This document shows positions 1 through 64,000 of a stretch of DNA of 64,000 nucleotides, piece after piece. The stretch is taken from the NCBI GenBank assembly GCA_963737065.1, contig CAVTRC010000001.1, forward strand, positions 1,888,001 to 1,952,000, written 5' to 3'. How positions within the stretch are numbered: the stretch's first letter is position 1; the number at the start of each line of letters is the position of its first letter. The notes under the pieces were generated by a model. The model saw only the letters and a program-made list of their open reading frames with translations. It was not told where the DNA came from and ran no database searches. Made by a program: the position numbers and the translations under genes. The stretch is from Candidatus Eremiobacteria bacterium (GTDB taxonomy: Bacteria; Vulcanimicrobiota; Vulcanimicrobiia; Vulcanimicrobiales; Vulcanimicrobiaceae).

Positions 1-351
1 GCGAAACGGCCCCCAGCCAGTTGTCAACTCGGAGCCCAGAAAGAAATTTCGCCAGACGGGCATGAGCGCCACGAGCGCGAGATCTTGATAGACGGTCGCG
101 ATACCGAACGCTTTGGCCTCGCGAGGAGACGACAGACGAACTTCAGCCCCGTCGACGCATAAGACGCCCGTGTCATGCGGATGCAAACCAGAGACGATCT
201 TGATTAACGTTGATTTCCCTGCGCCGTTGTCTCCAAGGATGCAGGTAACTTCTCCACGCCTCACCGTTAAACTGACGCCATCAAGCGCGCGAACGTTCCC
301 GTAATATTTGCAGAGATCGGTCAGCTTAACGATTGCGGCCGGCGCGCTCAT
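1..351 (-). CDS. Sugar ABC transporter ATP-binding protein (runs off window edge)
   Basis: Not in ORF track; manual translation from ATG at 351: MSAPAAIVKLTDLCKYYGNVRALDGVSL...GDNGAGKSTLIK (Walker A)...GIATVYQDLAL; ATGA overlap with permease stop. Confidence 0.9.
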   Translation of the reverse strand, partial: MSAPAAIVKLTDLCKYYGNVRALDGVSLTVRRGEVTCILGDNGAGKSTLIKIVSGLHPHDTGVLCVDGAEVRLSSPREAKAFGIATVYQDLALVALMPVWRNFFLGSELTTGWGPFR

Positions 352-1391
352 TTGCGGTCCACCTGATAGCGCACGAGCATGTTTACGAGCGTCGCGAGTA
401 ATAGCATCGCGCCGAGAAAGAATTTAAACCAATCGGGATTCCAACCGGCATACACGACACCTTGGCTCACGACGCCGAAGATCAGCGCGCCTATTGCGGC
501 GCCGATGACGGAGCCATAGCCACCGGTCAATAGACAACCGCCGACCACGGCGGCCACAATGTATTCCAGTTCGAGGCCCACGCCGCCGCCGGATTGCACG
601 GTGTTGTAGGCAAACAGCTGATGCATGCCGGCGATCCACGCGCAGAATCCGACGGTCATAAAAAGCGCGACTTTCATTCGCTTGACCGGAACACCGGCCG
701 CGCGCGCGCTTGCCGCATTACCACCGACCGCAAATACCCAGTTGCCGGCTGTCGTCCTTAGGAGGACCCACGTGCCTAACGCTACAAGGGCGAGCCACCA
801 TATGATGCTGACGTTTACGTCTACGCCGCCGAACGTAAGCGTCGATGCGAAAAACGCCTTCGCCGAATCAAATCCCGCCATGTTCGAGATGTCGTTCGTA
901 GCGACGTTCCCGCTTATAAGGCGCGTGATCGCAAGATTTATGCCTTGAAGCATGAGAAACGTCCCGAGCGTTACCAAAAAACTTGGTAAGCCGGTACGAA
1001 TCAGCATCCAGCCATTGAACGCGCCGATGGCGAGGGAAAGCGCCAAGCCGACAGCGACGCCGATCCACACGTTGGCATTGAATTGATACGCGAACATCGA
1101 TGCGCACAAGGCCGAAGTGATAACCGCGACGCCCGCGGAAAGATCGAATTCACCGCCGATCATAAGCAGTGCTACGCCGACCGCCATGATGCCGAGCGTG
1201 CCACTTTGGTAGAGCACGGTGCTGATGGACGCAGGATGGCGAATTGCGGGCGCAGTGATTCCAAAAAAGATAATTACCGCGACGGCTCCGATCAGCGAGC
1301 CGACTTCCGGTCTTGCAAGAAAGGTCCGAACAGCAGAACGGTGAGCTGACCGTTTGCGAAGCGGCGCGGACGGTGCAGCGGTCGAATTCAT
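348..1391 (-). CDS. Sugar (inositol-type) ABC transporter permease
   Basis: GGEFDLS and GGCLLTGGYGS motifs, multiple hydrophobic segments; ATGA-coupled to neighbours. Confidence 0.92.
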   Translation of the reverse strand: MNSTAAPSAPLRKRSAHRSAVRTFLARPEVGSLIGAVAVIIFFGITAPAIRHPASISTVLYQSGTLGIMAVGVALLMIGGEFDLSAGVAVITSALCASMFAYQFNANVWIGVAVGLALSLAIGAFNGWMLIRTGLPSFLVTLGTFLMLQGINLAITRLISGNVATNDISNMAGFDSAKAFFASTLTFGGVDVNVSIIWWLALVALGTWVLLRTTAGNWVFAVGGNAASARAAGVPVKRMKVALFMTVGFCAWIAGMHQLFAYNTVQSGGGVGLELEYIVAAVVGGCLLTGGYGSVIGAAIGALIFGVVSQGVVYAGWNPDWFKFFLGAMLLLATLVNMLVRYQVDRK

Positions 1392-2347
1392 CGCGTCCCC
1401 TTCTCCGCGAACCGTGCAATCGCGCTGATGTTATGCGAGTCGATGAATGCTGGACCGGTAAGTATCGGTTGGCCGCCACCAATCACGTCGCCGTTGGTTA
1501 CCAACAGCCACAGCGCATCGACCGCTTCGTAGCCCTGTAGGTACGGCTGCTGGTCGATGGCCCAACGGACGCTTCCGTGTTGAATCGCCGCGACGAGTTG
1601 TTTGTTCGTGTCGAACGTGACGATTCTCGCGCCGCTGCGTGCAGCCTGTCCTGCGTCAACTGCAGTAAGCGCGATGGGCGCACCGAGCGTCACAATATAG
1701 TCGATACTCGGGTCCTGTTGAAGCTTCGCGGTAATCGTCGAACGGACGGACGGCATGTCCGCGCCGTTGACGTAAATTTTCTCGCTGCGCCCCTTCGTAA
1801 GACCATCTTGCACGCCCTGGCATCGTGCTTCCAGTTGAACCTGTCCCTGCGATTGAATCACGCAAAGCACATGCCTAGCGCCTTCACGGCTCAACCGCGT
1901 GCCGGCTGCGCGCCCGGCGAGCAGTTCGTCTTGTCCGATGTACATCGGGATGCCGAGCCGCTTCCATGCGCCAAAGCCGGCGTTGAACGCGATAACCGCA
2001 ATGCCCGCGGCTTGTGCGCGCCTGACGGCGCTTCCTAGTGCGTCGGGCGTCGCAAGGGTCAGCGCTATGCCGTCCACATGCTGATCGATCGCATTCTGAA
2101 CGAGCACAGCTTGCCCGTTAGCGTTCTGGTCGTTGGAATAGATAAGATCCACGTTGTCATTCGCAGCTGCCGCTTCCGCGCCGCGCCGGATGATGTCCCA
2201 GAACGTGTCTCCCGGAGGTTGGTGCGTAATCATCGCGATTCTCAGGCGAGGCGCGTTGACCGCGCCACCGGGCCGTCCGCGCGCGCCTCCCGTGCTGCTA
2301 CAACCGAATAACAGCAACAAACAAACCACGGCGGCGACATGTTTCAT
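1388..2347 (-). CDS. Sugar ABC transporter substrate-binding lipoprotein (inositol-type)
   Basis: Lipobox-like LLFGC; GDTFWDII and AIDQQPYLQGY motifs of periplasmic sugar-binding proteins; iol context. Confidence 0.88.
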   Translation of the reverse strand: MKHVAAVVCLLLLFGCSSTGGARGRPGGAVNAPRLRIAMITHQPPGDTFWDIIRRGAEAAAANDNVDLIYSNDQNANGQAVLVQNAIDQHVDGIALTLATPDALGSAVRRAQAAGIAVIAFNAGFGAWKRLGIPMYIGQDELLAGRAAGTRLSREGARHVLCVIQSQGQVQLEARCQGVQDGLTKGRSEKIYVNGADMPSVRSTITAKLQQDPSIDYIVTLGAPIALTAVDAGQAARSGARIVTFDTNKQLVAAIQHGSVRWAIDQQPYLQGYEAVDALWLLVTNGDVIGGGQPILTGPAFIDSHNISAIARFAEKGTR

Positions 2348-3420
2348 GTCGCAACGCCCACGTATTTCAGCACGGCGTCTCCAAATTTGCTCGTTGTGAG
2401 CGGTGAGTCGCTTGCGCGCGCAATATCGGACGTTCGCAAACCGTCACACACGACGCGTTCTACTGCGTATTCTATGCGTGATGCGGACGCATCATCGTTC
2501 AGACTGTATCGCAGCAGTAGCGCGGCAGAAAGAATCGCTCCGATTGGATTCGCGATGCCTCGTCCGGCGATGTCCGGAGCCGTGCCGCCGATCGGCTCGT
2601 ACAGTCCGAACGTTCCCCCTTGCGGACCCGCCCGGACGCTCGCGCTCGGCAAGTTGCCGATTGAGCCGCTGAGAATCGCAGCTTCGTCGGATAGAATATC
2701 GCCGAACATGTTTTCTGTAACGATAACGTCGAAATCGCGCGGCCTGCGCACGAGTTGCATCGAAGCGTTATCGACAAGAAGGTGAGTCAATTCGACGCTC
2801 GGATACTCGCGTGCGACTTCGTTGACGACCTCCCGCCAGAGCCGAGACGTCGCCAAGATGTTATATTTGTCGACGGAGGTAACGTGCTTACGCCGTTGCA
2901 TCGCAAGGTCGAAGGCGACCCGTGCAACGCGCTCCACTTCCTCTTCGCTGTATGACATCGTGTCGACCGCGCATCGCTTGCCTGCGGCATCGACTCTGCG
3001 TTCTTTGGGCCTACCGAAATAGATGCCTCCCGTCAGCTCGCGCACGACGATAAGATCCAAACCCTCTACGAGTTCCGTACGAAGGCTTGACGATCGTTCG
3101 AGTCCTGAGTACACGCGCACCGGACGAAGATTCGCGAAGAGTTCGTAATCATAGCGCAATTCGAACAGCGCGGCTTCTGGACGACGCTCGAAGTCAACAC
3201 CATCGAACAGCGGGTCTCCGACAGATCCGAAAAGAATTGCATCGCTACGTCTGCATAGCGCATCGGTGTCGCTCGGAAGTGGCGGAAGCCCCATGCGAAG
3301 CGCGGCCGCACCAACGGGCGCTTCAACACATTCGATGTCCGGGCGCACGCGCTGCAAAACGCGCACAGCCTCCGCCACGATTTCGGGGCCAATTCCATCT
3401 CCGGGCAACACGGCAATCAT
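2344..3420 (-). CDS. LeuB-like beta-decarboxylating dehydrogenase (isopropylmalate/D-malate/tartrate family)
   Basis: PGDGIGPE, VRELTGGIYFG, ENMFGDILSDEA, APDIAG..ANP motifs; no leuA/C/D nearby, so leuB symbol withheld. Confidence 0.85.
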   Translation of the reverse strand: MIAVLPGDGIGPEIVAEAVRVLQRVRPDIECVEAPVGAAALRMGLPPLPSDTDALCRRSDAILFGSVGDPLFDGVDFERRPEAALFELRYDYELFANLRPVRVYSGLERSSSLRTELVEGLDLIVVRELTGGIYFGRPKERRVDAAGKRCAVDTMSYSEEEVERVARVAFDLAMQRRKHVTSVDKYNILATSRLWREVVNEVAREYPSVELTHLLVDNASMQLVRRPRDFDVIVTENMFGDILSDEAAILSGSIGNLPSASVRAGPQGGTFGLYEPIGGTAPDIAGRGIANPIGAILSAALLLRYSLNDDASASRIEYAVERVVCDGLRTSDIARASDSPLTTSKFGDAVLKYVGVAT

Positions 3421-4346
3421 ACGGTAGCGACCATATTCCGCACGCGTTGCGCGATGTGTTCGGCACTGAGGCCGTACTTGCGCAACAATTCATCATTAGG
3501 ACCGCTCTCGCCGTCGACGTCCATCAATCCGATACGCTCGATATGTGCCGGATAACGCTCGGCGAGCACCTCGGCTACGGCACCTCCGAGTCCGCCGTAT
3601 ATCGAGTGCTCCTCGCACGTGAGCAATCGCGGGATTGAGCGCGCGAATCGCACGACGGCTTCGGCATCGAGGGGTTTGATCGTCGGAACGTGCAGCACGG
3701 CAACGTGCACGCCTTCCTGCGAGAGCATTTCCGCCGCTTGAAGCGAGCGCACCGTCTGCCCGCCGGTTGCAATGATCCCCACGTCGCGGCCTTCCCGCAG
3801 CACACGGGTCCGGCCGATCGAGAAACCGTCATGTGGATTTGTCGCCGACGCAACCGGGTCGCGTAACAAGCGCATGTAGACCGGGCCATCATACGCTGTC
3901 GCTGCGACAATAGCTGCGCGCGCCTCGTGCGCGTCACACGGAGCTACGACCAGCATATGCGGTAGACTTCGCATGATTGCTATGTCGTTTACCACTTGAT
4001 GTGTCTTACCAGTGTATCCGGTTAAAATGCCGCTGTAGTGCGCCGCCAGCTTCACATTTAGGCGCGGCTGCGCCACGACGACGCGAACCTGATCCAGATC
4101 TCGTGTCGCCAAGAACGCTGCGAAGGAGCTAACCCACGGAATGAGTCCAGCCGTTGCCATTCCAGCCGCCACGCCAATCAGATTTTGTTCGGCGATCCCA
4201 AGCATGTAGAACGATTCGGGCGCGCGTAAGGCGACTTGGTCGGCCTTGGTGGAGTTCGCGAGATCGCCGTCTAGCACTACGACCCGCCGATCGGTCTTAC
4301 ATAGATCGACCAGTGTATTTCCGAACACGTCGCGCTGCGCGTTCAT
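3417..4346 (-). CDS. Split transketolase, C-terminal subunit
   Basis: GIAEQNLIGVAAG, TIKPLD, EEHSIYGGLG; start placed at ATG 4346 overlapping upstream stop. Confidence 0.92.
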   Translation of the reverse strand: MNAQRDVFGNTLVDLCKTDRRVVVLDGDLANSTKADQVALRAPESFYMLGIAEQNLIGVAAGMATAGLIPWVSSFAAFLATRDLDQVRVVVAQPRLNVKLAAHYSGILTGYTGKTHQVVNDIAIMRSLPHMLVVAPCDAHEARAAIVAATAYDGPVYMRLLRDPVASATNPHDGFSIGRTRVLREGRDVGIIATGGQTVRSLQAAEMLSQEGVHVAVLHVPTIKPLDAEAVVRFARSIPRLLTCEEHSIYGGLGGAVAEVLAERYPAHIERIGLMDVDGESGPNDELLRKYGLSAEHIAQRVRNMVATV

Positions 4347-5176
4347 GTCAGCTCGGCCAACGCGCGCGACACTTCGTCGGCCGACAGCGGCCGCGAGTGC
4401 CACGTGAGGTCATTCTCCATGAAGGAGACGCCTTTGCCCTTGACCGTCGATGCGATGATCATCGAAGGTAAGCCGCGTTGCGATGACGCGCGTTTGCAGG
4501 CATCGACGAACGCGTCAATATCGTGCCCGTCGCATTCAATGACGTTCCAGCCGAACGCTTCCCATTTCGAGCGCGGATTCGGCGCCGGATCGCGTCGCAC
4601 CATCGAAGCATATCCCTCGTCCGTCGCCCAGCCGTACTGCTGCAGGCGATTCCAGTCGAGAATTGCTGTCAAGTTGTCCAGACTGTAGCGAGCTGCTGTA
4701 AACGCCGCTTCCCACACTTGTCCTTCTTGTGTTTCACCGTCTCCGAGCATGACCCACGTTCGATAGCCTTTGCCCAAACGGCGGCCGGCAAGCGCCATTC
4801 CAATGCCGGGCGACAGCCCTTGACCGAGCGATCCCGTCGACATATCGAGCCCCGGAAGCTTGCTCATGTCAGGATGGCCTTGCAGACGTGAGTCGATCGC
4901 ATCGAACGTTTCAAGCTCGACAACCGGAAAGTAACCGCGCAGTGCAAGCGTTGCATACAAGCCAATAGCACAGTGGCCTTTTGAAAGAATGAATCGATCG
5001 CGATCGGGGCCGTAGGGCTGTGCTGGATCGATATTAAGTACGTCGAAGTACAGCGCCGCAAGCATGTCGGCTGCTGAAAGCGCGCCGCCGATATGACCTG
5101 CGCCGGCGAAATGCACGGCCTGCAAGACCTCGCGTCGTATCCGGTTGCCGATATCCTGGAGCGTTTGCGCATTCAT
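4343..5176 (-). CDS. Split transketolase, N-terminal (TPP-binding) subunit
   Basis: GHIGG, DRFILSKGH, STGSLGQG, GDGE..EG..WEA, TVKGKG. Confidence 0.93.
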   Translation of the reverse strand: MNAQTLQDIGNRIRREVLQAVHFAGAGHIGGALSAADMLAALYFDVLNIDPAQPYGPDRDRFILSKGHCAIGLYATLALRGYFPVVELETFDAIDSRLQGHPDMSKLPGLDMSTGSLGQGLSPGIGMALAGRRLGKGYRTWVMLGDGETQEGQVWEAAFTAARYSLDNLTAILDWNRLQQYGWATDEGYASMVRRDPAPNPRSKWEAFGWNVIECDGHDIDAFVDACKRASSQRGLPSMIIASTVKGKGVSFMENDLTWHSRPLSADEVSRALAELT

Positions 5177-6051
5177 AATTGAAACCGCTCGCGCAGGTAC
5201 TCGCGGTTCGCTTTGGCGCAGGCGAACGGTTCGCGCGGTGCATCTTGCTCTACTATGATCCAGCCATCATAATGAGCCTCGCGGAGCGCGTCGACGATGC
5301 TGGGAATCGATACGACGCCCGTTCCCAATTCGACGAACATCCCAATACGGACGGCTTCAACGAAATCAAGACGCTCGCTCCGAACGCGTTCCAGCGTCGC
5401 GCCGTCGATGTCTTTGAGATGCACGTACCCGATTCGCGTTCGATAGTCGCTGAAAAGTTGCTCGGGATCCGAGCCGCCGTACGCGATATGGCCGGTGTCC
5501 GGGCATAGCATGAGGAGTGCAGGATCGGTGAGCTCGCACAATCGGTCGATTTCCTCGCGCGTTTCGACGTACGTGCCGACGTGCGGATGAAAAACGGCAC
5601 TCATCCCACGCTGCTGCAACGCGTCGCCGATGCGGTGTAACCCTTCGGCCATCGTCCGCCAAGCGCGCTCGCCCAGCATATCGTCGCGGCGGGCGCGCCC
5701 GGCGACGCGAATGCGTTCTGGTGATACTTCATCGGAAAGGATCAATACATGCGAGCCGACGCTCTGCAAACGGTCGGCGACGCGTATGCTGCTCGCTAAC
5801 GCGGCTTCATGATTTGCTTCGTCACGCACGTTAACCGCATGAAACGATGCAGCCGGCGCGAGATCGCGGGCGCGCAGCTCGCGTGCAATTGCGTGTGAGT
5901 CGTTTGGGAAATTATAGCTGATTTCCGTGCCTTCGTACCCGGCCTGCGCCATTTCGTCGAGCATCTGCTCGAAGCTCGGCGTACGGACCCACGTGTAGAG
6001 TGGATCAAAGCCCCAGTTCACGGAAGCAGTCCCAATGCGCATCGTGTTCAC
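5173..6051 (-). CDS. iolE: Myo-inosose-2 dehydratase-like TIM barrel (sugar phosphate isomerase/epimerase family)
   Basis: FHPHVGT..ET, PDTGH, VHLKD, ELGTG, WIIVEQD; adjacent to iolB/iolG; start GTG 6051 or ATG 6042. Confidence 0.75.
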   Translation of the reverse strand: MNTMRIGTASVNWGFDPLYTWVRTPSFEQMLDEMAQAGYEGTEISYNFPNDSHAIARELRARDLAPAASFHAVNVRDEANHEAALASSIRVADRLQSVGSHVLILSDEVSPERIRVAGRARRDDMLGERAWRTMAEGLHRIGDALQQRGMSAVFHPHVGTYVETREEIDRLCELTDPALLMLCPDTGHIAYGGSDPEQLFSDYRTRIGYVHLKDIDGATLERVRSERLDFVEAVRIGMFVELGTGVVSIPSIVDALREAHYDGWIIVEQDAPREPFACAKANREYLRERFQL

Positions 6052-6857
6052 CACGCCCACCCTTGTCGAATCCATTCATGCTGCGGATCAAACGTCATGT
6101 GATAGATGTGTTTGGGGCCGGCCAAGACATTCAAATAGTAAATGGCATATTCAGGAGCCGCTGCACAAACGTGATATCCGCGCGGAACGAGGACGATGTC
6201 GCGGTCGCGCGCAGCAATCGTCTCGTCGACGTCGCCTTCCGCCGTGTACACGCGCTGAAACGCAAAACCACACTCAGGTCGCGCTCGATAATAGTACAAT
6301 TCTTCGAGTGCCGATTCGTGCGGCGGATCGTCCTTGTCGTGCTTGTGTGGCGGATAGCTGGACCAATGTCCAGGTGGTGTGAGAACCTCTGTGATAAAGA
6401 GCGTTGATGCCGCCTCTGGGTCCATCAAAATGTCGTAGATGCGGCGCGATGCATTTCCCGTTCCACGATCGTGGGCGTCGGTTTCGTTCAGCGCAATCAG
6501 CCGTGCTGCGTGCGTGCCGCGCGCTTGTGCCGAGCAGATCGCGATCTCGCAGTCGCCACGCGCGCTCAACTTGTACGCCGTTGTTTGCGGAAGATACACG
6601 GCTTGTGGAGGGCCGTCGAACGGAGAGCGCCGTTCGCCGACGCGCTGCCAAGATGCGTGATCGCTCGTCACGTCGGCGGTTCCCTCGATAAACACGAGAA
6701 CCGCTTCATTGCCGCCCGTTTCCGCGGAGTATGAGCTGCCCTTCGCGAGCCGGACGATTTTAAAGTCTATGTACTTCCAGTCGTCGCCGTGTGGTGCGAC
6801 GGAGGCGATGACTCGGTCATCCGTACCGCGGGATCGCACGAGGAGGCTGCTTGTCAC
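6048..6857 (-). CDS. iolB: 5-deoxy-glucuronate isomerase
   Basis: WSSYPPHKHD, LEELYY, VPRGYH, YYLNVLAGP signature. Confidence 0.93.
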   Translation of the reverse strand: MTSSLLVRSRGTDDRVIASVAPHGDDWKYIDFKIVRLAKGSSYSAETGGNEAVLVFIEGTADVTSDHASWQRVGERRSPFDGPPQAVYLPQTTAYKLSARGDCEIAICSAQARGTHAARLIALNETDAHDRGTGNASRRIYDILMDPEAASTLFITEVLTPPGHWSSYPPHKHDKDDPPHESALEELYYYRARPECGFAFQRVYTAEGDVDETIAARDRDIVLVPRGYHVCAAAPEYAIYYLNVLAGPKHIYHMTFDPQHEWIRQGWAW

Positions 6858-6860
6858 CGT

Positions 6861-7877
6861 CTACGCGGCCTCGATGTCGGCCATTTTTACGGCGCAGCCG
6901 CTTTCCCGCGATTGATCCGCGGCGACTGCGATGCGCAGCGCTTCCAAAGCGTCGCGGCCGCCGACACGTGGACGTCCGTCCGCAGCAACGACGTCGATGA
7001 AGTCTTCGATTTCCGCGCGGTATGCATCCGAGAATCGTGTGAGAAACGAGTCGGTTTGGCGCGTTGCAAACGACGCGCCTAAGACGCGGCCGTTCTGCAT
7101 TTGCTCTGCGCCGGTCAGCAGTATCCCACGCGATCCATGGATCTCCGTGCGCACGTCATAGCCGTAGATCGCTTCACGCGATACATCCACAACCGCGATG
7201 GCACCGTTCGAGAAACGCAGCAACGCAACCGCCGTATCGACGTCGCCCGCTTCGCCGATCTCCCGTGCAATGGTCGCGCTTCCGGTCGCCGTTACCTCGA
7301 CGACTTCCGCGGGCTCGAGCAGCCAGCGCGCCGCATCGAAATCGTGAATCATCTGGTCTTTGAATTGACCTCCGCTCGTGGGAATGTACGCGATCGGCGG
7401 AAGGCAGCGATCGCGGCTGACGAGGCGAAGAAAACGGATGTCACCCACGGCGCCCGATCCGATAGCGTTGCGTGCGCTCAAAAAATCTCGATCAAAGCGG
7501 CGTTGAAAACCGATCTGCAGAATTACGCCCGCCTCCTCGCATGCGAGTATTGAGTTCAACGTCGCGCCGATATCGAGCGATATCGGCTTCTCGCAAAAAA
7601 TGTGCTTGCCGGCCGTCGCAGCGCTTGCGATCAGTTCTGCATGCGTCGGACTCGACGTCGCAATGACCACGGCGTCGATGTCGCGATCCCGCAAGAACGC
7701 TTCGATACTGTCCGCTTTGCCTTTGCCCATCGACGAAACGAGGCGCTGCGCAGCATCGCGATCGACATCGGCAACGCCTGCGAGCTCTGCTCGCGGGCTG
7801 AGCGATACCGCACGCGCGTGCGCTGCGCCCATGCGTCCTGCACCGAACACTGCAATGACAGGCCGCCCGCCGCGCAC
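6861..7877 (-). CDS. iolG: Inositol 2-dehydrogenase (Gfo/Idh/MocA)
   Basis: GAGRMG, CEKP, IGFQRRFD, SGGQFKDQMIHDFD, YGYDVRTE. Confidence 0.88.
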   Translation of the reverse strand: MRGGRPVIAVFGAGRMGAAHARAVSLSPRAELAGVADVDRDAAQRLVSSMGKGKADSIEAFLRDRDIDAVVIATSSPTHAELIASAATAGKHIFCEKPISLDIGATLNSILACEEAGVILQIGFQRRFDRDFLSARNAIGSGAVGDIRFLRLVSRDRCLPPIAYIPTSGGQFKDQMIHDFDAARWLLEPAEVVEVTATGSATIAREIGEAGDVDTAVALLRFSNGAIAVVDVSREAIYGYDVRTEIHGSRGILLTGAEQMQNGRVLGASFATRQTDSFLTRFSDAYRAEIEDFIDVVAADGRPRVGGRDALEALRIAVAADQSRESGCAVKMADIEAA

Positions 7878-9685
7878 TACGTCAGCGCCTCTTGCGTGCG
7901 CGCAGCTTCATACTCGGCGCGCTTTTCACCGTGGTAAGCGGGAACCGTGACGTCCCACCATCCGGTCGTCGTGAGTCCGCTCTCGGGCAACTCGCGGCTG
8001 CACAATGCTTCGACGACCGCTGGACGCTCCGACGCGAAGGCACGCCGCAGCGCATCTGCGAGCTGCGCCGGTTCCTCAACGCGCTCTGCATGGCAGCCGA
8101 AACCTTCCGCAATCTGCGCTAGATTAGCGGAGAACGGGCTGCCGTCGCGCTTCTTGAAGTTCGTTGCGATAACGCGATCTGGGCCAAACTGCAACGTCTG
8201 CAAATTCTTGATGCACTCCCAGCCGTAGTTATTCATTACGAGGAAGACGGCCGGTACATCGTATTGCGCAGCCATCGCCAATTCCTGAACCGTCTGCAGA
8301 AAGCTGCCGTCGCCGACGATTGCGAGCACTTGCCGGTTCGGCGCCGCCAGTTTGGCACCGATTGCACCTGGCACCTCAAAGCCCATCGCCGAAAATCCGC
8401 CCGGCGTGATGTGCTGACGGCTTCCGTACACGGGAAACTCGGTGAATACTTGGCTTTGCGGATTGCCTGCGCCGGTAACTACAATCCCGTCGCGTTCGAG
8501 AACCTGCCGCGCGACAACAAGCGCTCGGGAGATCGTCATCGGATTGGCGTTGCTCTCTCGCATCGGTCGCAACGCTTCTTGCCACTCGTTCTTCAGGCTC
8601 TGAATGCGCTCGAAATACGCAGTAGAGCGGTACGCCCGCGGAGCCGACAACTCGTGCAGCGACGACAGCAAATCGTCGAGCGTGGCGCGTGCATCACCGA
8701 CGATGCCGACTTCTACCGGATAGTTCTTGCCGATCTCATACGGGTCGAGATCGATTTGTATGAGTTTTGTCGGTGGAATGTTGAAGGTGATCCCGCGCCT
8801 AAATGAAGATGTGGTGCGGTCCGTGAACCGGCAGCCGACCGCGAGCACGACGTCAGCTTCGCGCGCTAGCGTGTTGCCGGAAATCGAGCCGAGGTCGCCG
8901 CAGGGCCAAGCATACAGATCGTGGTCCTCGGGTATCGCGCCTTTTCCCATCCATGTAACCGTCACGGGGGCGCCTAGAAACTCCGCCAGTAGCCGCAGCG
9001 CCGGCTCGGCGCTCGACGAGATCACGCCGCCGCCCGCCAAAATCATGGGACGCTCTGCGCTCAACAGCAGCTGTGCCGCCTCCTCCACCGCCTTTGGATC
9101 GCCGTGCGAACGGCCGCGCGGGCGGCGTGCGACGGGATCCGGGAGTGCGTCGATCTCTGCGAATTCGGCTTGCACATCCATTGGGATATCGATGTGTGCG
9201 GGCCCACGCCGCCCCTCGAGCATGACGTTGAACGCAAGATGCAATACGTTGGGCAGCTGATCTACTCGACTGGGCTGCCACCACCGTTTGACGATGGGCT
9301 CCATCAGCCGCGGAAAGTTGGCCCAGTGCGTGCGTTCGAGTTCTTGCAGCACGCCGCGTCCGCGCATGTACGTGTGAACCGAACCGGTGAGAAGAAGCAA
9401 CGGCATCGAATCGACGTAGGCGCACGCCACGCCCATTGCGGTATTTACTGCACCCGGCCCGATGGACGTGAAAACGCCGCACGGTTTAGCGGCGACGCGG
9501 TAATACGCGTCCGCCATGTGCGCTGCGCCTTGCTCGTGAATCGCTTGGATTACCGCGATATCATCGCGCCTGTCGACGAATGCATCGAGGAGTGCGGTAA
9601 TGCCGTGACCGGGAACGCCAAACACCATCGGCACGCCTTCTCGGATGAGATATTCTGCGACGATTTGCCCCCCGGTCATTCGCAT
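7877..9685 (-). CDS. TPP-dependent enzyme, divergent IolD-like ring hydrolase
   Basis: ALS-fold motifs (HEQ, GDGS..NN) plus IolD-like GHG, TSIGPG, VLQELE, DVQAE and C-terminal WWDV; iol context. Confidence 0.72.
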   Translation of the reverse strand: MRMTGGQIVAEYLIREGVPMVFGVPGHGITALLDAFVDRRDDIAVIQAIHEQGAAHMADAYYRVAAKPCGVFTSIGPGAVNTAMGVACAYVDSMPLLLLTGSVHTYMRGRGVLQELERTHWANFPRLMEPIVKRWWQPSRVDQLPNVLHLAFNVMLEGRRGPAHIDIPMDVQAEFAEIDALPDPVARRPRGRSHGDPKAVEEAAQLLLSAERPMILAGGGVISSSAEPALRLLAEFLGAPVTVTWMGKGAIPEDHDLYAWPCGDLGSISGNTLAREADVVLAVGCRFTDRTTSSFRRGITFNIPPTKLIQIDLDPYEIGKNYPVEVGIVGDARATLDDLLSSLHELSAPRAYRSTAYFERIQSLKNEWQEALRPMRESNANPMTISRALVVARQVLERDGIVVTGAGNPQSQVFTEFPVYGSRQHITPGGFSAMGFEVPGAIGAKLAAPNRQVLAIVGDGSFLQTVQELAMAAQYDVPAVFLVMNNYGWECIKNLQTLQFGPDRVIATNFKKRDGSPFSANLAQIAEGFGCHAERVEEPAQLADALRRAFASERPAVVEALCSRELPESGLTTTGWWDVTVPAYHGEKRAEYEAARTQEALT

Positions 9686-9700
9686 CTGTCGTCTACCTCT

Positions 9701-10489
9701 CTATGTAAGCGCGCCGGCCGCGGCCTGGACGTATCCGAGTTGCGCGGAGATGGTTTGTGCCGCAGCGCAAATGCAAAGCGCGACGTCGGGGATGCGGTCG
9801 CGCGTGAGGCGTACGGCGGGCGAAGAGATTCCAAACGACGCGATCACAAGGCCGGTGTGGTCCCTCACGGGCGCGGCGATGCAGCGAACACCGGGATGCA
9901 GCTCCTCTTCATCGACGGCGTACCCGACGCGACGCACGCGCGCTAAGTCTTTGTCCAACTCGTCGACGCTCGTCATGGTATGCGGCGTAAACCGCCTCAG
10001 CGGGGACGTCCCAAGGAGTTCGACTAATTGAACGTATGTGAAGTCGGTAAGCAGCGCTTTGCCGATCGCCGTACAGTACAGCGGTTCCGCGGTGCCGATC
10101 GTAGTCTCTACGCGCAAAATGCCCGTAGCAGATTGCGCTGCGACGGAGACTGCAGATTGCCGTTCGCGAACCGCAACATGCGTGTTTTCGCCCGTCTCGA
10201 GAGCAATCTCTCGCAAATGCGACTGCGCTATCTCCACGACGCTGAGCCGGCGCAGCAGGGCTGACGCAATCTCCAGGATGCCGTATCCGACGGAATACTT
10301 TTTCGTCTCGCTATGCTGCATGGCGAACCCGTGAGTTTCTAAGGTCGCAAGCAGCCGGTACGCGGTGCTCGGATCGACGTTCAGCCGTTCCGCAATTTCG
10401 GTGACGCCGGCACCTGCCGGCTGCTCGGCGAGCAAACGCAAGATGTTCAAGCCTCGTGACAACGAGTTGATGAGAGTGGGACCAGCCAT
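9701..10489 (-). CDS. IclR family transcriptional regulator
   Basis: SLSRGL..L HTH, STAYRLLATL, TAIGKALL, GVRCIAAPV; likely start ATG 10489. Confidence 0.93.
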   Translation of the reverse strand: MAGPTLINSLSRGLNILRLLAEQPAGAGVTEIAERLNVDPSTAYRLLATLETHGFAMQHSETKKYSVGYGILEIASALLRRLSVVEIAQSHLREIALETGENTHVAVRERQSAVSVAAQSATGILRVETTIGTAEPLYCTAIGKALLTDFTYVQLVELLGTSPLRRFTPHTMTSVDELDKDLARVRRVGYAVDEEELHPGVRCIAAPVRDHTGLVIASFGISSPAVRLTRDRIPDVALCICAAAQTISAQLGYVQAAAGALT

Positions 10490-10495
10490 TCTTTC

Positions 10496-10593
10496 AATGT
10501 GGCATCTTATTGCACTATCGTCAAGGAGCGCTCTCATACGAAGCTAGGTCTCTCGATAATTATGCAAGGCCATTGACAATTTTGCAATTGCAT
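10496..10593. promoter_or_regulatory. Divergent promoter region with paired candidate operators
   Basis: Minus strand TTGACG-N17-CACATT ends 6 nt before iclR ATG; plus strand TTGACA at 10573; 21-mers 10504-10524(-) and 10573-10593(+) are 15/21 identical. Confidence 0.55.
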
Positions 10594-10639
10594 GGGTGAA
10601 TGATTCCCGTAGCCCGCTTCCAGGGCGGAGGTACGACTG

Positions 10640-13345
10640 ATGGACACTTGCAGCAGAATCTGCTCGCGTACCGCTCTTCTCGCGATCTTTTTCGTTGCGC
10701 CGGCGCTGATTTGCGCGCCGGTCAGCGCGCAGACGGCAAACTCGCCCGTCAGCGCGCAGACGCCAAACTCGCCCAAATATACGATAAGCGGCACGGTCGT
10801 TGACCAGCAGAGCTCCTTGCCGATTTCCGACGCTCGTCTAACGCTCGTCGAAGGAAACGCAACGATCGCTACAACGCGCTCGGATATATCCGGCGCGTTC
10901 AAGTTCCCCGCGGTTTCCCCGGCACTATACAACATTCTCATCACTGCCGCGGGACATGAGAGCGGGCGTTCTGACGATATTGCGCTCGCGGGCGGTCCCG
11001 CGACCGTTTCGCTCGTACTCGCACCAAGTACGACGGCGAATACCGGAAACTCACTCAAAACGATCGCACACGTCACGACTCGTGCGGGCGGCCTACAAAC
11101 CACGACGACGATTCAGCAGCAAATCGACCCGAACATTATCCAAAACCAAGGGAACCTGCGCGTGGCGGAATCCCTCGGCAAATTGCCGGGCGTAAACATG
11201 GTGGGGTCGGACTCGGCAATCGGCGACGACATTTCGGTCGACATTCGCGGATTAAAGCCTAGTGAGACGCAAGTATTGCTTGACGGGCATCCGATCGGAC
11301 CGATCGGTGTGTATCCTGCGCGCATCGGCGGCGGAACCGGCGGCTACGACTATCAGGTTTCACCGACCTTCGCGCTGCAGAACATTCAAGTCGTGTATGG
11401 TTCCGGTGCTACGGGACTGTACGGCGTCGATGCGGTAGGCGGCGCGGTCGATTTCCAGACGCTGAACCCGTCACTTCGCCCATCAGGCACGCTGAAGATC
11501 GGTACAGGGATGCTCGGTAAACAACTTTCGGCCGTGCAGACAGCGGGCACGTCGGGGAAGTTTGCCTGGGTTCTGCTGCACGGCGTCACCGGTGCTTACG
11601 GTAATTTCCCTGGCGCTGTTATTCCGCAAACCGGCCTTCGGGGGACGGACTTTACGTCTGCGACATACAGCGGCGTCACGTACTGGGTTGGCGGCGACTA
11701 CGTTCTGCGCAACGATCTCGGCAAGATACAGTATGCGTTCTCACCTGCCACCACGCTAAGTTTTACCGGATATTCAGCCACGTCGCGCGACGATAAGACG
11801 GGCGAAGGTGACAACGACTTCATCACGCCGGACTATGCGACCTATCAAGCGCAGCAGAACACAAACTGCAGCACGCCTTCCGGTGTAGCGGGTATTAAGG
11901 TTATGGTCGACTCCGGGAGCGCGTGCTACACGCCGCAACAGTATGGGCAAGGCGCGAGCGGACCAGCGGGCGGCGGCCCTGGCGCCTTTCAAGCCCTGGC
12001 GAATCAAGATTACCATGCGCGACTGACTACAAGCGCGGGTCGTAATCAAATCGTGCTGGATTCGTACATTGACAACTACAGCCAGAACCGCGAACGCCCG
12101 GAGTCGTTTGTCAACGGTCCGCTGTCGATATTGAACGTGACGTATCGTTCGATCGGCTCACTGCTTAGCGACGACATCGCCTTTTCAAAGAACGACGTGG
12201 GATTCGGCGCGTTCTCAATGCGTCAGTATACGAACGGCCAAAATATCAGCGGCACAAACGTGATCCCGCATGCTCCGATATTCGATAAACTGGACAGCTT
12301 CTTCGTGCGCGACGTATACGAGCCGGGCGGCCACTTATCGTTTTTCTTGAATTCGTGGCTGAAACACTCGAACGTCGGCGGCAATTCGTTCGATCCTCGT
12401 TTGTCGATCATATACCGGCCGACGTTGTCGGACGTATTTCGACTCACCGGGGGGAAATCGTCCGCGGATCCGGCCCCGCTCGCTCCACAGCTGACCGGTA
12501 TCGGAGGCATCACTCCGGGCAACTGCAAGCTAATTTCTGTAGGCGAAGCGCAGTCTCCGAACGAACTGCCCGAACGCGCAAGCGACCTAGAAGCATCATA
12601 CGCGCACCATTTCACGGCGGATACCAACATACAGTTGGTTGCGTATGATACGAATGAAATAAACACGATTTTCCAAGGACAAGAACCCGCCGCCGACTTC
12701 CTGGACTTCATAAATCAGGCCGGCGCGAACTACCTGCCTAGCGTGTTTGCGAAGATAACACAGCTTTGTCCTAGCTTCCAACCGCCGAATCCCGGCCCGA
12801 CGATCGCGAATCTCGTCGTCAACACCAATTTGAACCTCGCTCGTGAGCGCGCTCGCGGACTGGAGTTGAGCGGCCGCATGCGAATCACCCCGCATCTCGC
12901 AATCGACGGCTACTATGATCTGCAGTCTGCCATGATTTTCGACGCGCCTCAATCCCTCTTGACCAGTAACGTGACGCTGATAAACGGCTCGCAACTTCCG
13001 GAGATTCCGCTTCATAAGTTCGGACTCGCAGTCGACATTACGAACACTCATGGCGCAGAAATCTATATTGACTACACGCATCTCGATAGTAACAACTCGT
13101 TCAATCGCCCCGCCTTCGGATGGGCCGACGCAATGTTGACGCAGAGCGTATCCAAGCAATTGTCCTTGAATCTCGGCATCACTAACGTGTTCAATTCTGC
13201 AGTCGACAACTACGGACGGATCGGCTGGGGAGTATACGTACCGGAAAATGAATACGGAACAGATGCAAACGCTCTCGCGCAAGGGACAGAGCGCTTCGGT
13301 CTTTTGCCGACGGCCGTAACGTTTTCGCTGACTGAAAAATTCTGA
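10640..13345 (+). CDS. TonB-dependent receptor
   Basis: Signal peptide, carboxypeptidase-regulatory-like N-domain, plug motifs (LPGV, IRG, LLDGHP, YG..A.GG.V), NVFN and C-terminal Phe; GGAGG RBS. Confidence 0.85.
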   Translation: MDTCSRICSRTALLAIFFVAPALICAPVSAQTANSPVSAQTPNSPKYTISGTVVDQQSSLPISDARLTLVEGNATIATTRSDISGAFKFPAVSPALYNILITAAGHESGRSDDIALAGGPATVSLVLAPSTTANTGNSLKTIAHVTTRAGGLQTTTTIQQQIDPNIIQNQGNLRVAESLGKLPGVNMVGSDSAIGDDISVDIRGLKPSETQVLLDGHPIGPIGVYPARIGGGTGGYDYQVSPTFALQNIQVVYGSGATGLYGVDAVGGAVDFQTLNPSLRPSGTLKIGTGMLGKQLSAVQTAGTSGKFAWVLLHGVTGAYGNFPGAVIPQTGLRGTDFTSATYSGVTYWVGGDYVLRNDLGKIQYAFSPATTLSFTGYSATSRDDKTGEGDNDFITPDYATYQAQQNTNCSTPSGVAGIKVMVDSGSACYTPQQYGQGASGPAGGGPGAFQALANQDYHARLTTSAGRNQIVLDSYIDNYSQNRERPESFVNGPLSILNVTYRSIGSLLSDDIAFSKNDVGFGAFSMRQYTNGQNISGTNVIPHAPIFDKLDSFFVRDVYEPGGHLSFFLNSWLKHSNVGGNSFDPRLSIIYRPTLSDVFRLTGGKSSADPAPLAPQLTGIGGITPGNCKLISVGEAQSPNELPERASDLEASYAHHFTADTNIQLVAYDTNEINTIFQGQEPAADFLDFINQAGANYLPSVFAKITQLCPSFQPPNPGPTIANLVVNTNLNLARERARGLELSGRMRITPHLAIDGYYDLQSAMIFDAPQSLLTSNVTLINGSQLPEIPLHKFGLAVDITNTHGAEIYIDYTHLDSNNSFNRPAFGWADAMLTQSVSKQLSLNLGITNVFNSAVDNYGRIGWGVYVPENEYGTDANALAQGTERFGLLPTAVTFSLTEKF
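10721..10774 (+). repeat. 27-bp in-frame tandem duplication (VSAQT[A/P]NSP x2)
   Basis: gtcagcgcgcagacggcaaactcgccc / gtcagcgcgcagacgccaaactcgccc, one mismatch. Confidence 0.9.
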
Positions 13346-15040
13346 TGCGATGGGTGTACGTCTCGCTGGCCGCGACGCTCAGCGTCGCGGCCGCCTTCCT
13401 TTTCCCGCCAAGCGCGACACCGTCGCCGAACCCCGCGCAGGTCACGCTCGTTCGCCAACGCATCAAACACGTTTTTATCATCTACCAAGAAAACGAGTCG
13501 TTTGACCATTACTTCGGCAGCTACCCGGGTGCCGACAACCTTGCAACGATATCGGCTGCGTTTCATGGCTTCCGTCAGTACGATCCAATCGCGCGCGCGT
13601 GGACGACGCCGTTTCGGATAACGGATCCGGACGTCGAAAGCCCGGATCATTCGAGACGCGCACTTATCGCTAAAATGCACGGTGGGAAAATGGACCGGTA
13701 CGTCGCGGTTCAGGAACAATCATCGGCGAAAGATGGCTATACGTCGGCAGATCAGGAGCGGCTGGGACAGACTCACGATGTCCTATTACGACTGCGACAC
13801 GATACCGTTTTTATGGAAATACGCTCGCGCATTCACGCTTTGGGATCACTTCTTTCAAGCCATGACCGCGCCGTCCACGCCTGGCAACATCGAAGTAATC
13901 GCTGCGCAGAGCGGACAGACGCAAGCCGCTCGCGATTCACACCTTGTCGTTGCAAAGGACGGCTCGGGTGCCGGCGTGCCAGTCGAAAACAGCATGGATC
14001 CTCCGTTTGGTCCGTATCCGGGACCCGCTCCGGCTAAAACACAGATCGTGCAGCGGTATGCCACGGTGATGCTCACGCTCAACGGCCGCGACAATGTTAA
14101 AGCACGCGTCGACCTGCGCGGCGTTCGCGAAGACGTGCACGAGCTTGCCGAAAGTGGAAGAATGTCCGTTCCGTGGGGATGGTATCAGGAAGGATACAAC
14201 GGTCCCGAACGACGAGCACTAAAAGGATACTCGGCGCACCACAACGCGTTGCAGTACTTTGCGTACTTGCGGCATAATGACGTCTTTTGGAATCACGTGT
14301 ATCCGTTAAAGGATCTATTGCGCGCAGTGCGCGGCGGCACGTTGCCGCATCGCGGCGCTTTTTACATCAAAGGTGGAAACCTTAACCGCTTCGGATGGCG
14401 CCCTGCAAACCGTTCGCCGTTCATCCAGCGCAACTTTCTCGGCGACGATGACCATCCGGGAACAGGCGACTCGGATCGACAAGTTGCCGAGTCGTTCGTG
14501 GCTACGTTTGTTAACGCTGTTGCGCGAAGCCGGTACTGGAATGATTCGGCTATTATTATTACGTGGGACGATTCCGGTGGGTTTTTCGACCACGCTCCGT
14601 CCCCGAGTTTCGAACGTTGCTGGGACGGCTATCCATGTGGCGACGGTCCACGAGTGCCGCTCATCGTGATTTCACCGTTCGCGCGGTCGCATGCGGTTGT
14701 TCACGACAGCGCGGACACTGCATCAGTCGTGCGCTTTCTCGAAACAGTGTTCAGTCTTTCCCCGCTCGCAACGCTCCCGAACGAGCGGCGCTTCATGCCG
14801 GAGGGGCCGCGCGACACAAACGCGCGCTTATCTAACTTATTGTCAGCGTTCGATCGGGAACGCCTTACGGCGAAACGACCGGCTATTCCAGCGGCGGCGG
14901 CGATCGTACCTGATGCGGTTGTCGATCGTTTCCCGGCAGCGATGAATTGCAGCAGCCTCGGCATACGGCCACAGCGCATCCCCGGCAGGAATACGCCACC
15001 GGCTGGTTTCCATGGCCTGCCGAAGCAATTGCTCCCATAA
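13345..15040 (+). CDS. Secreted phosphoesterase, phospholipase C/acid phosphatase family (frameshift near 13765)
   Basis: IKHVFIIYQENESFDHYFG in first ORF; DDDHP, ITWDDSGGFFDH, GPRVPLIVISPF in second ORF. Confidence 0.85.
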
Positions 15041-15054
15041 CGAGGACCTACTTC

Positions 15055-16446
15055 ATGAGCACCATCGCTTCGGCGAACGTGATCACGACCGTAAACCCTG
15101 CAACTGGGTCACCTCTTTCCGAATACGAGGTCAACGGGGCAGCCGAGATCGATAAGCGGCTCGACGCCGCGCATGACGCGTTCATGGAATGGCGAAATAC
15201 TCCAATGGAGACGCGTCAAGCGCTGTTGCAGGCCCTGGCCGCGCATTTCCGCGCAAAGCGTTCGGAATACGGGCGGTTGATCACCCTTGAGATGGGAAAG
15301 GCGATCATCGAATCGGAAGCCGAAATTGAGAAATGCGCCTGGGCCTGCGAATACTATGCGGCGAACGCGCCGACGCAGGTTGCACCCGAAGCTATCTCAA
15401 CGGCGGCCGTTCGCAGTTATTCCGCATACCGCCCGCTGGGCGTAGTCCTTGCGATTATGCCGTGGAATTTTCCGTTCTTCCAAGTCGTTCGGTTTGCCGT
15501 TCCGGCTATCGCAGTGGGAAACGCCGCGGTGTTAAAGCACGCCGCCAATGTAACGGGCTGCGCCTTGGCGCTCCAGCAAGCATTTGAATATGCCGGCTTT
15601 CCTCGTCGGCTTTTCACCACTCTCGTCATTCGGGCGAATCAAGTCGCATCGATCATCGCCGACCAGCGGATTGCAGCCGTAACGTTTACGGGAAGCGACG
15701 GCGCGGGATCCGACGTTGCGGCGGTAGCGGGTAAGCACGTAAAAAAGAGCGTCCTCGAGCTTGGCGGATCCGACGCATTTATCGTTCTCGCGGACGCGGA
15801 TGTGGAGACGGCGGCGAAGACCGCCGTGCGCGCGCGTTTTCAAAATTGCGGGCAAAGCTGTATCGCGGCGAAGCGCTTCATCGTCCATGACTCGGTACAC
15901 GAGTCGTTCTGCGAGCGATTCGTTCACTACGCGCGGGAGATCGTGGTTGGCGATCCACTGGAACGCGCCACAACAATGGGCCCGCTAGCGCGACCTGATT
16001 TGGTCGACGAGTTGCAGCGGCAAGTTTCCGTGTCTCTGTCGCTCGGTGCAACGGCCGTCCTTGGCGGTACGCGTATACCTGGCGCGGGCGCGTTTTACGA
16101 GCCCACCATTCTGAAAGGCGTTCTGCCGGATATGCCCGTTTCCCGGGAAGAGACGTTCGGTCCGGCTGCGGCGGTCCTTAAAGCACGCGATGAAAACGAG
16201 GCGGTTGATCTGGCCAATGCATCGGTATTCGGATTAGGAAATAGCGTTTGGAGTCGCGATCTCGACCGCGCCGAGCGGATCGCCGCGCGCTTGCAATCCG
16301 GCCTGGTCTTCGTCAACAGCATGACCGCGTCCGACCCGCGTTTGCCGTTCGGCGGAGTGAAGCGCAGCGGCTATGGGCGCGAGCTCGCGCAGTTCGGCAT
16401 ACGCGAATTTGCAAATGTACAAACCGTTTCCGTCGCCGGCTCATAA
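15055..16446 (+). CDS. NAD(P)-dependent aldehyde dehydrogenase, succinate-semialdehyde dehydrogenase-like
   Basis: IMPWNFP, FTGS, LELGGSD, GQSCIAAKRF, EETFGP, PFGGVKRSGYGRE; GAGGA RBS before ATG 15055. Confidence 0.92.
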   Translation: MSTIASANVITTVNPATGSPLSEYEVNGAAEIDKRLDAAHDAFMEWRNTPMETRQALLQALAAHFRAKRSEYGRLITLEMGKAIIESEAEIEKCAWACEYYAANAPTQVAPEAISTAAVRSYSAYRPLGVVLAIMPWNFPFFQVVRFAVPAIAVGNAAVLKHAANVTGCALALQQAFEYAGFPRRLFTTLVIRANQVASIIADQRIAAVTFTGSDGAGSDVAAVAGKHVKKSVLELGGSDAFIVLADADVETAAKTAVRARFQNCGQSCIAAKRFIVHDSVHESFCERFVHYAREIVVGDPLERATTMGPLARPDLVDELQRQVSVSLSLGATAVLGGTRIPGAGAFYEPTILKGVLPDMPVSREETFGPAAAVLKARDENEAVDLANASVFGLGNSVWSRDLDRAERIAARLQSGLVFVNSMTASDPRLPFGGVKRSGYGRELAQFGIREFANVQTVSVAGS

Positions 16447-16600
16447 AGAGGTGGTGCGCGTGACGAACGCCGCCAACCGCATCGCCGTGCAGTAAACGGG
16501 ACGTTGACGCGCGTGACAAGCAGCCGCTTTCTATGGATAAACGGGCGCAACCGCGTATACTTTGTAGGTGTCGCGACGTTAGATCACGGAAGGCTTTCGC

Positions 16601-18067
16601 ATGAAGACGCTGTTTCTGAGTCCGCCATCGTTCGATGGCTTCGATGGTGGCGCGGGCGCGCGTTATCAAGCGAAGCGCGAAGTGACGTCATTTTGGTATC
16701 CGACGTGGCTCGCGCAGCCGGCAGCGCTCGTGCCCGGGAGCAAACTCGTCGATGCGCCGCCGCACGGGCAGAACGTCGACGACGTGCTCGCGATTGCCAA
16801 GGATTACGAGTTGGTGATCATGCATACGAGCACGCCGTCGATTCGTAATGATGTCGAATGCGCGCGCCGGCTCAAGGAGCAGAACCCTCGCGTCAAGGTC
16901 GGCTTCATCGGCGCGCACGTCGCCGTACTTCCGGAAGAAACACTGCGTGAATACGAAATCATCGACTTCGTGTGCCGTAACGAATTCGACTACACGTGTA
17001 AGGAACTCGCCGAAGGCCGTCCGTGGAACGAGATTCTCGGCCTCTCATATCGTGACGGAAACGGCGAGTTGCAGCGAACGCAGGAGCGTCCGCAGATTGC
17101 CGATTGGGATGCGATGCCGTGCGTCTTGCCCACGTATGCCGAGCACCTCGACGTAACGAAATACTATAACGGATATCTGCTGCATCCGTACGTGTCGTGG
17201 TACACGGGCCGCGGTTGTACCGCAAAGTGCACGTTCTGTCTCTGGCCGCAAACGATCGGCGGTCACAAATTTCGCCACAAGAGTCCCGAGGCGGTCGGTC
17301 GCGATCTCGACGAAGCGAACGCGATCTTCGGCTCGAGAGTGCGCGAGTACATGTTCGACGATGATACGCTGACCAACGAAAAAGGGTACGCCATCGAACT
17401 CAGCAAGCACATGAAGCGGCTGAATCTGAGTTGGGCGTGCAACGCGCGCGCGCACGTGGACTACGATACGCTCAAGATTCTGCGCGACAATAACTTGCGC
17501 GTGCTGCTCGTCGGCTTCGAGTCCGGCAATCAAGAGATTCTCTACCGTATCAAAAAGGGACTGAAGCTCGACATGGCGCGGCAGTTCATGAAGAACTGCC
17601 ACAAGCTCGGGATCAAAGTCCACGGAACGTTCATCATCGGCTTGCCGGTCGATACGCCGGAAACGGTTCGTGAAACGATTGAGTTTGCAAAGGAACTCGA
17701 CCCGCACACCATTCAGGTATCGATCGCCTCGCCGTATCCGGGGACGGAACTCTACAATCAAGCGCTGGCAAATGGCTGGTTCGCGCGCGACCGTTTAGTG
17801 TCGGAAGGCGGCATTCAAACATCCACGCTTTCATACGAGACGTTATCGACGGCCGAAATAGAAGACGCGGTTGAACGGATGTATCGCGAGTTCTATTTCC
17901 GGCCGAAGAAAATCGCGAAGATCGTTGCTGAAATGGTCACTAGCCGTCAGATGCTCGTTCGCCGCCTGCGCGAGGGCGGAGAGTTTTTCAACTACTTGCG
18001 CGAGCGGCGGGTACAAGCGGGTCAACGACGGACGGAGGGAATACAGAATGCCGCTCACGGAGTTTGA
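16601..18067 (+). CDS. hpnJ: Hopanoid biosynthesis-associated radical SAM protein
   Basis: Diagnostic N-terminus PPSFDGFDGGAGARYQA.RE..SFWYPTWLAQPAA; CxxxCxxC (CTAKCTFC) LWPQT. Confidence 0.9.
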   Translation: MKTLFLSPPSFDGFDGGAGARYQAKREVTSFWYPTWLAQPAALVPGSKLVDAPPHGQNVDDVLAIAKDYELVIMHTSTPSIRNDVECARRLKEQNPRVKVGFIGAHVAVLPEETLREYEIIDFVCRNEFDYTCKELAEGRPWNEILGLSYRDGNGELQRTQERPQIADWDAMPCVLPTYAEHLDVTKYYNGYLLHPYVSWYTGRGCTAKCTFCLWPQTIGGHKFRHKSPEAVGRDLDEANAIFGSRVREYMFDDDTLTNEKGYAIELSKHMKRLNLSWACNARAHVDYDTLKILRDNNLRVLLVGFESGNQEILYRIKKGLKLDMARQFMKNCHKLGIKVHGTFIIGLPVDTPETVRETIEFAKELDPHTIQVSIASPYPGTELYNQALANGWFARDRLVSEGGIQTSTLSYETLSTAEIEDAVERMYREFYFRPKKIAKIVAEMVTSRQMLVRRLREGGEFFNYLRERRVQAGQRRTEGIQNAAHGV

Positions 18068-18329
18068 ATCGAAAGAAGCGTTGCGTAAGGCCACCGATTG
18101 GCTAAAGGTATCGGACTTACCGGGAAGCACCGCGGCGTGCGAAGGGATCGCCAACGTCATACCGCTCGTCATCATGGGAGAAATCACGCCCGGCGATCTT
18201 GACGAATTAGCGTCGATCATCGAAGGGCAAGGTCAATCATTTCGTGACACGAACGTCCCGGCCGAGCTGCATGTGCAGCAACTCAAAGAAGCGATTTCGG
18301 CCGCCTTCGACCACGTGAAGAACGGCTGA
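18048..18329 (+). CDS. Hypothetical protein (93 aa)
   Basis: GGAGGGA RBS, ATG 18048 overlapping hpnJ end; MPLTEFESKEALRK... Confidence 0.6.
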   Translation: MPLTEFESKEALRKATDWLKVSDLPGSTAACEGIANVIPLVIMGEITPGDLDELASIIEGQGQSFRDTNVPAELHVQQLKEAISAAFDHVKNG

Positions 18330-18349
18330 CAAGCGAACCACGCGCCGCG

Positions 18350-19190
18350 ATGTCGCACGATGAATTCGTACTCCTCGCCGCAGCCTACTTGCGCGTACCG
18401 AGCCGCCGGCTGCGAGCGCTTGCGCGTGCGCAGGAACGCGATCTGAGCGACTGGATCGCGGGCGATTCGTCACGTAAGGTTTCGCACGCGCGCCATCAAG
18501 CCCGCGAGGCGGTGCAGCGACTGCAGCGGCTGCATGCGAAAGTCATAACGATCGCCGATCCATCGTATCCGGCGGGATTGCTCGATCTCGAAGATCCGCC
18601 GGCGTTTCTCTGTGTGCGCGGCAGCATACCGAGCGACGGAATCGCGATTATCGGAAGCAGGACGCCGCCCGCGCCGGCCGCAGAATTCGCTCGTGCGCTT
18701 TGCGGCAATATGCGGCACGACGGTTGTAAGCGGTTTGGCGTTGGGAATCGATGCGGCCGCGCACAGAGGTGCGATGGACGGCGGAGCGTCGACGATCGCC
18801 TATGTCGGCACGGGGCTCGGCATAACGTATCCGCCCGAGCATCGAGCGCTCGAGGACGAGATTGTTGCGCGTGGTGGCGCGATTGCGAGCGAACGGCTTC
18901 CGGACGAACCGTTGACCAAATGGTCGCTCATTCATCGCGATCGACTACAAGCAGCGCACGCGCGAGCGACGGTGTTGATCGCAAGCGAAGTCGACGGCGG
19001 CGCAATGCAAACGATGCGCTTTGCAAAGGACTTGGGGCGCCCGCGCTTTGTGCTTGATGCAAGCGGCGCAAACGGATACACGGGCAACGCACGCGCGCGT
19101 GCTGACGGAGCGATTCCGATCCCATTCGATGTCGACGCGGCAGTAAAAACCATAGAGTCGTCGATCTTCTACACTACGCCCGGCGCGTAA
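18350..19190 (+). CDS. dprA: DNA-processing protein DprA-like (frameshift near 18705)
   Basis: YP..L..L.DPP..L.VRG, IAIIGSR, then VVSGLALGIDAAAH; RDRLQA in place of usual RNRII; short, divergent. Confidence 0.78.
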
Positions 19191-19212
19191 ACTGGTTCGT
19201 ACGGAATAATTG

Positions 19213-20359
19213 ATGCCTGCAGTCGACGTCGTCGTTATTGGTCTTGGCGGAATGGGAAGCGCCGCGCTTGCGAATCTGGCGCTACGCGGTGCTTCAGCGA
19301 TCGGGATCGAGCAGTTTACACGCGGCCATCTGCTCGGTTCGTCGAGCGGCAAGTCGCGGATGATTCGGAAAGCGTACTTCGAACACGCGAACTATATCCC
19401 GCTGCTTTTGCGCGCGTACGATGCTTGGGATGCGTTAGAGCAGCGAACCGGGATTCCAATTTTTCGCAAAACGTCGGTTTTATTGGCCGGTCCTGAGGAT
19501 AGCCGCATTGATTCGCGGCTCAGCGAACAGCGCGAAAGCGCACGACCTTCCGGTAGATACGTTGAGCGCGTCCGATATTCGAACGCGTTTCCCGATGCTC
19601 CGTCCGCTCGACGATGAAGTCGGGCTCCTCGAGCGCGACGGCGGGTTCATTATGCCGGAGGCCGCGATCGAAGGATACCTTCGCATTGCTGAAGAGCATG
19701 GAGCGCGGATGCTCTTCGATTCGCAGGTTACCGGGTGGGCTGGCGGTACGGATTCGACGTTGAACGTGCAACTCGCCGACGGCGCGCCGGTAGCTGCGTC
19801 GCGGCTTCTCGTATGCGCGGGGCCGTGGTGGACGACGTTTCCGGATGACGCGATGCCGGTTCGGCTGCAGCGAAACGTTCAGCTCTGGTTCCGTGCTTCA
19901 TCTCCGGCGTTCTTCATTGGACGATGTCCGGCGTTTATGCTCGATCGCGCGGGTTTGCCGCATTCGCTGTATGGTTTTCCGGACTACGGAGCCGGTGTGA
20001 AAGCCGCGTTTCACGGGTTTGGTGAAACCGTCGACACGCCGAAAGACGTTGACCGCGCAGTACACCCGAGCGATGTCGAGCCCGTTCGGGATGCGTTGAC
20101 TGCATGGATGCCCGGAAGCGCCGCTAAGTGCATCGAGGGCAGAGTGTGCCTGTACGAATTAACGCCCGATCGGGACTTCGTCATCGGAACGCATCCGAAC
20201 GATTCCCGCGTTATCGTCGCGGGCGGCTTTTCGGGACATGGTTTCAAATTTGCGTCCGTTCTGGGCGAAGTGCTCGCCGATCTTGCGCTCGATGGCGGAA
20301 CTCGATACGATATCGACTTTCTCTCGCCACGCCGCTTCCACGGGCAGGCCGTGCGATAG
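19213..20359 (+). CDS. solA: N-methyltryptophan oxidase / monomeric sarcosine oxidase family (frameshift near 19505)
   Basis: GLGGMGSA, GSSSGKSRMIR, CLY..TPD..F, GFSGHGFKF. Confidence 0.85.
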
Positions 20360-20369
20360 TACGCGAACG

Positions 20370-20825
20370 CTAGGGAATCGGCACCCCTCTCTCTTGCGCG
20401 CCCGGCAAGACCGCGGTTCGGAGAAATTCCAGCGCGTTTGCGGCTATTTCGACGGCAGGCGTCGTGCGCAGCAATTCCACTTCTTGCGACTTCGTGGCGC
20501 GAGCTTCACGCGTGAATGCGTGGTGCGCAAACGTCGCGGGAAGGTGTTCGGCGCCTACCGAGAATCGGCCGGCTCGTGCGGCAACGATCTGCACGTCGAG
20601 GTTGCGCAGGTCGAGGCAGCTGCAATAGTAGAGATTCTGTTCATCGAGCTCGCGGATCCATGCTCGGTGCGGATCCACCGAGATGAAATGGCGAAGAGCA
20701 CCGATCAACGCGAGAAACATGCCAAAATGGTACTGGAAGTCCTCGCGTGACCCGGCCACTTCAGCGTCGCGCATTGCGTCCACGGCGTGTTGCGCCCACC
20801 GCAGCTTTTGGTTCGTCGCTGACAT
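20370..20825 (-). CDS. Hypothetical protein (151 aa)
   Basis: 3' part of ORF 20370..21167; start moved to MSATNQK to avoid the opposite-strand gene. Confidence 0.5.
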   Translation of the reverse strand: MSATNQKLRWAQHAVDAMRDAEVAGSREDFQYHFGMFLALIGALRHFISVDPHRAWIRELDEQNLYYCSCLDLRNLDVQIVAARAGRFSVGAEHLPATFAHHAFTREARATKSQEVELLRTTPAVEIAANALEFLRTAVLPGAQERGVPIP

Positions 20826-20849
20826 CACATCTTCAGTATAATCAGACCC

Positions 20850-22176
20850 ATGGCACAGGATCCAAGCGATCCGCACGCGAGCAGCCGGGTCGTACCGGTG
20901 TGGCGGATCCGGGACTTCCATGACGACGACCTCGATGGTGCAATTCGCCTGCTGGAAGAATCGCGTGATACCGACGCGCAGCCGGTCGTTTCGTTGGACG
21001 AGGTCGTGGTTGCCGTCCGCAGCGGTCAGCCCGCGCTCGTTGCGCGGGTTGGACGCGATCTCGTAGCAACGGTCGTTAGTAGCGGTCACCGGTGAGCGCG
21101 CGTGGATACTGCGGCTTGCGATCGATCCAGGATGGCGAAAGCGCGGCCTTGGCAGCGCGCTTCTCACGCATTTGGAGCGCCGCTTGGTGAGTCTCGGCGT
21201 GCGGCGGTTCTACGCGCTGCTACCGCAAGGCGAAGTCGGAACCTCCGCGTTTACCAACTGCGGATTCGTCGCGCGAAACAGCGTCGTGTTATTCGAACGC
21301 ACTGCACCGCTCGCGCCCGCCGAGGTCAGCATCTTAGAGCGGCTCGGCGGGCAGATTTTTCCTCGCGGCGGATGGACCGACGTGGCCGGAATGGATCGTG
21401 AGAAGCAGCTTATCGAAAGCCGCGTTGTGCTTCCGCTGGAACGGACGAGAGACGCCGACCGCTTCGGCGTGCATCCGCCGCGGGCGATCGTCTTGTTCGG
21501 TCCGCCCGGGACTGGAAAGACGACGTTTGCGAAAGCAATCGCGTCGCGATTAGGCTGGCCGTTCGTCGAGATTTTCCCGTCGCGCCTCGCAGCAGACTCC
21601 GCTCTCGGTCTTGCCGCAGCATTGCGTGACACGTTTGCGCAGTTAGAGACGCTCGATCGCGTCGTTCTCTTTATCGACGAAGTCGAAGAGATCGCGCCGG
21701 CACGCGACGGACAAGTATTTTCGCCGGTGCACGCGGTGACGAACGAATTGCTCAAACTTTTGCCGGTCTTCCGCGAGCGGGATCAGCGACTGATGGTATG
21801 TGCCACAAACTCCGTACGTTCGCTCGACGCCGCGTTTTTGCGCCCGGGACGCTTCGACTACGTATTGCCGATCGGCCCACCCGACGCGGTTGCGCGTAAC
21901 ACCATGTGGCGCCGCTTTATCCCGGCCGCCGCGGCGAGCGTCGACATCGATGCCATGGTCGCCGCAAGCGAACTGTTCACGCCGGCCGATATTGCGTTTG
22001 CCGCACGAAAGGCGGCGCACGCGGCGTTTGAACGATATGTCAACGACGCCGGTGCGCCGGATTCGACGGTAACGACTGAAGACTATTTGGAAGCGATCAG
22101 GATGACGCGCCCAACGTTGACCTCAACGATGGTCGAGGCGTTTAACGCGGATATTGAAAGCTTCGCGCGTCTATAG
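20850..22176 (+). CDS. GNAT acetyltransferase-AAA+ ATPase fusion (frameshift near 21085)
   Basis: IRDFHDDDL...; after shift RLAIDPGWRKRGLGSALL (acetyl-CoA motif) continuous with GPPGTGKT, FIDEVE, ATN, RPGRFD. Confidence 0.8.
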
Positions 22177-22200
22177 TGTGCGCCCGATAGCGATTGTCGG

Positions 22201-22558
22201 TTACGGATTACCTGTTGACTGAGTATCGGAGCTCAGCGGACTGTCCGAATCTTTGTCGCCGCCAGCGTGCATCACTCGGATGTCGCCTCCATACCGTTCA
22301 AGAATCGCCAAAATCTCCGTTCCGTGTGCGGGATCCTGAACGGTTAAGACCGAGCCCTCGTTGTACGGACCCGAGTCCGAACCGATAAGCTTGTTGAGTG
22401 CGTCCATCGTGTCTTCTTTACCGGTCTCTAAAGTTTGAAGGACGATGGCGGAGTTCGGCACTCCAGCGTTCAGCAATTCCTGCTGCGCGTTCTTTTGCGT
22501 TGTCGTCGTTCTTAAAATACGCGGTGAGCCGACCCGAAATGTAACTCGTAGAATCCAT
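22201..22558 (-). CDS. Small hypothetical protein (frameshift near 22495)
   Basis: GGAGG RBS, MDSTSYISGRLTAYF.. joins KNAQQELLNAGV..LERYGG across an A-run. Confidence 0.55.
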
Positions 22559-22662
22559 TGCGTGGCCTCCAAATCGTGTGATGTGCTCGTTTCCGAACCG
22601 AACTAACCTAAAACGTGATTGGTCCCCTCGGGCGCAACCGATAGCACGGTTGGAATTGACGG

Positions 22663-24425
22663 CTACCAGCCCACCGCTTCGCCATCCTTGCCGAAGTCCG
22701 ATCCTGCCGCATATGCACCGTCGGGAAGGACCATGATCGCTTGATATCCGCCGAGCGGCGCGCGCGTGACGCGCTTCACATGGTGCCCCATCGCGCTCGA
22801 GCTTTTCGCCCAGCAGATCGTAAAGCGGGGACTCGAGCATGAGCGTGTTCGAGACTTGGTCGTGACGGAAGCGCGCGATGTCGCCCGCCTCTTGTACGTT
22901 AGCGTGAAGATCGATCAGATCGACGAGCACCTGTTCGTGGCCCTGCGCCTGCATATCGCCGCCCATCAAACCGATCGTTGCGTACGGTTTGCCGTCGCGC
23001 ATGACGAACCCCGCGCATAGCGTGTTGAACGGACGCTTGTGCGGCGCAATGACGTTCGGACTCTTTGGATCCAGCGTGAAGAGACCTCCGCGATTGTGCA
23101 AGATGAATCCGTATTGCGGTACCGTAATGCCCGAGCCGAAACCGTCGTAGTTGCTGTTGACGAATGAGACCATGTTGCCGAAGCCGTCGGCGGTCGAGAG
23201 CACGATGGTGTCACCCGCACCGCCCGGCTCACCGCGCGGTTGCGTATCGGATGCGTGTGCCGGGTCGATCTTCGCGCATTGCGTTGCAGCGTAACCGTTC
23301 GAAAGCGAGGCGCGCGAGCGGAACGCGTTCACGGTCCGGGTCCGCGTTATACCGGTAGAGATCCGCATACGCAAGCTTTTTTGCTTCGACGAGCAGATGC
23401 CAATACAACGGATTGGCGGGGCCGAGTGACGCGAGGCTTCCGCCCGACGCGAGTTTCGGAACGCATTGCGCGAGGATATTGAGCGATTCGTTGGTCGCGA
23501 ATCCCTGCGAAGGCGGTGGCAGCTCCAGCACCTCGTATCCATGGTAGCTGGTGCGGACGGGATCGCGCCAAACGCCGTGATACGCTGCGAGATCGGCGAG
23601 CGTCATCGTACCGCCGAGCGCGCGCGATTTTGCTACGATCGCGCGTGCAATCTCGCCGGTATAAAACGCATTCCTTCCGCCTTCGCCGAGCAGCGTGAGC
23701 GCGCGAGCGAGCCGCGGATTGCGAAAGATCTGGCCCTCGCGCGGCGGCTTTCCGTCGATATACCACGTTGCGACGGAATCCGGATCGAGCGCTGTACAAC
23801 AACCGCGAAGCGGAAGTGCATTGGGGAGAATCCAGTCGTGCGCGATCCGTTCGGAAACAGGGAAACCGTTTGCGGCATAATCCACTGCGGGCGCGAGCAC
23901 GCGTGAGAGCGGCATCGTTCCATAGCGGCGCACGAGCTCGTCCCACCCCCATGCTGCGCCCGGAACCGTAACTTCCGTAATGCCGCCCGACGGCATGCCC
24001 GATCCCGGTCCAAAGTTTTTCGGATCGTACCGATAGCCGAGCGCGTTCATGTGCGCGAGTGTCTCGCCGCTCGGTGCAATACCGCTCGCGTCCAGCACGT
24101 GAACCGCGTGTTCTTTCGCGATGTACACGATTGCGAAAAGATCGCCGCCGAATCCGACGTTCATCGGTTCGGTTACATTGAGCGTTGCAGCGGTCGCGAC
24201 GGCGGCATCGATCGCGTTGCCGCCTTGCATCAAGATACGCAAACCCGCTTGCGCCGCTAGCGGTTGGCTCGTTGTCACGATGCCGTTGCGCGCCATGACC
24301 GGCGAACGGCTTTGCGGGAGCCAACCCTCCGCGCGATCGCCGCGCACGGCATCGTTGGCCGCGGCGGTGAGCGCAAAAATCGCAGCAATTGCGGCCGCGA
24401 TGTGAATGCGTGCGGTCATGCGCAA
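22663..24425 (-). CDS. ggt: Gamma-glutamyltransferase (frameshifts near 23300 and 22790)
   Basis: GGNAIDAA, GGDLF, VPG, PPPSQG, nucleophile DTIVLS..D..GN.VS, HNRG, KRPFNT, MGGDMQAQGH, GSD..KDG. Confidence 0.9.
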
Positions 24426-24480
24426 TTATAGCGCGGATGCCGCCGGTGAAATAACGAGCAATCGCCCGGCTTGAAATCCT

Positions 24481-26725
24481 CTATACCGCTGTATGCATTG
24501 TCGGCCGCGCAGTAGGCCGCGCGGCCGGCTTTTCTTCGGCAGGCCGAGACTCGGGTTTCGCGGCGGGATGCTCCGGCGCAACTGGCGCAGCTTTCGGCGG
24601 AGCTTCGTGCACGGCGGGTTTCGGCGGCGCAGCTTCGTGCACGGCGGGTTTCGGCGGCGCAGCTTCGTGCACGACGGGTTTCGGCGGCGCCGCTTCGTGC
24701 ACGATGGGTTTCGGCGGCGCAGCTTCATGCACGACGGGTTTCGGCGGCGCAGCTTCATGCACAACGGGCTTCGGCGGAGCAGCTTCGTGCACGACGGGTT
24801 TCGGCGGAGCAGCTTCGTGCACGACGGGTTTCGGCGGAGCAGCTTCGTGCACGACGGGTTTCGGCGGAGCAGCTTCGTGCACGACCGGTTTCGTTGCCGT
24901 CGCGGGGTGCGATTCATGCTTTGGTTCTGCGACGGGTGCGGCATGTTTCACCGGCGCCGCAACGTGTTTACAGGCGCGGCTTCATGCACGACCGGTTTTG
25001 TTGCCGTCGCCGGGTGCGATTCATGCTTCGGTTCTGCGACGGGCGCTGCATGTTTCACGGGCGCCGCTTCGTGTTTCACCGGCGCTTCGTGTTTCACGGG
25101 TGCTTCATGTTTTACTGTAGTGGTGGGTGATACGGGTTTCATCGTCGCGACATGGACTTGCGCGTGCTTGACCGGATGGTACACGGGGTGCGAGGCGACG
25201 CGGCGTTGCGGCGGCGGAACGACTTTCGGCTTCGCGATCGCAATTTCTTTGAGTCGCGCTTGCTGTTGCGCGAACGACGCATGTACCGGCGGCGCTTTCG
25301 CGGTAAAGCGCGCGGCGGTGAACGTGTGCACTAACGAAACGGGATGGCTCACGACGCGCGTTCTGGAGTAGTGCAAGTTCGCCGTTGTGGGAACCACCGG
25401 AACGCAGCCGCGAATCAAGTATACGCGGTGGAGCTGCGCCGCACGGATCGATCTGTAGCGTGAGTAGTTGCCGGCGCGCCACGCGTTTACCGGAATCACC
25501 GTCATTCCGCCCGGGTAACGCGCGTTCGTGTAGTAATTGTAGATGTTCGTAACGGTTGGAACGGTGCTCAGTTCCGTCTGCGGATAGGTATAGTTCGGGC
25601 CGTACCACGGTTGATATTGCTCGCCCGGCGCAAGCGGAATCCATCCGATCTGCGTATTGTCTGCATACGGGCCGCTAAGACCGCCGAATCCGTTGAGCAG
25701 CCCTCCGAGGTCGACGCCCGAGCCGCCGCCTAAGAAGAACGAAACGACGGCCGGCAACCACGCCGAAGCGAGCGCGTTCGACGATGTTTGATCTTCGTAG
25801 CCCGGCGGCTGCCATAACCATCCGCCGTAGCTCGCATTGTTGAACCACGTTCCGTAATGCGTTACGGGATAACCGTACGGGGCATTGTCGACCCACGTGT
25901 AACCGGAACCCGGTTCCCACACCCACTGGCCGTTCTGATACGGCGCGAAATTGTTTTGCATTTGGTTGTTCGGCGCCCACGCCCACCCGTATCCGGGAAC
26001 GTCCTGCCACGCTCCGTAATTCGAAAGGTTCGTGTAGCCGGCAAGCTGCGGCGCAAGATACGGATTCGCGTTGTATGCCGATGCAAGTGCCTGATCGCGC
26101 GACATATTGAATTGATCGAAGGAATCGAACGCAATCGCCCCCCGTGCGGAGATGGATGGATTCGAATACGGACCGTACGCGACGAGCGTCGTTCCCGGTG
26201 TGAGCGTTTGCGAACCGTTACCCGTGCTGACCGTTGCCGATCCACTGCGCACGGTGACCGCGGTCTGTCCATTGCCACTAACCGAAACACGGCAGTCGCC
26301 GCTCGTGTTCGGACGAACGGTGAGCGAAGGCGTGTCGATCTGTGCGCCGCCGTCCGTTCCTTGCAACTCCGCTAAGTCCACCGTTCCGGCGCCGAGTTGC
26401 GTTTCGCGCGAACCGGGATTGAGATTTACGAAACGAACCTGCGAATCGGACAGCCAGACGCAGCATCGACGTGCCGTCGAACTGCACTTCGGCGCTTGAT
26501 CCGCGGCCCCGTCGAAAGGTAGTCCCCGGCGACGACGGGCGCATTGATCGTCGCGCCGGCCTGCGTTCCGCTGTCGCCGCGCACGATGACGACATTGCCG
26601 TTCGCTACGCTGACGTCGGCAACGCCCGGATTGTAGTTCTGCGCGAGAGCCGCAGGGCTGTGAAGCATTGTGAGCGCCGCGGCGGCGGCCGCTGCGAGAG
26701 TTGCAAGTTGCTGGAATCGTTTCAT
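24481..26725 (-). CDS. Secreted FecR/DUF6600-like protein with Pro/His/Ala-rich repeat tail (several frameshifts)
   Basis: Signal peptide, FecR-like beta region (AEVQFDG, IDTP...VR.G), YG.W...PGYG..W.P / PY..G.W.W / HYG.W / W.PLAP.E motifs. Confidence 0.72.
24593..24891 (-). repeat. 30-bp coding tandem repeat, about 10 copies (KPVVHEAAPP)
   Basis: agcttcgtgcacgacgggtttcggcggmgc repeated at exact 30-nt period from 24601 to 24890. Confidence 0.95.
24945..25115 (-). repeat. Short KHEAPV repeats and a second copy of the KHAAPVAEPKHESHPATATKPVVHEAAP block
   Basis: Block at about 24975-25060 duplicates about 24868-24950; KHEAPV-like units repeated in tandem. Confidence 0.8.
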
Positions 26726-26874
26726 GGTATTCGCACCTCCGGGTTACAGCGGCGTTCGCCGCCACGGTCGACGCTTGAACGCATACCTTCCTGATGGTTC
26801 ACGTCCCCAAGCGTCATCACTCGTGAGTAGAACGAAACGAACCGCAGATAAATTCGCAGCAAGCGTGGCCCCGG

Positions 26875-28185
26875 ATGGAGAAGCACGCGCCGATGCAACG
26901 ACGCATGTCCGCGACGCTGAAGGCCTTCGAACGGCCGTTTTGGGTCGCGAACGTTAGCGAAATCTTCGAGCGCCTCTCGTACTACGCGGTGTTTTCGACG
27001 CTGGCGCTTTATCTGAATCAAACCCTCGGATTTCCGAGCGCGCAGGCCGCCGCGCTGAGCGGCATCTTCGGCGGCGCCGTTTGGGTGATGGCGATCTTCG
27101 GCGGCGCTCTTGCGGATCGTATCGGCTTCCGGCGCGCGCTTTCGTCCGCCTATTTTATCCTCACGTGCGCGTACTTCTTGGTCGGCTCGATCGGCGCGCC
27201 GTGGCTTGCGCCGGTTCGCGCGGTCGTTCCGCTGGCGTGGGTCGCCGGCATCATACTGTTCTTGCCGGCGCTCGGCGTTGCACTCGTGAAACCATCAGTC
27301 GTCGGTACGACCGCGCGTGCGTCGACCGAGAACGTTCGTTCCGTCGGATACGCGATTTATTATACGATGGTCAATATCGGAAGCACGCTCGGCCCGTTTT
27401 TGGCCGGGTGGCTGCACTCGCGATTCCCGGCGCAAGATGTGTTTTTGATCGCGGCATGCAGCGTATTTCTAATGTTCATCGTCGTGCTCGCATTCTTTCG
27501 CGAACCGCGAACCGGCGCGGCGACGTCTTCGAAATCACTTGCACGGACCGGCCGAGATTTCGTTACCGTCCTGCGCAATGGTCGTTTCGTGCTGTTTTTG
27601 TTGATTTTTTCCGGCTACTGGATCGTGTACTGGCAACAATATCTGATCTTACCGATTTATCTCAATCAGTACGTCGACAAACACGCGAATACGGCGCTCA
27701 TTCTCATTACGGATCCGTTGATCGTCATTACGCTCACGGTTGCCATCAACACCGTTACGCGAGCGATGCGCCCGTTCCAGGCGCTCGTCGTCGGAGCGCT
27801 GATCACGTCGGTTGCGTGGCTGTTGATTCCCGCTCACCCCAGCGTGTTGATGGCGGTGCTCAGCCTCGCGGTCGTTGCAATCGGCGAGATCATCCAATCG
27901 CCGCGATACTACGAGTACATTTCGCGCCTCGCGCCCGAAGGGCAGCAAGGCACCTACATGGGCTTTGCGTTTCTTCCCATCGGCATCGGCTCGCTCGTCG
28001 GCGGATGGTTCGGCGGTACGCTGCTCTCGCGTTTCGGCGAGGCGTCGCACCAGCCCGGTACGGTTTGGTTCGTCATAACGGCGGTGGGCCTGGTAACGAC
28101 GCTACTGTTGTGGTTGTACGACCGGTACGCCGTCCCGACGCGCGCGCCGCAAATATCGCCGGCGACCGAACGCGTTGTGCCGTAA
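26875..28185 (+). CDS. MFS transporter, POT/PTR-like
   Basis: EIFERLSYY (ExxER-like), GGALADRIG, KP, YY..VNIG; about 12 hydrophobic segments. Confidence 0.85.
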   Translation: MEKHAPMQRRMSATLKAFERPFWVANVSEIFERLSYYAVFSTLALYLNQTLGFPSAQAAALSGIFGGAVWVMAIFGGALADRIGFRRALSSAYFILTCAYFLVGSIGAPWLAPVRAVVPLAWVAGIILFLPALGVALVKPSVVGTTARASTENVRSVGYAIYYTMVNIGSTLGPFLAGWLHSRFPAQDVFLIAACSVFLMFIVVLAFFREPRTGAATSSKSLARTGRDFVTVLRNGRFVLFLLIFSGYWIVYWQQYLILPIYLNQYVDKHANTALILITDPLIVITLTVAINTVTRAMRPFQALVVGALITSVAWLLIPAHPSVLMAVLSLAVVAIGEIIQSPRYYEYISRLAPEGQQGTYMGFAFLPIGIGSLVGGWFGGTLLSRFGEASHQPGTVWFVITAVGLVTTLLLWLYDRYAVPTRAPQISPATERVVP

Positions 28186-28303
28186 CGCCGAATGTCTTTC
28201 AACGTCGTGTCAATCCGAACCGCCGTGCATGATTCTTTCGGCCGGTCCAGCCGCAGGCGTATATGCAATGGTGCTGTTTATACCTGCGGCTGGGCCGTGA
28301 ACC

Positions 28304-28915
28304 TCAGCAACTGAGATAACCGTTGCGGTTGTTGATTGGGTTTCCTTGACAGCGGTTGACGTCGAGCGTCGAGTAAATCCGGTTGCCGTTAGGCGCGGTG
28401 CACGACGCCGAGAGCGTCGATCCGTTCATACGTGCATTCACGCAGCTTTGTTGATACGATCCGCCCGGCAGGCCGTATCCGTAGTTCCCGCCGTTGTAAC
28501 GCCCGTTGTTGTATCCGGACTGATCATTGCCGTTCCAGTGACGATGATGGTGGTGATCGTCGTTGTCGTTGTCATTGTCTCGATCGCGGTCACGTCCGTA
28601 TCCGTTGCCGTTGTTATAGCCGTTACCGTTGTTATAGCCGTTGTTGTAACCGTTGCCGTTGCAGTTCAGACGGCCGTTGATATTGGCAATGTCGCCGCGG
28701 CAGCCGTTCACGTTCAGTGACGAATAGATGCGCTGCCCGTTCGCTGCAGTGCACGACGCTGAGAGGGTGCCCCCGCGCATACGGAGATTGTTGCAGCTTT
28801 GTTGATACGAGCCGGGCGGCACGTTGTTATAGCCGTACTGCTGCGCGCTCGCCGTGACGATTGAGCCTGCGGCTAAGCCGATCGCAAGCGCGAGGCCGGT
28901 CATGGTTCGGTGCAT
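28304..28915 (-). CDS. Secreted CVNH (cyanovirin-N-like) two-repeat protein
   Basis: Two copies of GSYQQSC...[27 protein letters not shown] after a signal peptide. Confidence 0.7.
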
Positions 28916-29005
28916 TGCTCACCTCTGGGTAGAGTGCTGTTAGTTGCGAGGCTCCACATCCGAAACGAGGCTCACCATGCGAAAGTTCCCGTTCGCTCCA
29001 GCGTC

Positions 29006-30174
29006 TCAAACGCACCGGCGAACGAGATACGAACGGTCGAGTGCGGCGACGTCGTGGCAGCCTAGAAGCTTCATCGTGCGCACGATATCCGAGCGAAGAA
29101 TGTCGATTGCTTTCGCGACGCCTGCTTCGCCCGCTGCAGCAAGTCCGTATGCGTACGCGCGGCCGACGAATACAGCGCGCGCGCCGATGCAGAGCGCTTT
29201 CACGACGTCGCTGCCGCGCCGTATTCCGCCGTCCATCAACACGTCGATGCGATCGCCGACGGCAGCAATGACTTCCGGAAGCAGATGCAGCGTCGCCGGG
29301 AACGCCGTCGAGCTGGCGGCCGCCGTGATTCGAGACGACGATTGCATCCGCACCGCATTCCACTGCGCGGTGCGCATCATCCGATGATTGCACGCCCTTC
29401 ACGACGATCGGTCCGTTCCAGTTGGCCTTGATCCATTCGAGATCGTTCCAACTGCACGCTCGACTCTCCGAGCGCCGATGCCGCATCTTCATATGGCATC
29501 GGTCCGTTCTGAGCACGACGTTCGGGAAACGCATCATCCCGCCGTCGCGAAAGAAATCCAAAACCCAGCGAGGCCTCCTCAAGAGTTGCCCGCAGTACGG
29601 CAACATCGCAAACGGTTTTCCGGTGGACAATTGCTTTCGCACCATTGCGCACATCGCGTTCGCGCAAGCCGGCCACCGCCGTATCGATCGTTACGACGAG
29701 CGCTTCGAACCGCCGCGGCACGCGCGCGTGCGATCGCGGACGGCCGCAACGTCGCGTCCACCGACGAGATAGAGCTGATACCAAGCTGGTCCGCGCGTCG
29801 ACGCTTTGACGTCCTCCAGCGCGCAGCCGGAAAGCGTCGAGAGCACGTAGCCCGTTCCGGCTCTACCGGCGGCGCGCGCCGCGGCGCACTCGCCGCGCGG
29901 ATAAAACATCCGACTGCTTCCCAGCGGTGCGAGAATGAACGGCAGGTCGAACGTTCTGCCGAGCACCGTCGTACGCAGATTGCACGGCCGCATTTGCGAC
30001 GGCCGAGCGCGGACGAAATTGCATGTCTTCGAACGCTTGTACATTGCGGCGCATCGTGATTTCGGCGTCGGCGCCGCCGTCGATGTAATCGAAGACGACG
30101 CGCGGAAGACGGCGACGCGCGAGCGCTCGCAAATCGCCGATGATTACGGCATCGTCGAGGCGTCGAAGTGCCAT
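29006..30174 (-). CDS. FMN-dependent alpha-hydroxy acid dehydrogenase/oxidase (multiple frameshifts)
   Basis: [49 protein letters not shown] spread over several frames. Confidence 0.85.
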
Positions 30175-30229
30175 CGCACCGTCATTCGACGCGCATGGAC
30201 GTCGTCCGTCAATTGCGAAGAGGACAGAG

Positions 30230-30495
30230 ATGAAAAGGCCGCACGATATCGGCGGATCGCAGGATTCGGCTCGATCGAGCGCCAGCCGGGCGATGAAGCG
30301 CCATTTCATCACGAATGGGAGGCGCGCGTCTTCGCGCTCAACCGCTTCTTTTTGAAACGCGGGACGTACACGCTCGACGAGTTTCGGACGCGATCGAGCG
30401 CATGGATCCACAGCAGTACCGCGCGGCATCGTATTACGAACGATGGCTGACCGCGATCGAAACGCTGCTCGCGGAAAAGGGCGTATGTACGGTGA
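30230..30495 (+). CDS. Nitrile hydratase beta N-terminal-like subunit (frameshifted)
   Basis: PHDIGG, FHHEWEARVFAL, AIERM.P..Y...SYYERWL.A.E.LL.EKG; AGGA RBS. Confidence 0.78.
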
Positions 30496-30765
30496 CGTTT
30501 TCGGCCGGCACGCGCGTCCGGACGCGCGAGCAGCGGACGCGATGGCGGGCATACGCGTCTACCGCATTACCTGGAAAACGCGCATGGTGTCGTCGTGAGC
30601 TCTTAGGATCGTTCCCGCTACCCGACGATATCGCCGCGCGTAGCCGCAGCCGCGCATAAGCGCGCTGTATACCGTGGCATTTCGTTCATCATCGATCTTT
30701 CCCGGTGACGAGCGGGGACGATTTGCGCCGATCTGTTCGAAGAGTATCTGGAGGCGGAATCATGA
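30492..30765 (+). CDS. Nitrile hydratase beta C-terminal SH3-like subunit (frameshifted)
   Basis: F..G.RVR, GHTRLP.YL, FPLPD, LYTV.F, DLFEEYLE reconstructed across frames. Confidence 0.65.
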
Positions 30766-31361
30766 GCGTTCATGAGCACGATCACGAGCGAAGTGCAGCC
30801 GTATCGAAGCGAGTGAAATCGCTCGTCGCGAGCCTCGAGCGCGAAGGAATTACCACCGAAGCGGAACTCGATAATCTCGTCGAATTCTTTCTATCATCCG
30901 CGCATCCCGGAAAACGGCTACGCGATCGTCGCGCGCGCTTGGACGGACCGCGAGTTCAAAGCGCGCTTACTGGACGATGCGAACGCGGCAATTCGCTCGA
31001 TGGGTATCGATCTCACCCAGTGGGCGGACGTAAACTGCGCGTCGTCGAAAACACCGGCGAGAATCACAATCTCATCGTTTGCACGTTGTGTTCGTGTTAT
31101 CCGATCGCGTTGCTCGGTCCATCGCCCGGCTGGTACAAGAGTTTGGAGTATCGCGCGCGCGCCGTACGCGAACCGCGCAAGGTGCTCGAAGAGTTCGGAT
31201 TGACGTTGCCGGCGCAGACGCGGATCACCGTTTGGGATAGCACGGCCGAAGCGCGGTACATGGTCTTGCCGATGCGGCCGGCGGGAACGGAAGCGTACGG
31301 CGAACGCGAACTCGCTGCGCTCGTAACGCGCAACGGCTTGATCGGAACCGCGGCGCTGTAG
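30762..31361 (+). CDS. Cobalt-type nitrile hydratase alpha-like subunit (compensating frameshifts near 30912 and 31030)
   Basis: VCTLCSCYP metal motif, WYKS.EYRARAVREPR, WDST.E.RYMVLP.RP.GTE; IVARAWTD.EFK..LL.D in alternate frame. Confidence 0.9.
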   Translation: MSVHEHDHERSAAVSKRVKSLVASLEREGITTEAELDNLVEFFLSSAHPGKRLRDRRARLDGPRVQSALTGRCERGNSLDGYRSHPVGGRKLRVVENTGENHNLIVCTLCSCYPIALLGPSPGWYKSLEYRARAVREPRKVLEEFGLTLPAQTRITVWDSTAEARYMVLPMRPAGTEAYGERELAALVTRNGLIGTAAL

Positions 31362-33185
31362 CCCGTCGTTGGCGTAGTCGAGCTCTTCGAGTTCGAGCAA
31401 TCGCGCTTCCCATTCCGTAACGGCTTGCGCGCTGCGCGCCGTGACCGCTTCGCGTTCCGCCGCTAGTTCGTTCACGCGCGCGCGATTGTCGTAGAACGCG
31501 GGATCGGAGAAAAGCGCGTCGATTTCCGCCTTGCGCGCGTCGAGCTTTTCGATCTCGCGTTCGAGCCGTGCCACCTGCGTTTCGAGCTTCGAGCGCATCT
31601 TTAGCGGCGTCAGCGTCGAGGTTTTCTCGCGTTTCGGTAGAACGCGCGCCTCGATCTTCACCCGCTCGCGCTCGCGCGCTTGCGCTTCGTACGCTTCGTA
31701 TCCGCCGTCGAGGATGCCCCACGATCCGTCTTCGATCCACAGCACGCGATCGCACAGCGCGTTCAAGAAGTATCGGTCGTGCGAGACGGCGACGATCGTT
31801 CCCTCGTATTCCGCGAGGACCGATTCGAGCGCTTCGCGGCTTTCGACATCGAGATCGTTCGTCGGTTCGTCGAGAAGCAGAATATCGGCCGCGCGCGCCA
31901 TCAGACATGCGAGCATGATGCGCCGCCGCTCGCCGCCCGAGAACGCGTGGATCGGCTTATCCCCCTCATCGCCGCTGATGCGCATGCGCCCGAGCAATCC
32001 ACGCGCGCGTTCATCAGTAACGTAGCCGGCCCGCTTCACCGCGTCCACCGCGTTCTGCGCGCCGGCCAACTCTTCGTGCGCGTTTTGGGCGAAGCTCGCT
32101 ACCTGCGATGCGACGTTGAAGCGAACCGCGCCCGCGTCGGCGACAACGTCGCCGGCTAGGATCTTCAGAAGCGTCGATTTGCCCGAGCCGTTCGCGCCGA
32201 CGACTGCAATGCGCTCGCCGCGTTCGACATCGATCGTGAGGTTTTCGAATAGCGTGCGATCGTACCGTTTGGTAAGCGCGCGCGCCTCGAAGGCGAAGCC
32301 GTTACCATCGCGACGCGATGCCGGCAAGTCAACCGAAATCGCGCGCCGTTGAGGCGCCGGCGGCGGGGGCTGCTGCGATTCGATGCGATCCAGGTGCTTT
32401 TCACGGCTTCGCACCTGACTGTAGTTAGACGATGTCAGCGTTGCACGCAGCCCCGCGACCGTCGCTCGCGCTTTGTCGCGCTCCGCGAGATACGCGTCGA
32501 ACTCGCGACGCGCGCGTTCGCGCCGGTCTTCGCGCGCCGCGATGAAGGCCGCGTACGCCGGCGTCGCTTCAGGGTAGACATCGAGCGTTCCGCGATCGAG
32601 TTCCCAAATGCGTGTCGCGACGCGATCGAGAAAGTAGCGATCGTGCGACACGAGCAGGTATGCGCGTTTATCGTTCGCGATATACGTTTCGAGCCACCGC
32701 ACGGTCGAAATGTCGAGATGGTTCGTCGGCTCGTCGAGAATGCAATACTCGGGATCGTCGATGAGCACGTGCGCGAGCGCCGCTTTTGCGCGTTGCCCGC
32801 CGGAAAAAGTGCGTAGCGAACGTTCCAGATCGCCGTCGTCGAAGCCGAATGCGGCAAGCAGGATGCGCAGCGTCTTGTTTCGCAGTCCCCGCTCTTCGTG
32901 CGGCGCGCGTTCCAGCGCGCCAGCGATCAACTCTGCAAGCGTCGCGGTGGTCTCATCCGCGACGCTCTGGCCGAGATATCCGAAGCGCACGCCGCGCGCA
33001 CGGACGATCGTACCGCCGAAGGGCGATTCAACGCCGGCGAGCAGCCGCAGCAGCGACGATTTTCCCGCGCCGTTGGGGCCGACGAGTCCGACGCGTTCTC
33101 CCTCGGCGAGCCGGCCGCTCACGTTCGCGAAAATTTCGCGCGCGCCGTAGTGGCATTCGAGATCGCAAAAGCGCAGAAGTTCCAA
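31362..33185 (-). CDS. ABC-F family ATPase (3' end uncertain)
   Basis: Two ABC cassettes (GPNGAGKS/FSGGQ/LDEPTNHLD and GANGSGKS/FSGGE/LDEPTNDLD), SHDRYFL twice, C-terminal coiled coil. Confidence 0.9.
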
Positions 33186-33225
33186 GGCGCTTCGCGGATT
33201 CGTCGACTGCGGGTACGCTCCTAGA

Positions 33226-33840
33226 ATGGCAACAGAGTACTTGCCCCCGCGGCTTTCGCTGGCCGGCCTTCGCAAAGCAGCCGCGCAGTGCCGCGGATGC
33301 GACCTGTACCGGTACGCAACGCAGACCGTCTTTGGCGAAGGGAAGGCCCGCGCGCGATTCATGCTCGTCGGCGAGCAGCCGGGCGATAAAGAAGATCTCG
33401 CGGGCCATCCGTTCATCGGCCCCGCCGGGCGGCTACTCCACGACGCGCTGACGGAAGCCGGTATCAGTCCATCCGAGACCTATGTCACCAACGCCGTCAA
33501 ACATTTCAAATTCATCGAACGCGGCAAACGCCGCATTCATCAGAAGCCTAAAGTGATCGAAATTCAGGCGTGCCGGCCGTGGCTCGAAGCGGAATTGAAG
33601 GTGGTGAAGCCGCAACTCGTCGTTGCGCTCGGCGCGACCGCTGCGTACACATTGCTTGGGCCGAAGTTCCGCTTGACGCAGCAGCGCGGGCGGCTTGTCG
33701 CGTCACCGCTTGCCGAACGCGTCATTGCGACGGTGCATCCGTCGTCGATTTTGCGCGCGCCCGACTCCGATACGCGTCATCGTGAATTCGCATGGTTCGT
33801 CGAAGACCTCAGACGCGCAGCCGAGTACGGAACCGGATAA
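33226..33840 (+). CDS. udgX: UdgX family uracil-DNA binding protein
   Basis: CxxC Fe-S start, VGEQPG, NAVKHFK, KRRIH loop, HPSS. Confidence 0.9.
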   Translation: MATEYLPPRLSLAGLRKAAAQCRGCDLYRYATQTVFGEGKARARFMLVGEQPGDKEDLAGHPFIGPAGRLLHDALTEAGISPSETYVTNAVKHFKFIERGKRRIHQKPKVIEIQACRPWLEAELKVVKPQLVVALGATAAYTLLGPKFRLTQQRGRLVASPLAERVIATVHPSSILRAPDSDTRHREFAWFVEDLRRAAEYGTG

Positions 33841-33944
33841 AACGCGCGTGTAAAGTTTCGTTTCGTCGCGCGTTTCAGACGTAGGGTTTTCACCGCAGCT
33901 GAGAGCATGCTAAGCGGCCTGTTACCCGATTCATGGAGGAATTG

Positions 33945-34223
33945 ATGCGCCGCACCCTGGCAACCGGACTTCTTGCCGTTCTCATCCTAACCCCGGCGTT
34001 CGCATGCGCCGCGACGATCGATGCGTCCCTGATTCCCGACGGCACCTATGTCGTCAAGGTGGAGAAGGTCGACGACGCTGCGCACGTGACCGTACTAATG
34101 AACAACGGCGCGGAGACCACCCTTCCCGCGACGGGATCCGTCGATTTTAGCAAGATCAAGGCGAACGCTACGATCAAAGTCTCCGTTATCAGAGGGAAGG
34201 TCCCGGTTTACGCGATCCAATAG
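33945..34223 (+). CDS. Small secreted hypothetical protein
   Basis: GGAGG RBS, signal peptide, beta-rich 92 aa. Confidence 0.7.
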   Translation: MRRTLATGLLAVLILTPAFACAATIDASLIPDGTYVVKVEKVDDAAHVTVLMNNGAETTLPATGSVDFSKIKANATIKVSVIRGKVPVYAIQ

Positions 34224-34310
34224 CAACCCCACCGGTAGACCTCCGCAAAAAGGGGAAAAGGGGTTCGCAGGAGCGAGCCCCTTTCCGTCTACTCGATTGG
34301 AGGAGAAGTA

Positions 34311-34871
34311 ATGTATAGGACACTCGCCGGCACCGCGCTCGCCGGCTTCATGGCAGTAACGATGGCCGTCGCGCAAGCCGCGCTGCAGTCCGGATCGTTG
34401 TTGAACGGGACGCTGAACCAGAATCTGTCCAGCAACCACGCCTACGTGGGCGAGCCCGTCAGTCTTTCGAACGTCACATCGGACGACGGCAGCGGATCGG
34501 TAACCGGCGGAACGCTCTACGGCTATGTTGCGACCGTGCAGAAGGCGGCCCAAGGACGGCCGGGGAGCATTCAATTGCACTTCAACCGTCTGGTAACGGG
34601 CCACGCGACGTACACGGTCAACACCACCGTGACGAAAACGAACGTTTCCACGAAGAACAACACGTTAAAGGAAGCGGGTGGCGCGCTCGCCGGTATGCTG
34701 GTCGGAAATATGATCGGTAAGACGATCTTCCACACGGGTGCAGGCGGCATCGTCGGCGCCGCGGGCGGTTTCCTTTTGGCAAAGAACAACCACCAAGATA
34801 TCAACGTACCTGCCGGAAGCGTCGTGCAGGTTCAAGTGAATTCCGTCGTTCGTCGCCAGTCTCACGGGTAG
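34311..34871 (+). CDS. Secreted protein with glycine-zipper segment
   Basis: GGAGGAG RBS, signal peptide, GGALAGMLVG...GIVGAAGG. Confidence 0.75.
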   Translation: MYRTLAGTALAGFMAVTMAVAQAALQSGSLLNGTLNQNLSSNHAYVGEPVSLSNVTSDDGSGSVTGGTLYGYVATVQKAAQGRPGSIQLHFNRLVTGHATYTVNTTVTKTNVSTKNNTLKEAGGALAGMLVGNMIGKTIFHTGAGGIVGAAGGFLLAKNNHQDINVPAGSVVQVQVNSVVRRQSHG

Positions 34872-35827
34872 TGCCCGTCGTACCAGCGACGACTGAAACG
34901 ATCGACCGCGCCGCAGCGCTTTTACGCTCCGGCGCGGTCGTTGCATTTCCGACGGAAACGGTGTACGGGTTGGGTGCGTGCGCCTTCGATGCGCGCGCCG
35001 TCGCACGTATCTTCGAAATCAAAAACCGGCCGGCGTTCGACCCGCTTATCGTACACGTAGACGGTGAGCCGATGCTCCAGCGTGTCGTCGCGTCGATTCC
35101 GCAGACGGCGCGCACGCTGATGGAGCGCTTTTGGCCGGGTCCACTTACGCTCGTTCTGAAAAAAACCGAACGCGTGCCGGCAATCGTCACGTCGGGACTC
35201 GACACCGTCGCGGTTCGAATGCCGGCGCATCCGATCGCGCGCGCCTTGCTTCAGCGGCTGGAATTGCCGCTCGCGGCGCCGAGCGCAAATCCGTTCGGCT
35301 ATTTGAGCCCCACGCGCGCGCAACACGTCGAGCGCATGTTAGACGATCGCGTCGACCTGATCGTCGACGCCGGCGCGGCGACGCACGGTGTGGAGTCGAC
35401 GATTCTGCTCCTTCAACCCGAACCAACGCTTTTGCGTCACGGCGCAATTCCCGTCGAGGAAATCGAAGCATGTATCGGTCCGGTCGCGCGCGAGGTTTCG
35501 GATGAAGCCAAGCCGCTTGCGCCCGGCCGTTTGCCGCAGCACTATGCACCGTCGAAGCCGATTCGAATCGTGAGCGACCCCAACGCCGTGCCGAGCCAGG
35601 AGCGGCAAAGTGCGGCGTTACTTGCGTTTTCGTCGCCGGCCGACGGTTATGCCGCGTCGCGAACGTTGTCGCGAACCGGAGATTTACGCGAAGCAGCCGC
35701 ACGGCTTTTCGAATCATTGCACGAACTCGATTGCGAGCAGGTGACGCGCATCGACGCCGAAGCGGTTCCCGACGAGGGAATCGGGGCCGCAATTATGGAT
35801 CGTTTGCGGCGTGCATCTCACCGATAA
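34871..35827 (+). CDS. sua5: L-threonylcarbamoyladenylate synthase (YrdC + SUA5 domain)
   Basis: FPTETVYGLG, KNRP..DPLIVH, APSAN, G.EST, APG....HYAP, IMDRL.RA. Confidence 0.93.
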   Translation: MPVVPATTETIDRAAALLRSGAVVAFPTETVYGLGACAFDARAVARIFEIKNRPAFDPLIVHVDGEPMLQRVVASIPQTARTLMERFWPGPLTLVLKKTERVPAIVTSGLDTVAVRMPAHPIARALLQRLELPLAAPSANPFGYLSPTRAQHVERMLDDRVDLIVDAGAATHGVESTILLLQPEPTLLRHGAIPVEEIEACIGPVAREVSDEAKPLAPGRLPQHYAPSKPIRIVSDPNAVPSQERQSAALLAFSSPADGYAASRTLSRTGDLREAAARLFESLHELDCEQVTRIDAEAVPDEGIGAAIMDRLRRASHR

Positions 35828-36839
35828 GAATCGCCATCGTCTCGCGCTGGCTGCGCTCGTTGTTTTGGCGGTGCTGTGGGGCTATAACTGGGTCGTCATG
35901 AAAGTCGCCGTTCACGACGCGCCGCCGTTCGTATTCGCCGCGACGAGAACGCTCGGAGGCGGAGTCGCGCTGCTCGTTGCCGGACTCGTTTTGCGTCGCG
36001 CGATTGCGCCCCAGCGTCCCGGTGCGTTCTTTTGGATCGGATTGTTTCAAACGGGCATCTTCATCGGGTTGGTGACGTGGGCCGTTGTCACGGCCGGTGC
36101 CGGACAGGTGGCGATGCTCGCGTACACGATGCCGCTGTGGGTCAGCTTGATCGCGTGGCGCGTCCTCGGGGAGCGCTTAGGTGTCGTGCACGCGGTCGCG
36201 ATCGTTATTGCGTTTGCCGGAATCGCGTGCATGATCGGTCCGCAGCACCGGCTTGGAGTTCCCGAACTGCTTGCCGTCCTTGCGGGGCTCAGTTGGGCCG
36301 TCGGCATCGTGATCGCAAAAGTCGTGCAGCGCGATCGCTCGATCGACCTCTTCAATCTGACAATGTGGCAGTTGATCTTCGGCGGCGCCGCGTTGGCCGT
36401 CGTTGCATTCGCCGTACCGGGTCGGGCCGTCGTTTGGAATGCATCGTATGCGTTCGCCGTTGCGTATAACGTCGTGCTCGCTACCGCGCTTGCGTATTTT
36501 TTGTGGATTTTCGTGCTCAACGAATTGCCCGCGCGCGATGCCAGCATGGGAACGCTCGCGAATCCGGTTGTCGGCGTCGTTGCCGCGTGGATTCAACTCG
36601 GCGAGAAGCCGACATTGCTTTCCGGAATCGGGATGATCCTCGTGTTGATCGGACTGCTGGTCATTTCGTTGCCGCAACGCAACGTTATACCGCGGCGAAG
36701 CGCGATCAGCGGGAAACGACAGGGCTCCCGATTCTTCGTGGCTAATTCGCCCGGAGGCACGATAGAGTGCCCCTTCGGTCACTTCTATAGGCCGGAGTGC
36801 TTTATCTCAGGTATGATTGAGCTGGGACCGATAGATTAA
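35811..36839 (+). CDS. EamA/DMT family transporter (hydrophilic C-tail may be a frameshift extension)
   Basis: WG.NW, about 10 TM, two LGE repeats. Confidence 0.85.
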   Translation: MHLTDKNRHRLALAALVVLAVLWGYNWVVMKVAVHDAPPFVFAATRTLGGGVALLVAGLVLRRAIAPQRPGAFFWIGLFQTGIFIGLVTWAVVTAGAGQVAMLAYTMPLWVSLIAWRVLGERLGVVHAVAIVIAFAGIACMIGPQHRLGVPELLAVLAGLSWAVGIVIAKVVQRDRSIDLFNLTMWQLIFGGAALAVVAFAVPGRAVVWNASYAFAVAYNVVLATALAYFLWIFVLNELPARDASMGTLANPVVGVVAAWIQLGEKPTLLSGIGMILVLIGLLVISLPQRNVIPRRSAISGKRQGSRFFVANSPGGTIECPFGHFYRPECFISGMIELGPID

Positions 36840-36843
36840 CGAT

Positions 36844-38185
36844 ATGAACCCGCCTCGCTTGCGATGCGCGCACATTGCCGCATGCGCCGTAGTTCTTGGT
36901 CTCGGAGCGTCTGTACCGGCATTTGCGCAGACGACGCTTCCGGCTGCGGTTGCCGCCGACGTGAACGAAAGCTATCGTTTGCTGGCGCACACATACTTTA
37001 AGCCGGTCGATCAACAAGGGCTCATCGACGCGGCGCGTAACGCGCTCTCCGACGAGGCCAATAAGCACCACGTCAAAGTCGCGGTTCCCGACATCAAAGC
37101 GGCCGAAGGTGTCGAGCCGGCGCTGGCGTCGCTCGATCAGGAGATCGCCGACGCGGCGCAGAGTGCCCACGCGACGCCGACGCAATTCGCGTACGCGGCG
37201 ATTACCGGAATGGCGAAATCCGTCAACGACCGCTATACGGTCTTCATGACGCCGGATGATTTCAAGGCATTCAATGCTGCGCTCGATCCGGAACGGATCT
37301 CGGGTATCGGCGTAATGGTCGCGCAAGACAGCGCGAGCAATCTTGATCACCGTCAGCTATGTAGTGCCGGGCACGCCGGCGGAGAAGAACGGCTTGTTGG
37401 CCGGCGATTTCATTACTGCGATCGACGGAACGAGCACGAAAGGCCTCGCGGTCGATGCCGCGAGCAAATTGTTGCGTGGCAAAGCCGGCACGCCGGTCCA
37501 CCTCGCGGTCGCACGCTCCAGCGAACCGCAGCACGACTTCACGATCGTACGCAGCGAAATCCAACCGCCGACGGTCGTGGACAAAATGCTGGCCGATGAC
37601 ATCGGCTACATCTACATCATCGCATTCGGCAAAGATACGCCGATGGAGTTCGATGCCGCGCTCGATCGTCTGCGTCAGCAAAACGCGCGCGCGATCGTGC
37701 TCGATTTGCGCAACGACGGCGGCGGCTATGTCGACTCCGCGCTCGACATGAGCTCGCGTTTCATCACGCAGCGGCCGCTGCTCACCGTGCAACAGCGCGG
37801 CGAACCGGATCAAACGATCGACGCATCGCCCGGCACGCCGCTGAACGTGCCCGTCACCGTGCTCGTGAACAAATACACGGCTTCTGCGTCCGAGATCATG
37901 GCCGGCGCGCTGCAGGACGACGGCATTGCGTCGCTCATCGGACAACGGACGTTCGGCAAGGGCGTCATGCAAACGCTGACGCCGCTCGCCGACGGTTCGG
38001 CAATCAAAATCACGACCGCGCATTACCTGACGCCGCGTCGCCGCGACATCAATCTCAAGGGCATCGATCCCGACGTAGCCGTCGACGAACCGAACGGCTC
38101 GCGATTCGGCGATGCGGCAAACGATCCGCAGCTGCGCGCGGCGATTCAATTACTACAGAAGAAGATCGCGTCCGCGAAACCGTAA
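36844..38185 (+). CDS. S41 family C-terminal processing peptidase (frameshift near 37340)
   Basis: D.YT, GIG, PDZ (PA...G...GD.I), DLRNDGGG, ASASEI, GKG, TA.Y.TP. Confidence 0.9.
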
Positions 38186-38198
38186 TTCGGCCGGCGAA

Positions 38199-38597
38199 CT
38201 AGGAGACGTGCCGGCGCACGAGCCGGACGCACGTGCCGTTTCGATCGAATTGAACGCCGTCCATCAGGCGGCGCATGAGAAAGATGCCGAAGCCGCGGCT
38301 GCGTTGCTCGATCGGCGTGTCATCACGTCTGCCGTCGACCGAGAAACCTTGGCCGTTGTCGCGGATTTCGATGGTGAGCTCGTCCTGCGCGAACAGGCAT
38401 CGCACGGAAAAGCCGTTGGAGCGCATCGTGCGGCCGTGTTCCACCGCGTTGCTGAGCGCTTCGCCGGCAGCCAGCCGGATATCGCTGACTTCTTCGGTGG
38501 AGAAGCCGCAAACGCGCGCGAAGCTTGCTATAGCGTTTCGCGCCAGCGGAACGTTGCGACGGTCGCCGGTGAATGCGGCGCGGTAAGTCGGACTCAC
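38199..38597 (-). CDS. RsbW-like anti-sigma factor / HATPase_c protein
   Basis: DIRLAAGEALSNAVEHG, IRDNGQGF, RGFGIFLMRRLMD; start GTG 38597. Confidence 0.85.
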   Translation of the reverse strand: MSPTYRAAFTGDRRNVPLARNAIASFARVCGFSTEEVSDIRLAAGEALSNAVEHGRTMRSNGFSVRCLFAQDELTIEIRDNGQGFSVDGRRDDTPIEQRSRGFGIFLMRRLMDGVQFDRNGTCVRLVRRHVS

Positions 38598-38718
38598 TTG
38601 CGCTTTGGTTACCCGATGGAACGAAGCGTAAACGGAACCGGCGGCCCGTTTGGTTAGAATTTCGTGCTGTGTCCGGAAGTGTGCGGCCGCTCGTTTGGTG
38701 GCAGAAGGAGTACCGGGG

Positions 38719-40922
38719 TTGCGCCATCTTTCGATTCTCTTTTCGCTCGCGCTCATTGCGGCGACGCCCGTTGTGCTTCCGAACGACTGGGTCTTGGAGG
38801 GCGCCCCGGGACCGGTGATCGCGACGGGAACGATGCCGCAAGGGATGGCGCTCTCGCGCGACGGCTCGACGATCGCCGTGATTGAGGCCGGATACAATCC
38901 CGCGGCGCTGAGCCTGTATCGGGTGCCGAATCTCGCGCGTATCGCAACGATTCCCTTACCGGGAGCATTTGGCCGGCCGGTGTGGAGCGATGCGCACCAC
39001 GTGCTCGTTGCCGGAGGCAGCGCGGATGCGCTGTTGCGAGTGAACGTGCAGACGCGCGCCGTTGAACGCATCCGGTTTCCGAAGGCATCGTACCCGCTCT
39101 TTATCGCAGCGGCGTCCGATGGGAAAACGTACGCCGTTGCCACCGCGCGCGATCTCTCGCTGCGCGTCGGAACGCTCGAAACGATTGCCACGGCACGTCC
39201 AACGCGATTTGGAGCCCAAGCGGGCGGAATTGCCTTCGGCAACGACGGGGCGACCGTCTTCGTCGCGCTGCGCCCGCGTGATGAGGTCGTCGCGATCGAT
39301 ACTGCGTCAGGCGCAATCGTGCATCGCGCGCACGTCGGCCTTCATCCCTCGGCGCTGCTTGCGTCCGGCGGAAAGCTCTACGTTGCGGAAAACGATGCGG
39401 ATGCCGTAGCAATCCTCGACGTTCGCGATTTGCACGCGATTCGAGACGTTTCGGTGCGCGATCGCGCGCCGTTCGACGTGATCGGCGTTTCGCCGAATTC
39501 GCTCTACGCCGGAGACGGAGCGATTTTCGTTACGCTCGGCGCCGCAAATTCGGTAGCGATCTTGCGCAACGACGAATTGGTTGGACGCATGCAAGCCGGA
39601 TGGTATCCAACCGACGCGATCGCTTCGCGCGGGCGGCTGTACGTCTTGAACGGAAAGGGCGAGGGCGCGCGGCCGAATCCGAACTTTCGTCCGGGAAGCG
39701 ATCGCGACTATATCGGCACGATCGAATTCGGATCGTTGCGCGCATACGAAATGCCGTCGACGTCTGCGATGAACGGCAATCCGCAGGGTGCGCGCGCGTG
39801 GAACGATCCCACTGCCGCGTCCATCCTTCGCCGGGACGGACCGATTCGACACGTGTTTTTCGTGCTCAAAGAAAATCGGTCGTACGATCAAGTTCTGGGA
39901 GATATGGCGCAGGGCAACGGCGATGCGAAGCTCGCGTGGTTCGGCCGCCGCGTGACGCCGAACGAGCACGCCATCGCGGCGCGATTCGGATTGTTCGACA
40001 ACGCGTACACGAGCGGCGAGGTCAGCGCTGTGGGCCACATGTGGGCCGATGCGGCATTTTCGAACGATTACTTGGAACGGTTTTGGCCGCTGATCTATGC
40101 CAATCGCGGTTATGCCGACGACGCCACGCAAGGTGACGGGCCGGTTACGTCATCCGCGGGATATCTGTGGGATGCCGCGCGCCGCGCGCACGTCTCGTTT
40201 CGCGACTATGGTGAACTCGTCGATCCGGGAAAGACGCCCGGGAGCGCATGGGTGCCCGACGTTCCGAGCCTCAAGGGCATCATCGACCCGAACTATCCTG
40301 GCTGGAATCTACGCATCAGCGACCTTGAGCGAGTGAAAGCGTGGCGCGGCGAATTCGACGCGTTCGTTCGCGCGCGCACGCTTGCCGCAGTTCGAATTCA
40401 TTTGGTTGCCCAACGATCACACGTACGGCAGCAAACCCAAGGAGTTGACGCCGGCGTCGTACGTCGCGCAGAACGACTACGCATTAGGCCAAATGATCGA
40501 TACGATCTCGCACTCGCGCCGTGTGGAAGTCGTCGGTGATCTTCGCAATCGAGGACGATGCGCAAGATGGTCCCGACCACGTGAGCGATCAGCGCACGAC
40601 CCTCTTCGTCGTTTCGCCCTACTCGCGTGGCGGCGTCCGTCACGAACACTATGCAACCGTCAGCATTCTGCGCACGTATCGAACTGCTGCTCGGGCTACA
40701 CCCGCTTTCCACGTACGATGCGATGGCGACGCCGATGTACGCGGCGTTTTCGTCGACGCCGATCTGCGGCCGTACACCGTGCATCCGCCGTCGATCGATA
40801 TCTCGAAACGCAATCTGCAAACGGCGTACGGCGCGCTTCAGAGCGCGCGCCTGGATTTCAGCCGTCCGGATGCCATCGCGCCCGCGGTGCTAAACGGCAT
40901 ACTCGCGCACAATCACGACTAA
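38719..40922 (+). CDS. Beta-propeller plus phosphoesterase bifunctional secreted protein (frameshifts near 40385, 40520, 40680, 40770)
   Basis: YVTN-like repeats (VGLHP, GWYPT), KENRSYDQVLGD, LPNDHT, EDDAQDGPDHV; AAGGAG RBS. Confidence 0.82.
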
Positions 40923-40976
40923 TTGTGCAATAGCGGATAGGCGACGGTGTTCGTTGTCGCGTACGATAGCCGGGTG

Positions 40977-42141
40977 ATGAAGCTTTTGCGACCTTTCCTT
41001 GCGCTCGTGTTGAGCGCGGGCATTCTTGCCGCGCCCGCTTCCGGTGTGGCGGCAAACGATATTTCGCTTCAGGCGAAGCTGACGCAGATCTTGCAAAACT
41101 ACATAAAGGAGCGTGGCGCTGCCGAGCACATCGATGCGGCGTCGGTGAGCGTTACGACGCTGCACGGTGATGCGCCGACGGTCGCCGCCGTCGGTGCAAC
41201 GCCGTCGACGCTCTTTCAGATCGGCAGCAATACCAAGGCGTTTACGGCCGTGCTTGCGCTTCAGTTGGAAGCCGCCGGCAAGTTGAACATCGATGCGCCG
41301 ATCGGACGATGGCTGCCGCAATATCCAGCGTGGAAAAACATCACCATTCGGCATCTGCTCGACATGACGAGCGGCATCCCGACGTACGATAACGATCCGG
41401 CGTTCCAGCGGCGATATGGAAAGAATCCGTATAAGAACTATTCGGCCGCAGAACTCGTCGCCGCCGTCTATCCGAAGAACGGGCACCCGACGTTCATGCG
41501 CGGTTGGTACTATTCGAACACCGGATACATCCTCACGCAAATGATCCTGGAACGCATTACGGGTCAGTCGTACGGCGACTTACTGCGCACGCGCATTTTC
41601 ACGCCTTACCATCTCGCCAACATGTATTACGATCCGAACGTGCTTCCCGCGAACGTTCAACCGCGCGTCTCGCCGGGATACTTTTTCAATAACGAACCGG
41701 ACAACGCCGGATTGCAGCCGCTCTACAAGCGCGACGTGCGGAACTTGAGCTTGTCGTGGGCGCAGGCGGCGGGCGGAATCGTCGCAACGCCGGCCGCACT
41801 CGAGCGTTGGGTTCAGATCCTTTATGGTCCAACGATGTTGCCGAAAAAACAGCGCGATGAATTGATGTCGACCGTCTCGATGACGACGGGAAAGCCGGTA
41901 GCGCAGGCATCGCAGAGCGCAGCCGCGGACGTTCGGACTAGGCGTCGGCGAAATGTACAAGCCGCCGCTCGGGCGATTCATGTTTTACGAGGGCATGACG
42001 CTCGGATACCGGGTCGTCCATGTGTATGCTCCACAACACAATCTCGTCCTCACCGTTGCGCTGAACAGCCAGCCAAATCCGAATGAGGACCACGTGGGCG
42101 TGCTCATCGATCGCATCGTCAAAGTACTGCCATCGCAATGA
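40977..42141 (+). CDS. Serine hydrolase, beta-lactamase/D-Ala-D-Ala carboxypeptidase family (frameshift near 41920)
   Basis: GSNTK (SxxK), LL.MTSGI, YSNTGY. Confidence 0.88.
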
Positions 42142-42172
42142 CCAGACTGCGACACATTAGGACCAACGGGCA

Positions 42173-42201
42173 TTGACGCGTTATCCGGCGCGTGATAGGT
42201 T
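42173..42201 (+). promoter_or_regulatory. Sigma70-type promoter of the cys leader
   Basis: TTGACG (42173) - 17 nt - TAGGTT (42196) with TG extended -10. Confidence 0.6.
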
Positions 42202-42210
42202 AACCGCGTA

Positions 42211-42285
42211 ATGTTTGTTGTGTGTTGTAGCGCATGTCTCTGTTGTTCGACGCCGCCGGCGTGGGATAGCTGTCGCATACCGTAA
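42211..42285 (+). CDS. Cys-rich leader peptide MFVVCCSACLCCSTPPAWDSCRIP
   Basis: 24 codons, 6 Cys all TGT, directly upstream of a terminator and cysH; below ORF-track cutoff. Confidence 0.8.
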   Translation: MFVVCCSACLCCSTPPAWDSCRIP

Positions 42286-42308
42286 CAACACAGGTCTGTA
42301 TCAGCTAT

Positions 42309-42346
42309 AGCCCCCGCCGTCAAATGACAGCGGGGGCTTTCTTTTT
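42309..42346 (+). terminator. Attenuator terminator upstream of cysH
   Basis: agcccccgccgtca-aa-tgacagcgggggct stem followed by ttcttttt. Confidence 0.85.
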
Positions 42347-42357
42347 ACGGGAACGAC

Positions 42358-43086
42358 ATGGGAACGACTCTCGGCGAGAAGCGAGACGCGCTCGGCGTGA
42401 TTTCACGCGCCTTTTCCGATGCGGCGCCTCAAGACATTTTACGATATGCGATCGACGCGCATCCGCGCGTTGCGCTCGCGTGCTCGTTCGGTGGACCGTC
42501 GGGGATGGTGCTGCTTCATATGGCGACGCAGCTCGAACGCGTTGTGGACGTGTACTATCTCGATACGGGATTGCTCTTTCCGCAAACCTACGCGCTCATC
42601 GATGCCGTCCGAAAGCGATATGCGATCGAGCCGCTCGCCGTGCGCCCTTCGCGGTCGGTAGAGCAACAAGCGCAATCGCACGGAGCCGCGCTCTGGCAAC
42701 GCAATCCCGACGCCTGCTGTAGCTTACGCAAAGTCGAACCGCAGCAGGCGTTTCTGTCGCGATACGATGCGTGGATTACCGGCATCCGACGCGATCAGGC
42801 GCAAACGCGTGCGGCAACGCAGCCGATCGTCTGGGACGAAAAGTTTGGTCTCGTAAAAGTGAGCCCGCTTGCGAATTGGGACGAGGGCATGGTATGGGCG
42901 TACATCCGCGCGCACGACGTGCCATACAACGACCTCTACGACTACGGCTACACGAGCATCGGATGTGCGCCGTGCACGCGCGCGATCGCTCCGCACGAGG
43001 ATCCGCGCGCGGGCCGTTGGCCGGGCAACGCCAAAGTGGAGTGCGGTCTTCACGCGCCCCTCACTGACGGGAGGCATGTCGGATGA
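42358..43086 (+). CDS. cysH: Adenylyl-sulfate/phosphoadenylyl-sulfate reductase, Fe-S (APS) type
   Basis: LDTG, CC..RKVEP, TGIRRDQ, SIGCxxC, RAGRW, ECGLH. Confidence 0.93.
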   Translation: MGTTLGEKRDALGVISRAFSDAAPQDILRYAIDAHPRVALACSFGGPSGMVLLHMATQLERVVDVYYLDTGLLFPQTYALIDAVRKRYAIEPLAVRPSRSVEQQAQSHGAALWQRNPDACCSLRKVEPQQAFLSRYDAWITGIRRDQAQTRAATQPIVWDEKFGLVKVSPLANWDEGMVWAYIRAHDVPYNDLYDYGYTSIGCAPCTRAIAPHEDPRAGRWPGNAKVECGLHAPLTDGRHVG

Positions 43087-44804
43087 ACGAAGACCTCGTG
43101 ACGCTCGGCGCCGGTGAAGGCAGCAAAAACGAAGCGATCAAAATCGAAAGCGCGCATTTGCGCGGGACTATCGCGCAAACGATTGCTTCCGATGCGACGC
43201 ATTTCGAAGAAGTCGACGTGCAACTGCTGAAATTCCACGGAAGCTATCAACAAGAAGATCGCGACCGCCGGCGCGAGCGCAAAGAAGCCGGTGCAGAGAA
43301 GGCCTACCAATTCATGGTTCGCTCGCGCATCCCGGGCGGCGCCCTCAACGCCGAGCAATACCTCGCGCACGACGCAATTGCGCACGCGTACGCAAACGGG
43401 TCGATTCGACTGACGACCCGGCAGGGTATCCAGCTCCACGGCGTGCTGATGCACGAGCTGCGTCCGGCGATCAAGGCGATCAACGACTCGTTACTCTCAA
43501 CGCTCGCCGCGTGCGGCGATGTCAATCGAAACGTGATGGCGTGCGCAGCTCCCGCTCGCGACGCCGCGCACGTCGCCGTCTTGGAGTACGCGCGCCGCAT
43601 CGCGATGCATCTCGCTCCGCGCACGCGCGCATATCATGAAATCTGGCTCGAGGGCGAGAAGCTCGAGCTGCAGCACGGTGCCGTCGCAGAGGAGCCGATT
43701 TACGGCGATACGTACTTGCCGCGGAAATTCAAGATCGGCGTCACGATGCCGGACGATAACTGTATCGACGTGTATACGCAAGATATCGGGCTCGTCGCTG
43801 AATTCGACGCACGGGACGGCGTGGCGGGATTCACGGTTCTGATCGGCGGCGGCATGGGTTCCACGCACGGAAAGAGCGAGACATTTCCCCGGCTCGCGAC
43901 GCCGCTCTGCTTTATTCCCGCGGAAGACGCCATAGAAGTCGCCGAAACGATCGTGACGATTCACCGGGACTACGGCGATCGCAAGAATCGACGGCACGCG
44001 CGCATGAAATACGTCGTCGAAGAACGCGGCATCGAATGGTTCCGCGAGCAACTCGAACAGCGCTTGGGGCGGCGCGTTGCCGATCCGCACGATGTGCGCT
44101 TTAGCGCGGCACACGATCATCTCGGATGGCAGCGCCAGCTCGATGCTTCGTGGTCGCTCGGGCTCTTCATCGAAAACGGGCGCATCGTCGACAGCGCCCG
44201 GAGCATGCTGCGCACCGCACTGCGGGAGGTCGTTACCATGCTGCGCCCCGGGTTGCGCATTACGCCCCAGCAGAACCTTATCCTGACCGGCATCCCGGCC
44301 AAGGCGCGCAGACACGTCGAGGCCATGCTCAGACATTACGGCGTTGTTGCCGATGCCGAGGACGTGGGATTGCGACGCGGAGCCATGGCGTGTCCGGCAC
44401 TTCCGACGTGCGGGCTCGCCGTCGCGGAGGCCGAACGCGCGTTGCCGGCGCTCGTGGACCGCGTGGAACGCGACTTGACCGCGCTCGGGCTCGCGGAGGA
44501 ACCGGTCAGCATTCGGATGACCGGTTGCCCGAACGGTTGCGCGCGCCCGCGCATGGGCGACATCGGCATCGTCGGGCGCTCTCTCGGGCTCTACGACATC
44601 TTCCTCGGCGGCGATGCGCCGAACACGCGACTGAATGAACTCTACGCGCAGGGCGTCGCATCCGATGCTATCGTCTCCGTGCTACATGACGCGTTTGAGT
44701 TGTGGAAGCACGAACGCCTACCCGGAGAACGATTCGGCGATTTCGCGCACCGTTTTGGCGTGGGGCGGCTGCGCGAAGCGGCGAAGGCATTACGATCTGC
44801 GTGA
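43083..44804 (+). CDS. cysI: Assimilatory sulfite reductase hemoprotein
   Basis: KFHGSYQQ.DRD, LTTRQ, ACGDVNRN, YLPRKFK, CPALPTC, TGCPNGC. Confidence 0.93.
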   Translation: MNEDLVTLGAGEGSKNEAIKIESAHLRGTIAQTIASDATHFEEVDVQLLKFHGSYQQEDRDRRRERKEAGAEKAYQFMVRSRIPGGALNAEQYLAHDAIAHAYANGSIRLTTRQGIQLHGVLMHELRPAIKAINDSLLSTLAACGDVNRNVMACAAPARDAAHVAVLEYARRIAMHLAPRTRAYHEIWLEGEKLELQHGAVAEEPIYGDTYLPRKFKIGVTMPDDNCIDVYTQDIGLVAEFDARDGVAGFTVLIGGGMGSTHGKSETFPRLATPLCFIPAEDAIEVAETIVTIHRDYGDRKNRRHARMKYVVEERGIEWFREQLEQRLGRRVADPHDVRFSAAHDHLGWQRQLDASWSLGLFIENGRIVDSARSMLRTALREVVTMLRPGLRITPQQNLILTGIPAKARRHVEAMLRHYGVVADAEDVGLRRGAMACPALPTCGLAVAEAERALPALVDRVERDLTALGLAEEPVSIRMTGCPNGCARPRMGDIGIVGRSLGLYDIFLGGDAPNTRLNELYAQGVASDAIVSVLHDAFELWKHERLPGERFGDFAHRFGVGRLREAAKALRSA

Positions 44805-45562
44805 CTGCCGAACTCGTCGTCATCGGCTTTTTTGTCGGAGTGCTCGTCGGGCTAACCGGCGTGGGCGGCGGCAGCATCATGACGCCCGTTCTCGTCGTGC
44901 TAGGAGTCAATCCACTCGTGGCGGTCGGAACCGACTTGCTCTATAGCGTTCCGACGAAACTCTACGGCGCGTACCTTCATGGACGCCAAGGCACGATCGA
45001 CCGGCGGATCGTTTTGCTGCTGCTCTGCGGCGGCGTCCCGGCTGCCATCGCCGGCACCGCGTTCGTTTTGTGGTCGCGCCAGCATGTCGACATCGCAATG
45101 ATCGAATCATGGACGCGACGCGCGATCGGCGCGTCTCTGATGCTTGCGGCAGCGCTAATGCTTGCGCGTCCGCTGATCGCACGCGGTTTGCCGCCGCCAC
45201 CGCCGGCCGCGATACCGGGGTGGCGGATCGCAGCGATCGGCGCTGCCGTCGGTTTTATCGTCACGCTGACGTCGATCGGCAGCGGATCGCTGACGCTCCC
45301 GCTGCTCTCGATGGCCCTGCCGTCGATCGGACTCGCGCGCCTCGTCGGTTCGGACATTGCGTTCGCGGCTCTGCTTATTCCGACGGCGGCCGTCGGACGC
45401 TGGTCGATGGGCGACGTGAACCTCGGCATCGCGATCGCGCTGCTTACCGGATCGCTGCCCGGCATTTTCGTCGGAACGAAATTGTGCGCACGCTTGCAGA
45501 CCCGCTGGCTGCGTCCCGCCGTTGCGCTCACCCTTGTTTTCGTCGGCTCACGTCTAATCTAG
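44801..45562 (+). CDS. TauE/SafE family sulfur-oxyanion transporter
   Basis: GLTGVGGGSIMTP, AVGTDL, TSIGSG, LVGSD, GSLPG; GTGA overlap with cysI stop. Confidence 0.9.
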   Translation: MTAELVVIGFFVGVLVGLTGVGGGSIMTPVLVVLGVNPLVAVGTDLLYSVPTKLYGAYLHGRQGTIDRRIVLLLLCGGVPAAIAGTAFVLWSRQHVDIAMIESWTRRAIGASLMLAAALMLARPLIARGLPPPPPAAIPGWRIAAIGAAVGFIVTLTSIGSGSLTLPLLSMALPSIGLARLVGSDIAFAALLIPTAAVGRWSMGDVNLGIAIALLTGSLPGIFVGTKLCARLQTRWLRPAVALTLVFVGSRLI

Positions 45563-45678
45563 GGTCAGTTCACGACGGCGTCGCTGTCATTACTGCAGCG
45601 TGGTTTGGTCACACCTCCGACGTGCTCGCTGGCATCGCAGTCATGGCTCACGGGAGAAGAATATGGGCCGTTCTCGTT

Positions 45679-45737
45679 ACTTACATGTACAGGCACGTAC
45701 GTACACTGTATTGACATGTAAGTCACTGTAGTACAAT
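45679..45737 (+). promoter_or_regulatory. TA promoter with inverted-repeat operator
   Basis: ACTTACATGT (45679) / ACATGTAAGT (45714) perfect inverted repeat overlapping TTGACA (45711); TACAAT at 45732 (short 15-nt spacer). Confidence 0.6.
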
Positions 45738-45776
45738 AGGCGTCGAAGCCGAACGACCCGGAGACTGCGAGTCGCT

Positions 45777-46060
45777 ATGGTGCTCGGACCCCAGCGTAAA
45801 ACAGGAGAGATTTAATGCTCGCCTGTCTGAAGAACAGAAAGCAGATACTTCAACGAGCGGCTGACCTTCAGGGCATGTCTTTGTCGGATTTTGTCCTAAG
45901 CTCGGCGCATGATGAAGCACTTCGGATTATCGAAGCGCATGAAATTATACGCCTTTCTAAGCGCGACAGCGAGGCGTTTTTGCAGGCTCTTGAATCCCCG
46001 CCTGCTGCAAGTAGACATGTGATCGAGCGATTTGCTAAGGCGGGGAAGCAACGCGCGTAA
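45777..46060 (+). CDS. DUF1778 (RHH) antitoxin (indels in A-runs near 45800 and 45840)
   Basis: ERFNARLSEEQK/QILQRAADLQGMSLSDFVL..A...A..II......LS.RD...F..AL..PP. Confidence 0.82.
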
Positions 46061-46543
46061 GTGATCGAAGGCATAGCCTTTCAGCCGCTCGCGAAGTATC
46101 ACGACCGAGCGGCTTTTACTCGTTCCGGACAAGAGTGCGCGATTCTTCAGGAATATTTGAGGAACGATGCGCGCGGGCCCCGGGAACACCGAAAACACGT
46201 AACCGCTCTGCATGTGATGGTGCAAGAATCGGCACCATCGCTTATTTGTGCCTACTTTACGCTCTCTAGCGCGAGTCTAAGAATTGAAGAATTGCGCAAA
46301 AATATTGTGAAGGGGTTGCCGACGTATCGCATGATGCCGGCTTTAAAACTCGGGCGCATGGCTGTTGACGATCGTTTTCGTGCGCACGACCTTGGCACCG
46401 TACTTATACAGGAGGCGTTCAAGATCGCGGTTCGATTAAAGGATGCCGTTGGCTTTGTTGCTATGCTCGCGGACGCGAAGACTGACAACCTAGTCAACTA
46501 CTATCGCTTTTCATCATGCAGCCCACGATGGAGCAGATACTAA
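46061..46543 (+). CDS. GNAT toxin (AtaT/TacT-like), C-terminus atypical
   Basis: HDR..F..G...L..YL, YFTLS, P..KLGRMAVD; directly after DUF1778. Confidence 0.8.
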   Translation: MIEGIAFQPLAKYHDRAAFTRSGQECAILQEYLRNDARGPREHRKHVTALHVMVQESAPSLICAYFTLSSASLRIEELRKNIVKGLPTYRMMPALKLGRMAVDDRFRAHDLGTVLIQEAFKIAVRLKDAVGFVAMLADAKTDNLVNYYRFSSCSPRWSRY

Positions 46544-46783
46544 GCGCGTCGTAAAAACCGTTGCTGCTAAACCGCGGCAGGGCAAGATCGGCCTAAACGT
46601 TGAGCTGTTGCATCGTATGCAACCGCTTCGGACGCACGAGATTCGTGCGGACAAGGGTACAAATGACGCCGAAGTTGCTGGATGCTTGAAAAATCTATAT
46701 GGGACAAGCTGAGGGCGATTAGCCGGCGTCCGGAAGCAGAGTTTCAACGCAAACGTTGCAGTTTACCGCGAAATTCAAAGCGG

Positions 46784-48220
46784 CTATTGCGCCGTATTTT
46801 CTGCGACCCGTACAATACGCGTTGCCATCTGCGAGAAAATCCACTCGTGGAAGATCGCGACGCTATACCAATACAAGTAGCCGTAGAGTCCCCGCGGCTC
46901 AAAAAACGCAGTCTGCTTTAATTCAGTGCCGCCGTTGCCATCGGGGCTTGCTTCAAATTCCAGCCATGCGCTGCCGGGTAGTCGCATTTCGGCGCGCAAT
47001 CGCAGAATATGACCCGGCTCGTATGCGTCGACGCGCCAGAAATCGACCGCATCTCCCACACGCAGCTCGGTAGGTGAGCGGCGACCGCGGCGCAATCCGA
47101 CACCGCCGCTCCAGCGGTCGAGCAATCCGCGCAATTCCCATAGCGCTCGCCCCGCAAGCCACCCGCGCTTACCGCCGAGCGCGCTAAACACTGCAGCCAC
47201 CCGTTCGGGCGGAGCTGCAGTTTTGCGGGTACGCCGGTCGATCAGCATACCTTCCTTGACGCCCATGAATTCGCCTGACATCTTTCGCACGTCGAACGCG
47301 TCGAACCACGTCGTCTCCGGGCCCGCGGCCGAATAACGGCTCAATGCAAGGCGAATCGCCTCTTCGAGAGGCATCGGAACGATCTCCGGAAAATCGCGTG
47401 CGGCGTTGTGATCGTGCACGACCACTTCGTTATGCAAGCCGAGAATCAACGGTTGCGCGATCTTCGCGGGAATCGGCGTGACCAGATGAATCCAATACGA
47501 GGACAGGCGTGCGGTCAACACGGGTACGACGACGATGCGCCGTTTCAATGCGCGTATTCGGGCATACATCATCATCATATCGCGGTACGATAACACGTCG
47601 CTGCCGCCGATTTCGTAGGTTTGCCCGCTGCTCTGGGGCCGATCCAGGGCGTTGGTCAGATACGCGAGCACGTCGTCGATACCGATCGGCTGACATTTCG
47701 TCATCACCCATTTTGGCGCGACCATCACGGGCAAACGTTCGGTGAGATAACGGACCATTTCAAAACTGACGGAACCGCTGCCGACAATTTGCGCCGCACG
47801 AAATTCTGTTACGGCTACGCCGCTCTCGCGTAACACATCGCCGACCTCGTGACGGCTTTGCAAATGTTTGGAAAGCGACGCGGTGTCTTCGCCGAGTCCG
47901 CCGAGATAAATAATACGGCGAGGGCCGGCGGCGGCACATGCCTTTCCGAACGTTCGCGCGGCATCTCGATCGGCATCCACGAATTTGCGCGTCTCGCTCA
48001 TGGAATGGACCAGGTAATACGCGCATTCCACCCCGCCGAGCGCAGGCGCGAGCGTCGACGCATCGTTGACATCGCCTTCGAAGAGTTGCGCGCCGTTGAA
48101 GCGTCCCGCAAGCCGCCGCGCATCGCGCGCCAGGCAACGAACGTCATATCCGCGTTCGATGAGTCGCGGCACGAGCCGTCCGCCGATATACCCCGTAGCT
48201 CCGGTTACAAGCACGCGCAT
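46784..48220 (-). CDS. SDR/NAD-dependent epimerase with DUF2867-like C-domain
   Basis: GATGYIG, YYLVHSM, YLGGLG, GSGS.SFE, GDAVDFWRV, AEM.LPG.AWL, G.LYWY. Confidence 0.88.
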   Translation of the reverse strand: MRVLVTGATGYIGGRLVPRLIERGYDVRCLARDARRLAGRFNGAQLFEGDVNDASTLAPALGGVECAYYLVHSMSETRKFVDADRDAARTFGKACAAAGPRRIIYLGGLGEDTASLSKHLQSRHEVGDVLRESGVAVTEFRAAQIVGSGSVSFEMVRYLTERLPVMVAPKWVMTKCQPIGIDDVLAYLTNALDRPQSSGQTYEIGGSDVLSYRDMMMMYARIRALKRRIVVVPVLTARLSSYWIHLVTPIPAKIAQPLILGLHNEVVVHDHNAARDFPEIVPMPLEEAIRLALSRYSAAGPETTWFDAFDVRKMSGEFMGVKEGMLIDRRTRKTAAPPERVAAVFSALGGKRGWLAGRALWELRGLLDRWSGGVGLRRGRRSPTELRVGDAVDFWRVDAYEPGHILRLRAEMRLPGSAWLEFEASPDGNGGTELKQTAFFEPRGLYGYLYWYSVAIFHEWIFSQMATRIVRVAENTAQ

Positions 48221-48461
48221 ACGTGCCTCGTACCCGCGGTGCGCAAAAACGCGCGCTACGCGGCGAACCTTGAAGACCTGACGAAGCTAAGGCCGTGCTT
48301 CAGCTACGTTGCGAGCAGGACCGATGAATTAGGAAAGAGCTCTTCCGCGAAGCATCCGCGCTTAGCAGCACCGCGGATCATTTTTTCCCGAACTATCTCA
48401 CGTAGCGTCAGCTCTACGCCTTTCAGCGCTCTCCAAATCCGGTAGATCGTCGTCGCCATTT

Positions 48462-48901
48462 TCAGCCTGCCAGGCTCCGAACGTAGTCACGAACCAAAGA
48501 GCTCGTTATGCCCCCATCATCTACGAGTCCAAGTCCTCCCAATATACCAAGATGCGAATTAAACGCATCCGTTGCAGGAAAACCATTTATTGCTACTTGG
48601 TGAAGCGCGTGGGGTCTAAGTGGCGACTTGTTGCGTCGGTAGATTATGCATCGGTTGATGATTTCTGTAATCAGTTTGCAGAACTGGGCGCGACGCTCGT
48701 CAAGTGTGTGCCGCAATAGCATTGCAATGGCCGAGCTTTTCGATCCGCCAGTCCAGAACTGGCTAACGCTGACTGCGGCAGCAGCGCCGGGGAATGAGAT
48801 ACGCTGATCAGCATGTGGGTGCGGTGTTCCGGGTAGGAGATCGTAGATTCGTCCGCTAGCGACGCGATTGCTTGAACCTCCCTTGCCGTAAGCGCCATCA
48901 T
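48462..48901 (-). other. Possible degraded lower-GC hypothetical gene
   Basis: Two overlapping short ORFs (76 and 86 aa) in a visibly AT-richer stretch; no motif recognised. Confidence 0.25.
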
Positions 48902-48915
48902 GTCAACTTTCGTGA

Positions 48916-49400
48916 TTACGCGCGAGATAGCTCCCGAACTTCAATCACGATTTCGCCCTCTTTGCCATGGCGCTGCACGATTTCGACGTCGATCCCAAGG
49001 CGTGCAAGGATGTTCAGCAGCCTGTCGGTGGAGTAGCGCGAACCGCGGCCGTGCTGAATCCTCGAAATGTCGGATTGGTCGAGACCAGTGACTTCCACCG
49101 CGTCCTTTTGCGTAAATCCTCTTCGCTTCATCGCAGCGTTGATGACGTTCATCAGCCGTGCTTCTGAAAAGCGTGCAGCGCGTAAACCGTATCGTCGAGC
49201 TCGATGGTGTACGCACAGCGAAACGGTGCTGTCTCTTCGGTCGTTGTGCGCTCGTATCTCAACCAGGTCGCGCAGGTCGCCGTGCAGCGCGAGATCGAGG
49301 GCGTAGCCGATGTCATCTTGGACCTCCTCCGGCATTGCCTTCAGGTTTCTCTTCGAGGATCCGATCCATGCGATTGGTTTCTGACGCTGCCTTGTCACCC
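48916..49400 (-). pseudogene. Decayed RelE/Gp49-like toxin plus XRE-HTH antitoxin module
   Basis: KPIAWIGSSK..L...P..V....GYAL and FRCAYT.....VYALHAFQK in different frames; then TQ..A....G..Q..ISRI..G....YS.DRL HTH. Confidence 0.72.
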
Positions 49401-49557
49401 ATGGCAATTTGCCATGGAGTCAGCTCGTTCAACCGCCTGCCGCAGCGCGGGTGGTCGGTCAGGCTGCTCCGCCGACGGCGCACTTCGGCTCCGGACAACG
49501 GTCAAGGTCCGCTGAAGGTGTAGTGCTAAGGGGATCAGTTATATAAAATAAGCTCAC

Positions 49558-49630
49558 GGGCGATTAGCTCAGCTGGGAGAGCGCCTCCCTTACAAGGAGG
49601 ATGTCGGCGGTTCGAGCCCGTCATCGCCCA
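49558..49630 (+). tRNA. tRNA-Val (TAC), CCA not encoded
   Basis: GGGCGAT acceptor / ATCGCCC-A; anticodon arm CCTCC-CTTACAA-GGAGG; GGTTCGAGCCC T arm. Confidence 0.96.
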
Positions 49631-49769
49631 TTTGCCCCGAGCTTCCGCCTGTGGACTTCGTTGACCGCATGCTTCGTGGACCGTAGTCCACTTCGCAGGC
49701 GGTCGCCTCGCCACAGGCGGAAGCTCGGGGCAAAATCGACTTTGGGTGGCGACGTGTGCGAGGTGAGTT

Positions 49770-50543
49770 GTGAAGTTGATGAATGTGTCGGTTGAGCGGG
49801 TTGGGGCGACGGCGATTGTTACGATGCGGCGGCCCGAGAAGCGGAACGCGCTTTCCTTAGAGATGATGCGCGAACTGGAGGAAACGCTTGCGCAGCTCGA
49901 CCGCGATAGAGATGCGCGCGTCGTTATCATTGCGGGTGATGGGCCGGCGTTTTCGGCCGGTCACGACTTGCGCGAGTTGTGCGGCGCTGAACCGACTGAA
50001 TATGAAGATATTTTTGAGCAGTGCGTGCGGTTGATGACGCGCGTGCAGGCGATCCGGCAGCCGGTGATCGCGGAAATCAATGCGGTCGCTACGGCGGCGG
50101 GATGTCAGTTGGTCGCGACATGCGATTTGGCGATTGCGTCGACCGATGCGCGGTTTGCAACGCCCGGCGTGCGGATTGGGCTCTTTTGTAGTACGCCGAT
50201 GGTCGCGCTCTCGCGGTCGATCGGGCAAAAGCGCGCGATGGAGATGCTCTTGACCGGTGCGATGATCGACGCGAGAACGGCGCTGGAGTGGGGGCTCGTG
50301 AATCGCGTCGTGCCGCCCGAGGATCTGCGCGAAGCCACCCTGACGCTCGCTGAAAAAATCGCTGAGGCGAGCGGCGAGATCGTCGGCATTGGGAAGAGCG
50401 CGTTCTATCGCCAGATCGACCTGGATCAGGCGGCGGCGTACGCGTATACGAAAGGCGTAATGGTCCAAAATGCCCAGTTGGCGAACGCGCAAGAAGGCAT
50501 CAGCGCGTTCCTCGAAAAGCGCGCTCCGACGTGGATTGGTTAA
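49770..50543 (+). CDS. Enoyl-CoA hydratase family protein
   Basis: RPEKRNALS, FSAGHDL, ATAAGCQLVA.CD, FATPGV.IGLFCSTP, AF.EKR.P.W. Confidence 0.92.
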   Translation: MKLMNVSVERVGATAIVTMRRPEKRNALSLEMMRELEETLAQLDRDRDARVVIIAGDGPAFSAGHDLRELCGAEPTEYEDIFEQCVRLMTRVQAIRQPVIAEINAVATAAGCQLVATCDLAIASTDARFATPGVRIGLFCSTPMVALSRSIGQKRAMEMLLTGAMIDARTALEWGLVNRVVPPEDLREATLTLAEKIAEASGEIVGIGKSAFYRQIDLDQAAAYAYTKGVMVQNAQLANAQEGISAFLEKRAPTWIG

Positions 50544-50606
50544 CGGCCGTGTAAAAAATCCGCTTGCTTGCTGTCGCGGAAGGTGGCACTCTGCTAGGCT
50601 AGAACC

Positions 50607-50747
50607 ATCGAGTGACACCGGCGCAGCATGAGAACGTGGGCGCTTCGCTGCGGAAGATACGGTAACACAGACGTCGCCCACACCCGGTATGCGGGAAACC
50701 GCATACGCGACGGCATACAGGCTCGCTACGCGAGCCTGTATGTTTTT
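50607..50747 (+). ncRNA. Unidentified structured RNA or leader
   Basis: Extended -10 TGCTAGGCT at 50592; GAAA-capped hairpin 50687-50706; competing stems; ends in terminator. Confidence 0.4.
50714..50747 (+). terminator. Intrinsic terminator
   Basis: catacaggctcgc-tac-gcgagcctgtatg (13-bp perfect stem) followed by TTTTT. Confidence 0.85.
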
Positions 50748-50752
50748 CTGGA

Positions 50753-52786
50753 GTGTACTTGATCCGTCTTGATAGCCGGACGCGCTATGCTGCGTTCATC
50801 CTCGTCCTTGCACTCCTCGCTAGTCTCGTGGTCGGTGTCTTTAGAATCAAAACGGAGAGTGACGCCAATCGGGTGGAGCTCGCCATGGACTTCGCCGACT
50901 TTGTCTCCACCGCACGATCGTACAACTATACGCCGGCAGCGTTTTTGATCGCGTTGCGCCGCGCCGGTCTCACGTCGCTTGCGCTCAGCGAAGAGCTCGG
51001 CGGCAACATCGGCGCCAACGGACTTGCGTACGCGACGACGGGTGCGTCGCTACTGAATCAGTCGCGACTTTCTCCGCTTTCCGATCCGTTGCTGCAAACG
51101 CTCGCGCGTACCAACAGACTCTCCCGTGATGCGGTGTACATCATCGTGTACGACCGCGCGACCTACGATCGCTATCGGCGACAGTTGCCGTTGCATTTCG
51201 AACCGAAGACGATCCGCGTACTGCGTGCGAGTAAGCCATGGATCATCGAAGTGCGAACGCAGATCGATTATTTCAATAACATCGGTTTAGGCATCCCCGC
51301 CGATCAGCTCGAGCTTGCGAAGCGGTTGAACTTGCTCGTTGTGGCGCGTTTTCAAAATGACGAACGATTCATGAAACCGGAGATGGAGGCGGAATTCAGC
51401 GACGCGGTCGCATCGGGCGCGCGAATTTCCGACGTCGTGTTCTTTGGACTCGGCAACGAAGTCTTTGGCTATCCGGATCACTTGACCGACGCGGCGGACG
51501 CGTTCCGCGAGCACTTCACGAACTCGGCGCACCCGTTTAACTTCGGCTCCATCGAGACGTACGACGTGTCGCAGGTGCAGAAAGGGAACGATACGCTCGC
51601 GCGGCTGATCCCCGGGCAAACGGTGCGCGTGCAGGCCGTGATTAGAAGCGATTACGACAAGATCAAACTCGACGAGCTGATCGGCCGATTCGTGCTCGGC
51701 GTGCGCGAACGAAACGTTCGCCTCGTCTACCTGCGCCCGTGGACGCACCGGGAAGGCAATTTGTCGATCGAAGCGACGAACATCAAGATGGTGAAGGACC
51801 TTGCGGATGAGTTGAAGTCCCACGGCATTCTTCTTGGCCGCGCCACGCCGATTCCGGGATATCGCGGAAACAATGCGATTCTCGTCGGTATCGCGACGCT
51901 CGCCGTTCCGTCGATTTTTGTCTTGCTGCTCGCGTGGTTCGGCGCGTACCGTCCCGCGTGGGCGATTGCGGCGTACGCGGCAACGATAGTGCTCTATCTT
52001 GCCGGATATATTTCGCATCACGAGATGTTCGCGCGCTCGGTCATTGCGCTTGTCGGTGCGTTGCTCTTCGCCGCCGCCGCCTTTGCGGTGATTGCGCCGT
52101 CGTTCTCCGAAGAGCCGGCTCGCCGGTTCGGCGATCAGCTCGTGCGCAGTGTCGGATGGACGGTGCTCGCGACAGTCGTCGCGCTGCTCGGTGCGCTGAT
52201 CGTCGTCGGCATCATGAGTTCACCGCTGACGATGGAAGAGATCGAGCGCTTCCGCGGCGTTCGCGTCCTGTACGTGCTGACGCCGCTGATCGCGCTTTGC
52301 ATGTATCTCTTCACCAACCGGTATAATGCCGCAGCCAGCGCGCGTCAGGTGTTCGGTGCGCCGATCGCGCTCTACCAATTGCTCGTCGGCATCATCGTCA
52401 TCGCGGCCGGTGCGTTGCTCGTCATGCGGAGCGGAAACACGAGCGACGTGCAGCCGTCCAACATCGAACTCGCCATGCGCCACGTGCTCGCGCACGTGCT
52501 GAGCGTCCGTCCGCGCACGAAAGAGTTTCTCGTCGGTGCGCCGCTACTGATGTTGACGCCCGCGCTCTTCATACCGCATCGTCGTTGGGTAGGCTGGCTG
52601 CTCGCGCTCGGAATCGGCGTCGGCATCGGCGACGTGATCGACACGTTCTCGCATCTGCATACTCCGCTCGTCATCTCACTGCAGCGAATCGGAAACGGTG
52701 TCGTGATCGGCGCGCTCGTCGGAATTCTCGCGATTTGGATCTATCGCCGTGCGTGTATTGCTCTCGGGCTACTACGGGTTCGGTAA
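50753..52786 (+). CDS. DUF5693-like membrane protein (CsaB-associated)
   Basis: ERNVR..YLRP, FRGV, VRPRTKEF..G.P, TFSHLHTP motifs; upstream of csaB. Confidence 0.75.
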   Translation: MYLIRLDSRTRYAAFILVLALLASLVVGVFRIKTESDANRVELAMDFADFVSTARSYNYTPAAFLIALRRAGLTSLALSEELGGNIGANGLAYATTGASLLNQSRLSPLSDPLLQTLARTNRLSRDAVYIIVYDRATYDRYRRQLPLHFEPKTIRVLRASKPWIIEVRTQIDYFNNIGLGIPADQLELAKRLNLLVVARFQNDERFMKPEMEAEFSDAVASGARISDVVFFGLGNEVFGYPDHLTDAADAFREHFTNSAHPFNFGSIETYDVSQVQKGNDTLARLIPGQTVRVQAVIRSDYDKIKLDELIGRFVLGVRERNVRLVYLRPWTHREGNLSIEATNIKMVKDLADELKSHGILLGRATPIPGYRGNNAILVGIATLAVPSIFVLLLAWFGAYRPAWAIAAYAATIVLYLAGYISHHEMFARSVIALVGALLFAAAAFAVIAPSFSEEPARRFGDQLVRSVGWTVLATVVALLGALIVVGIMSSPLTMEEIERFRGVRVLYVLTPLIALCMYLFTNRYNAAASARQVFGAPIALYQLLVGIIVIAAGALLVMRSGNTSDVQPSNIELAMRHVLAHVLSVRPRTKEFLVGAPLLMLTPALFIPHRRWVGWLLALGIGVGIGDVIDTFSHLHTPLVISLQRIGNGVVIGALVGILAIWIYRRACIALGLLRVR

Positions 52787-53831
52787 TCTCGGGGACGAGG
52801 CACTCCTCGAAGTGATCGTCAAAGAGCTGCGCGCGCGCTTTCCGTCGTGGGATGTTGAAGTGCTTCGCGCGTCACCCGAGCAAACGAGCACGCACCTCGG
52901 CGTTGCTGCAACGCCGCGCTGGAACATGAGCGACGTGCACGAGGCAATCCGCCGGGCCGACGTGGTGCTTTCGGGCGGAGGCGGACTGCTGCAGAGTTCG
53001 ACGAGCTTGCGAAGCGTGGTGTATTATGCGGGCATCCTTCGGCAAGCAATTCGTCTGAAACGAAAGACGATGATCTTCGCACAATCGGTTGGACCGCTCG
53101 ACTCGCTCGGACAATTCGTCGTGCGTTCGCTCTGTAAGGGCGTCACGTGCGCGACCGTGCGCGACGGACGTTCGAAGGAGTTGTTGAGTCGATTGCTTCC
53201 GGGGACGCCGGTCGAGCAAACGGCGGATCCGGTATTTCTCTACGATCTCGACGTTGAAGAAGTCGATCTCGCGCGCGAGGGACTCAACCGCACGCCGTAT
53301 GCCATCTTTAGCGTCCGGAAGGTCAGCACGCTAAAGGAAGGCGTTGCAATGTTGGCGCGCGTTGCCGATCGGCTTGCCGACAAACACGGCGTCCGCGTCG
53401 CGTTTCTGCCGCTCGGCGGCGCATCGGACGCCGAAGTTTCGACAACGGTCATTCGCGCATGCAAGAGCGCGCCGATGTTGTTGCCGGAGTGCCCGCTGGA
53501 GCGTGCAGCGGCGATTATTCGCGGCGCGCGGGTCGTCGTAGGAATGCGCTTGCATGCGTTGATCCTCGCCGCGCGATTCGGTGTGCCGTTTCTTGCGATC
53601 CCCTACGACCCGAAAGTCGCCGCGCTCCTAGCCGATCTTGCGTATCCGCTGTCGCCGCTGTGGGTTCCGGGCAAGGGCGCGCCCGATACGGCAACTGCCG
53701 ATGGCCTCGTGGACCGTCTGATGTCGCAGCGCGATCAGTTGTCCGCGTTGCTCGGCGCGAAGGCCGCCGACGTTCGTGCATCGGCGGCACGAAATTTCGA
53801 CGTCCTCGACGAACTCATGCGCGAGCCATGA
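52749..53831 (+). CDS. csaB: Polysaccharide pyruvyl transferase
   Basis: SGYYGFGNLGDEA, SGGGGLLQ..TS..S..YY, VRD, GMRLH, YDPKV. Confidence 0.92.
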   Translation: MRVLLSGYYGFGNLGDEALLEVIVKELRARFPSWDVEVLRASPEQTSTHLGVAATPRWNMSDVHEAIRRADVVLSGGGGLLQSSTSLRSVVYYAGILRQAIRLKRKTMIFAQSVGPLDSLGQFVVRSLCKGVTCATVRDGRSKELLSRLLPGTPVEQTADPVFLYDLDVEEVDLAREGLNRTPYAIFSVRKVSTLKEGVAMLARVADRLADKHGVRVAFLPLGGASDAEVSTTVIRACKSAPMLLPECPLERAAAIIRGARVVVGMRLHALILAARFGVPFLAIPYDPKVAALLADLAYPLSPLWVPGKGAPDTATADGLVDRLMSQRDQLSALLGAKAADVRASAARNFDVLDELMREP

Positions 53832-56617
53832 GCGAAACCGTCGAACGCGATTACCGCGAGACCCTTCTTCTGGGTAACACCGCCTTTCCGATGCGTGCAG
53901 AGCTGCCGAAGCGTGAGCCGGCCCGCGTCGAGTGGTGGAACGAGCATGACACGTATCGGCGGCGTTTGGAAGGCAACCGTAAGAACGGTCCGTGGATCCT
54001 GCACGACGGTCCGCCGTATGCAAACGGCGAGCTCCACATGGGCCACTTCCTGAACATGGTGTTGAAGGACATGTTCGTAAAGATCGCGTTGCTGGAAGGC
54101 AAATGGGCCGAGTTCGTTCCGGGTTGGGACATGCATGGACTTCCGATCGAACTCGAGACGCTCAAGCATTTAGGGATCAAAGATTTCCACGAAATCGATC
54201 CGCTGGAACTGCGCGAGAAATGCAAAGAGCGCGCGCTCTATTGGCTCGACCGGCAGCGCGCGACGCGCGTGCGCATGGGGAACTTCGGCGAATGGGAGCA
54301 TCCGTACCGTACGATCGATCCGAGCTTCGAAGCAACGATCGTCGAAGCGCTTGGTGATCTCGCGGAATCGAATCAAATCTATAAGGGACTTCGTTCCACG
54401 TTATGGTGCGTGCACGATGAAACGGCGCTCGCCGAAGCGGAGATCGAGTACGAACCAAAAATGTCGCCGTCGATCTACGTACGGTTTAGCGCGAACGGCG
54501 AGCAACGCGAACAAATTCTGGAAAAGTTCCATGTCACGCGCAGCTCGTCGAAAAGCGAGCGCCTCTCGGTTCTGATCTGGACCACGACGCCGTGGACGCT
54601 GCCGGCGAACGTTGCGATCGCGTTGCGCGCCGATGCGACGTATGGATTGTATCGCGTCGGCGGTGAACTGCTCGTCGTGGCAACCGCGCTCGCCGAATCG
54701 GCACTCGGCGATGCGTACTCGGGCGCGGAATTGATTGCAACGACGGCCGGTGGCGAACTCGACAATCTCGCCGTGCGGCACCCGTTCCTCGATCGCGATT
54801 CGATCGTCGTGCTCGCGGATTACGTCGAGATGGAGACGGGAACGGGTGCGGTGCATACCGCGCCGGGACACGGCGCGGACGACTTCGACACCGGCATCAA
54901 ATATGGGCTGCCGATTCTCAATCCGGTCGATGCGCGCGGCGTTTTCACGAGCGAAGCTGGACCCTACGCCGGGCAGTTCATCTTCAAAGCGAATAAAAAC
55001 ATCATCGCGGACCTCGAAGCGAGCGCGCAGCTCTGGCGCGCGGAAGAATACGAACATTCGTATCCGCACTGCTGGCGCTGTCACAATCCGGTGATTTTCC
55101 GTGCGACCGCGCAATGGTTCATCGCGATGGATCAAAACCGTTTGCGAGCGCGCACGATCGAAGCGGCGGAAGGGGTCAATTACACGCCGGATTGGGGCGA
55201 GCATCGCATGGTGCAAATGCTGGAGAATCACCCGGAGTGGTGTATCTCGCGCCAGCGCACCTGGGGAACGCCGATTCCCGCGGTCGCGTGTGTCGCGTGT
55301 CTTCAGTCGATCGTCGATCCGCGCGTCGCGCGTATCGCGGCAGATCGCTTTCGTGAAGCGGGCGCAAGCGTCTGGTGGAGCGACCCCGTCGACCTCTATT
55401 TGCCGTTGGGATTCACGTGTCCGAACTGCGGCGGCACCGCGTTCGAAAAAGAGAACAACATCGTCGATATTTGGTTCGAATCGGGCGTTACACACCTCGC
55501 CGTGTTGCACGATGACATTCCTTGGCCGAGCGACGTCGTGCTCGAAGGCGGCGATCAATACCGCGGATGGTTTCGCAGTTCCATTCTGACGGCGGTTGCC
55601 GTCAACGGTGAAGCGCCGTATAAACACGTCGTGAAGAACGGCTGGGTCAACGACGAACAAGGGCGCCCCATGTCGAAGTCGCGCGGTACCGGGATCGACG
55701 CGAACGATGCAATGGGCAGGTGGGGCGCCGACGTCCTGCGGCTCTGGGCTGCTTCCGTCGAGTTCGTCGACGACGTGCGGTTTGGGCCGAACGTGATCGA
55801 ACAAGTCGGACGCGTCTACCGCAATATTCGCAACCGCATTCGCTTCTTTCTGTTGAACGTCGACGGGTTGAGTGCCGCGGCAATCGTGCCGCGTGAACGC
55901 ATGCAACCGATCGATGCGATGGCGTGCAATATCGTCGACGCCTTCGTCGCCGATGTGAAAAAATTCTACGATGCGTTCGGCATCCACGATGCGTATTTGC
56001 GCATCATCGAGTTCGAAAGTGTGATGTCGAGCCTCTACTTCGACGCGTTGAAGGACCCGCTCTATACGCTTGCCGAGGACGATCCGCGTCGCCGCAGCGC
56101 GCAGTCTGCGTTGCTCTATGCGCTCAAGCATTTCCTCACCGCGATTGCGCCGGTGCTTTCGTTCACCGCAGAAGAAGCGTGGCAAGAAATCCCGTCCGCG
56201 TTGCGCGGCTCGGAAACAAGCGTTTTCGAGAGCGTCTTGCCGGCGCAGGACGCGAGCGGCAAGGCGTTCGAGCATGACGTCGAGACGTGGGACTTGCTGC
56301 GCGAGCTTCGCGCGAAGGTTGCCGAAGGCGTCAAAACGGCGGACGGCGATATTCGCAACTACGAAACGTCCGCCACGGTCGACGTGCCGGCGCGTTTCGT
56401 TCCGGCGCTTACGAAATTGGGTGATAATCTGCGCGAAGCACTCGGCGTCTCGCAGGTCAACGGGATCGAAAGCATCACCGGCAACGATGCCGGCGTTCGC
56501 TTACAGCCGGCGCACGGCGAGCGATGCAAGCGTTGCTGGAAATATCGCGAGCTGGGTCTCGATCCGCAACACCCGTCCATCTGCGAGCAGTGCGCAACGG
56601 TCGTGCGTTCGCTCTAA
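53828..56617 (+). CDS. ileS: Isoleucyl-tRNA synthetase (type 1)
   Basis: HDGPPYANG.LHMGH, WTTTPWTLP, WCISRQR, PMSKS, C-terminal CxRCW..CxxC; ATG 53828. Confidence 0.97.
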   Translation: MSETVERDYRETLLLGNTAFPMRAELPKREPARVEWWNEHDTYRRRLEGNRKNGPWILHDGPPYANGELHMGHFLNMVLKDMFVKIALLEGKWAEFVPGWDMHGLPIELETLKHLGIKDFHEIDPLELREKCKERALYWLDRQRATRVRMGNFGEWEHPYRTIDPSFEATIVEALGDLAESNQIYKGLRSTLWCVHDETALAEAEIEYEPKMSPSIYVRFSANGEQREQILEKFHVTRSSSKSERLSVLIWTTTPWTLPANVAIALRADATYGLYRVGGELLVVATALAESALGDAYSGAELIATTAGGELDNLAVRHPFLDRDSIVVLADYVEMETGTGAVHTAPGHGADDFDTGIKYGLPILNPVDARGVFTSEAGPYAGQFIFKANKNIIADLEASAQLWRAEEYEHSYPHCWRCHNPVIFRATAQWFIAMDQNRLRARTIEAAEGVNYTPDWGEHRMVQMLENHPEWCISRQRTWGTPIPAVACVACLQSIVDPRVARIAADRFREAGASVWWSDPVDLYLPLGFTCPNCGGTAFEKENNIVDIWFESGVTHLAVLHDDIPWPSDVVLEGGDQYRGWFRSSILTAVAVNGEAPYKHVVKNGWVNDEQGRPMSKSRGTGIDANDAMGRWGADVLRLWAASVEFVDDVRFGPNVIEQVGRVYRNIRNRIRFFLLNVDGLSAAAIVPRERMQPIDAMACNIVDAFVADVKKFYDAFGIHDAYLRIIEFESVMSSLYFDALKDPLYTLAEDDPRRRSAQSALLYALKHFLTAIAPVLSFTAEEAWQEIPSALRGSETSVFESVLPAQDASGKAFEHDVETWDLLRELRAKVAEGVKTADGDIRNYETSATVDVPARFVPALTKLGDNLREALGVSQVNGIESITGNDAGVRLQPAHGERCKRCWKYRELGLDPQHPSICEQCATVVRSL

Positions 56618-56624
56618 AGCTCTC

Positions 56625-57512
56625 ATGAAGATCGGGATCATCGGCTTAGGAGAGATGGGCGGTGCAATGATGGACCGCTTGTTGCTCGCGGGTTCGCACG
56701 CATACGGCTACAATCGGACGAAGAAAAAAGCGGCGCCGTACGTCGAGAAGGGGATGAAGCTGCTCGACTCGCCGTGTGAGGTCGCGCGCGCGTGCGACAT
56801 CGTCCTGACGATCGTAACGAACGCGCAGGCGCTGCACGCGGTCGCCGATGGCGAGAACGGCATAGTTGCGGGGCTCTCGCGCGGCAAGTACTGGATCGAG
56901 ATGAGCACGATCTCGCCCGGTTCCATTCGCGAACTTGCGAAGCGCGTTGAACCGACGGGAGCAATACTGCTCGACTCCGCCGTGCTGGGAAGCCGCTTGA
57001 CGGTCGAACAAGGCCATCTCCTCATCATGCTGGGCGGCCCACAAGATGCGTGCGAACGCGTCGAGGATTCGCTCAAGGCCATCGGGCCGAACGTCCGTCG
57101 TATCGGCGAGATCGGGCACGCGAAGGTGATGAAGCTTGCGCTCAATCTCGCAATGCCGGTTCAAATCCTCGCGCTGAGCGAAGGCGTCATTCTCGCTGAG
57201 AAAAACGGGATCGACCGCAAGGCGGCGCTCGAGATAATGCTCGGCGGCGCGGTTGCATCGCCGATGCTGAAGTACCGTGCGCCGTTCATCCTGAACATGC
57301 CGGAGAAAGCCTGGTTCGACGTTGGCATGATGCAAAAAGACGTTATGCTCGCGCTCGAACTGGCACGCGAATCAGCCGTGCCGCTACCAACAACGTCCGT
57401 TGCGAACGAGTTCTTGACGAGCACCAAAGCGATCGGGCTTGGAGACCGCGATTTCGCCGCCTTGTTCTATGCGCTTGCAACAATGGCCGGCGTCGACGCG
57501 ACGGTTCGCTAA
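56625..57512 (+). CDS. NAD(P)-dependent beta-hydroxyacid dehydrogenase family
   Basis: IGLGEMG, YNRT, MSTISP, KL..N, KD..L. Confidence 0.88.
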   Translation: MKIGIIGLGEMGGAMMDRLLLAGSHAYGYNRTKKKAAPYVEKGMKLLDSPCEVARACDIVLTIVTNAQALHAVADGENGIVAGLSRGKYWIEMSTISPGSIRELAKRVEPTGAILLDSAVLGSRLTVEQGHLLIMLGGPQDACERVEDSLKAIGPNVRRIGEIGHAKVMKLALNLAMPVQILALSEGVILAEKNGIDRKAALEIMLGGAVASPMLKYRAPFILNMPEKAWFDVGMMQKDVMLALELARESAVPLPTTSVANEFLTSTKAIGLGDRDFAALFYALATMAGVDATVR

Positions 57513-57558
57513 AAACCAAACAACGTCAATCGAGCAAAAGCGTCGGTCCGCGGAGTGC

Positions 57559-60346
<2,788 letters not shown>

Positions 60347-60372
<26 letters not shown>

Positions 60373-60826
60373 GGCTCGAGAGCAGCAGGAGAATGACGCC
60401 GCACGTGATGCACGAATCCCCGACGTTGAAAATGTTCGGCCAGATTCGGTAAAAGTCGATGAAGTCGACGACGTACCCGAGATGCACGCGATCGACGATA
60501 TTCCCGATCGCGCCGCCGACGATCATGCCGAACGCAACGCATACGAGGCGCGAGCGCGCTGCTTGTTCGCGAAAGCTGACCCAAAAGATTAGCAGCACGA
60601 CGATCGCCATGATAATCAGCAGCACGCCGTTGTTCCCGAAGAGCCCGAACGCGCCGTGCGTGTTGCGCTCGTACGTCCACTTCAACAGATTCGGAACGAC
60701 GATGACGCTGTCGGGATACTGCATATGCGTCGTGACGAAATGCTTCGTGTACTGATCGGCCGCAAACGCAAGAACGGCGGCAATCAGAATCCACGCATTC
60801 GCGTTAAAGGTTCGGTGTCGGGACAA
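60347..60826 (-). CDS. lspA: Lipoprotein signal peptidase II (start approximate)
   Basis: DQ.TK, N..GAFG, GGAIGN..DR, VVDF, FNVGD. Confidence 0.93.
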
Positions 60827-61538
60827 ATTGGTAGAACCATCCTGCGACGGTAAGAAATGCATTGTTGACGAGGACGAGCCCCACCGCCACCAAGAAAACT
60901 CCGGCCGCGAATTCAATCGCCGGCAAGAACCGCTTGATGCGGTTGAGGACCGGCAGCACCACTCCGATCGCAACTGCGGTCAGGAAGAACGGCACGGCCA
61001 ATCCCAGGGAATAGACGAGCAGCAAAAATGCCGCCTGGGCGTTGTGCTGCTGCGACGCAATTGCCAGAATTCCCGCCAAAATCGGGCCGATACAGGGCGA
61101 CCACCCGGCGGCGAATGCTATGCCGACGAGTGCGGACGTCCAATACGTGCGCTGCTCGCGCTGCAGATGCACGCGGGTGTCCATCATCAGAAACGGGATT
61201 CGAAGCACACCCATCATCTGCAGACCGAGGATGACGACGATGCACCCGCCGATCTCCGCGATGAACAGACGGTTTGCGTTGAGGATACCGCCGATCGCGC
61301 TCGCGGTGAGTCCGAGTGCCACGAAAACGACGGTAAAGCCGATGATGAATGCAATCGCGTGCGCCATCGCAACCGTACGCATCTGCGCGCGCGTCTCTTG
61401 CGCCTGCAAGTCTTCCAGGCTGGACCCGGTAAGCAGCGAGAGATACGCGGGAACCAACGGGAGGACGCATGGAGAGACGAAGGAAACGAGGCCCGCTAGG
61501 AAGGCAATGCCCACGGTAACGTGCGTGGTCGTGTTCAT
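60804..61538 (-). CDS. ccdA: Cytochrome c biogenesis / DsbD-like protein
   Basis: SF.SPCVLPLVPAY and GWSPCIGPIL, YSLGL.VPF. Confidence 0.92.
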   Translation of the reverse strand: MNTTTHVTVGIAFLAGLVSFVSPCVLPLVPAYLSLLTGSSLEDLQAQETRAQMRTVAMAHAIAFIIGFTVVFVALGLTASAIGGILNANRLFIAEIGGCIVVILGLQMMGVLRIPFLMMDTRVHLQREQRTYWTSALVGIAFAAGWSPCIGPILAGILAIASQQHNAQAAFLLLVYSLGLAVPFFLTAVAIGVVLPVLNRIKRFLPAIEFAAGVFLVAVGLVLVNNAFLTVAGWFYQFVPTPNL

Positions 61539-61576
61539 CGTGTCAGGCTACTTCTCAACCATTAAAGAAACTCTCG

Positions 61577-62458
61577 ATGCAGCATTGGTTTAACTATCCG
61601 ACAAATGTCGACCCCGTAGCGATCCACATCGGCCGATGGGGCATCCACTGGTACGGCATTGCGTATCTGCTCGGATTTGTTGCCGTGTATCTGTGGATGA
61701 GCCGCCCCGCGGGCCGCCGCCGGCTCGGATTGACCAAAGAGCAGATCCAAGATTTCCTTTTCTACGCGCTCGTCGGCGTGCTGATCGGTGGCCGGACGTT
61801 CTTCGTCATCAACGACATCATCTCCAAGCACGACGTTTCGACATACACGAGCAATCCGATCAATTTCATCGCCGTGTGGAACGGCGGCATGGCCTTCCAC
61901 GGCGGCATGATCGGCGTACTCGTCGCAATCTGGCTCTTCGTGCGCAAGCATCCCGGCCTCGCGTACACCGTGCTTGGCGATGAAGTCGTCGTGCTCTTAC
62001 CCGTCGGCATCACGCTTACCCGCATCGTCAACTTCATCAATGACGAATTGTGGGGCGATATCTGCAATCCCGACCGCCCCTGGTGCATCGTGCCAAACCG
62101 GCCGGGCGACGGCGAGCTATGGGGAACGGCATATCGCCACCCCGCGCAACTGTACGAAGCGATCCTCGACATCCTCACGCTGCCGATTCTCTTGCTGATC
62201 TACCGGCGTAGGCCGCCCGACGGGGTCGTCGGATGGAGCTGGTTTACGATGTACGGCATCACGCGCAGCGTCGCGGAGATCTGGCGTCACGCAGACTTCA
62301 CGTGGCATGGGATCACGGGCGGTCAGCTCTACGCGCTGCCTATGATCCCGGTCGGCATCGCCGGCATCGTGTACTGTACGCGCCGCGCGAGGCGCACGGA
62401 GGTCACGCAGACGACTGCCGCTCGAGGGCCCGTTCACACATCGTCGCGCGGCACGTAA
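61577..62458 (+). CDS. lgt: Prolipoprotein diacylglyceryl transferase
   Basis: HWYG, GGMAFHGG, R..NF.N.ELWG, HP.QLYE. Confidence 0.94.
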   Translation: MQHWFNYPTNVDPVAIHIGRWGIHWYGIAYLLGFVAVYLWMSRPAGRRRLGLTKEQIQDFLFYALVGVLIGGRTFFVINDIISKHDVSTYTSNPINFIAVWNGGMAFHGGMIGVLVAIWLFVRKHPGLAYTVLGDEVVVLLPVGITLTRIVNFINDELWGDICNPDRPWCIVPNRPGDGELWGTAYRHPAQLYEAILDILTLPILLLIYRRRPPDGVVGWSWFTMYGITRSVAEIWRHADFTWHGITGGQLYALPMIPVGIAGIVYCTRRARRTEVTQTTAARGPVHTSSRGT

Positions 62459-62462
62459 AAGC

Positions 62463-63173
62463 GTGATCTCGACGATTGCGACTCGGCTGGGGGCGTTGCG
62501 GTGTGAGATCGACGAGGAGCTTGGTGCATGCGGGCGCGCGCCGGAGAGCGTAACGATTCTCGGCGTGAGCAAAAAACAGCCGGCTGAAGCGATCGTCGAA
62601 GCGGCGCGCGCGGGCCTCCACGCGATCGGCGAAAACTACGTACAAGAAGCGCGAGCAAAGTTTGCGTTCCTTCGACAAGCGCAGGATGGCGGTGCTGCCG
62701 CAGACGAGGGTGCGGGATTGCAGAAGCATTTCATCGGACACGTGCAGACCAATAAGGCGAAAGCGATTGCGGAGCTCTTCGATGTCGTGCAAAGCGTGGA
62801 TCGTGCCGATGCGGCACGCGCACTCGGCTCGGCGGCCGAAAAACTCGGCAAACGGCTCAGCGTGCTCGTTCAGCTCAACGTCTCGCCTGCGGAGCGCTTC
62901 GGCGCCCTTCCCGAGGACGCGCCGCGCGTGGCAGAGGCGATTTCTGCCGAACCCGCCTTAGCGCTCGACGGTGTGATGGCGATCGGTCCGATTACGAGCG
63001 ACCATGACGAAATCTCGCGCGCATTTGCGCTTGCTGCAAAGACGTTTGCGTTGATAGGTGGAAGAACGCTATCAATCGGCATGTCGGGAGACTGGCGCGA
63101 GGCCGTGCGGGCCGGCTCCACGATGGTGCGCATCGGTACGGCGCTCTTCGGTGAACGCCGCTACGACACGTAA
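62463..63173 (+). CDS. yggS: PLP homeostasis protein
   Basis: VSK, GENYVQE, HFIG..QTNK, LS.GMSGD, G.TMVRIGT.LFG.R. Confidence 0.93.
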   Translation: MISTIATRLGALRCEIDEELGACGRAPESVTILGVSKKQPAEAIVEAARAGLHAIGENYVQEARAKFAFLRQAQDGGAAADEGAGLQKHFIGHVQTNKAKAIAELFDVVQSVDRADAARALGSAAEKLGKRLSVLVQLNVSPAERFGALPEDAPRVAEAISAEPALALDGVMAIGPITSDHDEISRAFALAAKTFALIGGRTLSIGMSGDWREAVRAGSTMVRIGTALFGERRYDT

Positions 63174-63195
63174 AGTAGGGAGGGCGCGAACGCCC

Positions 63196-63612
63196 ATGAG
63201 TATGCTTAACAAGATTGGATCGTTCTTCTCGATCCGTGATGAGGAGGACGAACTCTACGATGACGAACCGGTCGCACCGGGTCGCGTGGTTCCACTGAGC
63301 AACGCGGGACGCCGTGCCGGCACGGAAGTCAGCGTCTATTCGCCGCGCAACTTTCAAGACGTCGTCGAGATCGCCGACGCATTGCGCAATCGCCAGGTCT
63401 GTATCGTCAATCTGCAAAACGCCGATCGAACCTTGCTCCAACGCGTCGTCGATTTTACGTCCGGCGTCGCATACACGATCGACGGCAAGATTCAAAAGCT
63501 TGCCGAAGCAATTTATCTCGTCGTCCCCGCGGGTGTGGTCGTGAACGCGGCAGGGCTGCGCGACACGATGTCGGCGGACGGCACGCTCGATTTCATGGCA
63601 AACCGCGGGTAA
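63196..63612 (+). CDS. sepF: Cell division protein SepF
   Basis: N-terminal amphipathic helix, P..F.D...IAD.L......VNL, R.VDF.SG..Y..DG. Confidence 0.93.
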   Translation: MSMLNKIGSFFSIRDEEDELYDDEPVAPGRVVPLSNAGRRAGTEVSVYSPRNFQDVVEIADALRNRQVCIVNLQNADRTLLQRVVDFTSGVAYTIDGKIQKLAEAIYLVVPAGVVVNAAGLRDTMSADGTLDFMANRG

Positions 63613-63630
63613 TGCCCGGTAGGGGTCTAC

Positions 63631-64000
63631 GTGCAAAAAATCACACCGATCGATATTCAGCATAAGACGTTCAAAAAAGCGTTGCAGGGCTACGATCGTA
63701 CGGAAGTCGATCAGTTTCTCGACGAAGTCATCGAGACGCTCGAAGATGATGCAACGCATCATGCGGCGTTGGAAGCGGAAATCGCCGATCTTCGCGAGCG
63801 CATCAGCCACTTCAAAGCGATGGAGGAATCGCTGCAGAACACGCTGCTGCTCGCGCAACGCACGGCCGACGAAGTGAAAGCGTCGGCGCACAAGGAAGCG
63901 GACCTCATCAAGGAGCAGGCGCGCTTGAAGTCCGAGCGTGAGATCGCCTCGTATAACGATGCGATCCTCGACGTGCGACGCGAGCATCAGCGTGCAATTG
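63631..64000 (+). CDS. divIVA: DivIVA domain protein (runs off window edge)
   Basis: Not in ORF track; manual translation MQKITPIDIQHKTFKKALQGYDRTEVDQFLDEV...L..TLLLAQ..A coiled coil. Confidence 0.92.
   Translation, partial: MQKITPIDIQHKTFKKALQGYDRTEVDQFLDEVIETLEDDATHHAALEAEIADLRERISHFKAMEESLQNTLLLAQRTADEVKASAHKEADLIKEQARLKSEREIASYNDAILDVRREHQRAI

Follow-up and report, generated by a model that had tools for sequence, protein, structure and literature searches.

The inositol (iol) locus described here, from a soil bacterium, is best explained by inositol catabolism with a lower branch that depends on a transketolase, a reading that we hold with about even confidence. Judged from sequence, it is quite probable that the transketolase replaces IolC and IolJ. 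The full chain, including D-malate and LeuB, is given slightly less than an even chance.

The myo-inositol pathway of Bacillus subtilis consists of IolG, IolE, IolD, IolB, IolC, IolJ and IolA. The window, by which we mean the whole 64 kb stretch of DNA that was analysed, resembles it in the upper half (dehydrogenase, dehydratase, TPP ring-opening enzyme and isomerase) and in having an inositol-type ABC transporter. In contrast, IolC, IolJ and IolA are not found in the window, and a split transketolase stands in their place. Further, the clusters of its relatives are without IolC or IolJ alongside, while one Chloroflexia locus (L021) keeps an IolA-like aldehyde dehydrogenase (ALDH), and the TPP enzyme of the Eremiobacterota is ALS-like, not a canonical IolD.

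Organisation of the locus

Eleven genes on the minus strand form one tightly linked unit, and a plus-strand unit of a TonB receptor, a split phosphoesterase and an SSADH-like ALDH diverges from it. The features are:

1..351, minus: ABC transporter ATPase, N-terminal part, running off the window (PF00005 and sugar-type ABC ATPase families)
348..1391, minus: ABC transporter permease (PF02653, 208 bits)
1388..2347, minus: periplasmic sugar- or inositol-type binding protein, SBP (PF13407)
2344..3420, minus: LeuB-type (3-isopropylmalate dehydrogenase family) dehydrogenase (TIGR00169, 440 bits, cut-off 353)
3417..4346, minus: transketolase C-terminal subunit, TK-C, with Pyr and C domains (PF02779, PF02780)
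4343..5176, minus: transketolase N-terminal (TPP-binding) subunit, TK-N (PF00456, 172 bits)
5173..6075, minus: IolE-like xylose-isomerase-fold enzyme, presumed inosose dehydratase (TIGR04379, 214 bits, below cut-off 290)
6048..6857, minus: IolB, 5-deoxy-glucuronate isomerase (TIGR04378, 301 bits, above cut-off 205)
6861..7877, minus: IolG, inositol 2-dehydrogenase (TIGR04380, 352 bits, cut-off 355)
7877..9685, minus: ALS-like TPP enzyme, presumed ring-opening hydrolase in the IolD position (TIGR04377, 332 bits, cut-off 715)
9701..10537, minus: IclR-family regulator (PF09339, PF01614)
10538..10639, no strand: divergent control region, with palindrome TTGCAATTGCA at 10582-10592
10640..13345, plus: TonB-dependent outer-membrane receptor (Plug and CarboxypepD_reg domains)
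13345..15040, plus: PF04185 phosphoesterase (acid phosphatase / phospholipase C family), in two frames
15055..16446, plus: SSADH-like aldehyde dehydrogenase (PF00171, 450 bits; PRK09406, 540 bits, below cut-off 730)

The junctions of the minus-strand unit are nearly all ATGA or GTGA overlaps. ATGA is found at IolE/TK-N, TK-N/TK-C, TK-C/LeuB, LeuB/SBP, SBP/permease and permease/ATPase, and GTGA at IolB/IolE, where the IolE-like gene probably starts with the GTG at 6051. The TPP and IolG genes overlap by 1 bp, and gaps of 3 bp and 15 bp separate IolG/IolB and IclR/TPP. The LeuB-type gene sits between TK-C and the transporter genes. On the plus strand the ALDH likely starts with the ATG at 15055, which has GAGGA ahead of it and lies 15 bp past the phosphoesterase stop; the phosphoesterase itself is split into an N-terminal part (ORF 13345-14037) and a C-terminal part (ORF 13682-15040).

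These observations confirm the preliminary description in its claims of one tightly coupled operon of iol, transketolase, LeuB-type and ABC transporter genes, and of an SSADH-like ALDH in the divergent operon. The span that it gave, 2344-16446, is right for the genes inside it, but leaves out the transporter of the same operon at 1-2347. That no kinase, aldolase or malonate-semialdehyde dehydrogenase is in the window was also borne out: among the scanned ORFs of these 64 kb (the contig is about 2.5 Mb) there is no PfkB kinase, class II aldolase or methylmalonate-semialdehyde dehydrogenase (MMSDH).

For the SBP the best NCBIfam match is a rhizopine-catabolism binding protein, at 165 bits (below the cut-off of 420). 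The ALS-like TPP enzyme scores 392 bits on acetolactate synthase models against 332 bits on the IolD model, and in the PDB it matches BbmA, ALS and glyoxylate carboligase best (about 240 bits), ahead of cyclohexane-1,2-dione hydrolase at 197. The palindrome TTGCAATTGCA has a single exact copy in the window, in the IclR/TonB intergenic region, where it overlaps a minus-strand promoter-like site (10587-10559); copies with at most two mismatches show no excess over chance in the window.

The transketolase clade and its substrate site

A tree built on concatenated TK-N and TK-C (79 sequences, 567 columns) places seven iol-linked transketolases and that of locus L003 in a single clade with support 0.935. 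The clade spans Eremiobacterota, Chloroflexota and Actinomycetota, the last represented by a Curtobacterium plasmid. This supports the view that the transketolase of the window is a dedicated iol-linked enzyme and not a chance neighbour.

When TK-C of the window is aligned with human TK, Arg318, Ser345 and Arg474 are kept, while His416 is replaced by Tyr, Asp424 by Thr and Pro426 by Lys, a pattern that recurs in the clade. Tyr takes the place of the phosphate-binding His in 15 of 76 TK-C sequences. The Asp equivalent to yeast Asp477 is kept by none of these 15 and by all 61 others, and a Lys two residues past the Asp position is present in 11 of the 15. TK-N of the window retains the equivalents of human His37, His77, His110, Asp155, Asn185 and His258, and has clade-specific changes at residues 92, 163, 180 and 181. 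The catalytic and TPP-binding residues are intact, and the substrate site of the iol-linked clade is remodelled, with Tyr instead of the His that binds phosphate, no stereo-selecting Asp and an additional Lys. Because two canonical substrate-binding residues are lost, the members of the clade are not standard pentose-phosphate enzymes.

Among solved structures the closest is PDB 6YAK/6YAJ, a split transketolase from Carboxydothermus hydrogenoformans with the same two-chain architecture, which TK-N matches at 267 bits and TK-C at 279 bits. However, it carries the canonical Thr-His and Glu-Asp at the substrate site, where the window has His-Tyr and Tyr-Thr. Two residues past the Asp position the window has Lys, C. 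hydrogenoformans Ala and human TK Pro.

Related loci, the LeuB-type enzyme and alternative readings

The gene order IclR-TPP-IolG-IolB-IolE-TKN-TKC-LeuB is identical in L001. It is also the same in L002, where a 5' remnant of LeuB follows TK-C, and IclR heads the operon in both. In L001 the TK-C/LeuB junction is retained, the transporter is relocated and a Liv-type amino-acid transporter lies downstream. TonB receptor homologues flank the cluster in L001 (65%) and L002 (55%), and a homologue of the PF04185 phosphoesterase is found in L002. The contig of L003 stops right after TK-C, and only the upstream genes are visible.

In the window, L001, L002, L008, L011, L021 and L026, TK-N is directly preceded by an IolE-like gene. 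L008 (Thermomicrobiales) holds the IolE-like gene, both transketolase subunits, IolG (392 bits), IolB (323) and IolD (925). The Chloroflexia loci L011, L021 and L026 hold IolD, the IolE-like gene and TK-N, with TK-C in L011 and L021; IolB was not found within these three loci. Their IolD scores 884-887 bits in L011 and L026, and is a frameshifted fragment of 307 bits in L021. Canonical IolD occupies the place of the ALS-like enzyme in L008, L011 and L026, and iolD is so annotated in L081, the Curtobacterium plasmid (NZ_CP126261.1). This plasmid carries iolG, an isomerase, iolB, iolD with an SSADH-like ALDH immediately after it, and next two IclR genes, followed by TK-N, TK-C, a PfkB kinase and PEPCK. 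The ABC transporter of its iol island is orthologous to that of the window (ATPase 60%, permease 61% and binding protein 49% identity). The PEPCK after the transketolase fits a product entering at the level of a C4 acid or pyruvate. The PfkB kinase was considered as an IolC and rejected, because it has no match to IolC and is a kinase of 1-phosphofructokinase type.

No PfkB (IolC-type) kinase or aldolase is present in the L001, L002, L008, L011, L021 and L026 loci. In L021 an IolA-like MMSDH (376 bits, truncated ORF) adjoins IolG, and the start of a C-terminal ALDH fragment (PF00171) at the left edge of L011 matches this MMSDH (87.5% over 32 residues); malonate semialdehyde may therefore still form there. 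The ALDHs of different lineages belong to different subfamilies and are not orthologous (34% identity between the window and L081).

Judged by sequence, the LeuB-type enzyme resembles an ordinary LeuB. Its identity is 52% with E. coli LeuB and 36% with DmlA, and it scores 222 bits on the tartrate dehydrogenase (TDH/DmlA-type) model TIGR02089 (cut-off 470). The one change in its pocket, from Leu-Leu to Leu-Phe, is absent from DmlA. The best 120 relatives are 65-80% identical and have a common pocket motif; every source name given among them is 3-isopropylmalate dehydrogenase, and the named organisms are mostly Eremiobacterota. Each Mb-scale contig size occurs once among these 120, and 15 contigs of at least 100 kb (one of 1.5 Mb) carry the LeuB type without a TK-C among the best 120 TK-C matches. 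The protein is therefore possibly the ordinary LeuB of the lineage, and may be its only one. At iol-transketolase loci the gene is confined to Eremiobacterota, with none in L008, L011, L021, L026 and L081.

To assess co-location, the best 120 LeuB-type, best 120 TK-C and ALDH matches were compared for equal size of the longest contig. Excluding the window's own, 21 of the 120 LeuB-type matches share a contig size with the TK-C matches, including 2282, 4472, 6525, 6946, 16206 and 29424 bp; chance alone would give about 0.6 such matches under 10 kb and 0.01 between 10 and 100 kb. Of the ALDH matches, ten share a size with TK-C matches, among them 16206, 26340, 67180 bp and larger, and contigs of 16206 and 67180 bp are common to all three. 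The equal sizes support the view that short contigs with transketolase relatives also carry relatives of the LeuB-type enzyme and of the ALDH.

The preliminary description expected the three enzymes to recur with iol genes that lack iolC. The transketolase part of its reading is supported by the clade in three phyla, by the pocket and by loci without IolC or IolJ. Its LeuB part fared less well, the enzyme being ordinary by sequence and missing in Chloroflexota and Curtobacterium. For the ALDH the evidence is divided: the SSADH-like gene after iolD in Curtobacterium and the contigs common with TK-C agree with the claim, while the lack of orthology and the IolA-like MMSDH of L021 do not.

Three other readings were weighed. 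In one, which we take to be unlikely, the transketolase replaces IolC and IolJ, the LeuB-type gene is the leucine-biosynthesis LeuB housed in the operon in Eremiobacterota, and lineage-specific enzymes handle the C4 product. The leuB equivalog score of 440 bits, the greater identity to LeuB than to DmlA, the pocket motif and names of the 120 relatives, the one copy per Mb-scale contig together with the 15 large contigs, the absence from iol-transketolase loci of other phyla and the Liv-type transporter of L001 all agree with this. However, the gene is translationally coupled on both sides, to TK-C and to the transporter, and its junction with TK-C was kept in L001 despite the moved transporter and survives as a remnant in L002. 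Contigs down to 2282 bp are common with TK-C, and an IclR-controlled catabolic operon would be an odd place to regulate a biosynthetic gene.

It is quite improbable that the pathway is the ordinary one, in which case iolC, iolJ and iolA would be encoded at another place in the genome and the role of the transketolase would be auxiliary or unrelated, for example balancing pentose-phosphate flux. The iol linkage of the clade in three phyla and its two lost substrate-binding residues argue against it, as does the count of loci with IolC or IolJ beside the iol genes, which is none of eight (L001, L002, L003 in its upstream part only, L008, L011, L021, L026 and L081). In its favour, the contig is about 2.5 Mb long and our view covers 64 kb of it, and an IolA-like ALDH adjoins the iol genes in L021, with the related fragment at the edge of L011. 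We regard as very improbable that the cluster degrades another cyclitol or acid sugar and that the donor is a ketose other than 2-deoxy-5-keto-D-gluconate (DKG). Such a substrate would agree with the TPP enzyme and IolE-like protein being under the IolD and IolE cut-offs, with the missing IolB of L011, L021 and L026, and with the setting of sister transketolases in L004 and L009, whose acid-sugar clusters also encode TRAP transporters, dehydratases and ALDH. Yet IolB is above its cut-off and IolG within 3 bits of its own; in L008 the transketolase of this clade is found with canonical IolD, IolG and IolB, and genes so annotated are in L081. Further, in established pathway chemistry DKG is the sole intermediate of the IolG/E/D/B route with a free ketol for a transketolase.

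The proposed transketolase route

In the transketolase-dependent route, family assignment supports inositol uptake by the ABC transporter and its conversion to DKG by IolG, the IolE-like enzyme, the ALS-like TPP enzyme (for IolD) and IolB. Unphosphorylated DKG would then be the ketol donor for the split transketolase, instead of passing through IolC phosphorylation and IolJ cleavage; that the enzyme acts on an unphosphorylated keto-acid sugar is something we infer by analogy. C6-C5 of DKG would be transferred to an aldose phosphate of central metabolism, for example glyceraldehyde 3-phosphate, giving xylulose 5-phosphate. The C4 remainder, (3R)-3-hydroxy-4-oxobutanoate (malate semialdehyde), would be oxidised to D-malate by the SSADH-like ALDH, and D-malate would yield pyruvate and CO2 by oxidative decarboxylation by the LeuB-type dehydrogenase. 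No ATP would be spent. IclR probably controls both divergent units, and inositol may be obtained from inositol phosphates with the help of the TonB receptor and the phosphoesterase.

The stereochemistry proposed earlier holds when worked by hand: read from C6, DKG is a D-threo ketol, as transketolases require, and oxidation of its C4 remainder gives (R)-malate, which matches LeuB-family substrates in configuration.

Parts of the route have parallels in known systems. E. coli DmlA is a D-malate/3-isopropylmalate dehydrogenase (decarboxylating), whose reaction is the proposed last step; the LeuB-type enzyme belongs to the same PF00180 superfamily but, as given above, is closer to LeuB. AptAB, in work attributed to Carter et al. 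2018, is reportedly a two-subunit transketolase in an apiose catabolic cluster, acting on a phosphorylated branched ketose. By description it is likewise a two-subunit enzyme within a specialist sugar cluster; however, no apiose genes are present here and the proposed substrate is unphosphorylated. In sulfoquinovose catabolism, SqwGH is described as a dedicated transketolase that cleaves a ketose with a non-phosphate anionic group and transfers the C2 unit to glyceraldehyde 3-phosphate (PMC9594981). Compared with that description, the substrate here would bear a carboxylate and derive from inositol, and a single cleavage round would be possible, because the C4 product is without a second hydroxyl. 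No sulfoquinovose genes are present here.

The preliminary description knew of no account of this route for inositol, and in agreement with this our literature search found no description of a transketolase-based inositol branch. The same arrangement in three bacterial phyla points to an undescribed, ATP-free way to finish inositol breakdown.

Genes of the operon and its divergent neighbours

The operon studied here runs on the minus strand from an IclR regulator to the ATPase of a sugar-type ABC transporter; on the other side a second unit is transcribed divergently. The gene row, taken from the ORF listing and family scans, is given below.

Genes of the iol-transketolase operon, the divergent unit and its 3' neighbour (window coordinates)
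9701-10537, minus: IclR regulator
7877-9685, minus: TPP enzyme, acetolactate synthase (ALS)-like, in the IolD position
6861-7877, minus: IolG
6048-6857, minus: IolB
5173-6075, minus: IolE-like TIM-barrel protein
4343-5176, minus: transketolase N subunit (TK-N)
3417-4346, minus: transketolase C subunit (TK-C)
2344-3420, minus: LeuB-type dehydrogenase
1388-2347, minus: sugar-type ABC transporter, binding protein
348-1391, minus: sugar-type ABC transporter, permease
from 351, running off the window edge, minus: sugar-type ABC transporter, ATPase
10640-13345, plus, divergent from the iol-transketolase operon: TonB-dependent receptor
13345-14037 and 13682-15040, plus: PF04185 phosphoesterase (acid phosphatase / phospholipase C family), in two frames
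likely start ATG at 15055, 15 bp past the phosphoesterase stop, plus: SSADH-like aldehyde dehydrogenase (ALDH)
16601-18067: HpnJ, 3' of the ALDH (758 bits, above cut-off)

The genes are tightly coupled. ATGA overlaps join IolE to TK-N, TK-N to TK-C, TK-C to LeuB, LeuB to the binding protein, the binding protein to the permease and the permease to the ATPase, while the IolB/IolE junction is a GTGA overlap. The TPP enzyme and IolG overlap by 1 bp, and gaps of 3 bp and 15 bp separate IolG from IolB and IclR from the TPP enzyme. The genes assigned to the operon in the preliminary description stand, but its left start does not, as the operon reaches further left. The gene content claimed there, without a kinase, aldolase or IolA-type enzyme, was borne out by ORF and family scans of the 64 kb: scanning the remaining ORFs across the window gave no PfkB kinase, class II aldolase or methylmalonate-semialdehyde dehydrogenase (MMSDH), and no IolC, IolJ or IolA.

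IolB passes its family cut-off (TIGR04378, 301 bits against 205). IolG scores 352.1 bits on TIGR04380 against a cut-off of 355, and the IolE-like protein has its best match in TIGR04379, at 214 bits against 290; its transketolase-linked homologues in four related loci (L001, L002, L008 and L026) score 202-220 bits on the same model. The TPP enzyme lies below the IolD cut-off (TIGR04377, 332 bits against 715) and reaches 392 bits on acetolactate synthase models, above its IolD score. Among proteins of known structure it matches BbmA, ALS and glyoxylate carboligase best (all near 240 bits), ahead of cyclohexane-1,2-dione hydrolase at 197, and its identity to the canonical IolD of L008, L011, L026 and the Curtobacterium plasmid region L081 reaches only 28-31%. 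Given the ALS scores and the solved relatives, it is ALS-like and not a canonical IolD. Since IolB requires the product of IolD, and since a canonical IolD occupies the same place in related clusters, the enzyme presumably acts as a functional stand-in for IolD.

All 11 genes of the operon are intact. Outside it, split or truncated genes are found at 13345-15040 (the phosphoesterase), 18350-19057, 19508-20359, 22418-24425 and 28827-30552; they include a DprA fragment, an N-methyltryptophan-oxidase-like gene without a start, a gamma-glutamyltransferase in two ORFs and an FMN-dependent dehydrogenase in two pieces. These breaks may be assembly indel errors or pseudogenes. At 46784-48220 an HpnA-like NAD-binding protein, hopanoid-associated like HpnJ, is fused to DUF2867. 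Between the IclR and TonB-receptor genes a perfect palindrome, TTGCAATTGCA, at 10582-10592 overlaps a promoter-like site and is a candidate operator. No second exact copy is present in the window, and copies with at most two mismatches (19, with 15.6 expected) are not above chance.

Related loci

A genome scan with TK-N gave 596 matching stretches; confirmation left 575, from which the best 80 were kept. Among these 80, two Eremiobacterota MAG loci are closest to the window, L001 (73% identical) and L002 (75% identical). L001 has the order IclR-TPP-IolG-IolB-IolE-TKN-TKC-LeuB, with the transporter and a TonB receptor, adjoining each other (receptor at 1-1737), on the other strand. The order in L002 is the same, but there the genes for the TPP enzyme and TK-C are disrupted; a 5' LeuB remnant lies immediately 3' of TK-C and an IS3 transposase about 2.9 kb downstream. 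In L002, too, the TonB receptor and phosphoesterase are divergent from the iol-transketolase operon (52-4489).

The cluster also occurs in more distant loci, from Chloroflexota. L008, from Thermomicrobiales, has an IolE-like gene, TK-N, TK-C, IolG (392 bits), IolB (323) and IolD (925), after which the contig ends. The Chloroflexia loci L011, L021 and L026 have LacI, IolD, an IolE-like gene and TK-N; the IolD of L011 and that of L026 reach 884-887 bits, and L021 has only a frameshifted fragment of 307 bits. TK-C and then an ABC transporter follow in L011 and L021, while the L026 contig stops inside TK-N. No IolB was found in these three Chloroflexia loci, even by a relaxed search; the small ORFs before IolD there were set aside as low-complexity.

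A search of plasmid proteins with TK-C gave one close match, on plasmid NZ_CP126261.1 of Curtobacterium sp. MCJR17_020. In order, the island there has an ABC transporter, an MFS transporter, LacI, Gfo, an isomerase and a second Gfo, then iolG, an isomerase, iolB, iolD and an SSADH-type ALDH (4-bp overlap with iolD), then two IclR genes, TK-N, TK-C, a PfkB kinase and a GTP-dependent PEPCK. The kinase and PEPCK genes (L081, 9981-12950) lie 3' of the transketolase genes in the same direction. This kinase belongs to the 1-phosphofructokinase type (195 bits) and gave no IolC match. Transporter proteins of the island are 49-61% identical to those of the window. The ATPase of this transporter type is single-cassette, about 260-300 residues, in L001 (1778-2570) and in the Curtobacterium plasmid region L082 (19720-20616); sugar ABC ATPases usually have two cassettes in a chain of about 500 residues. 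Two rhizobial plasmid transketolases (L083, L084) are distant, lie in SDR and TRAP clusters and are uninformative here.

Taken together, the gene arrangement is real and conserved. In seven of the nine loci of this group (the window, L001, L002, L008, L011, L021 and L026) TK-N has the IolE-like gene immediately upstream, the exceptions being L003 and L081.

The transketolase clade and its active site

A FastTree analysis (LG+gamma) of concatenated TK-N and TK-C, with 79 sequences and 567 columns, places eight transketolases in one clade with an SH-like support of 0.935: those of the window, L001, L002, L008, L011, L021, L081 and L003. All members but the last have iol genes in view; the contig of L003 stops 185 bases past TK-C. 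The clade is resolved in the concatenated tree only; with TK-N alone its support is 0.527. The transketolase is a distinct, iol-linked clade.

TK-C was aligned to human transketolase, and residue numbers were read off that alignment. Across the two subunits, all residues corresponding to human His37, His77, His110, Asp155, Asn185, His258 and Glu366, which bind TPP and metal or are catalytic histidines, are present. In the canonical sugar-phosphate site (Arg318, Ser345, His416, Asp424, Arg474), TK-C keeps Arg318, Ser345 and Arg474, as well as Glu366, but has Tyr for His416 and Thr for Asp424; in addition Pro426 is replaced by Lys. The three changed residues are Tyr104, Thr112 and Lys114 of the window's TK-C, counted from the ATG at 4346. 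His416 binds phosphate, and Asp424, the equivalent of yeast Asp477, reads a substrate hydroxyl. In TK-N, clade-specific changes are seen at residues 92, 163, 180 and 181, and the catalytic and cofactor residues are intact.

Tyr at the His416 position is found in 15 of 76 TK-C sequences (the window, L001-L004, L006-L013, L021 and L029); the Asp is missing from every one of them, and the Lys is present in 11. In the remaining 61 the Asp is always present, with His in 60 and Ser in one. The plasmid TK-C of L081 also has the pattern of Tyr, no Asp and Lys. Such a site would hold an anionic group nearer the reaction centre than the phosphate of a sugar phosphate, which would fit the carboxylate of 2-deoxy-5-keto-D-gluconate (DKG).

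The closest outgroups that share this signature lie in acid-sugar clusters. In Paenibacillus (L004, 7693-18352) the transketolase is accompanied by LacI, a mandelate-racemase-type dehydratase, an ALDH, two Zn-dependent dehydrogenases and a TRAP transporter, and in Salinicoccus (L009, 5245-16394) by two Zn-dependent dehydrogenases, a TRAP transporter, an Fe-dependent alcohol dehydrogenase and an ALDH. In two Chloroflexota loci (L005 and L007) a PTS EIIC-GAT permease precedes the transketolase. These sister transketolases in other catabolic clusters suggest a wider family of acid-sugar transketolases. In L009 two short, out-of-frame LeuB-like stretches (13213-13645; 27-32% identity, combined E about 9e-9) sit between TK-C and the genes for the Fe-dependent alcohol dehydrogenase and ALDH; they may be the remains of an Iso_dh-family gene.

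A proposed transketolase ending for inositol breakdown

Family assignment supports inositol uptake and conversion towards DKG, and this upper half is the same as in the textbook pathway. The transketolase would then take the C6-C5 ketol from unphosphorylated DKG and hand it to an aldose phosphate. Counted from C6, the hydroxyls of DKG are D-threo, as in xylulose and fructose. Oxidation of the C4 remainder, (3R)-3-hydroxy-4-oxobutanoate, gives (R)-malate, and LeuB-family enzymes act on substrates of this configuration; the stereochemical argument made earlier, from D-threo ketol to D-malate, holds when derived by hand. An ALDH followed by the LeuB-type enzyme would lead to pyruvate and CO2. In Curtobacterium the 1-phosphofructokinase-type kinase could draw the sugar-phosphate product onward, and the PEPCK 3' of the transketolase is in keeping with a product that joins metabolism at the level of C4 acids or pyruvate. 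The TonB receptor and phosphoesterase could together serve to take up and dephosphorylate inositol phosphates or phosphoinositol compounds.

It should be noted that the LeuB-type enzyme resembles a true LeuB. It exceeds the leuB equivalog cut-off (TIGR00169, 440 bits against 353), stays below that of DmlA / tartrate dehydrogenase (TIGR02089, 222 against 470), and shares 52% identity with E. coli LeuB and 36% with E. coli DmlA. Neither the window nor L001 contains leuA, leuC or leuD. At the isopropyl pocket, whose positions we take from IPMDH structures, Leu-Phe replaces Leu-Leu in all of the best 120 LeuB relatives; DmlA has Leu-Leu, so this family-wide change says little as a DmlA-like signature.

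Direct gene context of LeuB and ALDH is available for the window, L001 and L002. Wider linkage was assessed by comparing longest-contig sizes among the best 120 relatives each of the LeuB-type enzyme, TK-C and ALDH, where we infer that equal sizes denote the same contig. In these sets 21 LeuB matches, besides the window's own, share a size with a TK-C match. The short shared sizes are 2282, 4472, 6525 and 6946 bp (chance expectation about 0.6), and those of intermediate length 16206, 29424, 67180, 71405 and 71837 bp (about 0.01). Among the 20 closest LeuB matches of the best 120, 16 pair with a TK-C size and the other four are on contigs below 4 kb. Ten ALDH matches of the best 120 share a size with a TK-C match, including 16206, 26340 and 67180 bp; the 16206 and 67180 bp contigs are common to all three. 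The LeuB-to-ALDH span of the window, 14.1 kb, would fit the 16.2-kb contig.

Each Mb-scale contig size occurs once among the best 120 LeuB matches, and 15 contigs of at least 100 kb have this LeuB type with no TK-C among the best 120 TK-C matches. This and the equivalog result speak against a dedicated role: the enzyme may be the only LeuB of the lineage, possibly serving both leucine synthesis and catabolism.

Further observations count against the full chain, among them the lack of IolB in the three Chloroflexia loci. LeuB-type genes are absent from L008, L011, L021, L026 and L081. The ALDH is GabD2-like in the window, where it stays below the SSADH cut-offs (PRK09406, 540 bits against 730; TIGR01780, 338 against 646), a TIGR01780-type SSADH in L081 (34% identical to that of the window) and MMSDH-like in L021. 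The latter, a truncated ORF beside IolG, scores 376 bits; at the edge of L011 there is only a C-terminal ALDH fragment (PF00171), its first 32 residues 87.5% identical to the L021 enzyme. An IolA-like enzyme could mean that malonate semialdehyde is still made in Chloroflexia. Alternatively, each lineage may have recruited an ALDH of its own.

The nearest functional analogue of the iol-linked transketolase is the sulfoquinovose transketolase SqwGH, described in PMC9594981 as cleaving a sulfonated ketose and giving the C2 unit to glyceraldehyde 3-phosphate. In the 64-kb window no sulfoquinovose or apiose catabolic genes, the contexts of SqwGH and AptAB, were found. AptAB is a specialist split transketolase of the apiose pathway. 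We found no description of a transketolase step in inositol breakdown in the open-access PMC and bioRxiv literature; in PMC7736159 a transketolase and iol proteins appear as separate proteome entries only.

We describe a probable new variant of inositol catabolism. It is fairly likely that the transketolase replaces IolC and IolJ, while the full chain via D-malate and LeuB falls a little short of an even chance. More tentatively, and with doubt outweighing belief, the iol-linked enzyme might be one branch of a wider, uncharacterised acid-sugar transketolase family whose substrate channel is rebuilt (Tyr for His, no Asp, an added Lys) and that cleaves unphosphorylated carboxylate ketoses; transketolase and ALDH would then form an ATP-free shunt, used in several phyla for inositol and other acid sugars, and leading here to D-malate through a LeuB that serves leucine synthesis as well as catabolism.

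Inositol, mostly from phytate, is a major soil pool of carbon and phosphorus, and its bacterial breakdown is taught as one route that ends with IolC, IolJ and IolA. The residue signature gives a means of finding transketolases of this kind, and the Curtobacterium strain, which carries its cluster on a plasmid, is in culture and available as a test system. If true, the transketolase ending would save one ATP per inositol, pass two carbons directly into sugar phosphates and explain iol clusters that seem incomplete in genome surveys. It would also be the third transketolase of specialist catabolism, after those for sulfoquinovose and apiose, here acting on a carboxylate-bearing sugar.

Follow-up and report, generated by a model that had tools for sequence, protein, structure and literature searches.

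A split transketolase encoded in an inositol operon probably opens a kinase-free route in which 2-deoxy-5-keto-D-gluconate (DKG) would be split to malic semialdehyde and passed through D-malate to pyruvate and CO2. In the proposed mechanism, the remodelled enzyme would take unphosphorylated DKG as its ketol donor and transfer C5-C6 to a sugar phosphate; with glyceraldehyde 3-phosphate as the acceptor, for example, the product would be xylulose 5-phosphate. The remainder would be released as (R)-3-hydroxy-4-oxobutanoate (malic semialdehyde), which an SSADH-type enzyme, linked or housekeeping, may oxidise to D-malate; a recruited LeuB copy would then carry out the oxidative decarboxylation of D-malate to pyruvate, CO2 and NADH. 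We infer all substrates and products of this pathway, and the transketolase step on DKG, taken alone, we rate as highly likely. Directly observed are the gene content, its coupling and conservation, the mutual exclusion with IolC, the altered pocket and the swapped partners. Fischer bookkeeping for the cleavage is consistent with the D-malate product named in the original prediction. The same prediction claimed that the route had no ATP cost; the cleavage itself would be kinase-free, but the claim was overstated and is not established, because the C2 unit still requires a sugar-phosphate acceptor. A transketolase/D-malate route for inositol was not found described in the freely accessible literature searched.

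The window, the whole stretch of 64,000 nucleotides analysed here, comes from a soil bacterium whose genome (G000) is 95.3% complete. Its genes were defined from an open reading frame listing and from scans with protein family models at the models' cut-offs. The operon lies on the minus strand in the order iclR, iolD-like, iolG, iolB, iolE-like, tktN, tktC, leuB and ABC transporter genes, with gaps along its 10 junctions of 15, -1, 3 and -28, then -4 six times. A single, tightly coupled operon had been predicted and is borne out; its description as mostly 4-bp overlaps is acceptable because 6/10 junctions are of this kind. The first gene, iclR (9701..10537), encodes an IclR-family regulator with Pfam IclR domains and is also first in 12/12 related 20-kb loci. 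At the other end are a sugar ABC substrate-binding protein (1388..2347), whose best model, a rhizopine-binding protein, scores below cut-off, a permease (348..1391) assigned by family models, and an ATPase (1..351) that runs past the window's left edge and whose orthologous position in locus L011 scores ABC_tran. The divergent operon, on the plus strand, begins with a TonB-dependent receptor (10640..13345; family models), found in 11/12 related 20-kb loci. It continues with a phosphoesterase (PF04185; 13345..15040; family models), split by a frameshift near 13770, which may release cyclitols from phosphorylated sources, and with an aldehyde dehydrogenase (15058..16446) that is SSADH-like only, its PRK09406 score of 540 being below the equivalog cut-off of 730. 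The SSADH-like gene was predicted to be in the divergent operon, and its strand agrees; the receptor and the frameshifted phosphoesterase intervene between it and the iol operon.

Family membership and position suggest that IolG, the IolE-like protein, the IolD-like protein and IolB would together yield DKG. The 5-deoxy-glucuronate isomerase IolB (6048..6857) passes its cut-off (TIGR04378, 301 against 205), and the inositol 2-dehydrogenase IolG (6861..7877) nearly reaches its own (TIGR04380, 352 against 355). Both the IolE-like inosose dehydratase (5173..6075, alternative ATG 6042; TIGR04379, 214 against 290) and the IolD-like ThDP ring-opening hydrolase (7877..9685; TIGR04377, 332 bits against 715) are below equivalog cut-offs. 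The latter is divergent, being ~30% identical to canonical IolD, with G-H-G and C-terminal WWDV motifs common to both, and is 78-91% identical across the class. Assignment as an acetolactate synthase was rejected: the models for that enzyme gave a higher score (393 bits), but far under their cut-offs, the motifs are shared with IolD, and ilvC is absent from the genome. Four plasmid relatives, all those examined, are in clusters without iolB; relatives of this kind, 47-60% identical, have HisD-like, GMC, ThuA or IolM genes as neighbours. This company, the low identity to IolD, the IolE score and the resemblance of the binding protein to the rhizopine model are all features expected if the same transketolase/aldehyde dehydrogenase/LeuB logic served a different cyclitol (an isomer or methyl ether of inositol, or an amino- or C7-cyclitol), with a DKG analogue as donor and LeuB acting on a substituted malate; an isopropylmalate dehydrogenase is indeed known to accept alkylmalates (PMC2796266). 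We consider this unlikely, given the IolB and IolG scores, the pairing of the same transketolase clade with canonical IolD/E/B elsewhere, and the lack of any recognisable tailoring enzyme (demethylase or transaminase) in the conserved core.

Canonical myo-inositol catabolism uses IolG, IolE, IolD, IolB, IolC, IolJ or IolC-DUF2090, and IolA. The window resembles it in having iolG, iolB, iolE-like and iolD-like genes, here joined to an ABC transporter in a single operon, and departs from it after DKG: the canonical pathway makes a 3+3 split after phosphorylation, whereas a 2+4 split without phosphorylation is proposed here. The aldolases of the inositol pathway are known as IolJ and DUF2090 in the accessible text of PMC9007349, and iolC is counted as a core inositol gene in that of PMC9430895. 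As predicted, the window holds no kinase, aldolase or malonate-semialdehyde dehydrogenase. Whole-genome searches of G000 returned no IolC above cut-off, no class II aldolase (IolJ) and no DUF2090, so that the search for iolC and iolJ beyond the window did not refute the reading; left of coordinate 1, nothing kinase-like was recognised in the open reading frames of the last 12 kb of flank. Only an IolA/MMSDH-type enzyme turned up above cut-off, at C1:607175, adjoining an aminotransferase and an amino-acid permease and unlinked to the operon. Across 251 genomes of the phylum, iolB occurs in 27, 14 of the window's class including G000 and 13 of other families; IolC above cut-off is present in 0/13 of the other iolB-positive genomes of the class and in 13/13 of those from other families. 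A kinase and an aldolase that escaped recognition, or a transaldolase encoded elsewhere, might instead process DKG together with the distant IolA, leaving the operon transketolase only to balance pentose phosphates. G000 does encode a class I aldolase and DeoC, as well as a transaldolase beside its housekeeping transketolase, it is 95% complete, and locus L347 carries iolB-transaldolase-like-iolA beside the transketolase. Set against this, the sole PfkB protein of G000 is the heptose kinase HldE, the MMSDH is ~1.3 Mb away in its aminotransferase context with none of the top three operator matches outside the window near it, and G000 already has two ordinary transketolases, one housekeeping and one split. 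The operon transketolase, moreover, lacks some conserved sugar-phosphate pocket residues and tracks the absence of IolC, making this alternative very unlikely in our judgement.

The transketolase is encoded by tktN (4343..5176; family models and alignment) and tktC (3417..4346; alignment to human transketolase and 6YAK). TktN keeps the catalytic residues His28, His68, His101 and His260 and the ThDP motif (Gly147, Asn176), and has Asp92 in place of the usual Arg. TktC keeps the cofactor Glu (Glu53), Arg5, Ser32 and Arg162; in the alignment to human transketolase and 6YAK, Tyr104, Thr112 and Lys114 stand for His, Asp and a small residue. Owing to Tyr104, Thr112 and Asp92, the operon enzyme is without the full His/Asp/Arg pocket of pentose-phosphate transketolase. 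Judged by sequence, it belongs to a distinct clade whose pocket has been rebuilt, with His changed to Tyr, Asp to Thr and Arg to Asp, and usually a new Lys. Among 194 transketolase loci, Tyr104 occurs in 100, with Asp112 in 0/100, and His104 in 88, with Asp112 in 88/88. These positions presumably correspond to the pocket sites in E. coli numbering, and the Asp lost from the operon enzyme is presumably the residue that reads the donor's C4-OH. The original prediction held that the D-threo configuration of DKG fits a transketolase donor; the Fischer bookkeeping agrees, but the argument is weaker than claimed because this Asp is lost. In E. coli transketolase, R358I/H461S/R520Q, at these pocket sites, opens the enzyme to 5-ketogluconate (PMC12016104), and D469T, at one of them, to carboxylated aldehydes (PMC5073344). 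A search for TktC homologues gave generic names only, and an AlphaFold model (mean pLDDT 85.6) was left unused because the motif loop 110-115 falls below 50.

Loss of one phosphate-binding His from this pocket could also suit a transketolase that cleaves DKG without any acceptor, to glycolaldehyde or an oxidised C2 product, and one-substrate transketolase reactions appear as a title cited in the accessible part of PMC12016104. We give this little credence, and find it the most improbable of the readings weighed here: Arg5, Ser32 and Arg162 are each kept in 98/100 Tyr-class rows, and a PPi-dependent phosphofructokinase clusters with the transketolase in 3/3 Bacilli acid-sugar loci, which fits acceptor recycling. 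Phosphoketolase was rejected as a C2 outlet, being present in 5/14 genomes and absent from G000.

Directly 3' of tktC in 14/14 genomes, and in each case besides a separate copy, is leuB (2344..3420), a candidate decarboxylating D-malate dehydrogenase. It is not the sole leuB of G000, whose second copy, at C1:1952197, is 66% identical to it. In a tree, the family-f1 iol LeuB copies form a 100/98 clade. The operon protein passes the isopropylmalate dehydrogenase model (TIGR00169, 440 against 353) and not that for tartrate dehydrogenase (TIGR02089, 222 against 470). With positions mapped by hand, it keeps 15/17 of the site residues of PMC2796266 and has Glu82 at the Glu88 site, where tartrate/malate enzymes carry Trp (PMC2796266). 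Phe86 and Ile188, the two changes in its pocket, are common to the housekeeping copy, and because the two pockets are equal any specialisation is invisible in the sequence. The predicted D-malate decarboxylator is thus conserved beside the transketolase, as expected, yet belongs to the isopropylmalate dehydrogenase family and not to DmlA/TtuC. The SSADH-like gene is linked in 7/14 genomes; in 2 more it is beside the phosphoesterase on another contig, and the remaining 5 yielded no close orthologue. Its predicted part in the route draws support from SSADHs beside iol and transketolase genes in other lineages and is weakened by this incomplete linkage within the class. If the transketolase cleaved DKG and the C4 aldehyde were reduced, exported or oxidised in some other way, LeuB would be a passenger or serve leucine synthesis; its unremarkable pocket, the patchy SSADH linkage and the many iol and transketolase loci without both partners would be in keeping with this. 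The fixed position of leuB after tktC makes such a fate doubtful, as does genome G154, where the other leuB copy comes after leuC-leuD, and so do the tartrate/D-malate dehydrogenases that occupy the leuB slot in other lineages.

Within the class, the order iclR-iolD-like-iolG-iolB-iolE-tktN-tktC-leuB is found in 12/12 retrieved loci, and a 13th spans two contig ends. Transketolase and LeuB stay with the iol genes in 14/14 genomes, as the original prediction required. A transketolase profile, built with 3 of these 14 genomes included, scores >=485 bits in all 14 and <=333 in 15 iolB-negative and 6 IolC-positive genomes. Beyond the class, iol genes flank Tyr-class transketolase loci in 5/14 and 14/53 cases and His-class loci in 0/61 and 1/26; IolC-like genes are near 0/181 transketolase loci. 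In Chloroflexota, in Bacilli, in metagenomes and on a Curtobacterium plasmid, the clade adjoins canonical iolD/E/B and IolC is absent; a cultured carrier is Curtobacterium sp. MCJR17_020, with plasmid P20. Locus L274 has the order iolD-iolE-tartrate dehydrogenase (over cut-off)-tktN-tktC-iolG, and two Bacilli genomes carry canonical iolD/E and the transketolase, with a tartrate dehydrogenase ~2 kb upstream; neither has an IolC that reaches the cut-off. SSADHs are found within iol and transketolase clusters L228 (the Curtobacterium plasmid), L245, L248 and L278. In most iol and transketolase loci outside the class a decarboxylating dehydrogenase is absent nearby; no tartrate dehydrogenase reached the cut-off in four such Chloroflexota genomes (G254, G255, G335 and G543), and IolA is near three Chloroflexota loci (L021, L031 and L347). 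The independent recurrence of a tartrate/D-malate dehydrogenase or SSADH beside iol and transketolase genes leaves the predicted co-occurrence unrefuted. The transketolase/D-malate interpretation as a whole came through these genomic comparisons, with the LeuB family, the SSADH linkage, the lost Asp and the ATP claim as its weaker parts. The majority of Tyr-class transketolases have no adjoining iol genes. There is perhaps an even chance that the Tyr/Thr/Lys split transketolases are a widespread, unrecognised 5-keto-aldonate transketolase family, a portable module with semialdehyde and tartrate/D-malate-type decarboxylating dehydrogenases that would end kinase-free inositol catabolism (via D-malate) in at least 4 phyla and, where it lies next to idonate-type dehydrogenases and TRAP transporters, provide the natural bacterial route from 5-keto-sugar acids to tartrate.

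Known systems offer precedents for the individual steps. AptAB is a split transketolase for a special sugar, apiose, as proposed here for DKG, but acts on a phosphorylated branched ketose. DmlA/TtuC and LeuB share the beta-decarboxylating family and (2R)-malate core with the window's enzyme; DmlA/TtuC have Trp at the specificity site where it has Glu, and TtuC-family enzymes take the slot only in other lineages. The accessible text of PMC9594981 describes SqwGH, a two-gene sulfoglycolytic transketolase that cleaves an anionic, unphosphorylated ketose and transfers the ketol to glyceraldehyde 3-phosphate, as proposed here. SqwGH uses a sulfonate donor, whereas the donor here would be a carboxylate, cleaved once, with the C4 piece oxidised and decarboxylated and no SqwI-like isomerase seen; sulfoquinovosidase, SQ isomerase and SqwI were all missing among the annotated operon genes. 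Conversion of 5-keto-D-gluconate to L-tartrate by a transketolase and SSDH, reconstituted in vitro, consists of the same pair of reactions with the 2-hydroxy analogue as substrate, according to the accessible text of PMC13527115. Ordinary and engineered transketolases are poor on that non-native substrate (Km 141 mM), whereas a dedicated natural clade and a D-malate product are proposed here.

Soils are rich in inositol and phytate as sources of carbon. Surveys would mis-score a kinase-free branch, because they count iolC as core and put missing core genes down to assembly gaps (accessible text of PMC9430895, in whose main text the word 'transketolase' is absent). If the route is real, the textbook pathway would gain a new cleavage chemistry, D-malate would gain a metabolic source, and a leucine enzyme would have been recruited to catabolism. 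A natural keto-sugar-acid transketolase would also address the limiting step of tartrate production by microbes, in which the Km of ordinary enzymes is > 100 mM (PMC13527115, accessible text).

A repeat search between the divergent operons found an inverted pair of operator-like sites, TTGACnnTnnTGCAAT (a consensus written by eye from that search), at 10509-10524 and 10573-10588 (span 10509..10588). A scan for sigma-70 promoters and terminators gave chance-level results. The top three operator-site matches outside the window had no recognisable iol gene downstream, with open reading frames read by eye. Sites with <=2 mismatches are present in 13/13 intergenic regions, and a matrix built solely from relatives ranks the pair in the window first and second in the whole genome. 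The inositol (or related cyclitol) regulon is probably controlled by the IclR regulator.

The operon is real and conserved. ORF and family scans place on the minus strand iclR, an IolD-like ThDP enzyme, iolG, iolB, an iolE-like gene, tktN and tktC (the subunits of a split transketolase, TK), leuB and a sugar ABC transporter. The divergent genes are those of a TonB-dependent receptor, a phosphoesterase (frameshifted) and an SSADH-like dehydrogenase. The 4-bp overlaps originally noted for most operon junctions were found at 6 of 10. Among the operon and SSADH models scanned, curated cut-offs were passed by IolB and LeuB only; IolG scored 3 bits below its cut-off, the IolE-like and IolD-like proteins reached 214 of 290 and 332 of 715, respectively, and the dehydrogenase passed no SSADH model. 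Between the divergent operons lies an inverted pair of TTGACnnTnnTGCAAT sites; all 13 such regions examined have it, and the window's own two sites score highest in the genome. Because this pair is conserved between the operons and is the best in the genome, it suggests that both form one IclR regulon.

Canonically, 2-deoxy-5-keto-D-gluconate (DKG) is processed by IolC, IolJ (or DUF2090) and IolA, and it is at these three that the operon departs from the canonical inositol pathway. The lack of a recognised kinase or aldolase for DKG, noted for the window (C1:1888001–1952000), extends to the source genome (two contigs, 95.3% complete): the best IolC score was 39 bits, the sole PfkB protein is the heptose kinase HldE, and genome searches found no class II aldolase and no DUF2090 protein. 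Malonate-semialdehyde dehydrogenase, likewise noted as absent from the window, is present in the genome, where an MMSDH/IolA over the cut-off occurs at C1:607175 (contig C1) beside an aminotransferase and an amino-acid permease. Elsewhere, the genome encodes a class I aldolase, DeoC and a transaldolase. Besides the operon's own TK and leuB it has two further TKs, one housekeeping and one ordinary split, and another leuB; no phosphoketolase was found in it.

Within the phylum, iolB is present in 27 of 251 genomes, comprising the source genome, 13 others of its class (families f1 and f3) and 13 of families f18–f21. IolC exceeds its cut-off in all 13 of the latter, adjoining iolB by coordinates in 12, versus none of the 13 other f1/f3 genomes. 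The order iclR-iolD*-iolG-iolB-iolE-tktN-tktC-leuB, where iolD* is the divergent IolD-like gene, is kept in 12 of 12 fetched f1/f3 loci and recurs, spread over two contig ends, in G185, while TK and leuB are absent from all 8 IolC-positive loci fetched (of 13). Within the class, as anticipated, iolB/iolE clusters with a split TK and LeuB occur in genomes with no IolC over the cut-off. A TktC profile, built with three of the 14 iol genomes scored, gave 485–528 bits in these versus at most 333 in 15 iolB-negative and 6 IolC-positive genomes. As the 14 genomes are kin, their conservation amounts to about one evolutionary event, not 14. The two closest relatives of the window's TK, at 73–75%, are both from Candidatus Eremiobacteraeota.

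In the proposed route, TK would cleave DKG. Read from C6, DKG has the xylulose pattern by our bookkeeping on Fischer projections, so cleavage would leave a D-aldehyde and oxidation would then yield D-(R)-malate. TK retains its catalytic His residues as well as the ThDP motif and Glu53. On alignment to human TK, Arg318, Ser345 and Arg474 are conserved, and His416, Asp424 and Pro426 become Tyr104, Thr112 and Lys114 in TktC; we take these positions to be E. coli R358, S385 and R520 (kept) and H461, D469 and P471 (changed). In TktN, Asp92 stands in place of an Arg located nine positions ahead of the catalytic His, presumably the position of E. coli R91. Classing of 194 loci gave 100 with Tyr104, 88 with His104 and 6 not classable. 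Asp112 occurs in none of the Tyr104 loci, of which 84 carry Lys/Arg114 and 83 of 89 scored carry Asp92; all 88 His104 loci have Asp112, and all 83 scored have Arg92. In E. coli TK, D469 bridges R91 and D469T lets in carboxylated aldehydes (PMC5073344); R358I/H461S/R520Q improves cleavage of 5-ketogluconate (PMC12016104). The pocket is thus, by sequence, remodelled exactly where an acid substrate would require change. Lys114 may bind the DKG carboxylate or merely pair with Asp92, between which a predicted TktC structure did not discriminate. The original prediction of DKG as donor keeps its stereochemical reading, but loss of the pocket Asp weakens the D-threo-fit argument on its own.

The association recurs in other lineages. 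In three Chloroflexota loci (L018, L021, L036), TK of the window's type flanks a canonical iolD over its cut-off, and none of 9 Chloroflexota genomes tested has IolC over the cut-off. Curtobacterium sp. MCJR17_020 has a plasmid with iolG, an iolE-like gene, iolB, iolD, SSADH, two iclR and the TK pair, together with PEP carboxykinase and a 1-PFK-like kinase for which no IolC match was listed at E 1e-30. By BLAST thresholds against our own set of reference proteins, iol genes adjoin TK in 5 of 14 Tyr-class (Tyr104) versus 0 of 61 His-class (His104) loci in a genome scan, in 14 of 53 versus 1 of 26 in a metagenome scan, and in 4 of 20 Chloroflexota loci, one of these via a weak IolE-like match only. 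No IolC-like gene occurs in the 181 loci, many of which are short. Iol-linked rows fall in at least 4 subclades of the TktC tree; most Tyr-class TKs have no iol neighbours. In the Paenibacillus class, TK was matched in 33 of 401 genomes, and seven loci opened comprised 2 iol and TK operons, 3 acid-sugar clusters, 1 other Tyr-class context and 1 of His-class. Alignment row L013 comes from an unpublished genome (G559) and G483 was counted in the tally only; no conclusion rests on either.

The best support for the C4 route is the convergence of other lineages on tartrate dehydrogenase. A tartrate dehydrogenase over the cut-off sits between iolE and tktN in L274, and in both Bacilli iol and TK clusters such a gene lies some 2 kb upstream. 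The G712 enzyme is over the cut-off, that of G783 shares 52% identity with the one of L274, and IolC exceeds its cut-off in neither genome. Genes of this type flank 7 Tyr-class versus 0 His-class loci among the 181, and none exceeds the cut-off in the iol and TK genomes G254, G255, G335 and G543.

The LeuB encoded in the operon is an additional copy. Each of the other 9 f1 iol genomes also yields a second close match, which is partial in G147 and G208 and is split in G202; 15 of 15 iolB-negative genomes have a single close copy. In f3, the other leuB is of a different IPMDH type, following leuC-leuD in G154. In the LeuB tree, the ten operon copies of f1 fall in one clade (100/98) and the four of f3 in another, without establishing a common origin. 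LeuB is reported, by the title of Khan et al. 2020, to act on D-malate, the activity proposed here. Of the 17 site residues in PMC2796266, the operon LeuB retains 15, including the Glu that is replaced by Trp in malate/tartrate enzymes, and its two changes are shared with housekeeping LeuB, which argues against specialisation. The putative D-malate decarboxylase is an extra, conserved operon copy with a pocket resembling that of the housekeeping LeuB. Along with two leuB, leuC/leuD-type and leuA-like genes are present in the genome (C1:168229–170022, 673713–674594 and 1952197–1953291), the stand-alone LeuB carrying a Phe/Ile pocket; despite these, neither ilvC nor acetolactate synthase was found in it.

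The SSADH-like enzyme, predicted as a partner, is linked in 7 of 14 class genomes (G000, the source, G195, G198, G222, G103, G036 and, frameshifted, G202), and SSADHs recur in four outside iol and TK clusters (L228, L245, L248, L278). Of the other seven, two (G210, G186) have the gene next to the phosphoesterase on a separate contig, and the remaining 5 gave no close orthologue. Some SSADH-like protein is present in all f1 genomes, and tree support of 0.70 makes a weak case for a dedicated clade. TK and SSDH together convert 5-ketogluconate to tartrate in vitro (PMC13527115).

The route would avoid the kinase step, as predicted, but not every cost: C2 units from DKG would land on sugar phosphates, and recycling the acceptor via transaldolase and ATP-dependent phosphofructokinase would cost, by our arithmetic, about 2 ATP per three inositol unless the C2-loaded sugars are drawn off by the oxidative pentose pathway or by biomass. 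All 3 Bacilli acid-sugar clusters pair TK with PPi-dependent phosphofructokinase.

Other substrates and routes bear on this reading. Canonical IolD and the IolD-like protein share about 30% identity, and the four plasmid relatives opened, of 93 records, all lie in clusters without iolB, so the entry cyclitol may be other than myo-inositol. These relatives (L359–L362; 47–60%; an unassigned ThDP hydrolase subfamily), from rhizobia, Priestia and haloarchaea, accompany HisD-like proteins, GMC oxidoreductases, ThuA or IolM. IolA lies near iol and TK genes in L021, L031 and L347. In the last, from Chloroflexota, a transaldolase-like ORF (judged by eye) lies between iolB and iolA (770–4657), about 4 kb from the iol and TK operon, so two kinase-free routes may coexist there.

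No TK step in inositol catabolism was described in the openly accessible literature searched (listings and abstract beginnings). The main text of PMC9430895 lacks the word 'transketolase', and PMC9007349 and PMC9594981 give aldolases only and a sulfo-TK analogue, respectively. The proposed branch operates on the same lines as the sulfo-TK route and the 5-ketogluconate-to-tartrate route but belongs to neither. We consider that the operon probably encodes a new, well-supported lower branch of inositol catabolism.

Where it has no iol genes beside it (L255, L270, L399, L400, L402; also L014, L339, L341), the same Tyr-class TK clade lies among tartrate dehydrogenase, aldehyde dehydrogenase, idonate-type Zn-dehydrogenases and TRAP transporters, with PPi-dependent phosphofructokinase in three Bacilli loci, a candidate natural pathway from keto-sugar acids to tartrate. 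In the window, the phosphoesterase gene (13345–15040) is frameshifted near 13770, where relatives have a single frame, and this may be an assembly error. After the aldehyde dehydrogenase gene comes hpnJ (hopanoid radical SAM, over the cut-off; 16601–18067), which appears unrelated to the regulon. A gamma-glutamyltransferase-like gene (22418–24425) looks broken across two frames, its ORFs judged by eye. Pro/His-rich tandem peptide repeats (PPKPVVHEAA) at 24426–24951 lie in a frame that overlaps the end of the ORF at 24948–26765 and are possibly a frameshifted tail.

Follow-up and report, generated by a model that had tools for sequence, protein, structure and literature searches.

Control of sulfate assimilation is usually ascribed to transcription factors (CysB, CymR, CysR), to T-boxes and S-boxes in Firmicutes, or to translational attenuation in mycobacteria. 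Classical transcription attenuators such as trpL, hisL, leuL, thrL, pheL and ilvL of E. coli and Salmonella stand in front of biosynthetic operons and combine a short upstream open reading frame (uORF) rich in codons for the end product with three RNA helices, namely a protector, an antiterminator and an intrinsic terminator, a mechanism summarised in 10.1101/834739 and PMC4007540. For cysteine, a predicted leader of Rhodobacterales, uORFC-8-2, places tandem Cys codons and a U-tailed intrinsic terminator before cysS (Brewer et al. 2021, PMC8632094). Leaderless leaders are known from Deinococcus deserti, whose set of 14 was assigned to pathways and has a two-Cys member before cysS (de Groot et al. 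2014, PMC4007540, Table S9). In mycobacteria, polycysteine leaderless sORFs exert translational control by sequestration of the Shine-Dalgarno (SD) sequence and were shown not to act by termination (Canestrari et al., 10.1101/834739); mycobacterial Cys leaders without a conserved terminator are reported in the accessible sections of Seliverstov et al. 2005 (PMC1262725), and the translational reading is repeated in those of PMC13236596. The preliminary description of the present locus had named mycobacterial polycysteine leaderless attenuators as established, which agrees with 10.1101/834739, the proven case being translational; in its accessible text, this 2020 paper presents itself as the first description of cysteine attenuation mediated by a uORF. 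Our search of the open-access literature, with subscription journals mostly outside its scope, returned no paper on a terminator-type Cys leader in this phylum or ahead of genes for sulfate assimilation, and the main text of PMC2965389 outside its references held no cysteine passage. The same description had called the form unfamiliar, which stands for sulfate-assimilation genes and for the phylum, but not for the combination of Cys codons with an intrinsic terminator, already predicted before cysS (PMC8632094).

The locus examined here lies in a window of 64,000 nucleotides from a Candidatus Eremiobacteria genome (contig CAVTRC010000001.1, positions 1,888,001 to 1,952,000), where a Cys-rich leader precedes cysH-cysI-tauE; at 49 of 73 cysH loci examined in the family, the sulfate operon opens with a leader of this design. 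As in classical attenuators, a uORF (whose translation we infer) heads an amino acid biosynthetic operon, the end-product codons are conserved (49/73 loci; in-frame Cys 200/1178; pathway-matched siblings), an intrinsic terminator lies between uORF and first gene, and an antiterminator exclusive with the terminator is computed to be exposed by a stall and covered by a ribosome at the stop. By comparison and modelling, four of the five features that define a classical attenuator thus appear to be present, the remaining one being amino-acid- and translation-dependent termination. The differences are that here cysteine would be sensed and sulfate reduction controlled, and that the leader ORF is leaderless, with no Shine-Dalgarno sequence.

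Compared by its description, uORFC-8-2 follows the same predicted logic but occurs only before cysS, in another phylum and with UGC dominant where UGU is dominant here, and the accessible description names no antiterminator, whereas one is predicted here. The 49 leaders studied here are followed by cysH in 39 cases, cysI in 7 and tauE in 3. With the D. deserti leaders they share a leader set fitted to pathways and, by prediction, a start codon at the transcription start; in that species, however, the Cys leader precedes cysS, 0/14 leaders in Table S9 precede sulfate-assimilation genes, and the accessible description is without RNA structures, which are computed here. The mycobacterial polycysteine sORFs are likewise leaderless and Cys-rich, precede cysteine-pathway operons and occur at several loci per genome as a regulon, and in our set the distance from -10 to start codon is 5-10 nt in 49/49 leaders (mode 8), with GGAG or GAGG absent from the 14 nt 5' of the start codon in all 49 and the transcription start itself putative. 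Here, however, the Cys codons occupy the middle of the ORF, with 7-15 codons left to the stop; in the window they pair within 42221-42292 and not with the cysH start region; a terminator is present, and conserved. Membership in the mycobacterial class was rejected, as that class acts on translation without termination.

Architecture of the cysH leader

The elements of the leader and its operon in the window are as follows.

42173..42201, + strand: sigma-70-type promoter, 17-nt spacer ending in the TG of an extended -10
42173-42178, + strand: -35 element TTGACG, read by eye
42193-42194, + strand: TG of the extended -10, read by eye
42196-42201, + strand: -10 element TAGGTT, read by eye
42211..42285, + strand: leader ORF of 24 codons, leaderless or near-leaderless, from open-frame reading
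42221..42292, + strand: predicted protector (1:2-like) hairpin, -34.4 kcal/mol, contained in both the MFE and the centroid structure of the whole leader
42241..42246, + strand: Cys11-Cys12 codon pair, putative sensing site, folding-energy peak with the A-site here
42257..42319, + strand: antiterminator helix, core CGGCG:CGCCG, 42257-72 pairing with 42302-19
42309..42346, + strand: intrinsic terminator, GC-rich hairpin 42309-42338 (-24.5 kcal/mol) and U-tract
42358..43086, + strand: cysH, (phospho)adenosine-phosphosulfate reductase (PRK02090 244 bits, cut-off 154; TIGR00434 229, cut-off 165)
43083..44804, + strand: cysI/sir, assimilatory sulfite reductase hemoprotein (PRK13504 758 bits, cut-off 457)
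44702..45562, + strand: tauE, TauE/SafE-family permease (PF01925 147 bits)

The leader ATG at 42211 lies 9 nt past the -10, and transcription would start at about 42208-42211, at or just 5' of this ATG. Coordinates and codon count agree with the near-leaderless start and the six TGT Cys codons of the preliminary description: Cys occupies codons 5, 6, 9, 11, 12 and 21, and TGT is used in 6/6, set beside 519/2269 Cys codons in long ORFs of the host genome. The host genome encodes one copy of tRNA-Cys(GCA), and wobble reading of UGU by this single tRNA may sharpen sensing; alternatively, the TGT bias may serve protector pairing. Of 548 short ORFs with promoter-like surroundings in the host genome, about 100 contain at least two Cys, and among those the cysH leader is the only one with a TTGACG promoter and a terminator together. 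A consensus promoter and terminator scan of the window listed 0 promoters and also missed the leader's terminator; because this simple scanner found neither, the two elements rest on inspection, folding and conservation.

The full leader folds at z = -5.3, with 0/200 shuffles equally stable. In the predicted fold, the codons for Cys11-12 base-pair with the antiterminator 5' strand inside the protector hairpin, which is thereby predicted to hide that strand while the ORF is unoccupied. Pairing of 42221-42228 with 42285-42292, put forward earlier as a helix of its own, does form, not as an isolated 8-bp helix but as the outer end of the protector. The proposed pairing of 42258-42272 with 42302-42318 was likewise recovered, comprising 42257-61:42315-19, 42263-65:42311-13 and 42266-72:42302-08, interrupted by a single mismatch and a bulge of 2 nt, at -30.1 kcal/mol (fold of 42254-42322); in the window, 0/30 shuffles gave an antiterminator as strong. 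The terminator was correctly described as strong and as ending 11 nt 5' of cysH, its U-tract running to 42346 and the cysH ATG lying at 42358. The cysH ribosome-binding site is outside both terminator and antiterminator stems, and one MFE pairs 42296-300 with 42346-50, adjoining this site. An Rfam scan of the window returned only a tRNA at gathering score and no family at the leader; 11 sub-threshold matches at the leader were rejected as generic hairpins, those with the best E-values lying far below cut-off, and a T-box or SAM riboswitch identity was rejected, no Rfam model matching there.

Conservation across the family

A cysH profile matched 73/348 family genomes (a tally that includes G261), and we examined 73 loci in 72 genomes, made up of 71 of the 73 matching genomes (minus G261 and G198), a further paralogue from G314, and G019. 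A contig search also returned 17 distant cysH loci belonging to other phyla, which lie outside this set. A leader was called by rule where a promoter motif was followed by ATG or GTG 5-11 nt past the -10, opening an ORF of 10-40 codons with at least two Cys, and by this rule 49/73 loci carry one at the head of the sulfate operon. The remaining 24, sorted by eye, comprise 4 distant paralogues, 6 loci cut by contig ends, 10 internal to another operon or back-to-back with cysD, and 4 that have their own promoter but lack a leader (L003, L006, L046, L050). When the rule was applied to cysH loci without the Cys filter, 49 of 56 candidates still had at least two Cys (47 at operon heads), compared with about 100/548 genome-wide, so the filter does not create the 49-locus result.

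The 49 leader peptides span 19-28 codons, and their sequences and Cys spacing diverge freely, with a CC pair in 41/49. Cys codons nevertheless concentrate in frame (200/1178 vs. 86/1129 and 32/1129 in the other two frames), and TGT accounts for 154/200 of them vs. 66/440 in cysH and cysI of the same loci. The -35 starts with TTGAC in 46/49 and TG stands 5' of the -10 in 46/49. Terminators have a median of -21.8 kcal/mol, with at least 5 U in the 8 nt past the hairpin in 44/49 and weak U-tracts in 5/49. Between the anchor (last core) Cys and the terminator lie 55-75 nt in 48/48 leaders, L079 having been dropped from this and the other 48-locus analyses, and from the alignment, after the terminator picker took a wrong hairpin.

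We assessed covariation on a MAFFT alignment of the 48 leaders. In the terminator, 93% of cells are paired, with 34 double changes and 0/500 shuffles as high; in the antiterminator, 71% of cells are paired (37-51% when the helix is slid) and 29 cells show double changes; covariation there is modest, 1-7/500 shuffles reaching three of five measures (0-7/500 overall). These values are inflated by related genomes, relatives not being independent. The alignment contains no conserved aptamer-like sequence. The check suggested beforehand, Cys-codon conservation and covariation near cysH in relatives, was thus answered in 49/73 loci and for both helices, and the leader is real and conserved, and very probably functional.

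Several individual loci deserve mention. Repeated TTAA-centred inverted motifs, possibly a transcription-factor site, lie 5' of the promoter in three loci without a leader, L006 (G009), L046 (G252) and L050 (G232), and also in L037 and L038, where a leader is present. In L006 and L046, cysH itself looks leaderless. In L013 (G019:C2:34435-34563) the leader is intact and cysH is a short 5' remnant before cysI.

Ribosome position and terminator trapping

To follow the switch along the ORF, each leader RNA was folded up to the terminator loop minus the ribosome footprint (13 nt from the A-site codon start; a ribosome covers up to 12 nt past the stop, PMC4833913), and we calculated the energy gained by pairing the terminator 5' arm. 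This truncated-transcript measure was used since the probability of the terminator at equilibrium hardly differs between ribosome positions: even where a ribosome occupies a Cys codon, the full-length RNA at equilibrium forms the terminator (with probability 1.0 for the window and 0.98 as the median). Because that probability is nearly the same in every state, the switch must be kinetic.

Across the 49 leaders, median trapping of the 5' arm was -4.8 kcal/mol with no ribosome, -8.8 at the first Cys, -13.6 at the last Cys and -2.4 at the stop. When profiles were aligned on the anchor Cys, the median peaked at position 0 (-13.8) and fell to -4.2 six codons on, and the peak lay within one codon of a Cys in 35/48 leaders (16.7 expected by position). 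The median z against shuffles was -3.2 (48 leaders, with the best Cys picked per locus before the shuffle test). A swap test was only weakly discriminating, as the cognate upstream segment outperformed every one of 15 non-cognate segments at just 9/48 loci (medians -14.0 vs. -10.4), the antiterminator core being common to loci.

In the window, trapping reached -7.0/-6.2 kcal/mol at Cys5-6, -6.9 at Cys9 and -13.5/-14.5 at Cys11-12, then dropped to -0.4 at codon 15, -3.5 at Cys21 and -1.1 at the stop, and with footprints of 10-17 nt the peak stayed at codons 10-13. These models point to Cys11-12 (and partly Cys9) as the sensing codons, with about half the effect at Cys5-6 and almost none at Cys21. 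Cys11-12 would be strongest because a stall at Cys5-6 leaves the protector partly intact and one at Cys11-12 removes it. The earlier proposal that a stall on the Cys pairs frees the antiterminator therefore holds, in these models, for Cys11-12 but not for all six codons equally. The untranslated, truncated window RNA can also fold the antiterminator (in its MFE, with trapping of -5.6), which makes the untranslated default equivocal.

Collectively, conservation in 49/73 loci, the position-dependent switch calculation and covariation in both helices support the trp-style logic proposed in the preliminary description, and we assign a probability of roughly 0.88 to the reading, modelled in its mechanics, that the element is a ribosome-mediated, trp-style, leaderless transcription attenuator sensing the supply of Cys-tRNA(Cys). 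Transcription would start at or just 5' of the ATG and the leaderless mRNA would be translated directly. With cysteine plentiful, the ribosome would pass the Cys codons, reach the stop and cover 42257-72, letting the terminator form and ending the transcript near 42346. With cysteine short, it would stall on the TGT-TGT of codons 11-12, blocking the protector hairpin and leaving 42257-72 exposed; this strand would then pair with the terminator 5' arm ahead of 3' arm synthesis, and with the 5' arm trapped, RNA polymerase would read into cysH-cysI-tauE.

If so, a conserved terminator/antiterminator form on cysH-cysI would fill the place of cysteine in the classical attenuator series, applying a textbook principle to an amino acid for which the terminator form is predicted and not yet experimentally proven, and would couple leaderless translation with transcription termination. 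The surprise is moderate, since the principle is textbook. The element would also offer a compact cysteine sensor of about 175 nt testable in a laboratory host.

Sibling leaders matched by a covariance model

We built a covariance model on the promoter, leader and terminator of the Cys leaders, which matched in 137/151 family genomes (548 matches, a tally that includes weak ones in G025 and G027) and in 10/24 genomes from two other families of the class. We inspected 90 matches outside the training set, 2 from the host genome and the rest among the best-scoring of 150 listed (548 in total), and 87/90 had a leaderless ORF. The model, trained on Cys leaders, favours them, and the non-Cys matches are the informative part.

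Among these 90 inspected matches, with no amino acid filter applied, at least two Cys were present in 10/10 leaders before cysI and in 17/17 before NMT1/SsuA-like binding proteins, as well as, once or twice each, before cysK, a protein of sulfate-binding-like type, an NlpA/MetQ lipoprotein, a CysA-like ATPase, a peroxiredoxin, DUF3034 and a nitrogenase-component-1-like oxidoreductase; five further Cys leaders have no assigned downstream gene. Met-rich leaders, with or without Cys, precede Cys/Met PLP enzymes (10 cases, 17% Met) and homoserine dehydrogenase (5). At least two Cys were found in 0/14 leaders before ilvB and 0/4 before ilvC, which are instead 44-48% Leu/Val/Ile, and in 1/3 before leuA, while a Thr run precedes a thrC-like gene and an aromatic run precedes pheA-aroF. 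The amino acid runs of the leaders (Cys, Met/Cys, Leu/Val/Ile, Thr, aromatic) fit the downstream pathway, providing an internal control.

We lean toward a genome-wide sulfur-starvation regulon of leaderless Cys and Met/Cys attenuators on a shared, UGU-tuned scaffold, reaching some 10 or more matches in a genome, which would stand before sulfate reduction genes, sulfonate, sulfate and methionine transporters, cysK, hom-metY, peroxiredoxin, a nitrogenase-component-1-like oxidoreductase and DUF3034; under this proposal leader composition would predict the function of unknown genes, and the scaffold would have been repeatedly re-coded for other amino acids. In this soil phylum, scarcely represented in culture, sibling leaders would then point to sulfur-starvation roles for genes of unknown function.

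Particular siblings illustrate the range of downstream genes. Cys leaders stand before AhpC/TSA peroxiredoxin in L144 (G342) and L186 (G351), and before DUF3034 proteins in L140 (G010) and L210 (G210), which suggests a role for DUF3034 under sulfur limitation. Cys-rich leaders L182 and L209 (both G082) precede nitrogenase-component-1-type oxidoreductases (PF00148), which we take to be possibly sulfur-scavenging nitrogenase-like enzymes, e.g., methylthio-alkane reductase. Divergent back-to-back promoters, each with its own leader, pair Cys with Leu/Val (L117/L136, G193:C28), Leu/Val with Leu (L139/L148, G251:C115) and Met with Cys (L147/L172, G082:C2). Outside the family, the Cys/Met leaders L218 (G045) and L225 (G038), from the other two families in the class, precede homoserine dehydrogenase-like and solute-symporter-like genes (named by eye).

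The host genome (G000) has three full-length matches to the model at E <= 0.03. Besides the cysH leader, three further putative leader-peptide attenuators of the leaderless kind were noted in this genome. A Met/Cys-rich leader at C1:438142-438324 (L101) precedes hom (homoserine dehydrogenase), and a Tyr-run leader at C1:2355467-2355641 (L102) precedes a 250-aa protein with no Pfam match. A Trp-run leaderless leader at C2:217345 stands before a gene that we take, from a sequence motif, to be DAHP-synthase-like.

Alternative explanations

Attenuation by termination has to be weighed against a Cys-sensing leader whose hairpin is incidental and which acts either on translation, with the ribosome-binding site of cysH sequestered, or by way of Rho polarity. 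The only experimentally proven Cys attenuators, the mycobacterial ones, act in this way (10.1101/834739, accessible sections), the host genome encodes Rho, a few members (L083, L058, L068, L070) have weak U-tracts, and the MFE pairing of 42296-300 with 42346-50 falls beside the cysH ribosome-binding site. That site, however, is not within the terminator or antiterminator stems, 44/49 hairpins carry a U-tract and terminator covariation is strong, and the aligned part of the first gene starts at least 8 nt past the hairpin in 48/49 loci, often far more. We consider this account unlikely.

A sensing or effector role for the Cys-rich peptide itself, through metal or thiol binding or through nascent-chain arrest by a sulfur metabolite rather than tRNA charging, is more improbable still. 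CC and CxC clusters do resemble metal-binding mini-proteins, and peroxiredoxins lie downstream of some sibling leaders; yet the peptides are conserved only in Cys content, with Cys spacing free, what is conserved instead is TGT codon choice and distance to the terminator, and sibling leaders exchange the amino acid to fit the pathway. The faintest chance goes to a ligand- or protein-binding RNA leader (a riboswitch, a T-box or a protein-controlled antiterminator) whose UGU-rich strand would yield the ORF as a by-product: such a strand could partly explain the TGT bias, as the UGU repeats pair in a long hairpin, but the start 5-10 nt from the -10, the open frame and the in-frame Cys enrichment hold across 49/49 leaders, Rfam yields no match at gathering score (the best by E-value being generic hairpins far below cut-off), and the leaders carry no conserved aptamer-like sequence.

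Operon and genomic surroundings

Downstream of the leader, the stops and starts of cysH, cysI and tauE overlap or adjoin, the true start of the TauE/SafE gene probably lying near 44800. A query with PF01747 did not recover Sat from the host genome, which is 95% complete, and cysK, cysDN and two PLP enzymes of this genome had no Cys leader in the roughly 380-500 nt upstream inspected by eye. The cysD-cysN genes lie far from cysH-cysI, at G000 C1:215300-218000, beside sulfotransferase/glycosyltransferase-like ORFs (named by eye).

The promoter is preceded in the window by a beta-lactamase-family serine hydrolase-like gene (40947-42141) whose NCBIfam matches are all far below cut-off, and whose C-terminal part is in another frame (41953-42141), apparently through a frameshift or sequencing error. 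Right after the cys operon, at 45815-46543, a TacA1-like antitoxin (PF08681) is followed by a probable GNAT toxin gene, called from its position and without a family match, the pair forming a type II toxin-antitoxin system.
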